A DNA stretch of 37,824 nucleotides from Minisyncoccota bacterium (GCA_041666065.1 JBAYHQ010000002.1:1-37824), one strand, 5' to 3'. Shown: positions 1 to 37,824, counted from the first letter of the stretch. Numbers and translations: made by a program. The notes: generated by a model not told the origin, from the sequence alone.

Positions 1-570
1 ATGGTCCCGCGCGACGAGACTGCGCACTGGGTCGCGCGCGTGATAGAGGAGTGGAAAGACAAGGAGCGAGTGAAAGCGCTAGACCTGTATGCTGGTGCAG
101 GCAACATCGGTATCGCGCTTCTCAAACACCTACCGGACTCAAACGTGACGTTCAACGAGATAGACGCGAACCTCATACCGCAGATCGCACAGTCGTTAGA
201 ACTAAACGGCATAGACGCCTCTCGCGCCACGCTTATCGCTGGCGATAGTTTGGAGAAGATTACGGGCACGTTTGACGTCATATGCGCGAATCCGCCATAC
301 GTAGATCCTGCGGGCGAGGCCGACATGGACCCTGAGATGCAGTACGAGCCGCACATAGCATTCTTCGGCTCCACAGACGGGTACGGCCACCATAAGGAAC
401 TGATTAGAGATGCGAGGAAATATCTCACGCCCCGCGGCGTGCTCTACGTGGAGTGCGATATGACACAAGTAAATACGCTCAAAGAAATTCTCAAAGATAC
501 TGACTGGAAATGGGAATTCTGGAACGACCCCTACGGACACGAAGGTATCATGGTGCTCCGTCAGAAATAA
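1..570 (+). CDS. prmC: Release-factor glutamine N5-methyltransferase (PrmC/HemK family), probably 5'-truncated by the window edge
   Basis: SAM-binding stretch LDLYAGAGNIG and catalytic NPPY motif (ICANPPYV). Only the methyltransferase domain is present, so the true N-terminus is probably upstream of the window. Confidence 0.8.
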   Translation: MVPRDETAHWVARVIEEWKDKERVKALDLYAGAGNIGIALLKHLPDSNVTFNEIDANLIPQIAQSLELNGIDASRATLIAGDSLEKITGTFDVICANPPYVDPAGEADMDPEMQYEPHIAFFGSTDGYGHHKELIRDARKYLTPRGVLYVECDMTQVNTLKEILKDTDWKWEFWNDPYGHEGIMVLRQK

Positions 571-619
571 TCACTTGGGTGTTTCGCCGCCACTTGGCGG
601 CGAAACACCCAAGTGATTA
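569..619. terminator. Bidirectional terminator hairpin (23-bp perfect stem, 5-nt loop) between convergent prmC and the pseudouridine synthase gene
   Basis: AATCACTTGGGTGTTTCGCCGCC / acttg / GGCGGCGAAACACCCAAGTGATT. Both stop codons lie within the stem, and ATTTC follows on each strand. Confidence 0.75.
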
Positions 620-1348
620 TTTCATACCGATCTCGGAGAGGAAGGTGGCAAGCTCGTCGCCTTGGATAGCGCGCCACGTGCCGGGCTTCAAGTCTTCAAG
701 GCGTATGTTGAGGATCCGCACACGCTCAAGTTCGGCAACTTGGTTGTGGAGCGCTGCGACCATGCGGCGTATCTGATGCTTCTTGCCCTCAGTGAGCGTG
801 ATATTGAAACTCTTCGGGCCGGTCTTGCGCACCTTGCAGGGGGCGGTCAGATATCCTTCTATGTTCACCCCGCTCTCCATAGCTTTCTTGAAGCTGTCGC
901 GGAGCGGCTCGGCGACGCGTACGCGGTACTCTTTGTCGTGGTCGTAATCGGGATTCAGAAGGCGGTCGGTGACACGGCCATCGTTGGTGAGGATAATCAA
1001 GCCACTTGAGTCCTTATCAAGCCGACCGACAGGGAAGACGTCGCTCATCTCCTTCCCCTTCACACTCTGCTTGATATCCTTCTCGCCGAGCTGGGGCGAG
1101 TGGGTGATGACACCGACCGGCTTATTAAACGCGTAGTAGAGGTAGTGCTTCGGTGCTAGAGAGCCGACCATCTCCACCCTATCGCCACGCTCCACCTTAT
1201 CTCCGAGGACGGCGACCTTGCCGTTTATAAGCACGCGCTTTTTGGCGATAAGTTCGTCGGCTGCACGGCGTGTTGCGACGCCCTCGTGGGCGAGGTATTT
1301 GTTGATACGCATCGGGTATTCGCTTTTTTCCTCCGGAGTCTTTGACAT
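617..1348 (-). CDS. Pseudouridine synthase, RsuA/RluB/RluF family (S4 domain plus catalytic domain)
   Basis: S4-like N-terminus (MRINKYLAHEGVATRRAADELI) and catalytic motif GRLDKDSSGLIILTNDG. Start moved from the track ATG at 1363 to the ATG at 1348, because a TATAGT box (1355-1360, minus) lies 6 nt upstream of the second ATG, immediately downstream of the track ATG (1361-1363) and inside the N-terminal extension. Confidence 0.85.
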   Translation of the reverse strand: MSKTPEEKSEYPMRINKYLAHEGVATRRAADELIAKKRVLINGKVAVLGDKVERGDRVEMVGSLAPKHYLYYAFNKPVGVITHSPQLGEKDIKQSVKGKEMSDVFPVGRLDKDSSGLIILTNDGRVTDRLLNPDYDHDKEYRVRVAEPLRDSFKKAMESGVNIEGYLTAPCKVRKTGPKSFNITLTEGKKHQIRRMVAALHNQVAELERVRILNIRLEDLKPGTWRAIQGDELATFLSEIGMK

Positions 1349-1354
1349 TTCTTT

Positions 1355-1360
1355 ACTATA
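1355..1360 (-). promoter_or_regulatory. -10 box TATAGT, 6 nt upstream of the rsuA-like ATG (1348)
   Basis: The minus strand reads caATGTATAGTaaagaaATG. Confidence 0.55.
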
Positions 1361-1431
1361 CATTGTAGTGAGGGAAAGTCCACGCGGCTGTTTCCTATGT
1401 TGCTACATTTTTGTTTATGACGCCCCCGCGG

Positions 1432-1437
1432 TAGTAT
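1432..1437 (+). promoter_or_regulatory. -10 box TAGTAT, 8 nt upstream of the NUDIX ATG (1446)
   Basis: The sequence is gcggTAGTATccactattATG. Confidence 0.45.
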
Positions 1438-1445
1438 CCACTATT

Positions 1446-1970
1446 ATGGAAGCCTACGAGGCACTGCCTGAGTTCGGGATTAAACGTGAGAAAGAGGAAC
1501 GGCGCGACGGCGGCTGCGCGATCGTCTTTGACCCCGAAAGAGGACTCTACGGGGTCGGGAAACGTACCTCAGGCGGGCAGGTACTCCTCTTTGGTGGTGG
1601 AGTAAGCGCCGATGAAGATATTGAGGAGGGCGTGCTCCGCGAAGTGCGAGAAGAAAGCGGGCTCTACGATTTTGCATACACAGAGAATATCGGCGCAGTA
1701 GAGACGCACTATCACAACATCGCTAAGAACGTAGACCGCGTGGCGCGCGCAACGTGCTTCCTTGTGGTGCTCAAGAGCACAGCGCTCGTGCCGACAGAGC
1801 TTGAGGAACACGAGCAGTTCACGCTCGTATGGATGCCCGCAGCGGAGATACGTTCGTGGTGGACAAGCCACAACGAGGGCGAGAACTACAGCCACTGGAT
1901 ATATTTTATGGACAAGGCGCTCGCACGCCTCGCCGCGCTCGGCTACGACACAGCGGGTCAGTCGGAGTAA
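1446..1970 (+). CDS. NUDIX hydrolase
   Basis: Nudix box GGGVSADEDIEEGVLREVREESGL (GX5EX7REUXEEXGU). Start moved to the ATG at 1446, because the upstream part of the track ORF overlaps the divergent gene and promoter region. Confidence 0.85.
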   Translation: MEAYEALPEFGIKREKEERRDGGCAIVFDPERGLYGVGKRTSGGQVLLFGGGVSADEDIEEGVLREVREESGLYDFAYTENIGAVETHYHNIAKNVDRVARATCFLVVLKSTALVPTELEEHEQFTLVWMPAAEIRSWWTSHNEGENYSHWIYFMDKALARLAALGYDTAGQSE

Positions 1971-1977
1971 GTTCTTC

Positions 1978-2607
1978 TTAGATCTCTATAACGAGATTCT
2001 CTCTAGGGACACGGACTTTCTGTGACGCGATAGCCGCTTCTGCCGCGATGCGGAAGCCGACCGCCATGATGACGGTCGTATGGAGGCCGCGCTCAGTAAG
2101 GCCGAGTATCTCGTCATACTTCGCAGGGTCAAACCCTTCCATTGGGCAAGCGTCTATACCGAGTACTGCTGCACTTGTGAGGGTGACACCAAGCGCGAGG
2201 TACGCCTGCTTCTTCGCCCATTCAAGTCGCTCGGTCTCGCTCTTGCCCTCCAGAGAGCCCTTGATCATCTGTGAGAGTCCTGCAAGCGACTCAAGAGGAG
2301 TGCCGCGCGTGGCGCTGATGTTTGCGACGAAGGCGTCTACGAGTTCAGGGGTCGGCATCTGTGCCGCAAACACAAACAGCCGCGACGCCTCGGTAATTTG
2401 CGGTTGATTCCACGAGACTTCGCGGAGTTTCGTGCGCACTTCTGGGTCGGACACGACGATGAGATTCCATGGCTGGAGTCCAAACGAGGATGGCGAGAGG
2501 CGCGCCGCCTCAAGGAGCGTGTCTAACTGCTCCTCGGTCAGCTTCTTCTCCGTATTAAACTTCTTGGTTGCTTCACGCCATGTGAGGGCTTGTATGATTG
2601 ATTGCAT
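1978..2607 (-). CDS. Nitroreductase-family NAD(P)H oxidoreductase
   Basis: Typical nitroreductase N-terminus (REATKKF..., LLEAARLSPSSFGLQPW). The ATG at 2607 is preferred over the GTG at 2628; a TAACGT (TANNNT) box lies 8 nt upstream. The start is uncertain by 7 codons. Confidence 0.8.
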   Translation of the reverse strand: MQSIIQALTWREATKKFNTEKKLTEEQLDTLLEAARLSPSSFGLQPWNLIVVSDPEVRTKLREVSWNQPQITEASRLFVFAAQMPTPELVDAFVANISATRGTPLESLAGLSQMIKGSLEGKSETERLEWAKKQAYLALGVTLTSAAVLGIDACPMEGFDPAKYDEILGLTERGLHTTVIMAVGFRIAAEAAIASQKVRVPRENLVIEI

Positions 2608-2725
2608 AAAACAGTACGTTAACGGCACAGGGTAATAGAGTCATCCTACCAGAGGCGGTTTTCGGTGGTACTGGGGATTGTCGCGGCTACTAGGATTTAT
2701 AGACAAATTACGATATGGTGGCTTG

Positions 2726-4189
2726 ATGGCACGAGAAGAAAGCGTTATCAGTTTTGAGGAAGTTTCCTTTGAATACGGGCACAACAAGCCGATCCTTGAT
2801 GAGGTGAGCTTCACGCTGCGTCGCGGGATGAAGATGGCGGTGATGGGGCAGAACGGTGCGGGGAAGTCCACCCTCTTCTCGCTGATGACTGCTGAGCGTA
2901 AGCCCGAAAACGGCGAGATACATATGAGCCATGGTATGAAGGTGGCAATAGCCGCGCAGGTCATACCGCGTGAGAAGATGGAGCTTACCATCCGCGATTT
3001 TTTCGCCTCCTATTTTGATAAAAAGGTGTACGACATAGATCCGAAGATAGACGCTGTGCTTGAGGTGGTGAATCTAAAACATCACGAGAAACTGCACGAC
3101 CGTCTCGTGAAGAGCTTCTCTGGCGGTCAGCAGGCGCGTCTCCTCCTCGCCTCGGCGCTCATACAGGACCCCGACCTACTCCTCTTGGACGAGCCGACGA
3201 ATAATCTTGATACTGCCGGCATTGAACACCTCACGAAGTTCCTTGTGGACTACGACAAGACCTGCGTCGTGATCTCGCACGATTCAGAGTTCTTAAACGC
3301 CTTCACGACGGGCGTGCTCTATCTAGACGTCTTCACGCGTAAGATTGAACAGTATTCAGGGAACTATCACGACGTGCAGCGCGACATACTCATTCGTATA
3401 GAGAAGGAGAATCGGAAGAACGCCCAGCTTGAGAAGAAGATTCAGGAGAACAAGGACAAGGCGAACTTCTTCGCACAGAAGGGCGGTAAGATGCGTCTCG
3501 TCGCCAAGAAAATGCGCACGGAAGTGGAAGAGATGGAGGAGGAGAAGGTGGACGTACGCAAGGAGGACAAGACTATTCGACCGTTCATCATCCCCGCGCA
3601 GGAGGAATTGAGTGGCGTCGTCTTCGTGCTTACTTCCTACTCGGTGCTCTCGTCAAAGGGTAAGCCGATCGCTAAGAAGGCGAACGTGTCGCTTAGGAAA
3701 AATAATCACTTGCTCCTGCGCGGGCCGAACGGCATCGGCAAGAGCACTCTGCTGGAAGCGATCGCGAGAGGCGTCGCTGAGGGGGCGACTATCACTGAGG
3801 GGGTGAAGGTTGGGTATTACCGACAGGACTTCTCCACACTTGATTTTGACCAGACCGTCTTTGACGCACTCATGACGGTCATGGGTCAACCCGACGAGAA
3901 GCGCATGCGCACGGTCGCTGCTGGCTTCCTGATCACGGGCGATACGATATATACGAAGATCGGCAGCCTCTCAGAGGGGCAGAAGGGGCTTGTCGCCTTC
4001 GCCTCGCTCGTACTGGAGCGGCCAGGTCTCTTGATACTGGACGAGCCGACGAACCACATCAACTTCCGCCACCTGCCGCTTATCGCCAAGGCGCTTGATC
4101 AGTATGCGGGCGCGATGATACTCGTCTCCCATGTGCCGGAGTTTGTGGAGCAGATACGCGTGGATGACATTCTAGACTTGGAGAAATAA
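2726..4189 (+). CDS. ABC-F family ATPase (two ABC domains, no membrane domain; ribosome-associated type)
   Basis: Domain 1 has Walker A GQNGAGKST, signature FSGGQQARL and Walker B LLLLDEPTNNLD. Domain 2 has GPNGIGKST, LSEGQKGLV and LLILDEPTNHIN. A charged K/E-rich linker joins them. The ATG at 2726 is chosen over the track start at 2678. Confidence 0.85.
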   Translation: MAREESVISFEEVSFEYGHNKPILDEVSFTLRRGMKMAVMGQNGAGKSTLFSLMTAERKPENGEIHMSHGMKVAIAAQVIPREKMELTIRDFFASYFDKKVYDIDPKIDAVLEVVNLKHHEKLHDRLVKSFSGGQQARLLLASALIQDPDLLLLDEPTNNLDTAGIEHLTKFLVDYDKTCVVISHDSEFLNAFTTGVLYLDVFTRKIEQYSGNYHDVQRDILIRIEKENRKNAQLEKKIQENKDKANFFAQKGGKMRLVAKKMRTEVEEMEEEKVDVRKEDKTIRPFIIPAQEELSGVVFVLTSYSVLSSKGKPIAKKANVSLRKNNHLLLRGPNGIGKSTLLEAIARGVAEGATITEGVKVGYYRQDFSTLDFDQTVFDALMTVMGQPDEKRMRTVAAGFLITGDTIYTKIGSLSEGQKGLVAFASLVLERPGLLILDEPTNHINFRHLPLIAKALDQYAGAMILVSHVPEFVEQIRVDDILDLEK

Positions 4190-4222
4190 ATCGGTGGGAT
4201 ACCTTTTATTCGTCCGTTGAGT

Positions 4223-4228
4223 TATAAA
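4223..4228 (+). promoter_or_regulatory. -10 box TATAAA, 9 nt upstream of the nucleotidyltransferase ATG (4238)
   Basis: The sequence is gagtTATAAAaagtactacATG. Confidence 0.4.
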
Positions 4229-4237
4229 AAGTACTAC

Positions 4238-4933
4238 ATGCAAGCAGTCATACTCGCCGCAGGAGAAGGGAAGCGTATGCGACCGCTTACGCTTGACCGC
4301 CCGAAGCCGCTCGTGCTCGTGGCGGGGCGTCCCATACTTGCCTACATCATGGACGCACTTCCGAGCGAGGTGGACGAGGTCATATTGGTAGTCGGGTACA
4401 AGGGCGACATGATTCGGGAACATTTCGGGAGCTCATACAAAGGCCGGACGATACGCTACGTGCACCAGTGGATGCCGGCCGGCACGGCGCACGCACTCTC
4501 CATGGCAGAGCCGCTCCTTCGCGATGAGCGCTTCATCTTCATGAACGGCGACGATCTGCACGGCACGGGCGCGTTTACCGAAGCACTGCAGCACCCGCTT
4601 GCGCTCCTCGCCGCGACGCACGACGATCCGTCAAAGTTCGGTGTCATAGAGCTCCACGAGGATGGTACGCTCGCGAGCATCATAGAGAAGCCCGAAGTTC
4701 CGCCAACGAACCTCATCTCCACGGGCGCGATGGTGCTTGATAAACGCATATTCAATTACGAGGCGGTGCGGCACGAAAGCGGCGAATATTTCATGACCTA
4801 CCCGCTCGGCCTGCTCGCGAAGGAGTACCCCATACAAGTCATCACTCAGAATTTCTGGGTTCCCATCGGCTGTCCGGAAGATATTGCCTCCGCAGAAGCG
4901 AAGCTTGGTGAACGCAAAAGCGGGGCCGCATGA
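4238..4933 (+). CDS. Sugar-phosphate nucleotidyltransferase (NTP_transferase fold)
   Basis: N-terminal LAAGEGKRMRPLT...PKPLV signature of sugar-1-phosphate nucleotidyltransferases. The ATG at 4238 is preferred to the TTG at 4217. The stop overlaps the next start (ATGA). Confidence 0.75.
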   Translation: MQAVILAAGEGKRMRPLTLDRPKPLVLVAGRPILAYIMDALPSEVDEVILVVGYKGDMIREHFGSSYKGRTIRYVHQWMPAGTAHALSMAEPLLRDERFIFMNGDDLHGTGAFTEALQHPLALLAATHDDPSKFGVIELHEDGTLASIIEKPEVPPTNLISTGAMVLDKRIFNYEAVRHESGEYFMTYPLGLLAKEYPIQVITQNFWVPIGCPEDIASAEAKLGERKSGAA

Positions 4934-5847
4934 ATGCCGCTCGGAAAATCGCGACGACGTTTAAGGCGAAAGATACGCTTGAGGGTGCTGGCGTGCATCT
5001 GAAACGCGGGTTCTCAAACGTTGAAGCGTCGCGGCTGGATCCGTTTCTCCTCTTTGATGATTTCAGTTCGGATATACCGGAGCACTATCTCGCTGGCTTC
5101 CCGTGGCACCCGCACCGCGGCATGGAGACGGTTACCTACATACTTGACGGCGCAGTGCGCCATAAGGACAGTCTCGGTAACGAAGGCGTGATTGAGAACG
5201 GGGCGGTGCAGTGGATGACTGCTGGAAGCGGCATCATACACGAAGAGATGCCGGAGAGTGTACACGGCATTCGCGGCTTCCAGCTCTGGGTGAATCTGCC
5301 GAAAGAGCAGAAGATGGCAACACCGAAGTATCAGGACTTGAAGGGTGCAGTGATACCGGAGGTCGCACTTCTCGGCGCGCAAGCACGCGTCATCGCTGGG
5401 GAGCTTGCAGAAGTGCAGGGACCGCTCCGCTCTATAGCGGGGAATCCTCTCTACGCCGATATATCGCTTGAACCAAATGCGTGCGTTACCGTGCCGCTTA
5501 CCGAAGGGCACACCGCATTTGCCTACATCATTGAAGGAGCGCTTGCGACTCTCGCGGCCGAGCCAATCTTCTACGCACCGAGCGCTGAGATTTTTAATGA
5601 GCAAGGCGACTATAAAAATCCAAGTGAGGTTGTGTACTCACAAGCCTCCACCATACTCCTATTTGAGCGCGAGGGAGACAGTGTCGTACTGTGCGCGCCG
5701 GCTTCCGGCGCGCGTTTCTTGCTTATCGCTGGCGCACCACTTGGCGAACCTATCGCGTGGCATGGGCCGATCGTCATGAACACCGACGAGGAATTGCGCG
5801 AGGCATTTGCCGATCTACACAACGGGACATTTATCCGGAATCGCTAG
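4930..5847 (+). CDS. Pirin-family protein (bicupin)
   Basis: Pirin metal-binding signature FPWHPHRGMETVTYILDG...H.D. There is a 4-nt ATGA overlap with the upstream gene, suggesting translational coupling. Confidence 0.85.
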   Translation: MNAARKIATTFKAKDTLEGAGVHLKRGFSNVEASRLDPFLLFDDFSSDIPEHYLAGFPWHPHRGMETVTYILDGAVRHKDSLGNEGVIENGAVQWMTAGSGIIHEEMPESVHGIRGFQLWVNLPKEQKMATPKYQDLKGAVIPEVALLGAQARVIAGELAEVQGPLRSIAGNPLYADISLEPNACVTVPLTEGHTAFAYIIEGALATLAAEPIFYAPSAEIFNEQGDYKNPSEVVYSQASTILLFEREGDSVVLCAPASGARFLLIAGAPLGEPIAWHGPIVMNTDEELREAFADLHNGTFIRNR

Positions 5848-5849
5848 TG

Positions 5850-5855
5850 TAGAAT
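5850..5855 (+). promoter_or_regulatory. -10 box TAGAAT, 9 nt upstream of the NRAMP ATG (5865)
   Basis: The sequence is agtgTAGAATgggggcacgATG. Confidence 0.45.
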
Positions 5856-5864
5856 GGGGGCACG

Positions 5865-7244
5865 ATGAACCGCGGAGAATTTGATAAAGATTTTGAGAAA
5901 GTGTTTGAAGCACCTGCAGAGTTGCTTGAAGAGGGGATTGAGTTTGCGGAGAAAGAGGAGAAAGTGCTTATCAGCAAGAAGCCGTTTAAGCTCGCGGAGG
6001 AATATTGGGACACACTCGGTCCGGGGCTCACGACCGGTGCCGCTGACGACGATCCTTCCGGTATTGCCACCTACTCGCAAGCAGGCGCACAGTACGGTCT
6101 CCAGCTCATCTGGCTCTCCCTCTTCACCTATCCCTTTATGGCGACGGTGCAGGAGATGTGTGCGCGCATCGGCATCGTGAGCGGACAGGGCCTCGCCGCG
6201 AATATCCGCAAGCATTACCCAGCGCGGACGCTCTACGTGGTGACCGCGCTTCTCTTTTTCGCAAACGCGCTCAATATCGCCGCCGACCTCGGCGCAATGT
6301 CGGCGGCTACGCGCCTCCTGCTACCGCACGTCGGGTTTGAACTGCTCGTCATCTTCTTCGCGCTCGTCTCGCTCGGTCTGCAGATATTCACAACGTATGC
6401 GCGGTATGCGAAATATCTGAAATATCTCACGCTCGCGCTCCTCTCGTACGTCGCTGTCGCATTCTCCGTAGGACTTGATTGGGGCGATGTCCTGCACCAC
6501 ACTCTTATACCGACGCTTTCATTTACCAAAGATCAGATATTCCTCGTCTGCGCAGTGCTCGGCACGACTATCTCGCCGTACCTCTTCTTCTGGCAGACTT
6601 CGCAGGAAGTGGAAGAACAGATATTGAAAGGCGAAGTGACCGTCGCGGAACGCCGCGCACAAGTGAGTCCGCAGTCGTTACGCCGCATGCGTACCGATGT
6701 ATGGAGCGGCATGTTCTTCTCCAACCTTGTCACCTTCTTCATATTCGCCGCTTGCGCGGGGACGCTCTACGCGCATGGCATCACGAACATCGCGACGGCG
6801 GACCAAGCGGCTCTTGCGCTCCGGCCCTTCGGCGATTTCGCCTTCCTCCTCTTCGCGGTCGGCATCGTGGGCACGGGCCTCCTCGCCGTGCCGGTCTTGG
6901 CAGGCTCTACCGCCTACGCGCTCTCAGAGAGCTTCGGTTGGACAAACGGCCTGTATCACAAGCTGGACAAGGCCTACGCCTTCTACGGCGTCATCATTGT
7001 CTCCATGCTGCTTGGCATCGCTGCGAACTTCGTACATCTGGATCCGATCAAGGCGCTCATCTATGCCGCAGTTGCAAATGGCGTTATCGCACCGGTGGTG
7101 CTCTTCTTCGTCGTGCGGCTCTCAAGCAATACGCAGGTCATGGGCGAACACACGAACCGTCCGCTTGTCTCCAAGCTCGGCTGGCTGACCATACTCTTCA
7201 TGGCCGTGTCGGGTATTGCGGCTATTGCGACGCTCTTCCTCTAG
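5865..7244 (+). CDS. NRAMP-family divalent metal cation transporter
   Basis: Multi-pass hydrophobic protein with an NRAMP-like motif AADDDPSGIATYSQAGAQYG near TM1. A TAGAAT box lies 9 nt upstream of the ATG. Confidence 0.8.
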   Translation: MNRGEFDKDFEKVFEAPAELLEEGIEFAEKEEKVLISKKPFKLAEEYWDTLGPGLTTGAADDDPSGIATYSQAGAQYGLQLIWLSLFTYPFMATVQEMCARIGIVSGQGLAANIRKHYPARTLYVVTALLFFANALNIAADLGAMSAATRLLLPHVGFELLVIFFALVSLGLQIFTTYARYAKYLKYLTLALLSYVAVAFSVGLDWGDVLHHTLIPTLSFTKDQIFLVCAVLGTTISPYLFFWQTSQEVEEQILKGEVTVAERRAQVSPQSLRRMRTDVWSGMFFSNLVTFFIFAACAGTLYAHGITNIATADQAALALRPFGDFAFLLFAVGIVGTGLLAVPVLAGSTAYALSESFGWTNGLYHKLDKAYAFYGVIIVSMLLGIAANFVHLDPIKALIYAAVANGVIAPVVLFFVVRLSSNTQVMGEHTNRPLVSKLGWLTILFMAVSGIAAIATLFL

Positions 7245-7254
7245 GCCCGTGCGC

Positions 7255-7260
7255 TATACT
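7255..7260 (+). promoter_or_regulatory. -10 box TATACT, 6 nt upstream of the SDR ATG (7267)
   Basis: The sequence is gcgcTATACTaaacagATG. Confidence 0.55.
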
Positions 7261-7266
7261 AAACAG

Positions 7267-8022
7267 ATGGAACACAAACCGATTGCCGAGCTCATGGATC
7301 TATCGGGAAAGGTCGCCATCGTGACCGGTGGTGCGGTGGGTATCGGCTACGCGATAGCGAGCCGGCTCGCTGAGGCGGGTGCGAAGGTGCTCGTGGCCGA
7401 CAGAGATGCAGCAGGGGCGGAGGCTGCTGCCGCGAAGCTCGGCGGAGCTGCGATAGCAGTTGACGTATCTGACGAGTCGCAAGTGGAGACGATGGTAGCG
7501 AAAGCGGTCACTGAGTTGGGCGGCGTGGATATACTCGTGAACAATGCCGGCATTTATCCGGCGAAGCCGGTGCTTGAAGCGACGAAAGAGGACTTTGAGA
7601 AGATCATCCACACGAACCTCATGGGTGCGTTCTTCGCAGCGAAGGCCGCAGCGAAGGCTATGGTCGCACAGGGGAGGGGCGGCACTATCATCAACATAAC
7701 CTCCATAGACGCACTGCACCCGTCGTTCGTCGGGCTCGCGTTCTACGACGCGAGTAAGCACGGTCTCTGGGGCTTCACCAAGAACCTCGCGCTTGAGCTC
7801 GCGCCTCACAACATCCGAGTGAACGCTATCGCCCCCGGCGGCGTCGCGACACCAGGGACGAACATGGGGCAGGTCGCCGACGCCTTCCTCGCGGAGATTC
7901 CAATGCACCGCATGGCCGACGCCGACGAGATAGGGAAGGTGGCACTCTTCCTCGCCTCCGACCTCTCTTCCTATATGACCGGCTCGCAGGTCGTGGTAGA
8001 TGGCGGCACGCTGCTTGCATAA
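7267..8022 (+). CDS. Short-chain dehydrogenase/reductase (SDR)
   Basis: TGGAVGIGYAI (TGxxxGxG), NNAG and the YDASK (YxxxK) catalytic motif. The ATG at 7267 is preceded by TATACT at 7255-7260. Confidence 0.85.
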   Translation: MEHKPIAELMDLSGKVAIVTGGAVGIGYAIASRLAEAGAKVLVADRDAAGAEAAAAKLGGAAIAVDVSDESQVETMVAKAVTELGGVDILVNNAGIYPAKPVLEATKEDFEKIIHTNLMGAFFAAKAAAKAMVAQGRGGTIINITSIDALHPSFVGLAFYDASKHGLWGFTKNLALELAPHNIRVNAIAPGGVATPGTNMGQVADAFLAEIPMHRMADADEIGKVALFLASDLSSYMTGSQVVVDGGTLLA

Positions 8023-8034
8023 AAGCCCCAGTAT

Positions 8035-8042
8035 TGTATATT
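8035..8042 (+). promoter_or_regulatory. Candidate -10 region TGTATATT upstream of typA (leader about 25 nt, U-rich, no SD)
   Basis: The sequence is agtatTGTATATTtagg; the ATG is at 8075. Confidence 0.35.
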
Positions 8043-8074
8043 TAGGTCATTGCCCACGGGCCTTTTTTATTTTT

Positions 8075-9859
8075 ATGGAAATTAGAAACATAGCGATTAT
8101 TGCACACGTGGACCACGGGAAGACCGCCCTCACTGACGCTATCCTCAAGCAGACCGGCGCCTCGCCGGAAGGTACGACGATGGACTCTAACGCGATTGAG
8201 CGCGAGCGCGGCATCACCATCTACGCCAAGAACGCCGCGGTGGAGTACAAGGGTACGAAGATCAACATCGTGGACACCCCTGGCCACGCCGACTTCGGCA
8301 GCGAGGTGGAGCGCGTACTCCGCTCTATTGACGCCGTGCTTCTTGTTGTGGACGCGCAGGAAGGGCCGATGCCGCAGACGCGCTTCGTGCTCAAGAAGTC
8401 GCTTGACCTCGGTCTCAAGCCTATTGTTGTCCTCAACAAGATAGACAAGCCGGCGGCCGACCCTGCACGCGCACACGACCAAGTGCTTGAGCTCTTCATG
8501 GAGCTCGGCGCGTCTGACGAACAATGCGATTTCCCCGTGGTCTACTCTATAGGCCGCGAAGGCCTCGCTATGAAGAGCCTCACCGACGAGCGCAAGGACC
8601 TCACGCCGCTCCTTGATACCATCTTGGAGAAGGTCGCACCGGCAAACGTGAACGCGGATGCAACAGCGCCGCTTATGATGCAGCCGTTCAATCTCGCATA
8701 CGACAACTTCCTCGGTCGGCTCGCAGTCGCGCGTATCTACGCCGGCACCGTGCGCACGAATCAGAGTGTGTTTGAGAAGAAGACAAACGGCGCGACGCTT
8801 CCTGGCAAAATCACGAAGATATTCACCTTCAAAGGGCTTGAGCGCGTAGAGACCGAGAGTGCGAGCGCGGGCGACATCGTGCTTATCGCCGGTCTCCCCG
8901 ATACCTACATAGGCGAGACCATCACCTCCGACGAATCAGCAACACCGCTTCCAGCTATCGCTGTGGACGAGCCGACTATCTCGCTCAACTTCCTCGTGAA
9001 CAATTCCCCCTTTGCAGGAAGGGAGGGGAAGTTCGTGACGAGTCGCCAGATACGCGACCGTCTTGAGAAAGAGCTTGAGGTAAACGTCGGCCTCAAGGTG
9101 GATTTCACCAGTTCCGATTCCTTCCGCGTCAGCGGCCGCGGCGAGCTGCATATCGCTGTCTTGCTGGAGAATATGCGCCGCGAGGGGTACGAGCTCCAGA
9201 TATCCCAGCCGCAGGTCATAATCCACGAAGAGAACGGTGTGAAGCTGGAACCTTTTGAAGAGGTAATCATTGATACACCGTCGGAATTTCAGGGCGCGAT
9301 TATTGAGAAGCTCGGTCTCCGCGCATTCGTGCTTCAGAACCTCGTACAGCACGGCAACATCGTGCGTCTTACGATGCTCGGCCCGACGCGCGGCCTCCTC
9401 GGCTACAAGAACATCTTCGTCGTGGATACGAAGGGCGAGGGTATCCTCTCTTCGCGTTTCGTTGAGTTCAAGCCGTATGCAGGCGAGATCAAACGTCGTC
9501 AGGTCGGCTCTATGATCTCCATGGCGACGGGGAAGGCGCTTGGCTACTCACTCTGGTATCTCCAAGACCGCGGACAGCTCTATATCAAGCCCGCAGCTGA
9601 GGTGTACGAGGGCATGGTTATCGGCAACACCTCTAAGGGCGAAGAGATGCTCGCGAATCCGACGAAGGGCAAGAACCAGTCAAACGTCCGCTCTTCAGGT
9701 ATGGATGAGGCGCTCACGCTCGTGCCGACCTTTGACCTCACGATTGAGCGGGGCATGGAGATCATGTCTGACGACGAGTATTTGGAAATCACACCGAAGT
9801 CGGTGCGTCTGCGTAAGCAGTACCTCACTGAGAACGATCGCGCGAAAGCTCGTCGCTAA
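8075..9859 (+). CDS. typA: Translational GTPase TypA/BipA
   Basis: G motifs [16 protein letters not shown] and NKID, with EF-G-like domain order and length typical of BipA. The start is the ATG at 8075 ([17 protein letters not shown]). Confidence 0.9.
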
Positions 9860-9881
9860 TTTTGTATAGAAATAAAATAGG

Positions 9882-9918
9882 ACGGGCCACAATCGCTAAC
9901 TTCGCGACTGTGGCCCGT
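9882..9918. terminator. Terminator hairpin between convergent typA and pyrE
   Basis: ACGGGCCACAATCGC / taacttc / GCGACTGTGGCCCGT (one mismatch). On the minus strand it is followed by CCTATTTTATTTCT, so it is the better terminator for pyrE. Confidence 0.7.
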
Positions 9919-9954
9919 TGAATGTACTGCATGTTCTCGCGAGTCCAGTCCGCG

Positions 9955-10671
9955 TCAAGCTGCGACGAGGTACGAGACGATGTCGGCATGGAGCTTTTCG
10001 CTCATCTTGCCGCACGCGACGTAGAAGTCCAGCAGTTCGGTGATGGCGAATACCGCGTGCAAGGTGCAGCGCCATTCGTCAAGCTCCTTCGCGCCGCCTT
10101 GCTCGCGGTCCACGAGCACGACGACGTCGCTCACCTCCATCCCCGCCTCGCGTAGGACCTCAATGGCTTCAATCTTGGAGTCAGCCTTGGTGACGAGGTC
10201 GTCCACAAGTAAGACGTTGCCGATTTCCATCGGCACGTACCCCTTGATGCCTGCAATGAAGCGTTTGCCGTCCACTTCTCCCTTCTCCATATGGATCAGG
10301 GGCTTACCGGAGAGCTTGGCGAGCGCTTCGGCGAACGGGTCGCCGGCATTTGGAACGCCGGCGACCGCGTCGTACTCAACCTTCTTTTCCAGCAGGGCTT
10401 GGTGCATGCAGGCCGCCGCAAGGATGATGATGTTGCCCTTGAGCGGTCCCGGCTTCGGGTTGTCCGGCGTGCGGAGGTTGAGAAAGAAGGGCGAGAGCGG
10501 CGCGTCGGGCTGCTTGTCGTGCAGCTTGAGACGGAAGCCGCGTTCAACCCCGTGCGGACCTTGGCGTTCCACGACGAGCGGATGGTTGGATGCGGCAGTA
10601 AGCACTGCGCCGACACCTTCCAGTCCAAGCGCGAGCGCGCGTTTCCGGAGATAGGTAGGGGAAGTGTTCAT
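9955..10671 (-). CDS. pyrE: Orotate phosphoribosyltransferase
   Basis: PRPP-binding motif VLLVDDLVTKADS followed by VVVLVDREQGG. The start overlaps the pyrF stop (ATGA) and is preceded by an SD GAGGAGG (10676-10682, minus) 4 nt upstream. Confidence 0.8.
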   Translation of the reverse strand: MNTSPTYLRKRALALGLEGVGAVLTAASNHPLVVERQGPHGVERGFRLKLHDKQPDAPLSPFFLNLRTPDNPKPGPLKGNIIILAAACMHQALLEKKVEYDAVAGVPNAGDPFAEALAKLSGKPLIHMEKGEVDGKRFIAGIKGYVPMEIGNVLLVDDLVTKADSKIEAIEVLREAGMEVSDVVVLVDREQGGAKELDEWRCTLHAVFAITELLDFYVACGKMSEKLHADIVSYLVAA

Positions 10672-11615
10672 GCTGCCTCCTCGGCTTCAATGTCGGCAAT
10701 TATCGCCGCATTAATTTGGCACTGCTTCTCGGCTGCGGCCGCCGCGGCTTCGCGGTAGTCCGCTCTCATGCTCGCCCCCGTTATCGCTGACGATGAGCTG
10801 AGAAGTACCGTCCCAGGACCATAGTATGCAGCGCGGAGCGTTGCTTCCGTGTGTCCCTTCTGCGCGCCAATCCCCGGCACGAGGAACATTGCATCGTCAC
10901 CGACGATCTCTCGCGCGCGGTACAGATGATGGTTAAAGACTTGAGCATCGCCGTATTCTGTCTCGGCGATTGTGCCGTTGTATTGGTCGAGTTGCGAAGT
11001 GTCGTGTGCAGCACCCATGACGACACCGAACCTGTCGACCACGCCGGCATTCTTTGCCCAGTCAAACGCGCAGGTAAGGAAGTACTCCCACACCCGCAAT
11101 CCGTTGGCGAGGCGAGCATCCTGCGTTTGCCACGCCGGAGGATTGCTGGTCCTGCCGAGCGTAATGAAGCTGGAGGTAGTGCCTTTCACTGCACTGGCCT
11201 CGACGAGTGACGTCAGGCAGTCGCTCCCCATGTAGGGGTTGAAGTTTACGGCGTCGGCGTCGTCCAACATGAAGTGGGTGTGGCCATACATCGTTTGCGT
11301 GCGGCCGATGTCTCCGCGCTTACAATCCAGAATCACGGGGATTCCCGGATAGCGCGTATGTATGTACGCTATCAGGATACGCAGGGCGACCTCGCCATCG
11401 GGAAGTCTCTCCCAGTGGGCGCGCTGCGGCTTGAAGGCCGCGGCGGAGTCATGAGTTGCGTCGACGATTGCCATCATATGCACGGCGGATCGGATGCCCG
11501 CACTCGCACCATGGATGCAGACCGGTATCTTCTGCTTGTCGGGGTCAAGCCCGATGCAGAAGCGTCCCGGTTTCTCGCTTTGACGCGTCGCTACAAGTTC
11601 CTTGAGTGTCGGCAT
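10668..11615 (-). CDS. pyrF: Orotidine-5'-phosphate decarboxylase, long (type 2) form
   Basis: GLDPD and DCKRGDIG motifs. The second ATG (11615) is chosen because the SD AGGAG (11622-11626, minus) abuts the first ATG and lies 6 nt from the second. Confidence 0.85.
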   Translation of the reverse strand: MPTLKELVATRQSEKPGRFCIGLDPDKQKIPVCIHGASAGIRSAVHMMAIVDATHDSAAAFKPQRAHWERLPDGEVALRILIAYIHTRYPGIPVILDCKRGDIGRTQTMYGHTHFMLDDADAVNFNPYMGSDCLTSLVEASAVKGTTSSFITLGRTSNPPAWQTQDARLANGLRVWEYFLTCAFDWAKNAGVVDRFGVVMGAAHDTSQLDQYNGTIAETEYGDAQVFNHHLYRAREIVGDDAMFLVPGIGAQKGHTEATLRAAYYGPGTVLLSSSSAITGASMRADYREAAAAAAEKQCQINAAIIADIEAEEAA

Positions 11616-11688
11616 TGCCATCTCCTAAGTGGTTGAACATGCGAAAAATCATGCGATTACGCCCAGAAATCTGGCTAATCACGGGGTT

Positions 11689-11717
11689 ACCCTACGTAAA
11701 ATGGGGAGGGAAGTCAA
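11689..11717 (-). promoter_or_regulatory. Candidate sigma-70-type promoter of pyrF-pyrE (TTGACT, 17 nt, TAGGGT)
   Basis: The minus strand reads TTGACTtccctccccattttacgTAGGGT, directly after the upstream terminator. It would give an SD-containing leader of about 65 nt. Confidence 0.4.
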
Positions 11718-11721
11718 GGAT

Positions 11722-11749
11722 AAAAACGTAGCCCCGATTTGCGGGGCTA
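11722..11749 (-). terminator. Intrinsic terminator of the 165-aa orphan gene
   Basis: The minus strand reads TAGCCCCG caaat CGGGGCTA followed by CGTTTTTAT. The TAG stop is the first stem triplet. Confidence 0.7.
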
Positions 11750-12244
11750 GCGGCGATGGAACGCTCTGAGTTCTTCTTCGGAAGTGTCCGGCCATGGGCC
11801 TGATTCGTCCTTGGCAGATCTCTCCGGAACGAAGAAGACGTTGATGGGGCGTGGGATGGTGACAGTGCCAACGAGGTTCCCGTCCTCAATCCTGAGCGAG
11901 CGGTGCAGACGGGCGCGTCCGGCGATCGTCTCCAACACTTTGTTACGGATCGCGACGGTCGCCTCAAGATCGTCAAAGGCAAGTATGAAGTGCGCCTCAG
12001 TCCCTACGATCCGTGTTATGAAGGCAGTAATGAAGAGTGACTCTTTCTGTACTACACTTACGAATTTGATCGTTGCGTCCTCAAACACTTTGCCGGTTAC
12101 CCGAAGGAGTGAGTTCCCGACCTTGGCATCAATGCACCCGACGATCTCGTCATAATCTCCCCACGTGATACGAGGGAAGCTGACGTTCTGCGCCTCCTCG
12201 CCAAAGAGGTCGCGTATATGACTCATGCGCCTTATCCGTGCCAT
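11747..12244 (-). CDS. Hypothetical protein, 165 aa, no family recognised
   Basis: Coding-like composition. SD GAGGAG (12250-12255, minus) lies 5 nt upstream of the ATG. It has its own terminator hairpin containing the TAG stop. Confidence 0.6.
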   Translation of the reverse strand: MARIRRMSHIRDLFGEEAQNVSFPRITWGDYDEIVGCIDAKVGNSLLRVTGKVFEDATIKFVSVVQKESLFITAFITRIVGTEAHFILAFDDLEATVAIRNKVLETIAGRARLHRSLRIEDGNLVGTVTIPRPINVFFVPERSAKDESGPWPDTSEEELRAFHRR

Positions 12245-12360
12245 AGCGGCTCCTCTCTGGTTGTGTGCGGTTAGTGGATTTTACTGTGCGGTCTGCGCCG
12301 AGAGTATCCTGTCGGGGATTGCCAGTCAAGCAAAAAGCTGTCCGAGTGAAGATGGGCTAA

Positions 12361-12373
12361 GGTGCGGTATACT
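12361..12373 (+). promoter_or_regulatory. Promoter block GGTGCGGTATACT; its -10 box lies 6 nt upstream of the smpB ATG (12380)
   Basis: An identical 13-mer recurs at 37408-37420. The track's GTG start at 12362 lies inside this block. Confidence 0.55.
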
Positions 12374-12379
12374 CCGCCT

Positions 12380-12823
12380 ATGACACTTATTGAGTACAAG
12401 AAAGCGTTCCTCCGGTTCGCCCCTATTGAGACCTTCTCAGCCGGTCTGGAGCTTTTCGGCTACGAGGTGAAATCTCTGCGAGGCAAGCTCGGCTCGCTTG
12501 ATGGTGCGCGCGTGGTGGTGCGCGGCGGCGAGGCGTTCATAGTCGGCATGACTATCCCGCCGTACCAAGCGGCAAATACGCCGAAGACCTACGACCCTGA
12601 GCGCACCCGCCGCCTCCTGCTTACGAAGAAAGAATTAGCACTCCTCGCCTCGGAAGAAGCGAAGAAAGGGTTGACAATCATACCTCTTGAGGTGTATTCT
12701 GTAGGCAGACTCGTGAAAGCGCGCATCGCTATAGTCCGCGGCAAGGGTAAGGCCGATCGCCGTGAAGATTTGAAGAAGCGCGACGCTTCGCGCGAGACCG
12801 CGCGAGTTCTAAAAAATCGGTAG
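12380..12823 (+). CDS. smpB: SsrA-binding protein SmpB
   Basis: SmpB-like sequence (GYEVKSLR, KGLTIIPLEVY, basic C-terminal tail) with the tmRNA gene directly downstream. The ATG at 12380 lies 6 nt after TATACT (12368-12373). Confidence 0.9.
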   Translation: MTLIEYKKAFLRFAPIETFSAGLELFGYEVKSLRGKLGSLDGARVVVRGGEAFIVGMTIPPYQAANTPKTYDPERTRRLLLTKKELALLASEEAKKGLTIIPLEVYSVGRLVKARIAIVRGKGKADRREDLKKRDASRETARVLKNR

Positions 12824-12863
12824 TCCCGAAAAGTTCAGAAGGATTCTTGATTCTGAGTTGTTC

Positions 12864-13270
12864 GGGGGTGACCGGCTTTGACGGTCTGTACTTTGAAAGA
12901 CGTGCGACGCAGTGCACTCTCGCCTACCACTTAAATCTAGCGAGAAAACATACTTGCAAAGAACACTCTAGCAAGCGTGAAGTCCCCGTACTTCGGTATG
13001 CAGGACTTCGCGTTCGCGTACGCGACAGCCTAACGGCTCTCTCGCCTACGCGACGTCTCTACCTTTGGGTTTCTTCAGTTGAAGATAGAGGCGGAATAAA
13101 CTGAAGAATCGCTACCCGATCTCCCGCTCGGACTAGCTAAATAAGGGATCGGGCAGGAATGGTTTCGCGGGCGTTCCTCGCATCCTGCCGTAGACTCTAA
13201 CGCCTGCTATGCGTCGTAGACTCGCTTTCATCGCCAGATTCGGACCGGAGTTCAACTCTCCGCACCTCCA
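12864..13270 (+). ncRNA. ssrA: tmRNA (ssrA), one-piece
   Basis: The 5' end GGGGGUGACCGGCUUUGACGG resembles the canonical tmRNA 5' end. The 3' end has a T-arm CGGAG-UUCAACU-CUCCG and an acceptor strand CACCUCC pairing with GGGGGUG, including a G3:U70 wobble (the AlaRS identity pair), followed by discriminator A. CCA is not encoded (next bases cta). A candidate tag frame is GCA at 12956 to TAA at 13031-13033. Confidence 0.85.
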
Positions 13271-13320
13271 CTACTTCGCTCGTCCATTATGCCGAGCTAC
13301 GCAGTGCAAGGCACACATAC

Positions 13321-13353
13321 GCAAAAAGCTCCCGAAGGGAGCTTTTTGCTTTG
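13321..13353 (+). terminator. Intrinsic terminator after the tmRNA
   Basis: GCAAAAAGCTCCC gaa GGGAGCTTTTTGC followed by TTTG. Confidence 0.85.
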
Positions 13354-13361
13354 TACTGCGT

Positions 13362-13367
13362 TATAGT
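13362..13367 (+). promoter_or_regulatory. -10 box TATAGT, 6 nt upstream of the ftsH ATG (13374)
   Basis: The sequence is gcgtTATAGTatttccATG, located after the tmRNA terminator. Confidence 0.55.
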
Positions 13368-13373
13368 ATTTCC

Positions 13374-15293
13374 ATGGCTGTCGCATCTCCGAAGAAACCA
13401 AAAGGGAAGAAGCCGTCTGTGCCGAAGGGTAAGCGCGGATGGCGCGGGCTCTTGCGCGGTCCGTCCTTCCTCAGTAATCTCCTCAGCACTATTCTTATAT
13501 TCCTGTTCCTCATGAGCGCATACTCGCTCGTGGAAGGGTTGGTACAGCCGAGCACTGCTATCCCGCTCTCTGCAGTCGCGCAGGACGTGGTCGCAGGGAA
13601 GATAAGCGACATCACGGTAAACGGTGACTCTCTCAGTCTTACGTACGCCGATGGTTCCAAGAAGACTTCGCGGAAAGACCCTTCCGCAGGGCTGCCAGAG
13701 ACCTTTGCGACCTATGGCGTCACGCCCGAAGAGCTCTCCAAAGTCTCTATCACGATACAGGGTCAGTCGGGATTCGCGTTCTGGTTCTTGAATCTTGCGC
13801 CGATCCTCATCCCCATACTGTTCATCGCCTTCCTTTTCTGGTTTCTCTCACGACAGGTGCGCGGTGCGGGCATGCAGGCTTTCAGCTTCGGACAATCCAA
13901 GGCACGCATCACTGACCCTGCAGACCTGTCACAGCGCGTCACCTTCGCCGATGTCGCCGGCGCACGCGAAGCAAAGGAAGAGTTGCTTGAGATAGTGGAT
14001 TTCCTCAAGAGCCCGAAGAAGTTCTTGGACATCGGCGCGCGGATACCGAAGGGCATCATACTTATGGGCGCCCCAGGGACGGGCAAGACACTGCTTGCTC
14101 GCGCAGTGGCAGGCGAGGCGGGAGTGCCGTTCTTCTCTATATCCGGTTCGGAGTTCGTGGAGATGTTCGTGGGCGTTGGAGCATCAAGGGTGCGCGACCT
14201 CTTCCAGCTCGCGAAGAAGGCCGCACCTGCCATCATATTTGTAGACGAGATAGACGCTGTGGGGCGCGTGCGCGGGGCCGGCATGGGCGGTGGTAACGAC
14301 GAGCGCGAGCAGACCTTGAACCAGATACTCGTAGAAATGGACGGCTTTGAGCCGACCGAGAAAGTGGTGGTCATGGCAGCGACGAACCGCCCCGACGTGC
14401 TTGACCCCGCCTTACTGCGCCCCGGACGTTTTGATAGGCGTGTGACTATAGACTTGCCAGACCGCCGCGATCGCGAAGAGATACTCAAGGTGCATGCGAA
14501 GACGAAGCCGCTCGGTCCAGATGTCGCGCTCTCGGTTATCGCCGAGCGCACCCCTGGTTTCTCCGGCGCAGAGCTCTACAGCCTCATGAACGAGGGTGCG
14601 ATACTCGCCGCGCGTGAGAACCGTAAGGAGGTCACGCAGTACGACCTTATCCGCTCCATAGAGAAGGTGATGCTCGGTCCTGAGCGCAAGTCGCACTTGC
14701 TTGGGAAGCGCGAGAAGGAGCTCACGGCGTACCACGAGGCAGGTCACGCGCTGGTCTCTTCGGTGCTGGAACACGCTGACCCCGTGCACAAGATCTCCAT
14801 CATCAGCCGCGGCCGTGCGGCAGGCTACACGCTCAAACTCCCCTTTGACGACCGCAAGATGCAGTCAAAGAAACAATTCCTTGACGATATCGCAGCGACA
14901 CTCGGCGGGTATGTGGCAGAAGAGATGCTTTTTGACGACGTGACGACCGGCCCTTCAAACGATCTCATGGTTATCACCGCAATCGCGCGCGATATGGTGG
15001 TGCGCTACGGCATGAGCGACAAGCTGGGACCCATCGCTTTTGGCGATCGCCAGCTGGGCAACGAGCCGTACTCAGAGCAGGTCGCAGCGCAGATAGACGC
15101 CGAGGTGTCGCGCATCATAGAGGAAGGGAAGAAGCGTGCCGAGAAAGTCATACGGGAGCACCGTGGTGCGCTTGACGCTATCGCGAAGGAGCTTATAGAA
15201 AAGGAGACGGTGGAGCGCGAAGACTTTGAAAAGACGCTTGTCGCACACGGCATCACGCCGAAGAAGAAAGAAGAGGAGGTAGCGACAGTATAA
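13374..15293 (+). CDS. ftsH: ATP-dependent zinc metalloprotease FtsH
   Basis: Two N-terminal TM segments, AAA Walker A GAPGTGKT, Walker [10 protein letters not shown], and Zn site HEAGHA. The ATG at 13374 lies 6 nt after TATAGT. The track extension from 13209 overlaps the tmRNA and its terminator. Confidence 0.95.
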
Positions 15294-15298
15294 AAGCT

Positions 15299-15343
15299 AA
15301 CAGTTCCGCAGGCGGAACTGTTGAGGTGGGGGCGCTTGCCCCC
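15299..15343. terminator. Two tandem hairpins between convergent ftsH and the Cys-rich gene
   Basis: AACAGTTCCGC ag GCGGAACTGTT (15299-15322) and GGGGGC gctt GCCCCC (15328-15343). Confidence 0.6.
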
Positions 15344-15838
15344 TTATGTGTTGACAGGAATGACGTGCCTGCCGTTATGGTTGTTGCAGCATGAGCCGCA
15401 ACTCGCGTCGGCATCACTACACGCCCCGACGCCGCGACAGCATTCCGTGAAGACGGTTGGCGCGTGTTCGGTTGACCACTTGAGGATGGCGGAGTTGTGT
15501 CCTTCGCCTGCCTGTATGGCTTCAACCGGCGCGCCCATCCGCAGTTTGCTCACGGCGAAACGGTTGGGGCCCTTGAACCCCAGAGCCGGCAGCATGAGGC
15601 GCTTGCAGATCACGACGACCGTCGGCGGGATAAGATTGCCCTGCTTGTCTACGACGTCCGCTCTGTCGCGTATCACAGCAATCGCCGCTGGGAAGAGTGG
15701 CGCGTCGGCTCGTGCACCCGACCGGTACAGCAGGTGGACAGGTGGTGTAGAGCTCAGGAGCCCCGATGCGGTAATCTGCCCAGCAGGCTGCCTCATGCGC
15801 CGTGCATGGAGCTCGTGGGGTACATATCTTTGCAGCAT
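15344..15838 (-). CDS. Hypothetical protein, 164 aa, with C-terminal cysteine cluster (CC-x5-C-x6-C-x2-CC)
   Basis: GC3-rich, coding-like frame. SD GAGGAG (15846-15851, minus) lies 7 nt upstream of the ATG. No family recognised. The plus-strand ORFs opposite it are Arg/Ser-rich shadows. Confidence 0.6.
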   Translation of the reverse strand: MLQRYVPHELHARRMRQPAGQITASGLLSSTPPVHLLYRSGARADAPLFPAAIAVIRDRADVVDKQGNLIPPTVVVICKRLMLPALGFKGPNRFAVSKLRMGAPVEAIQAGEGHNSAILKWSTEHAPTVFTECCRGVGACSDADASCGSCCNNHNGRHVIPVNT

Positions 15839-15921
15839 GATTATTCTCCTCGGAAGGTTGGTGTTGCGGTTGGGTGGAACAAATCAGACTGCATCCTAGC
15901 ATTATGCGTCTATGGATTCAA

Positions 15922-15930
15922 TGGTGTAAT
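15922..15930 (+). promoter_or_regulatory. Extended -10 TGGTGTAAT upstream of tRNA-Ile(UAU)
   Basis: There are 11 nt between the box and the mature tRNA 5' end (15942), implying a very short 5' leader. Confidence 0.45.
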
Positions 15931-15941
15931 ATGACCAGTAT

Positions 15942-16015
15942 CCGCCCTTAGCTCAGTTGGTTAGAGCATCGAGCTTATACCTCGAGGGTCCTTGGTTCGA
16001 GTCCAAGAGGGCGGA
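15942..16015 (+). tRNA. tRNA-Ile, anticodon UAU
   Basis: Manual cloverleaf: acceptor CCGCCCU/AGGGCGG (C1:G72), U8 A9, D-arm GCUC-AGUUGGUUA-GAGC, anticodon stem UCGAG/CUCGA with loop C-U-UAU-A-C, variable GGGUC, T-arm CUUGG-UUCGAGU-CCAAG, discriminator A. CCA is not encoded. Confidence 0.9.
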
Positions 16016-16030
16016 CAAGCGAGTGATAAA

Positions 16031-18196
16031 TTACTCTAAATGCATCTCTTTGTCGGCGGTGTGGGCGCGCGTGGCAAGGGCAGGGTGCTCTCGCAAGTCG
16101 GGGTCGGCGGCGACGAGGGCGGCCGCCTCAGTGCGTGCCGCCTCCACGAGCTTCAGGTTCTTCAACGCCTCCATCGCGATGTCGGAGACACCCCACTGCT
16201 TGCCGCCCGCAAGCTCGCCCGCGCCGCGCAGTGCGAGGTCGTATTCGGCGAGTTCAAAACCGTTTTTCGCGGTGGCAAACGCTTTCATGCGTTCCTTTGT
16301 CGTCTCACCGAAAGATTCGGGGAGTGCGAAGCAGTAGGACTGATGAGTAGAGCGGATGACGCGCCCGCGGAGCTGATGGAGCTGGGCGAGCCCGAAGCGT
16401 TCCGCACCTTCTATAAGTATGACGGTCGCGTTCGGGACGTTCACTCCCACCTCCACCACCGAGGTCGCGACGAGGATGTCCACCTTGCCATCTTCAAATC
16501 TTTTCATCACCTCCTCTTTCTCTGTCGGCCGCATCTTGCTATGCAAGATGTCTATCGTGGCATGAGGAAACACTGATTTCTTGAGTCGTGCCGCCTCCGC
16601 CTTCACCGATTTCGCTTGGAGCGCAAGCTCTTTTGCTGGGTCAGGCTCGTCTATGCGCGGACAGATGACGTATGCCTGATGCCCCGCTTGTAACTCTGTG
16701 CGCACGCGCCCATAGGCTTCTTCGCGCTTCTCAGGGCCGAGTATACCGGTCACGACCGGCTTGCGACCAGCCGGCATCTGGTCAAGGACGGTAAGGTCTA
16801 AGTCGCCGTAGAGGGTGAGTGCTAGTGTGCGCGGGATGGGGGTAGCAGTCATGGAGAGTAGGTGAGGCGCCGTCGCGCCCTTGGTCGCGAGCCGTTGGCG
16901 ATGAATAGTACCGAAGCGGTGCTGCTCGTCTATGATGGCGTACGCGAAATATTTGAAGGAGAGCGACTTCTCCACGAGCGCGTGCGTGCCGATAACTATC
17001 GGTATCTCGCCATTCGCGACCATCTTCTTAAACGCCATCTTGGAGACTTTCGCCGACTCCTCGTACCGCACATGGGAAGGGAACTTGCGACACTCGCTTC
17101 CGGTAATGAGTCCGATGGGTATAGGGTGGTCCTTGAAGTATGAGACGAAGGTAGAGAAGTGCTGCTTCGCGAGGATTTCGGTGGGGCAGAGGTACGCGAC
17201 TTGGAGTGTACCGGCAATCCTGCCTTTTGGCAGCGAGGTGGCTACTAGATACGCGGTCGCCGCGGCGACCGCGGTCTTGCCGCTCCCCACGTCGCCCTCT
17301 AAGAGGCGGAGCATCGGGTGCGGCTTCTCAAAGTCGGCCGTAATGGCTTCTATAGCGTGCCTCTGCGCCGCGGTCGCAGGGAAGGGGAACGAAGCGACGA
17401 AGTCGGCAAGCGCGTCGCGATTGACCGCAACCGGCAGGGCTTCTTCGCGCAGGTGGGCGCGGCGGCGCTCCTGCATCACCACTTGGAGCGCGAACACTTC
17501 TTCAAAGGCGAATCGCTTGCGCGCGCCAGCCGTATCAGAGGCTTTCTTCGGTGCGTGGATAAATACGAGCGCGGAGGAGAGCGAGGGGAGTTTGTAACGT
17601 GCGAGTATGTCGGAGGGTATCGGGTCGGCGAGCCCCTCGTGCACGCCCGACTCAAACACTTTCCGTACTGCATGCATGAGCCAGAGCGAGGAGACACCCT
17701 TGCTCTCAGGGTAGATCGGGTAGAGGGCCGCCTCCTCCGGCGACGTGCCGTGCGCGAAGAGTGAGTCGTGGACCCCCTCTGGGTCAACGGGTGACTTGTC
17801 TATGGAGGGGTTGGCGAGATAGATCTTCGCCCCTTCGCCCGCCACTTTCCCGCTCACTTTCACCACCATGCCGTCGTGGAGCGACTTGGCGATGTACGGC
17901 TGAGAGAACCACATCATCTTGATCTTCCCACTTGCGTCCTCTAACCACGCCTCGGCGACCGGTCGGCGGGTCTTCCACGTCTTCCGTATGTCGGGTTTCC
18001 TGACTGTGCCATAGAGCGTGACCTCGGCTCCCGCAGTGACGCCGGCAATCGTCCCGACTGAGCCGCTTGATTCGTAGCGGGCGGGGAAATGGTAGAGGAG
18101 GTCGCGGATGGTGCGTATCCCGAGCTTATGGAGCGCCCGCTTCTGGTCGGGTTTCAGACGGGTAAAGTGCTTATCAACAGGGTCTTCGGGGCGCAT
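16031..18196 (-). CDS. recG: ATP-dependent DNA helicase RecG
   Basis: Wedge-domain N-terminus, Walker A GDVGSGKT, DEQHRFG box, and helicase C-terminal motifs (QLRGRV). The ATG at 18196 (MRPEDP...) lies 6 nt after TATACT (18203-18208, minus). The track extension to 18382 overlaps the divergent gene. Confidence 0.9.
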   Translation of the reverse strand: MRPEDPVDKHFTRLKPDQKRALHKLGIRTIRDLLYHFPARYESSGSVGTIAGVTAGAEVTLYGTVRKPDIRKTWKTRRPVAEAWLEDASGKIKMMWFSQPYIAKSLHDGMVVKVSGKVAGEGAKIYLANPSIDKSPVDPEGVHDSLFAHGTSPEEAALYPIYPESKGVSSLWLMHAVRKVFESGVHEGLADPIPSDILARYKLPSLSSALVFIHAPKKASDTAGARKRFAFEEVFALQVVMQERRRAHLREEALPVAVNRDALADFVASFPFPATAAQRHAIEAITADFEKPHPMLRLLEGDVGSGKTAVAAATAYLVATSLPKGRIAGTLQVAYLCPTEILAKQHFSTFVSYFKDHPIPIGLITGSECRKFPSHVRYEESAKVSKMAFKKMVANGEIPIVIGTHALVEKSLSFKYFAYAIIDEQHRFGTIHRQRLATKGATAPHLLSMTATPIPRTLALTLYGDLDLTVLDQMPAGRKPVVTGILGPEKREEAYGRVRTELQAGHQAYVICPRIDEPDPAKELALQAKSVKAEAARLKKSVFPHATIDILHSKMRPTEKEEVMKRFEDGKVDILVATSVVEVGVNVPNATVILIEGAERFGLAQLHQLRGRVIRSTHQSYCFALPESFGETTKERMKAFATAKNGFELAEYDLALRGAGELAGGKQWGVSDIAMEALKNLKLVEAARTEAAALVAADPDLREHPALATRAHTADKEMHLE

Positions 18197-18202
18197 AGGT
18201 AC

Positions 18203-18208
18203 AGTATA
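18203..18208 (-). promoter_or_regulatory. -10 box TATACT, 6 nt upstream of the recG ATG (18196)
   Basis: The minus strand reads cctataTATACT... in the register taTATACTgtacctATG. Confidence 0.55.
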
Positions 18209-18214
18209 TAGGAG

Positions 18215-18223
18215 TGGTATAGT
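18215..18223 (+). promoter_or_regulatory. Extended -10 TGGTATAGT for the large surface protein gene (leader about 20 nt, no SD)
   Basis: It lies back-to-back with the recG -10 box, 9 bp away; the ATG is at 18251. Confidence 0.5.
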
Positions 18224-18250
18224 TACCCTGTTACCAAAATATCCATCTTC

Positions 18251-21200
18251 ATGAAAAAATACACCCTTGGTGTCGCACTTCTCTTCGTCGCGCTCGTCAC
18301 ACTCCCTGCTCAAGTACGAGCCCAGTCTACAGTCGGGGACGTCGCCCCTACTGCTCCTGTGACAGTGTGTCTCAACTTGCAAAATAACCTGCAGTACAGG
18401 ATGACCGATGCGGGGACGGGCGGAGAAGTGTCGTTACTCCAAGACTTCCTTAATCCAGAGTATCTCAGCTCTGAGCCTACCGGCTTCTTCGGCAAGGGGA
18501 CGCTTGCGGCGGTCAAGAACTTTCAAACAGACAACCACCTGCTCAACAGCGGGTATGTCGGGACCTTGACGAGAGGAAAGATTCGCGACCTCACCTGTGG
18601 TGGCAGCTCCTCGGCCAGCCAGACCAATCAGAGCGGACAGACGCTGAACGTACAATCAGCCAGTTCTGGCGCTCCGGTCATCTCCTCGTGGAACGGGAAG
18701 GGGGGTTCGTTTAGCCCCGGAGACAGCCAAACAGTCTTCGGGCAGCGCTTGGGCGCCATTACTTCTGCGATCCTTACCTCGCGCGACGGAAGCCGCTCCT
18801 ATGGATTGCAATGGAAGTCTACGAGCGACACTTCACTCGGCATCGTGATGCCCAGTAACCCAGCAATTCCCGCAGGCACGTACAATCTCTATCTTAAAAA
18901 CGCGTCTGGGACGAGCTCCGGATTCCCCGTGGACGTAGCGACACTCGCCTCATCTGTTTCGGCGGCCGTCAAGCCGACCATCACCAGTGTCACTTCCCGC
19001 GCGAGTTCCCCTGACACGATATATGTCGGCCAAACTGCGTATATCCGAGGTACTGGCCTTGGCGGTCAGATTACCATTCGTATCGGGGACCGTACGGCGT
19101 TGTCGGTTGTAGGTGTATCAGATACTGACGCAAACTTCGTCGTGCCATCAATGGCGGAGGGTTATGCTGCCATCTCAGTTACGAATGCTTCTGGGGAGAC
19201 AAGTCCGTACTACGGAGCGTTACACGTTATCGTTCCAACGACGACTACAGCCACTGTCGTGCCCACATCCGTTGACACACCAGCTGGCTCGCTCTCCCTC
19301 TCGTCCCCAAGTTGTACCATCATGAACGGCTACAGCGACTGCACCGTGTTCGCCTCGTGGAGCACTACGGGTGTTTCGTCGGTCAATCTCGTAAATGATA
19401 AGGGTGCTGGCATTGATGCGCATAGTCCCAATATCTCTGCCGGCTATAACGCCATCGCCGTCGCTGTCGCGTATGGCGGGACGACGTTCACACTCAAGAA
19501 CGCAGTTACCGGCAGCATTATCAGCTCCAAGTCAGCTACCGCGAGTTGCGGAGCGGGCTCTTCGTGGAACACGACCACACTGAAATGTTCGCCCACTCCT
19601 GCCCCCACGCTCACGTCCTTCGCGCCTACGGTCATGACCGCTGGATCAAATACGAGTATCGTTATCTACGGTACGGGCTTCAAGCCAGGGGCGACGATCG
19701 TCTACTCAGGCTCTTCAAGCGGCGAATCGCCCGCGGCATCTTATGTGTCAGCTGATGGGACCCAGATGAACATCGGCTCGTATACGTTTGGATATGCAGG
19801 TGCGTGGACCTTCCGCGTCAAGAATCCTGACGGCCAAGTGAGCGGGGTCAGCAGAACGTTCACTATAAACGTGCCCTCTGCAGCACCAACGGTGCAGTCG
19901 TTCTCGCTCCCGTCCACGGTCAACGTGAACGACACGATCACCGCTACGTGGACCGGCAGCAGTGATGCCGCTTCCTATCAGTTCAATGCCACCACTCCGC
20001 CGACCGCCATAGGCACCAATCTTGAAGGGAGATTCTCGCCGCTTACGACGAGTAATTCGTGGTCTGGAACCGCTGCAGGCCTCGGTCTCTCTGCAGGGAC
20101 AACGTACGCTATCGGAATTAAAGCGTGTACGAGCAACGGGACATGCGGCAATGCGAGTTATCGCACGATTGCAGTAAATGCTACTGCGACCACGAACACT
20201 ACCCCGGTTTATACCGCACCAACGTTAAGCGTCAGTGCCGCCACGGTTACAACAGGTGCTACCGTCACGTTCACGGTGGATACCAAAGGTGGCACGGGTT
20301 GCTATTGGGCGCAGAACGGGCAGTTCGGTGGATCCATATCGAGCGGTGCTACACCGGTGACCACGACAGGATTGTCCGGCACCTACTATATGACCGTTGT
20401 CTGCAGCGAGCCAAACGGTCAGACGTTCACCTCAAATCAGGTCTCGCTTACCGTGAACGCTCCTGTTTCGTCCTCAGCTCCAGCTCCAGTGCTCACCGTG
20501 CAGTCGTTCACCCTTTCAAGAACGACTGCGGGGCTGAACGACTCGTTCACCGCCTCGTGGACAGGCAGTAGTGATGCGAGGACGTACCAGTTCAACGCGA
20601 ACGGTGGAGCATTCAGTCCGTTTACGAGCGCCACCTCGTGGACCGGTACTCCGGCGAGCCTCGGCTTCTCCGCGGGCACATCTTATGCCATCGGGATTAA
20701 GGCTTGTGACAGTAGCGGTACTACCTGTGGCGCTCCAAGCTATGCGACTATTGCCATTACGGGTAGTCCAGCAACAATCAGTATCGGTGTTACGGGCACG
20801 ACGCTGTACTGGAGCGCTTCTTCAAACGCCTCTTCCTGCTCGTTCCGTGTGAACGGTGCGCCGTGGGCGAACCTTTCCCCACTCACGGGAACCTCTCCTC
20901 TTACCGGCATTGGGCTCACGGTCGGTACTCCTTACATGGTTGAGGCCTTCTGTCTCAACGCATCTGGGCAGCAAGGACCGACCTCCTCGCTCGTATACAC
21001 GCCCACGGTAGCCGCTGGTCCTGCACAGAAGCAGACTGCGAGCGCTATTGACGCACTCGCCAGTGCGACTACCTCAGGTGTTACGAGCGGTTTCCACTAC
21101 ACGTGGAGTCGTAACTTGGAGATAGGTTCGCCGTACCCGTTTGATGTAACGGCACTTCAGACGGCGCTCACCCGCGAAGGTGTCTACACAGGCGAGGGCA

Positions 21201-21325
21201 CTGGCGGTTTCTACGGCCAGACCTTCTCTGCGGTCAAGGCGTTCCAGCAGAAGTACGGCATTGAAGCGACCGGCTTCGTCGGTGCGGCGACCCGCGCGAA
21301 ACTCAACTCGCTCTACGCCAAGTAG
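18251..21325 (+). CDS. Large secreted Ser/Thr-rich repeat protein with peptidoglycan-binding (PG_binding_1-like) domains at both termini and Ig/IPT- and FN3-like internal modules
   Basis: Signal peptide MKKYTLGVALLFVALVTLPAQVRA. N-terminal PG-binding-like segment (LLQDFL...GKGTLAAVKNFQ...GTLTRGKI). C-terminal segment (LQTALTREGVYTG...FSAVKAFQQKYGIEATGFVGAATRAKL). Several beta-rich modules, including two clearly homologous about-95-aa repeats. Confidence 0.8.
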   Translation: MKKYTLGVALLFVALVTLPAQVRAQSTVGDVAPTAPVTVCLNLQNNLQYRMTDAGTGGEVSLLQDFLNPEYLSSEPTGFFGKGTLAAVKNFQTDNHLLNSGYVGTLTRGKIRDLTCGGSSSASQTNQSGQTLNVQSASSGAPVISSWNGKGGSFSPGDSQTVFGQRLGAITSAILTSRDGSRSYGLQWKSTSDTSLGIVMPSNPAIPAGTYNLYLKNASGTSSGFPVDVATLASSVSAAVKPTITSVTSRASSPDTIYVGQTAYIRGTGLGGQITIRIGDRTALSVVGVSDTDANFVVPSMAEGYAAISVTNASGETSPYYGALHVIVPTTTTATVVPTSVDTPAGSLSLSSPSCTIMNGYSDCTVFASWSTTGVSSVNLVNDKGAGIDAHSPNISAGYNAIAVAVAYGGTTFTLKNAVTGSIISSKSATASCGAGSSWNTTTLKCSPTPAPTLTSFAPTVMTAGSNTSIVIYGTGFKPGATIVYSGSSSGESPAASYVSADGTQMNIGSYTFGYAGAWTFRVKNPDGQVSGVSRTFTINVPSAAPTVQSFSLPSTVNVNDTITATWTGSSDAASYQFNATTPPTAIGTNLEGRFSPLTTSNSWSGTAAGLGLSAGTTYAIGIKACTSNGTCGNASYRTIAVNATATTNTTPVYTAPTLSVSAATVTTGATVTFTVDTKGGTGCYWAQNGQFGGSISSGATPVTTTGLSGTYYMTVVCSEPNGQTFTSNQVSLTVNAPVSSSAPAPVLTVQSFTLSRTTAGLNDSFTASWTGSSDARTYQFNANGGAFSPFTSATSWTGTPASLGFSAGTSYAIGIKACDSSGTTCGAPSYATIAITGSPATISIGVTGTTLYWSASSNASSCSFRVNGAPWANLSPLTGTSPLTGIGLTVGTPYMVEAFCLNASGQQGPTSSLVYTPTVAAGPAQKQTASAIDALASATTSGVTSGFHYTWSRNLEIGSPYPFDVTALQTALTREGVYTGEGTGGFYGQTFSAVKAFQQKYGIEATGFVGAATRAKLNSLYAK
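19874..20763 (+). repeat. Two diverged copies of an about-95-codon module inside the surface protein gene (about 19874-20180 and 20477-20763)
   Basis: Protein-level repeat VQSF(S/T)L...D(T/S)(I/F)TA(T/S)WTGSSDA(A/R)(S/T)YQFNA...SWTGT...GxSAGT(T/S)YAIGIKAC...CG(N/A)(A/P)SY. DNA identity is only patchy (for example gtgcagtcgttc in both). Confidence 0.75.
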
Positions 21326-21349
21326 TAGAGGGTCTCTCAAGCAATAGGG

Positions 21350-21380
21350 AATCGCCAGCGCATGTGCGCCGGCGATTTTT
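21350..21380 (+). terminator. Intrinsic terminator of the large surface protein gene
   Basis: AATCGCCAGCGCA tg TGCGCCGGCGATT (one mismatch) followed by TTT, giving a T5 run together with the stem end. Confidence 0.75.
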
Positions 21381-21384
21381 CCTT

Positions 21385-21393
21385 TGGTATAGT
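21385..21393 (+). promoter_or_regulatory. Extended -10 TGGTATAGT, 6 nt upstream of the amidase ATG (21400)
   Basis: The sequence is ctttTGGTATAGTtcctgtATG, immediately after the upstream terminator T-tract. Confidence 0.6.
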
Positions 21394-21399
21394 TCCTGT

Positions 21400-22689
21400 A
21401 TGCGAAATGAACTACTCCCGCTCGCGGTGTATGCAGGGTGCGTGGCATCGGTCGCAATATTCTTAAACATGGGCGGGGCAGCGCCGCTTCAAAACGCGGC
21501 GGCGTGGACGACGCGCGAGGCAGGGACCGCCGCCGCATTCTTCGTGACGAGTATCACCGCAGCACAGATACAAGACACGTACCGCGCATCAAGTACTCCG
21601 GCGATTCAGACTGCAACACCGGCTAAACGAGTTCGGGTACTCATCGTGCCAGGGCATCAACCTGATGCTGGCGGGACAGAGTTCAGGGGCGTAGAGGAGC
21701 GCGACCTCGTCGTGGACCTCGCAGATGCGCTCGCAGGGCTCCTCTCCCAGAATCCGCATTACGAGGTGATGGTCGCACGATCTAAGACCGCGTGGCATCC
21801 GATTTTACAGACGTATTTTGATACGCATATGCTTGAGATAGAGACGTTTGAGCAGTCACAGAAAGCTCAGATGGCGAACTACCTCGCGGATGGGAGCATC
21901 CTCTCCGATTCCGATCAGGTGTACCACAACTCGGCGCCGACCAAGGCCGCACTAGAGCTGTACGGCATCAACAAGTGGGCGAGCGATAATGAGTACGACA
22001 TCACTCTCCACCTCCACGTGAACGACTATGCCGGGCGTCGTATGAAATTTACCGATGCGTACAGCGGCTTCGCGGTGTATGTACCAGACCGTCAGTATTC
22101 CAACGCTGAGGCGTCCAGAGCGATAGGGGAATCTGTCGCAGCGCGTTTGAATACCTATCATGCGACGAGCACCCTGCCGAAAGAAGATGCGGGTGTCGTC
22201 CCCGACCAGCAGCTCATAGCTATCGGCAGTAACAACACCGCCGACGATGCCACACTCCTTATAGAATACGGATATATCTATGAGCCGCAGTTCCAGAATG
22301 CGTCTATCCGACAGGTCGCCATCGCAGATTATGCGTTTGCGACCTACCTCGGCCTTCAGGATTTCTTTAAAGACCCTATCACTGCCACGTACGGTTCAGT
22401 GTCGTTTCCGTATGACTGGACGAAAGTGACCGTGGAGAGTGGAGAAAGAGGGGCTGGTGTGTACGCGCTTCAGGCGGCACTCCATTATCTTGGGTACTAT
22501 CCGCCCGCGGGGAAGAGTTTCAGCGATTGCCCAGTGTCGGGGGTGGCGGGCTCCTGCATACGTTCCGCACTCAAGGGCTATCAGCGCGCCCGCGGACTTG
22601 AGGCGGCTGGCGTTGTCGGGCCGCAGACACGCGAAGCTCTCTCCCGTGATCTGGCGCAGCCGCCCCTGTCTGCAGTTACGTTGCAATAG
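21400..22689 (+). CDS. N-acetylmuramoyl-L-alanine amidase (Amidase_3-like) with C-terminal peptidoglycan-binding domain
   Basis: N-terminal TM or signal segment. VLIVPGHQPDAGG...ERDLV...ITLHLHVNDY resembles the Amidase_3 zinc site pattern. The C-terminal GAGVYALQAALHYLGYY...GVVGPQTREAL is PG_binding_1-like. The ATG at 21400 lies 6 nt after TGGTATAGT. Confidence 0.7.
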   Translation: MRNELLPLAVYAGCVASVAIFLNMGGAAPLQNAAAWTTREAGTAAAFFVTSITAAQIQDTYRASSTPAIQTATPAKRVRVLIVPGHQPDAGGTEFRGVEERDLVVDLADALAGLLSQNPHYEVMVARSKTAWHPILQTYFDTHMLEIETFEQSQKAQMANYLADGSILSDSDQVYHNSAPTKAALELYGINKWASDNEYDITLHLHVNDYAGRRMKFTDAYSGFAVYVPDRQYSNAEASRAIGESVAARLNTYHATSTLPKEDAGVVPDQQLIAIGSNNTADDATLLIEYGYIYEPQFQNASIRQVAIADYAFATYLGLQDFFKDPITATYGSVSFPYDWTKVTVESGERGAGVYALQAALHYLGYYPPAGKSFSDCPVSGVAGSCIRSALKGYQRARGLEAAGVVGPQTREALSRDLAQPPLSAVTLQ

Positions 22690-22696
22690 TCATCGG

Positions 22697-22705
22697 TGCT
22701 ACAAT
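22697..22705 (+). promoter_or_regulatory. Extended -10 TGCTACAAT upstream of the bPH-domain gene (leader about 21 nt)
   Basis: The sequence is cggTGCTACAATacgg; the ATG is at 22734. Confidence 0.45.
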
Positions 22706-22733
22706 ACGGTGCATTACCGCATAAAACTCAATC

Positions 22734-24035
22734 ATGCCAAACGAACAGCTTCTAGCGTATATCCGCGCCGAACGTGCACAGGGTACAGGACGAGAGGCTG
22801 TCACGCATGCACTACTCGCTGCAAATTGGAGGATTGAAGACATTAACGCAGCTTTCTCGGCTATTGAGGGGACCTTGAATCAAGGCGTTCCTTCTGCGCC
22901 GCAGGCACCCGCAGCTTCGTCTACCGAGACACTTCGCGACCGGTATCCGCTTAGTCCGCGGAAGTTTTGGAAGAAGATCATAGCGGTCATACTGCCATTC
23001 GCGATTTTCAGTTTCTTCGTCGCTGTCAGTGTTGATGCCATCATAGCGCTTACAAGGCAGAGCTCAAACAGTTTCACTCCGCTTCTGGGCATCGGATTTG
23101 TCGGCTTCTTCTGTGTATTCATGTCCCTGTATGCTTGGTATGTGAAGGTGTATATACGCCGCTACTTCTACGATGCGACTGAGAGTTACATCACTATCAA
23201 GAAGGGCGTTTTCGCACCGGCGGAGATACATGTGCAATATGCGAAAATTCAGGACGTGTATGTAGACCAAGATATTATTGATAGAGTTATGGGCCTTTAT
23301 GATGTGCATCTCGCGAGCGCGACTGCTGCGTCGGGCATTGAAGCCCATATTGATGGGGTTGAGCAGGTAGCGGCGGAGGGGTTGAAGAATCTGTTGCTCC
23401 AGAAGCTTCAGAGCGGCGGCTCGGTCGCGGATAGGCCAATCATGTCTCCGGTACAGCCGGTCAGCAGGCCAGCCGCCTTCGCGACTGAGATATCGAGTGC
23501 CACATATCCGATTACCGGCGCGTGGTATGCGCAACAGATGATCAGGTGGTTCTTCTCCGCATTGTTTATTTCCCTCATAATAGATCTGCAACTCGTCTCC
23601 CGCGGGAGGAGTGGAAGTTCTTCGCTCATGGAGACTTTCGGATGGGGTTCAAGCGCACTATGGCTGGTCTTCTTCGGGTCGTTCGTCGTTATCTACGCGT
23701 TCCATCTCGTGTATATGGTGCTCTGGCGCTCCACGTATTCCTTCAGCTTCCTGCCAGACTATATCGTGACGAAGCAGGGAGTCATCGCGAAGACTGAAAA
23801 TCACTTGCCGTACCGCGCGGTACAGGACGTCGCGGTTTCTCAAGGCATCATTGAACGACTGCTCGGCATCGCGACGGTGCGGATAGAGAATGCTGCGGCG
23901 GCGCAGGTGGTGGGGAGAACTGTCGTCTCAAGTGCTGTTCTCATCCCTGGACAATCGCTCGCGAGAGCAAATGAAATCAGTGATGCTATAAAGCACGTCA
24001 CGCTTGCCAAGAATTCTTCCCAAACCGGTCTCTAA
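22734..24035 (+). CDS. Membrane protein with two bacterial PH (bPH_2 / YdbT-like) domains
   Basis: Two copies of a TM hairpin followed by a YdbT-like segment (ITIKKGVFAPAEIHVQYAKIQDVYVDQDIIDRVMGLYDVHL and IVTKQGVIAKTENHLPYRAVQDVAVSQGIIERLLGIATVRI). Confidence 0.75.
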   Translation: MPNEQLLAYIRAERAQGTGREAVTHALLAANWRIEDINAAFSAIEGTLNQGVPSAPQAPAASSTETLRDRYPLSPRKFWKKIIAVILPFAIFSFFVAVSVDAIIALTRQSSNSFTPLLGIGFVGFFCVFMSLYAWYVKVYIRRYFYDATESYITIKKGVFAPAEIHVQYAKIQDVYVDQDIIDRVMGLYDVHLASATAASGIEAHIDGVEQVAAEGLKNLLLQKLQSGGSVADRPIMSPVQPVSRPAAFATEISSATYPITGAWYAQQMIRWFFSALFISLIIDLQLVSRGRSGSSSLMETFGWGSSALWLVFFGSFVVIYAFHLVYMVLWRSTYSFSFLPDYIVTKQGVIAKTENHLPYRAVQDVAVSQGIIERLLGIATVRIENAAAAQVVGRTVVSSAVLIPGQSLARANEISDAIKHVTLAKNSSQTGL

Positions 24036-24040
24036 GCGGG

Positions 24041-24046
24041 TATACT
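24041..24046 (+). promoter_or_regulatory. -10 box TATACT, 8 nt upstream of the malic enzyme ATG (24055)
   Basis: The sequence is gcgggTATACTggtgctctATG. Confidence 0.5.
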
Positions 24047-24054
24047 GGTGCTCT

Positions 24055-25185
24055 ATGGATACTAAAAAGATACTCGCAGCATTTAAGAAGCAGGGCGCGC
24101 GGATAGAGACGAAAGCGCGCGTCACCTTAAAAGAGAAGAAAGATTTCTCACTCTGGTACACCCCCGGAGTGGGCACCGCGTCGCTTCACTTGGCGAAACA
24201 TCCTAAGGATGCGCGACTGATGTCTATCAAGAAGAACAGTGTTGCGATAGTCTCCGACGGTTCGGCAGTACTCGGTCTCGGCAATATCGGTCCCTACGGT
24301 GCGCTCCCTGTCATGGAAGGGAAGGCGCTCATCTTCAAGGCGAAGGCAAACGTGGACGCGTGGCCCTTGGTGCTTGCTACACAGGACCCCGACGAGATTG
24401 TGCGGATCGTAAAGGCGATCGCTCCGAACTTCGGCGGTATCAATCTGGAGGACATTGCTGCACCTGCATGTTTTGAGATTGAAGAGCGACTCATGAAGGA
24501 GCTTGATATACCCGTGATGCACGACGACCAACACGGCACGGCCATCGTGGTGCTCGCAGGGCTCACGAATGCCGCGAAAGTCGTGAAGAAGAATCTGAAG
24601 AAGCTCCGCGTCGTTATAAGCGGTGCTGGCGCGGCCGGCACGGCTGTCGCGAAGCTGCTCCTCGCTGCCGGTGTGAAAGACATTATCCTCATAGATCGCT
24701 CAGGAGCGATTTTCAAGGGGCGCGCAGGACTGAATGCTCACAAAGCAGAGCTCGCAGAGCTCACGAATCCGCGCATGGAGGCCGGCGGTCTCGCTGAAGC
24801 GATGCGTGGTGCCGACGTATTCGTCGGCGTCTCAGGCAAGGGGCTACTCTCGGCAGAACACGTCGCGAGTATGGCATCAGGGGCAATAGTCTTCGCACTG
24901 GCGAACCCGATCCCAGAAATATTGCCAGAAACGGCGTGGCGGGCAGGCGCCGAGGTCATCGCTACAGGCAGAAGCGATTACCCGAACCAGATAAACAACT
25001 CACTTGTCTTCCCTGGCATTTTCCGCGGCGCGCTGGATAAGGGGGTTAGGAAGATCACCACTGCTACTAAGCTCCGCGCGGCGTATGCGCTTGCGGCACT
25101 CGTCGCCAAGCCTTCTGCGGATAAGATAATCCCAGATATGCTTGACCCGCGGGTTGTGAAGGCGGTCGCGAGCACGGTGCGCTAA
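24055..25185 (+). CDS. NAD(P)-dependent malic enzyme (short form, no PTA domain)
   Basis: WYTPGV, VSDGSAVLGLGNIGP, FGGINLEDI and the Rossmann GAGAAG motif. The ATG at 24055 lies 8 nt after TATACT, which removes the overlap with the upstream gene. Confidence 0.85.
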   Translation: MDTKKILAAFKKQGARIETKARVTLKEKKDFSLWYTPGVGTASLHLAKHPKDARLMSIKKNSVAIVSDGSAVLGLGNIGPYGALPVMEGKALIFKAKANVDAWPLVLATQDPDEIVRIVKAIAPNFGGINLEDIAAPACFEIEERLMKELDIPVMHDDQHGTAIVVLAGLTNAAKVVKKNLKKLRVVISGAGAAGTAVAKLLLAAGVKDIILIDRSGAIFKGRAGLNAHKAELAELTNPRMEAGGLAEAMRGADVFVGVSGKGLLSAEHVASMASGAIVFALANPIPEILPETAWRAGAEVIATGRSDYPNQINNSLVFPGIFRGALDKGVRKITTATKLRAAYALAALVAKPSADKIIPDMLDPRVVKAVASTVR

Positions 25186-25187
25186 AG

Positions 25188-25196
25188 TGATACACT
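25188..25196 (+). promoter_or_regulatory. Extended -10 TGATACACT upstream of lemA (leader about 17 nt)
   Basis: The sequence is aagTGATACACTagag; the ATG is at 25221. Confidence 0.4.
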
Positions 25197-25220
25197 AGAG
25201 GGAGTTAACCTAATTTACTT

Positions 25221-25775
25221 ATGACTAGAACACATTGGATCATCGTTGCTGTCGTGGCGCTTATCGTGCTGTGGGGCTTCTCCTCGTATAACGGCTTTGT
25301 CTCGCTCAACGAGCAGATAAACGGCCAGTGGGCGCAGGTGGAGTCGCAGTACCAGCGCCGTCTGGACCTCATTCCGAACCTCGTCTCCTCGGTGCAGGGA
25401 GCGATGAAGCAGGAGCAGAAGGTCTTCGGCGATCTTGCTGAGGCTCGCACCCGCTACGCCGGTGCAGGAAGCGTGAATGATAAGGCGGCCGCGGCGACCC
25501 AGATTGAAGGTGCGCTTTCGCGCCTCCTTGTGGTGATGGAGAACTATCCGCAACTCAAGTCCTCGGAAGCGGTGCAGACGCTTATGTCTCAGCTTGAAGG
25601 CACAGAGAATCGCGTGAGTGTGGAGCGTCAGCGCTTCAACGACGCTGTCCGCGTGTACGATACGAAGGTGAAGACCGTCCCGTCGGCATTCATCGCGAAG
25701 ATCTTCGGATTTGAGGCCCGCAACTACTTTGAAGCGGCGCAGGGCGCAGAAGTCGCTCCGAAAGTGAATCTCTAG
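25221..25775 (+). CDS. LemA family protein
   Basis: N-terminal TM followed by LemA-like sequence (YNGFVSLNEQINGQWAQVESQYQRRLDLIPNLV ... NYPQLKS). Confidence 0.85.
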   Translation: MTRTHWIIVAVVALIVLWGFSSYNGFVSLNEQINGQWAQVESQYQRRLDLIPNLVSSVQGAMKQEQKVFGDLAEARTRYAGAGSVNDKAAAATQIEGALSRLLVVMENYPQLKSSEAVQTLMSQLEGTENRVSVERQRFNDAVRVYDTKVKTVPSAFIAKIFGFEARNYFEAAQGAEVAPKVNL

Positions 25776-25781
25776 TCCGTA

Positions 25782-25808
25782 AAACCGCCCGCATGAAGCG
25801 GGCGGTTT
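25782..25808 (+). terminator. Stem-loop between lemA and the TPM gene (terminator, attenuator or stabiliser; only a T3 tail)
   Basis: AAACCGCCCGC atgaa GCGGGCGGTTT. It ends 9 nt before the TPM ATG, which has no SD and no own -10 box. Confidence 0.5.
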
Positions 25809-25816
25809 GATTCACT

Positions 25817-26704
25817 ATGAAAAAGCTCCTACTGATAGCATTCTTGATGCTCGCGATGCCACTTACGGTATATGCGTACGCAAGCCCCGGAAAACCGGCC
25901 GGATTCGTGAACGACTTCGCGAGCGTACTCTCTGCCGAGCAGAAAGCCTCGCTTGAGCAGATACTCGCAGAGAATCAGAAGGCAACAGGGAATGAGATCG
26001 TGGTGGTCACCGTGCAGTCGCTCGGAGGCGACACGATAGAGAATTACGCGGTACAACTCTTCAAAGAGTGGGGGATAGGGAAGAAGGGCACAGACACTGG
26101 CGCGCTCCTGCTTGTAGCTCTAGAGGACCGCACGATGCGTATTGAAGTGGGGTACGGTCTTGAACCGACCCTCACCGACGCCATCTCTTCGCGCATCATC
26201 CGCAACACCATCACGCCGCAGTTCAAGGCAGGCAAGTACTACGAAGGCATAGCTGGCGGCGTAGAACAAATGATAGCGGCGACGAAGGGCGAGGCGCTCG
26301 CTCCTGCTCCGAAGGACGTCTCTCCTTGGCCGGAAAGGCTTGAGGCGTATGTCTTCTTCGTCTGGGTCGGTTTTGCACTGTTGCAGTGGATATTGAGCAT
26401 GCTTGCGCGGTCTAGGTCGTGGTGGGCAGGCGGCGTGGTGGGCGGTGCACTAGGACTCCTGACCATAGTATTCACGACGCTCGCCGCTGGTCTCGTCGTC
26501 GCGGCGATCTTCGTCCCGCTCGGACTTCTCCTTGATTTCTTCGTCTCGCGAGAATACACGAAGAGTAGCGAGACGGGTCGTACACCGCACTGGTGGGCGG
26601 GCGGGCCGTGGATAGGCGGAGGATTCGGAGGCGGTAGCGGGGGAGGCTTCGGTGGGTTCGGCGGCGGGAGCTCCGGCGGCGGCGGTTCGAGCGGTAACTG
26701 GTAG
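25817..26704 (+). CDS. TPM-domain (YgcG-like) membrane protein with Gly-rich C-terminal tail
   Basis: Signal peptide, a TPM domain (FVNDFASVLS...EIVVVTV...GALLLVALEDRTMRIEVGYGLE), TM segments and a GGGFGGG tail. This is the usual genomic partner of LemA. Confidence 0.85.
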   Translation: MKKLLLIAFLMLAMPLTVYAYASPGKPAGFVNDFASVLSAEQKASLEQILAENQKATGNEIVVVTVQSLGGDTIENYAVQLFKEWGIGKKGTDTGALLLVALEDRTMRIEVGYGLEPTLTDAISSRIIRNTITPQFKAGKYYEGIAGGVEQMIAATKGEALAPAPKDVSPWPERLEAYVFFVWVGFALLQWILSMLARSRSWWAGGVVGGALGLLTIVFTTLAAGLVVAAIFVPLGLLLDFFVSREYTKSSETGRTPHWWAGGPWIGGGFGGGSGGGFGGFGGGSSGGGGSSGNW

Positions 26705-26705
26705 C

Positions 26706-26714
26706 TGGTATACT
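26706..26714 (+). promoter_or_regulatory. Extended -10 TGGTATACT, 6 nt upstream of the GGDEF ATG (26721)
   Basis: The sequence is agcTGGTATACTgtggctATG, starting 2 nt after the TPM gene stop. Confidence 0.6.
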
Positions 26715-26720
26715 GTGGCT

Positions 26721-27536
26721 ATGGTAGAGAAACTACGAAGGCTGGGGGGCTCTCCTAAAGAGCGTGTGCCGGCGCAGGCGGAGAAACTGCGGGATGGTGA
26801 ATCGGTCTCCGATTTCATGCGGGGTCTCGTGGAGGACCTCGGCAAGCTTCGCCGTAAGCAGGCGAGTATCCGCGGGGATGAACATCGTTCGGAGTCAGAG
26901 CGTGAGAGCGAGATGAAAGAGGTGGATGCGGACATGATCATGGTTGAACGAGAGCTTGAGAGAGCTTCAGCGCAGATGAAGCTCTTGGAGTCGCACGCCA
27001 CGTTTGACGCACTCACGGACCTGCCGAATAAGCGAGCCTTTGCGGAGCGCCTGCACTCAGAGGTTGGGCACCTCAATCGTCTTGCCGCTCATAGCGTGCA
27101 CGAGAAAGCGCACTTGCTTTTCATAGACCTTGATAATTTCAAGTGGGTAAATGACACCCTAGGGCACGATGTCGGCGATCGTTACCTGCAGATAGCGGCG
27201 AAATATATGCAGAAGGAATTGCGCCGCGACACCGATATGCTCGCGCGCCTCGGCGGCGATGAGTTCACGGCGATCCTCTTCGGAAACAGGACAGAGTCTT
27301 CAAAGGATATTGCGGAAAAGGTGGGGGAGGCAGTACGGAGAGCCTCAGTCGCCGCGAAGAAGGAGTGCCACGAGAAGGGGATAGAGCTCGGCCCAGAAGA
27401 GGGGAATATCTCGGCAAGCATAGGACTCGTCGCATTCCGCGAAAACGAATTGCCTGAGTCTCTGGTAAAACGAGCTGACGCGGCGATGTACGAAGCAAAA
27501 CGCCTAGGCAGGAATCGGGTCGTGGTCGCGGAGTAA
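26721..27536 (+). CDS. Diguanylate cyclase (GGDEF domain) with N-terminal charged coiled-coil-like region
   Basis: The GGDEF motif is intact (nt 27252-27266), with an RxxD I-site (RDTD, 27225-27236) five residues upstream and DLDNFKWVNDTLGH upstream. The ATG at 26721 lies 6 nt after TGGTATACT. Confidence 0.85.
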   Translation: MVEKLRRLGGSPKERVPAQAEKLRDGESVSDFMRGLVEDLGKLRRKQASIRGDEHRSESERESEMKEVDADMIMVERELERASAQMKLLESHATFDALTDLPNKRAFAERLHSEVGHLNRLAAHSVHEKAHLLFIDLDNFKWVNDTLGHDVGDRYLQIAAKYMQKELRRDTDMLARLGGDEFTAILFGNRTESSKDIAEKVGEAVRRASVAAKKECHEKGIELGPEEGNISASIGLVAFRENELPESLVKRADAAMYEAKRLGRNRVVVAE

Positions 27537-27557
27537 CGGGCGAAAAACAAGTTTTTC

Positions 27558-27566
27558 TGGTATAAA
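27558..27566 (+). promoter_or_regulatory. Extended -10 TGGTATAAA, 9 nt upstream of the tRNA-Ser 5' end
   Basis: The sequence is tcTGGTATAAAggtttacacGGAGACG. Confidence 0.5.
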
Positions 27567-27575
27567 GGTTTACAC

Positions 27576-27660
27576 GGAGACGTCGCATAGCGGTCGAGTG
27601 CGCACGCTTGGAAAGCGTGTAGGCTGAAAGGTCTCGCGAGTTCGAATCTCGCCGTCTCCG
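27576..27660 (+). tRNA. tRNA-Ser, anticodon GGA
   Basis: Acceptor GGAGACG/CGUCUCC, short D-stem, anticodon stem CACGC/GCGUG with loop UU-GGA-AA, long variable arm (type II), T-arm GCGAG-UUCGAAU-CUCGC, discriminator G. CCA is not encoded. Confidence 0.9.
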
Positions 27661-27663
27661 CAG

Positions 27664-27903
27664 TTACAGTTTCGGATAGTTTTTCTTCAGGTATTCAACA
27701 ATATCCTCTGACTCATACATCTCTATGTTCTTGTCGCTGTCTACGAGGTAGGGGACTTGGCGTTTGCCACCACGTGCGACGAGCTCTGCCGCGACCGCAT
27801 CGTCGGCGATATTTCTCTCCTCAAAGGTGATACCGAGCTCCTCGCCGGCAGCGAAGACACGGTGGCAGAACGGGCAGCCGGTTTTTACGTATAGGGTAAG
27901 CAT
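27664..27903 (-). CDS. Glutaredoxin / NrdH-like small redoxin
   Basis: A 79-aa protein with a CPFC active site at the N-terminus and a QVPYL motif. TGGTATGTT lies 8 nt upstream of the ATG. Confidence 0.85.
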   Translation of the reverse strand: MLTLYVKTGCPFCHRVFAAGEELGITFEERNIADDAVAAELVARGGKRQVPYLVDSDKNIEMYESEDIVEYLKKNYPKL

Positions 27904-27911
27904 AGAGACTC

Positions 27912-27920
27912 AACATACCA
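27912..27920 (-). promoter_or_regulatory. Extended -10 TGGTATGTT, 8 nt upstream of the glutaredoxin ATG (27903)
   Basis: The minus strand reads aaTGTGGTATGTTgagtctctATG. Confidence 0.5.
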
Positions 27921-27943
27921 CATTCAGGGAGGGTGGAGGCGTG

Positions 27944-27949
27944 TACAAT
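27944..27949 (+). promoter_or_regulatory. -10 box TACAAT, 6 nt upstream of the DUF192 ATG (27956)
   Basis: The sequence is gcgtgTACAATagacacATG. Confidence 0.55.
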
Positions 27950-27955
27950 AGACAC

Positions 27956-28432
27956 ATGAACCGGTATCTTCTTGCGGGACTCGTCGTGCTTGCCGTAGGC
28001 GTGGCGGCTGGGCTCTATAGGACAGCCGCGCTGGAGGGGCCTCTTGCAGTCTCTTCACCCTCGGTAGCCGAGTTTGGCGGCGTGTCCTTGAGACTAGACT
28101 ATGCGACAACCAGCGAATCCCGCGAGCGCGGGCTTAGCGGCCGAGCGAGCATACCGAGCGACTATGGCATGCTCTTCGTCTTCCCGTCTGACGACCGGTA
28201 TGGCTTCTGGATGAGGGATACGCTCGTGCCGCTGGACATATTCTGGCTGGACAGTAAAGGACAGGTGGTTTCCCTCGCCGAGGATGTACAGCCCTCGTCG
28301 TATCCGAGTGTCTTTTATCCGAGTGAGCCGGCGAGGTATGTCTTAGAGACGTCTGCAGGCTTCGCTTCCGCACACGCAGTCGCGACCGGCACACCGCTTT
28401 TATTGAAAAATTTTCCAACCGTTTTGAAGTAA
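27956..28432 (+). CDS. DUF192-domain protein with N-terminal membrane anchor
   Basis: GLSGR...GMLFVF...GFWMRDTLVPLDIFWLD matches the DUF192 pattern. The ATG at 27956 lies 6 nt after TACAAT. The track extension overlaps the glutaredoxin gene. Confidence 0.8.
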   Translation: MNRYLLAGLVVLAVGVAAGLYRTAALEGPLAVSSPSVAEFGGVSLRLDYATTSESRERGLSGRASIPSDYGMLFVFPSDDRYGFWMRDTLVPLDIFWLDSKGQVVSLAEDVQPSSYPSVFYPSEPARYVLETSAGFASAHAVATGTPLLLKNFPTVLK

Positions 28433-28523
28433 TGCTGTCCACATGGTGTTTACCAAAAGGAGGAGTAAACTTGAGATTAAAGAAGTGAAATTATTTATTC
28501 GTTTTCAATAACTTACCCTGTCC

Positions 28524-30911
28524 ATGTCCAAAGTCGCAAAAGTTTCCGCCCGTGCAAAGACGGCACCGCAAGCCGTCGTCAAGGCAGTGGAAGTGCCGAT
28601 CTCCAAGGAAACGCGACGCTACCGAGAGATGATTCCGCAGATAGAGAAACGTGACGGTCGTCTCGTGCCGTTTGATTTTGATAAGATCGTGAACGCCGTG
28701 TGGAAGGCGATGCTCGCAGCCGATGAAGGAAGTCAGGAAGATGCGGCGCTTGTGGCACACCAAGTCGCCGGTGAGATCGGTCGTTTCGCCAAGAAGTACA
28801 AGAGTTTCCTTCCGACCGTGGAAGGCATGCAGGACTCCATAGAGAAATACCTCATTTTGAACGATTATGTGAAGACGGCGAAGGCGTACATCCTCTACCG
28901 CGACAAGCGCGCACAGCTCCGTGCCGCACATGTGGAAGTGCCTGAACATGTACGCAAACTCGCAGAGGAAAGCAAGAAATATTTTGAGGGCAACGCGCTC
29001 GGCGAGTTCGTGTATCTGCGCACGTATGCGAAGTGGATACCGGAAGAGGGTCGTCGTGAGACGTGGGTGGAGACAGTAGATCGCTACGTGAATTTCATGC
29101 GCGAGAACTTGGGCGACAAGCTTACTGAGAAGGAGTACGCCGAAGTGCGCATGGGTATCTTGAAGCAGGAAGTGATGCCGTCTATGCGGCTCATGCAGTT
29201 CTCAGGTGAGGCGGCGCGCCGGTGCAACACCTGCGCTTACAACTGCACCTTTACGGCACCAACGAAGCTAGAAGATTTCGCGGAGATCATGTACCTCTCC
29301 ATGCAAGGGTGCGGCGTAGGCTTCGCCGTAGAGAGTCAGAACGTGGAGCAGTTCCCGCAAATCATGAAGCAGATCGGGAAGAAGCTTGAGACACACGTCA
29401 TTGACGATTCCAAGGAGGGCTGGTGCGACGCGCTTACACTCGGTGTGAAGACGTGGTACTCAGGCAAGGATATTGATTTTGATTTTGGTGCGATACGCCC
29501 CGCAGGTGCGCGTCTGAAGACTATGGGTGGCAAAGCGTCAGGTCCAGAGCCGCTTCGCTCGCTCCTCGCCTTCGCTCGCGAGCGCATCTTCGCTCGTCAG
29601 GGTCGCCGTCTGCGCGCCATAGACGTGCACGATATTATCTGCAAGATAGGCGAGTGCGTGGTCGCCGGTGGCGTACGCCGCACCGCTATGATCTCGCTCT
29701 CCGATCTAGATGACACCGACATGCGCGACGCTAAGAAAGGTCAGTTCTACATGACCGATCCGCACCGCTCGGTAGCGAACAACTCGGCTGTGTATGAGGC
29801 CCAGCCGACCAACGCCGAGCTGATGGATGAGTGGGTGGCGCTTATGAAGAGCGGTTCGGGAGAGCGCGGCATCTTCAACCGCGGCGCGCTTGGCGAGACT
29901 ATGCCGAAGCGCCGCAAGGACTATTTCAAGACGGTCGGCTTTATCAGCGAGGACGGCGTGGTACGCGGCTCTATCGGCACGAATCCGTGCGCCGAGATCA
30001 TCCTGCAGTCCAAGCAGTTCTGCAACCTCTCCGAGGTCATCGCGCGCGCACACGATACCGAGGCAAGTCTGCTCCGCAAGGCGCGTCTCGCTTCCATACT
30101 CGGTACCTACCAATCAACGCTCACCAAGTTCGGCTATATATCTAAGGAGTGGACCGATCACTGTGCCACAGAGCGCCTTCTCGGTGTCTCGGTGACGGGT
30201 CAGTGGGATTCGCCCGCCGCTCGTCGTCCGGAGGTCTTGCGTAAGATACGCGATATGGCGGTGAAGACGAACAAGGCGTACGCAAAGCGTTTCGGGGTAG
30301 AACAGTCTATGTCGGTCACGGCAGTGAAGCCGTCGGGCACCGTGTCGCAGACCTTTGACTGTGCATCGGGCATCCACCCGCGTCACGCACCATACTATAT
30401 CCGTCGTGTGCGCATCAGTGCGACCGACTCACTCTTCAAGCTCATGCGCGATCAGGGTGTGCCGTACTATCCGGAAGTTGGGCAGTCCATGGAAGAGGCA
30501 AATACCTTCGTGTTGGAATTCCCCGTCAAAGCACCGGATCATTCTAAAGAGGCGCGGTTCAAGGACGATCTCACCGCGCTTGATCAGTTGGAATACTGGA
30601 AACTGGTGAAGCTCAACTACACGGAACACAATCCCTCTGCAACAATATCGGTATCTGAGGATGAATGGATATCGGTCGTGGACTGGGTGCAGAAGAATTG
30701 GAATATCATCGGCGGGCTCTCCTTCCTCCCAAGAAGCAATCACGTGTATCGCCTCGCGCCATACGAGACTATTACTAAGGAGGAGTACGAGGCGCGTATG
30801 TCCCGCTTCCCGAAAGTGGACTACAGCAAGCTCACGGCGTACGAAAGGCAGGACGAATCAGACATGAAGAGGGAACTCGCTTGTGCTGGCGGCACGTGCG
30901 AAATAATGTAA
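28524..30911 (+). CDS. nrdJ: Ribonucleotide reductase, class II (adenosylcobalamin-dependent, RTPR/NrdJ-like) with N-terminal ATP-cone
   Basis: ATP-cone (IEKRDGRLVPFDFDKIV...YILYRDKR), RNR core with IRPAGARLKTMGGKASGPEPL, active-site TNPCAEI, and a C-terminal redox pair CAGGTCEIM. There is no adjacent nrdB-like gene and no glycyl-radical C-terminus. The class assignment rests on my recollection of RTPR-like sequences (YLRTYAKW..EGRRETW). Confidence 0.7.
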   Translation: MSKVAKVSARAKTAPQAVVKAVEVPISKETRRYREMIPQIEKRDGRLVPFDFDKIVNAVWKAMLAADEGSQEDAALVAHQVAGEIGRFAKKYKSFLPTVEGMQDSIEKYLILNDYVKTAKAYILYRDKRAQLRAAHVEVPEHVRKLAEESKKYFEGNALGEFVYLRTYAKWIPEEGRRETWVETVDRYVNFMRENLGDKLTEKEYAEVRMGILKQEVMPSMRLMQFSGEAARRCNTCAYNCTFTAPTKLEDFAEIMYLSMQGCGVGFAVESQNVEQFPQIMKQIGKKLETHVIDDSKEGWCDALTLGVKTWYSGKDIDFDFGAIRPAGARLKTMGGKASGPEPLRSLLAFARERIFARQGRRLRAIDVHDIICKIGECVVAGGVRRTAMISLSDLDDTDMRDAKKGQFYMTDPHRSVANNSAVYEAQPTNAELMDEWVALMKSGSGERGIFNRGALGETMPKRRKDYFKTVGFISEDGVVRGSIGTNPCAEIILQSKQFCNLSEVIARAHDTEASLLRKARLASILGTYQSTLTKFGYISKEWTDHCATERLLGVSVTGQWDSPAARRPEVLRKIRDMAVKTNKAYAKRFGVEQSMSVTAVKPSGTVSQTFDCASGIHPRHAPYYIRRVRISATDSLFKLMRDQGVPYYPEVGQSMEEANTFVLEFPVKAPDHSKEARFKDDLTALDQLEYWKLVKLNYTEHNPSATISVSEDEWISVVDWVQKNWNIIGGLSFLPRSNHVYRLAPYETITKEEYEARMSRFPKVDYSKLTAYERQDESDMKRELACAGGTCEIM

Positions 30912-30924
30912 ACCGCTGACGGTT

Positions 30925-30968
30925 CGTAATGCAAAAACCCACGCAGGAGCGTGGGTTTTTGCATTACG
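30925..30968. terminator. Symmetric bidirectional terminator shared by nrdJ (+) and rnpB (-)
   Basis: A 20-bp stem CGTAATGCAAAAACCCACGC agga GCGTGGGTTTTTGCATTACG. The GC-rich inner stem is followed by T5 on both strands, and the stem ends 1-2 nt from the rnpB 3' end. Confidence 0.85.
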
Positions 30969-30969
30969 T

Positions 30970-31352
30970 GAGACTAGGCCGATAAGCCGAATTCTGTCGT
31001 GGACAATCATTTATCTGGGCCGGTAATTACTCACCGGCTCAAGCGGCACTCCGACAACGCTTCGCGTTGCGATATTTAAACATTTAAATATCGGCGCTTT
31101 GCGTCGCTGGCACGGCCTTGCATGCGGGTAAGGATTTGTTCGTTGCATTCCTGCCTTACGACAGGCCTATTCCACGGGGGAATCCGCGGCCTTTCGGCGT
31201 TGGCGTTTCTGTGGTCACCTCTATCCTCGCGGACGACGGGCGTTACCCGCTACCTATTTCCCACCTTGCGGTAGAAGCATGTTCGGACTTTCCTCCCTCG
31301 TCACGCCAGAGCCTTGCGGCAGCGGACAAGAGCGATTGTCTAGCCTAGTCTC
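30970..31352 (-). ncRNA. rnpB: RNase P RNA, bacterial type A
   Basis: The minus-strand sequence contains the universal GGGAGGAAAGUCCG (P4 5' strand). Its 3' region GCCGCUUGAGCCGGUGAGUAAUUACCGGCCCAGAUAAAUGAUUGUCCACGACAGAAUUCGGCUUAUCGGCCUAGUCUC is nearly collinear with E. coli M1 RNA. P1 pairs GAGACUAGGC (5') with GCCUAGUCUC (3'). A perfect extended -10 box lies just upstream. The ends are accurate to within a few nt. Confidence 0.9.
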
Positions 31353-31357
31353 CTCCC

Positions 31358-31366
31358 ATTATACCA
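31358..31366 (-). promoter_or_regulatory. Consensus extended -10 TGGTATAAT for rnpB
   Basis: The minus strand reads attgTGGTATAATgggagGAGACUAGGC. The box ends 5-6 nt before the first P1 nucleotide. Confidence 0.7.
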
Positions 31367-31422
31367 CAATTAAGGCCTTTAAGCACTGTGGACGAGATTC
31401 CTCGCGCGACAGAGCGCTAAGG

Positions 31423-31428
31423 TATACT
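31423..31428 (+). promoter_or_regulatory. Candidate -10 box TATACT for the membrane/TPR gene (alternative: TAGAAA at 31449-31454, 8 nt before the ATG at 31463)
   Basis: Both hexamers fit TANNNT, and I cannot decide between them from sequence alone. Confidence 0.35.
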
Positions 31429-31462
31429 GAAACATATTACTATCAATGTAGAAAAAATAATC

Positions 31463-33838
31463 ATGCCTCCGCAACAGACTGCAGTAGTTTCAACCCGCCG
31501 CTCGCTTGATACGCTTAGCACTTGGGCGCTTTTTATCACCGTTGTCGCGGCACTGTTCGTTGTTATACCCGCTTCGTCCGTCCCGTTCTCCGTCACGAAG
31601 ACCTTTCTCTTCGCCGCCGGTACGCTCGTTACGCTGGGGCTCTACATCCTCGCGCGTCTCACTCGCGGCAACATCATCCTGCCGTCCTCGGTGCTCCTCG
31701 GTACGCTCTGGCTACCGGTCATAGCCTATGCGCTTTCAGCCGCATTTTCGGGAGTCGCGTTCTCTGCAGCTCTCTGGGGGACAGCGCTTGAGCCGGACAC
31801 GCTGGGCTTCATGCTCGGTGTCGCATGTCTCGGTACGCTTTCGGCGCTCGTCTTGCGTCGTGCCGACCACTATCGCTCGTTCCTGTGTGTTGCCACGTAT
31901 GCATTTGCGGCACTTGCTGCTCTTGAGGTGCTTGTCGTTATCGTCGGACAATTCGCTCCGAGCACTATCTCCCCGGCGTTCTCCCTTGTCGGGTCGTTTA
32001 GCGACCTCGCGTCTGTTCTCGGTCTCGGTGTCATCAGCGTCCTTATAACGCTCCGTTTTCTTGATATCACGGCGCGCACACGTAAGGTCTTGGTCGCAAG
32101 CGGTGTTGCAGCGCTCTTCCTCCTCGCGCTCGCAAACTCATCGCTCGTGTGGACGCTCCTCGCACTTGCCTCGCTCGGTCTTTTCGTTGAGGCGGTCATG
32201 CGCCGCGGCTCTAAGGCGTCTGACGCCGATCTTGACGAGGTGATGCTGCTTGACGAGGCGCCAGTAGAGTCAGAAGAGGGGAATCATTCGCTCGTTTTGC
32301 CGCTCGTTGTGCTCGCGGTCTCACTCTTCTTCCTCATTAGCGGTACGCTCGGCGGGGCGCTCGCGACTGCGCTCAAGGTACAGGTGCTCAATATACGCCC
32401 GTCGTGGCAGTCTACGCTCTCGGTCGCGCAGCATACCTACGCGACTACACCGGTATTTGGCTCCGGTCCAAGCACGTTCGGCACACAGTGGCTCAAGTAC
32501 CGTGACGCTTCCCTCAACTCAACCGTGTTCTGGAACGTGGACTTCTCGTCTGGTATCGGTTTTATCCCAACCTCTCTCGTCACGACCGGTATCGTCGGCT
32601 TGCTCGCGTGGCTCGCCTTCCTCGGCCTCTTTGTAGTGCTTGGTCTGCGCATGCTTATCCTCCGCGCACCACGAGACTCGTTTGTCCGATATGTCGCGAT
32701 CCTTTCCTTCGTCGGTTCGCTCTATCTCCTCATTCTTGCTCTCTTTGACCTACCAGCGTCGGTTATACTCGCGCTCGCGTTCGTCTTCGTCGGGCTCTTC
32801 GTCTCCACGATGCGGTACGCTACGAACGGCGCGCAATGGGGCGTCATGTTCTCGCGCAGTCCGCGCCTCGGATTCGTCATCGTGTTCTCACTCACCATTC
32901 TCCTTCTCTCGTCCGTTGTTGTCGCCTACACCCTTGTAGAGCGCTACCTCTCGGCGTACGAGTTCGCTGCGGCATCAGCCGCATTGTCTGCAGGCGACCT
33001 CGCTGCCGCTGATAAGGCAGCACAGAGCGCGATTTCGTTTGCTCCTTCCGCCGCCGCCTATCAGATACAGGCGAGCGTAGCGAAAGCGCGTCTTGGCATG
33101 ATCGCCGCTTCATCAATCATGGAAAAGGCAGCAGCTCAGCAGGCGTATCAGGCGGCTCTCTCTGCCGGCATCAACGCCGCGTTGACCGCGACGAACCTAA
33201 GTCCGTCCGATTACCAGAGCTGGATATTGCTCGGCAACCTATACGCAGAAGCGGTTCCGCTCAAGGTCGCCGGCGCGTACGATAGCGCTAAGACTGCGTA
33301 CGGAAAAGCGCAGGCATTGAATCCTACAAATCCGCAGATTCCGTACATCATCGCTCAGCTTGATATCGCGCAGGGCAATACCAAGGCTGCAGAGGAAGAC
33401 TTGAAAGCCGCTATCACGCTCAAGCAGGACTACACGGCGGCAATCTTCCTCCTCTCCCAGCTTGAAGTGCAGGACGGCAACGTGAAGGACGCGCTCGCTT
33501 CAGCGCTTGCGGCGGCTTACTTTGAGCCAAACAACCCAAGCATCCTGTTCCAAGTCGGTGTCCTCTACGCGGCACAAGGTGACTTCGCAAGTGCGGGAGC
33601 AGCGCTTGGAGCCGCAGTAGCTGCGAACCCGCAGTTCGCAAATGCTCGCTATCTCCTCGCGGCGGTGTATGCGAAGCAGGGTGATATGCCAAATGCACTC
33701 AAGGAAGTGCAGGCGATCGCCACTATGTCGGGCGACAATGCCAAGGCAGTGGCGTCTATGGTCGCTGCGCTTGAGGCGGGAAGAAATCCGTTCCCCGCAA
33801 ACCTCTTTACCGCGCCTGCGACACCGGTAAAGCAGTAG
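31463..33838 (+). CDS. Polytopic membrane protein (O-antigen ligase/polymerase-like) with C-terminal TPR repeats
   Basis: The N-terminal about 500 aa are almost entirely hydrophobic helices. The C-terminal about 250 aa carry Ala-rich TPR-type repeats (WILLGNLYAEA..., YLLAAVYAKQGDMPNALKE). The O-antigen-ligase assignment is tentative. Confidence 0.6.
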   Translation: MPPQQTAVVSTRRSLDTLSTWALFITVVAALFVVIPASSVPFSVTKTFLFAAGTLVTLGLYILARLTRGNIILPSSVLLGTLWLPVIAYALSAAFSGVAFSAALWGTALEPDTLGFMLGVACLGTLSALVLRRADHYRSFLCVATYAFAALAALEVLVVIVGQFAPSTISPAFSLVGSFSDLASVLGLGVISVLITLRFLDITARTRKVLVASGVAALFLLALANSSLVWTLLALASLGLFVEAVMRRGSKASDADLDEVMLLDEAPVESEEGNHSLVLPLVVLAVSLFFLISGTLGGALATALKVQVLNIRPSWQSTLSVAQHTYATTPVFGSGPSTFGTQWLKYRDASLNSTVFWNVDFSSGIGFIPTSLVTTGIVGLLAWLAFLGLFVVLGLRMLILRAPRDSFVRYVAILSFVGSLYLLILALFDLPASVILALAFVFVGLFVSTMRYATNGAQWGVMFSRSPRLGFVIVFSLTILLLSSVVVAYTLVERYLSAYEFAAASAALSAGDLAAADKAAQSAISFAPSAAAYQIQASVAKARLGMIAASSIMEKAAAQQAYQAALSAGINAALTATNLSPSDYQSWILLGNLYAEAVPLKVAGAYDSAKTAYGKAQALNPTNPQIPYIIAQLDIAQGNTKAAEEDLKAAITLKQDYTAAIFLLSQLEVQDGNVKDALASALAAAYFEPNNPSILFQVGVLYAAQGDFASAGAALGAAVAANPQFANARYLLAAVYAKQGDMPNALKEVQAIATMSGDNAKAVASMVAALEAGRNPFPANLFTAPATPVKQ

Positions 33839-33850
33839 TCGCGAAAGCCT

Positions 33851-33884
33851 AAAAGACTCCCTTGTAGAAACAGGGGAGTCTTTT
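33851..33884 (+). terminator. Intrinsic terminator after the membrane/TPR gene
   Basis: AAAAGACTCCCTTG tagaaa CAGGGGAGTCTTTT (one G:U pair). Confidence 0.8.
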
Positions 33885-33915
33885 CGCACTACTCGTCACT
33901 CAGCGCGCTTCGGAG

Positions 33916-33921
33916 TATTAT
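33916..33921 (+). promoter_or_regulatory. -10 box TATTAT, 6 nt upstream of the murJ ATG (33928)
   Basis: The sequence is cggagTATTATggaggtATG. Confidence 0.5.
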
Positions 33922-33927
33922 GGAGGT

Positions 33928-35610
33928 ATGGTTCGCGGCATTCTAGAACGCATATCGGCACCGGTACGCGGCCTGCATCAGGCCGCGTACTTGCTCGCAG
34001 CACTCACGCTCGCGTCGCAAGCACTCGCGCTCCTTCGCGACCGTACCTTTGCGCACATGTTCGGCGCAGGACAGGTGCTGGACCTCTACTACGCGGCGTT
34101 TCGCGTGCCGGATCTCGTTTTCGCGCTCGTCGCATCGCTCGTCTCTGCGTATGTCCTCATACCGCGTATCACAGGGATGGATAGGGAGGGAACTCGCCGC
34201 CTCCTCTCTGAGTCGGCATCGTTTCTGTTTGGCGTCGGAGGGCTTCTCTCTCTCGTGCTTGCCTTCTTTATGCCGACGTTCCTCGCTTTCTTGTATCCGA
34301 ACTTCGTGGCGTTGCCGCAGTACGCCGACTTCGTGTTTCTCGCACGCCTGCTTCTCGTCCAGCCGATACTCCTCGGCCTCTCAGGAGTTCTGGGAAGCGT
34401 GACGCAAGTGCATCGGCGTTTCATGCTGTTTGCTATTTCGCCGGTTCTCTATAACCTCGGCATCATCTTCGGCGCACTTGTCCTCTATCCTTTCTACGGG
34501 CTCATGGGGATAGGCGTTGGCGTAGTACTGGGCGCGATCGCGTATCTCTTCGTCAATGTCCCCGTCGTGCTTCGTGCCGGCGTGATGCCGCGGCTGTGCA
34601 TGCCGAGCTTCAGTCTGATGTCGTCGGTGGTGCGCGACTCCGTGCCGCGTTCGCTCGCACTCGGCATGGGTTCGGTCACTGCGCTCGTCCTCACGTCGCT
34701 TGCGTCTACGGTGGGTGTCGGAGCAGTGTCGGTGTTTACCTTCGCAAGTAATCTCGCGGCGGTGCCGCTCGCGCTCATCGGGGCGTCGTATTCCGTTGCG
34801 GCGTTTCCCGCTCTGTCTGAGGCATCGGCGCTTGAGCGGCGCGAAGAATTCACTCGCATCCTCTCGGCGAGCGCGCGACACATAATCTTGTGGTCGGTTG
34901 TATCGCTCGGTCTCATCGCCGTGCTTCGTGCCCACATAGTGCGCGTCATTCTCGGTACGGGAGCGTTTGATTGGGATGCGACGCGCATCACTGCTGCGCT
35001 TCTTGCTATACTCGCGGTCGGTCTTGTGGCACAAGGGCTCGTTCTACTCTTCTCGCGAGCGCTCTACGCGGTACGCCAGTCGTGGCGGCCACTCGTCTAC
35101 CAGTTCCTCGGCGGGGCGGTTACGGTGCTTCTCGCGCTCTACTTCCTGTCTATGCGGGATACCGGTCTCCAGACGTCGCTTGCGGCAGTTCTGAAGGTCG
35201 GCGACGTGTCCGGCACGGCTGTCTTACTCATCGCTCTTGCAGCGACCTTGGGTCAGATATTCTTGGCACTTCTCTCGCTTATCGCCCTCCGCAGTACCTC
35301 ACCAGGGCTCGGCGGTATGCTCACGCGGTCGCTCATAGACGGTGCGGTCGCGGCCTTCGCGGGCGGCGTCGCGACCTATGCCGTGCTCGCGTTTGAGGGC
35401 GGTATCGCTCCGCTTACGACCCTAGCGGCTGTCTTCACACAAGGATTCATTGCTGGTATCGTGGGCTTAACTGCTGCGGCGCTTGCCCTCTTCTTCATAG
35501 AAAATGAGGAGTTCCGCATCGTGGCGAATGCCGTGATGAGACTTGTGAGTCTCCGAGAAAGAAAGGCCGTTGTGCTCGCGCCGTCCGCAGAAGAGTCACC
35601 ACATCCGTGA
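33928..35610 (+). CDS. murJ: Lipid II flippase MurJ (MviN family)
   Basis: N-terminal MurJ signature (LLRDRTFAHMFGAGQVLDLYYAAFRVPDLVF) and about 14 predicted TM helices. The ATG at 33928 lies 6 nt after TATTAT. Confidence 0.85.
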   Translation: MVRGILERISAPVRGLHQAAYLLAALTLASQALALLRDRTFAHMFGAGQVLDLYYAAFRVPDLVFALVASLVSAYVLIPRITGMDREGTRRLLSESASFLFGVGGLLSLVLAFFMPTFLAFLYPNFVALPQYADFVFLARLLLVQPILLGLSGVLGSVTQVHRRFMLFAISPVLYNLGIIFGALVLYPFYGLMGIGVGVVLGAIAYLFVNVPVVLRAGVMPRLCMPSFSLMSSVVRDSVPRSLALGMGSVTALVLTSLASTVGVGAVSVFTFASNLAAVPLALIGASYSVAAFPALSEASALERREEFTRILSASARHIILWSVVSLGLIAVLRAHIVRVILGTGAFDWDATRITAALLAILAVGLVAQGLVLLFSRALYAVRQSWRPLVYQFLGGAVTVLLALYFLSMRDTGLQTSLAAVLKVGDVSGTAVLLIALAATLGQIFLALLSLIALRSTSPGLGGMLTRSLIDGAVAAFAGGVATYAVLAFEGGIAPLTTLAAVFTQGFIAGIVGLTAAALALFFIENEEFRIVANAVMRLVSLRERKAVVLAPSAEESPHP

Positions 35611-37403
35611 ACCAAAAAAACATCCGCAATTTTTCCATTATCGCCCATGTTGACCATGGGAAATCTACGCTGGCTGACCGCCTGCTTGAGCGTACGGGGG
35701 CTATCCCTGAACGCAAGATGCGCGACCAAGTATTGGACCGCATGGATCTGGAGCGCGAGCGCGGCATTACTATAAAAATGCAGCCAGTGAGGATGCAGTA
35801 TGGCGAGTACATTTTCAACCTGATTGATACGCCAGGGCACATAGATTTCTCGTACGAGGTCTCGCGCGCGCTCAAGGCGGTTGAGGGCGTGCTCTTGCTC
35901 GTAGACTCCACGCAAGGCGTGCAGGCACAGACACTGACCACTCTTTCTATGGCACAGGCACAGGGGTGTGTCATAATCCCTGTCGTCTCAAAGATAGATT
36001 CACCTGCCGCACGGGTAGACATCGTCGCGAGTGAGCTCGCGAAGCTCATCGGTGTCTCTCGCGAAGAGGTCATCGCGGTGTCAGGGAAGACCGGCGCAGG
36101 CGTGGATGAACTTCTGGAAGCTATCGCGCAGTGCATCCCCTCGCCACGCGCTTCTGTGGCCGCTATAGGCGATGAACCGCGCGGTCTTGTCTTTGACTTC
36201 TCGTACTCAAAGCACCGCGGCGTCGCTGTGTACCTGCGTGTCTTTGATGGTATTTTCAAGAAAGGGCAGCCGCTCTCTTTCCGAGCAGCAGGTAAGGAGT
36301 TTATCGCGCTTGAGACCGGCATCTTTACGCCCGAAGAGACGCCGGCCGACTCGCTGTCTGCTGGGGAGATAGGGTACATCGTGACGGGCATCAAGGAGGC
36401 CGGTGTTGTCGCTGTCGGCGACACTATCGGTGCGGCGAAGGGCTCGCTTCCTGCGCTCGCCGATTTTGAGCGTCCGCGGCCGGTGGTGTGGGCCTCGGTG
36501 TATCCGGAGAATCAGGACGATCTGCCGCTCCTTCGCCAATCGCTTGAGCGCCTCCGACTCTCCGACTCCTCGCTTTCGTTTGAGGAGGAGTCGTCCGGCG
36601 TACTCGGCAGGGGGTTCCGATGCGGATTCCTCGGCCTCCTGCATCTTGAGATAGTGACCGAGCGTTTGCGCCGCGAGTTCGGCCTGAAGCTCATCGTCAC
36701 GATACCGACCATTTCGTATGTGGTGACGGGGACGAACGGCGTGCGCGAAGTGGTGTACACGCCGGCGAAGTTCCCCGAACACGGCAACATAGCGCTCATT
36801 GAAGAGCCATGGGCGAAGGTCATCATCATCATTCCGCCAGAGTCGCTCTCCTCGCTCGTGCAACTCCTCTACGAGCACGAAGCGCAGACACTCGGTACCG
36901 AGACGTACGAGGACGGTCGCATAGAGATGGCGGTGGAGATGCCGCTGCGCGAACTCATGCGCGGATTCTTTGATACACTCAAGAACATATCGTCGGGCTA
37001 CGCGTCCCTCTCGTACGAAATACTTCCTGAGCGCCCCGCAGACGTGGTGCGGCTAGACATACTTGTCGCGGAAGAGCCGGTGCCTGCGTTCGCACGCGTG
37101 ATAGCTCGTCGCCGCATACAGGAAGAAGCAGAGAAGATGGTGGAGAAGCTCCATGCAGCACTCCCGAAACAGCTCTTTACCACAAAGATTCAGGCGAAGG
37201 TACAGGGGCGCATCATTGCTTCTAAGACGCTCTCGGCGATGCGCAAGGATGTCACCGGCTACCTCTACGGGGGCGATGTGTCGCGCAAGAACAAGCTGCT
37301 AGACAAACAGAAGCGCGGGAAGAAGAAGATGCTTGAGCGCGGGACAGGAAAGGTGAATATCCCTGAGGAAGTCTTCATGAAAATGGTGCAAAACGACGCG
37401 TAA
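35607..37403 (+). CDS. lepA: Translation elongation factor 4 (LepA)
   Basis: [28 protein letters not shown] and a LepA-specific C-terminal domain. The GTG start overlaps the murJ stop (GTGA). Confidence 0.9.
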   Translation: MNQKNIRNFSIIAHVDHGKSTLADRLLERTGAIPERKMRDQVLDRMDLERERGITIKMQPVRMQYGEYIFNLIDTPGHIDFSYEVSRALKAVEGVLLLVDSTQGVQAQTLTTLSMAQAQGCVIIPVVSKIDSPAARVDIVASELAKLIGVSREEVIAVSGKTGAGVDELLEAIAQCIPSPRASVAAIGDEPRGLVFDFSYSKHRGVAVYLRVFDGIFKKGQPLSFRAAGKEFIALETGIFTPEETPADSLSAGEIGYIVTGIKEAGVVAVGDTIGAAKGSLPALADFERPRPVVWASVYPENQDDLPLLRQSLERLRLSDSSLSFEEESSGVLGRGFRCGFLGLLHLEIVTERLRREFGLKLIVTIPTISYVVTGTNGVREVVYTPAKFPEHGNIALIEEPWAKVIIIIPPESLSSLVQLLYEHEAQTLGTETYEDGRIEMAVEMPLRELMRGFFDTLKNISSGYASLSYEILPERPADVVRLDILVAEEPVPAFARVIARRRIQEEAEKMVEKLHAALPKQLFTTKIQAKVQGRIIASKTLSAMRKDVTGYLYGGDVSRKNKLLDKQKRGKKKMLERGTGKVNIPEEVFMKMVQNDA

Positions 37404-37407
37404 AGCG

Positions 37408-37420
37408 GGTGCGGTATACT
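37408..37420 (+). promoter_or_regulatory. Promoter block GGTGCGGTATACT; its -10 box lies 6 nt upstream of the ftsB-like ATG (37427)
   Basis: This is the same 13-mer as at smpB. The track's GTG start at 37409 lies inside it. Confidence 0.55.
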
Positions 37421-37426
37421 GGAGCC

Positions 37427-37765
37427 ATGCGCGCAAAAGAGTGGCAGAGAGGGGTTCTGATAGGCGGTCTTTTCCTCGTGGCGTTCTGGCTCATAACGCT
37501 CATAAGCGGGCTCGCGGGGAAGGCGCATATAGCCGTATCGCAAGCCAACGACGCGAAACGGCAATACGAGTCGTTTGAAGCCCGTAAGGCGATGCTTGAG
37601 GCAAATCTCGCCGCGCTCGCTACAGAGCGCGGACGGGACGCGGCAGTCAGGACGGCGTTCGGGGTTGCGCGCCCAGGCGAAGAGGTTATCGTGGTAGTAC
37701 CACCGGCTACCGCGACCCCCACGGTCACGCAGAAGTGGTGGCAGAAGCTGTTTCTTTGGTTTTGA
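37427..37765 (+). CDS. Septum formation initiator (FtsB/DivIC-like) small membrane protein
   Basis: A single N-terminal TM, then a coiled coil (KRQYESFEARKAMLEANLAAL) and a conserved-type tail (AVRTAFGVARPGEEVIVV). The ATG at 37427 lies 6 nt after TATACT. Confidence 0.7.
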   Translation: MRAKEWQRGVLIGGLFLVAFWLITLISGLAGKAHIAVSQANDAKRQYESFEARKAMLEANLAALATERGRDAAVRTAFGVARPGEEVIVVVPPATATPTVTQKWWQKLFLWF

Positions 37766-37770
37766 GAGAA

Positions 37771-37824
37771 GCGGGTATGGTTCAGTGGTAGAACGATTGC
37801 TTCCCAAGCAATAAACGCGAGTCC
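37771..37824 (+). tRNA. tRNA-Gly, anticodon CCC (3' part cut by the window end)
   Basis: Acceptor 5' strand GCGGGUA, D-arm GUUC-AGUGGUA-GAAC, and anticodon stem AUUGC/GCAAU with loop UU-CCC-AA. The T-arm is incomplete and could not be verified. Confidence 0.65.

Follow-up and report, generated by a model that had tools for sequence, protein, structure and literature searches.

Boxes and gene starts in the window

The stretch of DNA analysed here (the window, 37,824 nucleotides) comes from an uncultured ultra-small member of the Patescibacteria/Paceibacteria (CPR/Parcubacteria) that is Kaiserbacteria-like, with a GC content of 57%. Its genes include those for SmpB, FtsH, RecG, MurJ, an N-acetylmuramoyl-L-alanine amidase, a malic enzyme and the RNase P RNA, and upstream of many of them a TANNNT hexamer was located within a few bases of the start codon (Table 1). 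All ten sites at which a sequence-only reading had placed this hexamer exactly 6 nt before the ATG were present (10/10). Its second group, five genes with a spacer of 8-9 nt, stood for NUDIX, malic enzyme, glutaredoxin (8 nt) and NRAMP (9 nt) but not for the nucleotidyltransferase, where only a TATAAA lacking the final T was found at 9 nt. One clear site beyond that reading was identified before the ABC-F ATPase gene (2726), along with weaker ones before the nitroreductase (2607) and ribonucleotide reductase (28524) genes. Every boxed gene in the window started with ATG, while GTG occurred at equal spacing in one flank gene and several orthologs. The DUF192 and glutaredoxin genes are divergent and have a 52-bp intergenic region in common, and a Pfam search with the 112-aa membrane ORF returned no match. 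Three or four of the boxes were weak, including TATAAA at 4223, TAACGT at 2616-2621 and TAACTT at 28509.

Table 1. Boxes, spacers and start codons in the window, with contrast cases
Feature	Coordinates	Strand	Arrangement	Remark
rsuA-like (S4 + PseudoU_synth_2)	1346..1360	-	TATAGT 1360-1355, 6-nt spacer, ATG 1348	JGI start = 1348
NUDIX	1432..1448	+	TAGTAT, 8-nt spacer, ATG 1446	start common to both gene callers
Nitroreductase	2605..2621	-	TAACGT 2616-2621, 8-nt spacer, ATG 2607	weak candidate
ABC-F ATPase	2714..2728	+	TATGGT 2714, 6-nt spacer, ATG 2726	start common to both gene callers
Nucleotidyltransferase	4223..4240	+	TATAAA, 9-nt spacer, ATG 4238	weak case, without final T
NRAMP	5850..5867	+	TAGAAT, 9-nt spacer, ATG 5865	
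SDR	7255..7269	+	TATACT, 6-nt spacer, ATG 7267	NRAMP stop 11 nt before box start
Operon-internal gene	10672..10685	-	GAGGAGG 4 nt before ATG 10671	SD-like contrast
smpB	12368..12382	+	GG-TATACT, 6-nt spacer, ATG 12380	
ftsH with tmRNA terminator hairpin	13321..13376	+	hairpin 13321-13349, 12 nt, TATAGT 13362-13367, 6-nt spacer, ATG 13374	
recG	18194..18208	-	TATACT 18208-18203, 6-nt spacer, ATG 18196	
1024-aa protein	18218..18253	+	GG-TATAGT 27 nt before ATG 18251	contrast case, short leader without SD
N-acetylmuramoyl-L-alanine amidase	21388..21402	+	GG-TATAGT, 6-nt spacer, ATG 21400	
Malic enzyme	24041..24057	+	GG-TATACT, 8-nt spacer, ATG 24055	
GGDEF protein	26709..26723	+	GG-TATACT, 6-nt spacer, ATG 26721	upstream stop 5 nt before box start
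Glutaredoxin	27901..27917	-	GG-TATGTT, 8-nt spacer, ATG 27903	
DUF192	27944..27958	+	TACAAT, 6-nt spacer, ATG 27956	
Ribonucleotide reductase	28509..28526	+	TAACTT 28509, 9-nt spacer, ATG 28524	weak candidate
RNase P RNA promoter	31351..31363	-	GG-TATAAT 31363-31358, 6-nt spacer (gggagg), A 31351	
murJ	33916..33930	+	TATTAT, 6-nt spacer (ggaggt), ATG 33928	
112-aa membrane ORF ('ftsB-like')	37415..37429	+	GG-TATACT, 6-nt spacer, ATG 37427	

The corrected start codons of the sequence-only reading were concordant with independent gene calls, Pfam boundaries and ortholog N-termini. Positions 3-143 of the SmpB Pfam profile corresponded to residues 5-146, which fits ATG 12380, position 2 of the NTP_transferase profile fell on residue 3, favouring ATG 4238, and ortholog alignments started at residues 1-5. 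The longer N-termini that had been called artefacts, including an ORF from ATG 13209 that overlaps the tmRNA gene, occurred only in a mechanical ORF list, and JGI already carried the corrected starts wherever its calls were retrieved, which did not include the amidase (21400); ENA differed at 1363 and 4277. JGI and ENA disagreed at six genes of the window, and at two of these one of the callers departed from the better-supported start. The ENA call at 4277 removes 13 residues of the NTP_transferase domain and the JGI call for lepA loses the P-loop. Gene starts in CPR/Parcubacteria MAGs are at risk of miscalls by gene finders oriented towards the Shine-Dalgarno (SD) sequence.

Spacing statistics and the nature of the box

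Gene starts for the statistics came from the independent JGI/ENA annotation of 42 genes on the same contig, covering roughly 50 kb. TANNNT was found at spacers of 6, 7, 8 and 9 nt in 14, 0, 6 and 3 genes, respectively, against a background of 0.88 per spacer estimated from spacers of 12-45 nt (Poisson P = 9e-13 at 6 nt and 5e-12 over 6-9 nt). The highest spacer-6 count in 2000 shuffles was 5, and a spacer-6 box preceded 0.4% of internal and other ATGs. An annotation-free scan for TATANT-N(k)-ATG returned eight sites at k=6 and 0-2 at each remaining k from 0 to 25, with no peak when GTG, TTG, CTG, ATC or ACG were used as controls. The histogram check that had been proposed for the box-to-start distance thus gave a sharp 6-nt peak with a shoulder at 8-9 nt relative to shuffles, internal ATGs and other spacers. 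The layout had been described as pervasive, which holds for 23 of the 42 genes, or about half; the remainder were SD-led, operon-internal, preceded by short leaders without SD or, as for lepA, translationally coupled.

The corrected starts had been chosen after the upstream sequence was viewed, so the register might reflect chance or the selection of start codons to suit the box. However, the peak recurred in the annotation-free scan, the starts of two independent gene callers gave P~1e-12, and the Pfam boundaries and ortholog N-termini concurred. Start-codon cherry-picking was refuted by the scan and the gene-caller statistics, and we regard this explanation as having practically no chance of being correct. 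An A/T-rich start context was likewise rejected as an explanation of the box.

An alignment of 26 promoters gave the consensus G(-14) G(-13) T A T A M T and no information content upstream of -14, where a -35 element was sought. The canonical two-element sigma-70 layout (-35 TTGACA, 17 nt, -10 TATAAT, with the -35 at 16-18 nt) was not matched, and a two-hexamer sigma-70 scan showed no enrichment over shuffles (9 found and 7.8 expected; 12 found and 7.5 expected), although that scan is uninformative for these promoters because they are -10-only. The 5' end of the RNase P RNA, put forward earlier as an internal control, bore out the geometry, with 6 nt separating its box from A 31351, the base with which helix P1 opens in the Rfam alignment. 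A TA[N][AG]NT box was also found 8-13 nt, mostly 9-11 nt, before the mature 5' end of about 15 of 45 tRNA genes, and the organism's own tRNA-Ser and tRNA-Ile had TATAAA and TAATAT at 9 nt when read by eye. Upstream of ftsH, the box lies between the terminator hairpin, which ends 12 nt before it, and the ATG, leaving no space for a leader. Since it precedes the RNase P RNA and tRNAs and follows the ftsH terminator, the box is, judged by its sequence and placement, a sigma-70-type promoter -10 element without a -35 and not a ribosome-binding signal.

The same G-G-TATAMT motif was located 27-34 nt before the start of leadered genes, such as TGCTACAAT at 22700 before ATG 22734, GGTATACT at 31423 before ATG 31463 and TTGTATATT at 8037 before ATG 8075. 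This distance bears on the alternative that TANNNT acts in the mRNA as a non-SD ribosome-binding or start-context signal of the 'group B' type, as in Bacteroidota, rather than as a promoter. The motif is A/T-rich and positioned as a ribosome-binding site would be, and among Parcubacteria only 48% of 16S rRNAs had a detectable anti-SD motif (PMC9297842). The motif with its upstream G-G nevertheless also precedes the untranslated RNase P RNA and tRNAs, stands 27-34 nt before other genes, agrees with the -10 consensus, its invariant T, A and final T included, and is not enriched before internal ATGs. A group B signal would precede all genes, including operon-internal ones, inside leadered mRNAs, whereas the motif was missing before the operon-internal or coupled genes 4930, 10671 and lepA (35607); the Bacteroidota-type signal was rejected, and a non-promoter role for the box appears highly improbable.

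None of the genes with a 6-9 nt spacer had GGAG, GAGG or AGGA ending 4-12 nt before the ATG. The earlier statement that no boxed gene has an SD sequence therefore holds functionally, but not to the letter, as GGAGG occurs 1 nt from the murJ ATG and GGAG 2 nt from that of the 37427 ORF, both within the spacer. Motifs of the GAGGAG/GGGAGG type were found 4-7 nt before the start of five or six genes, a count modestly above chance, including GAGGAG-type motifs before ATGs 10671, 11615, 12244 and 15838 and a further motif before a flank gene at -3127. Several leadered genes (22734, 31463, 18251 and 8075) were without SD. An annotation-free SD scan (GGAG, GAGG or AGGAG-N(k)-ATG) was swamped by coding periodicity and was blind even to SD use in Chloroflexi, and the 16S rRNA 3' end, sought for the anti-SD in all compared loci, was found in none.

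Probable leaderless expression, read-through and conservation

RNA polymerase typically starts about 7 nt past the -10 hexamer, favouring a purine that follows a pyrimidine. At these sigma-70-type promoters without a -35, 6 nt (in fewer cases 8-9 nt) separate the hexamer from the start codon, so that the A of the ATG, or a position no more than 1-2 nt before it, would be the first transcribed base, the earlier position possibly applying to the 8-9-nt spacers. The resulting mRNAs would have neither a 5' UTR nor an SD sequence and may be translated by leaderless initiation, where ribosome and initiator tRNA together bind a 5'-terminal AUG. Because the -10 box is only 6-9 bases upstream, the mRNAs of about half the genes probably begin at the AUG. 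As an account of the whole pattern, with -10-only promoters abutting start codons and the transcription start and mode of translation deduced from this arrangement, leaderless expression is very likely correct. Exact-protein look-ups with murJ, NRAMP, smpB and ftsH for transcript-like contigs beginning at the ATGs matched only metagenome contigs, and one with the 1024-aa protein gave no match.

Five of the boxed genes (5865, 7267, 24055, 26721 and 37427) are separated from the preceding same-strand gene by only 16-23 nt that contain no terminator, and read-through transcripts in which these ATGs are internal probably also exist. The boxes could accordingly be real but minor promoters, with expression mostly through polycistronic read-through and the internal ATGs used independently of SD by reinitiation or through unstructured A/U-rich start regions; genes 22734, 31463, 18251 and 8075 clearly start without SD from short leaders. 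On the other hand, ftsH is insulated by a strong terminator that ends 12 nt short of its box, the divergent pairs 1348/1446, 18196/18251 and 27903/27956 are out of reach of read-through, and internal initiation has no need of an exact 6-nt register or of its conservation in orthologs. We consider it very unlikely that read-through accounts for most of the expression, and leaderless initiation remains the preferred reading.

Orthologs of ftsH, smpB, recG and the malic enzyme gene were compared across about 25 related genomes with GC contents of 32-60%. For ftsH, about 20 of 26 orthologs had the box 6-9 nt upstream of the start, as did about 15 of 18 recG orthologs and 4/4 related malic enzyme loci; for smpB, about 17 of 23 orthologs had it 5-9 nt (mostly 6-7 nt) before the same start. 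In the pooled sites, spacers of 6, 7, 8 and 9 nt were counted 81, 44, 26 and 25 times versus a background of about 9-17, and the base immediately 5' of the ATG was pyrimidine-rich, as expected of position -1 of a start site. The locus-wide excess amounted to 2-5.5 sites per 10 kb in nearly all loci with an FtsH identity of at least 58% and to about 0 in Chloroflexi and in most CPR loci at a greater distance. The box geometry is thus kept at orthologous genes of a Paceibacteria clade. The preferred -10-to-AUG spacer was apparently species-specific, being 6 nt here, 7 nt in loci L022 and L003 and 8-9 nt in L015 and L004, which, if true, would imply that the choice of start site by RNA polymerase has been tuned separately in each lineage.

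A broader proposal is that leaderless expression is the main mode across a large Paceibacteria/Parcubacteria clade (Kaiser-, Taylor- and Nomurabacteria-like, GC 32-60%) but not all CPR, with a spacer particular to each species, and that it explains why many Parcubacteria are reported to be without a detectable anti-SD motif and without bS21; taken as a whole, this is tentative, and we put its chances slightly below even. Leaderless expression as such would supply a candidate mechanism for translation initiation in Parcubacteria lineages of that kind, and would add a third major bacterial lineage, low-GC members included, to those with leaderless expression on a majority scale. Placing promoter, transcription start and start codon within about 15 bp would also make intergenic regions of 16-52 bp possible and so contribute to genome streamlining.

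Comparison with known leaderless systems

In Actinobacteria and Deinococcus-Thermus, the predicted layout is already familiar as the leaderless architecture of 'group C'. A literature search for leaderless mRNAs in the Candidate Phyla Radiation, Patescibacteria and Parcubacteria returned incidental mentions or nothing, and no account of the layout in this lineage. In Actinobacteria, the -35 elements of leaderless promoters are weak or absent. Group C of the GeneMarkS-2 classification, which includes M. tuberculosis, Streptomyces and Corynebacterium, combines a TANNNT Pribnow box, set 6-8 nt ahead of the start codon of operon-first genes without SD, with SD use in other genes, and leaderless transcripts in Actinobacteria were estimated at 25-50% (PMC6028130). 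The window resembles these genomes in the proximity of the Pribnow box to the start codon and in boxed genes without SD. It differs from them in belonging to an ultra-small genome of the Patescibacteria/Paceibacteria, in its start codons, which are nearly all ATG, and in that its transcription starts are predicted from sequence. Group C genomes using code 11 are high-GC almost throughout (10.1101/2022.07.25.500264), whereas GC is 57% here and as low as 32% in relatives sharing the trait.

The Parcubacteria, the same lineage, were described as having, besides the scarcity of anti-SD (48% of 16S rRNAs), a bS21 that is often absent and a short bS1 (Tsurumaki et al. 2022, PMC9297842). All three features fit a lower dependence on SD-led initiation, and this reduction of the translation apparatus may be linked to the leaderless layout; leaderless mRNAs and promoter-start geometry go unmentioned in that study.

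Leaderless mRNAs, defined to include those with a 5' UTR of <6 nt, made up 60% in D. deserti, with the transcription start exactly at the start codon in 47% (de Groot et al. 2014, PMC4007540). That system is known from dRNA-seq and proteomics, while the present case is drawn from sequence geometry and comparative conservation. As in D. deserti, the promoter abuts the start codon in a majority-scale fraction of genes, and the geometry is identical to that of leaderless genes validated by experiment in M. tuberculosis and D. deserti (PMC6028130, PMC4007540).

Close -10 boxes and start codons

The 45 nt 5' of each of fifteen start codons for which a close -10 hexamer had been claimed were inspected, and all strong -10-like hexamers across the window were listed. 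All ten boxes claimed to end exactly 6 nt before the A of the ATG were present at the predicted positions. Four of the five placed at 8-9 nt fit TANNNT while that of the nucleotidyltransferase was TATAAA at 9 nt, in which the invariant final T is absent. The ABC-F gene and several flank genes, which the sequence-only reading had left off its list, were boxed as well. In total about 23 of 42 genes were of the close-box type, with three or four of the boxes being weak. This gene set comprised the window and 4.1 kb of left and 7.8 kb of right flank from the same contig, with starts taken from JGI calls where retrieved and recG, a 1024-aa ORF, the amidase (at the previously proposed start) and a 433-aa gene entered by hand.

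An annotation-free scan of both window strands for TATANT-N(k)-ATG, with k from 0 to 25, returned eight occurrences at k = 6 and zero to two at any other k, and no peak appeared when GTG, TTG, CTG, ATC or ACG was swapped in for ATG. Across the 42 genes TANNNT occurred 14 times at a spacer of 6 nt, 0 times at 7, 6 times at 8 and 3 times at 9, relative to a background of 0.88 per spacer over spacers 12-45 (Poisson P = 9e-13 at spacer 6 and, taking spacers 6-9 together, 5e-12). The enrichment held against mononucleotide-shuffled upstream regions, which gave at most 5 at spacer 6, and a box at this spacer preceded 0.4% of in-frame internal and all other ATGs.

The proposed start codons matched JGI calls wherever a call was retrieved and agreed with those of ENA, made on an almost identical contig, except at 1363 and 4277. 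The NTP_transferase Pfam profile aligned from position 2 to residue 3 of the proposed protein, so the ENA start at 4277 would truncate the domain. SmpB profile positions 3-143 aligned to residues 5-146 in agreement with its start, the S4 and adh_short domains started at residues 13 and 15, and tblastn alignments with related loci began at residues 1-5 for smpB, recG and malic enzyme. The ORF that starts at ATG 13209 shares sequence with the tmRNA gene. The JGI start of lepA drops the P-loop AHVDHGKST and the true start is therefore the upstream GTG, whose overlap with the stop codon of murJ points to translational coupling. ORF 37427-37765, labelled ftsB-like, had no Pfam match at E<=1e-3 and the label is putative.

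Promoter identity of the box

An alignment of 26 sites gave the consensus G(-14) G(-13) T A T A n T with nothing conserved further upstream than G(-14), and a two-hexamer -35/-10 scan gave no enrichment above shuffles; the promoters are -10-only. The window (57% GC) includes RNase P RNA, tmRNA and three tRNAs, and the same motif was found 5' of untranslated RNAs. The RNase P RNA control was confirmed as TATAAT-gggagg-A, a 6-nt spacer, and in the Rfam alignment helix P1 starts with this A (31351). In the window genome and relatives about 15 of 45 tRNA genes had TA[N][AG]NT at a distance of 8-13 nt, in most cases 9-11, upstream of the mature 5' end, and at 9-11 nt the tRNA precursors would offer RNase P very short 5' leaders, only about 2-4 nt. 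Other protein genes had the motif 27-34 nt upstream. At ftsH the tmRNA gene is closed by a 13-bp terminator hairpin that stops 12 nt short of the box, and the box itself ends 6 nt before the ATG, leaving no room for another promoter or leader.

The analysis shows that the box is a promoter, along with its geometry, its enrichment at starts and its conservation. RNA polymerase initiates about 7 nt past the -10 hexamer and favours a pyrimidine at -1 and a purine at +1. On this basis the first transcribed base would be the A of the AUG at the 6-nt genes and would lie 1-2 nt before it at the 8-9-nt genes, and the resulting mRNAs would be translated via the leaderless pathway. Where genes are tightly packed, read-through transcripts are probably made as well.

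Features of the window and related loci
Feature	Coordinates	Observation
ABC-F	ATG 2726	TATGGT, 6-nt spacer
Genes with motif 27-34 nt upstream	18251, 22734, 31463, 8075
JGI/ENA start conflicts	1348/1363, 4238/4277, 11621/11615, 12226/12244, 15676/15838, 35742/35607 (lepA, GTG)
GAGGAG-type motifs	starts 10671, 11615, 12244, 15838	4-7 nt before start; operon-internal or leadered genes
tRNA-Ser box		TATAAA, 9-nt spacer; window genome, read by eye
tRNA-Ile box		TAATAT, 9-nt spacer; window genome, read by eye
tRNA genes with box close to mature 5' end	15942-16016, 27576-27661; L001 13844-17565; L003-L028
tRNA-Ile, anticodon UAU	15942-16016	near ftsH
Divergent region	27904-27955 (52 bp)	two opposed promoters; starts 27903/27956
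Divergent region	18197-18250 (54 bp)	two opposed promoters; starts 18196/18251
Divergent region	1349-1445 (97 bp)	two opposed promoters; starts 1348/1446
bipA/typA	8034-8077; ATG 8075	promoter-like TTGTATATT about 30 nt upstream
LemA	25185-25223; ATG 25221	box TGATACACT about 26 nt upstream
Palindrome	570-617	perfect, 20-bp stem, between two convergent genes
Terminator-like hairpin	25776-25816	ccgcccgc...gcgggcgg then ttt; ends 12 nt before ATG 25817

Conservation and spacer preference among relatives

FtsH relatives were searched in one-genome-per-species GTDB contigs. The closest were 'Candidatus Kaiserbacteria' and other Patescibacteria MAGs (81-92% identity), followed by Taylor-, Nomura- and Paceibacteria-labelled MAGs, other CPR (<=57%) and Chloroflexi. 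TANNNT, usually TGnTATAAT-like at ftsH, lay 6-9 nt before the homologous start at about 20 of 26 ftsH loci and, in Paceibacteria-like genomes, at about 15 of 18 recG and 4 of 4 malic enzyme loci, and 5-9 nt before it at about 17 of 23 smpB loci. Loci keeping the box ranged from 32% to 60% GC with flanks otherwise unalignable. In more distant CPR loci the ftsH box was 10-20 nt upstream, and the Chloroflexi ftsH start had GGAGG then GTG. Based on roughly 20 kb per genome near this one anchor gene, TANNNT-N6-9-ATG was over-represented at ORF starts by 2-5.5 per 10 kb in nearly all loci whose FtsH was at least 58% identical, and by about 0 in most remaining CPR loci and in Chloroflexi. Pooled spacer counts for the window genome and close clade were 81, 44, 26, 25 and 13 at 6, 7, 8, 9 and 10 nt (background about 9-17), and the base preceding the ATG was pyrimidine-rich, as expected for start-site position -1.

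The preferred spacer appears to be species-specific. The window genome used 6 nt in 14 genes and never 7, whereas locus L022, whose FtsH is 85% identical, had 7 nt at ftsH, smpB, recG and malic enzyme (14:0 vs 0:5, Fisher-type contrast about 1e-4 by hand calculation). Preferred spacers in other related loci were 7 (L003), 8-9 (L015), 9 (L004) and 6 nt (L006, L009, L023). LemA orthologs in L003, L022 and L028 had TATAAT, TATCAT or TATACT at 6-7 nt rather than the distant box of the window, indicating that the leadered or leaderless state switches among close relatives. The linkage of tRNA-Ile(UAU) to ftsH was conserved in nearly every Paceibacteria-like locus (L003-L028, L081), with the tRNA gene generally lying not far downstream and, at several loci, on the opposite strand.

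Mixed architecture and known systems

Besides the close-box genes, the window held genes with SD-like motifs, a coupled gene (lepA) and several with short leaders without SD, making the architecture probably mixed, like that of GeneMarkS-2 group C. In two of the divergent regions (27903/27956 and 1348/1446) both promoters were leaderless-type with little else in the gap, while in the third the recG promoter was leaderless-type and that of 18251 leadered. A small G+C hairpin and T-run lie 3' of the bipA/typA promoter-like sequence and abut the ATG, as they do directly before the L003 ortholog, and may form an attenuator-like leader. The palindrome is likely a bidirectional terminator. No recognisable -10 box or SD was seen in the 12 nt before ATG 25817.

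In the library searched, no paper linked 'leaderless' in any meaningful way to CPR, Patescibacteria or Parcubacteria. Only 48% of Parcubacteria are reported to have a detectable anti-SD motif, with bS21 often absent and bS1 short (Tsurumaki et al. 2022, PMC9297842); this reduction fits a leaderless architecture, and we propose a causal link. The close-box leaderless architecture itself is well known. In group C, to which 90% of Actinobacteria and 97% of Deinococcus-Thermus belong, the Pribnow box sits 6-8 nt from the start (PMC6028130). The geometry found here is identical to the one that dRNA-seq and proteomics confirmed in M. tuberculosis (PMC6028130) and D. deserti (PMC4007540).
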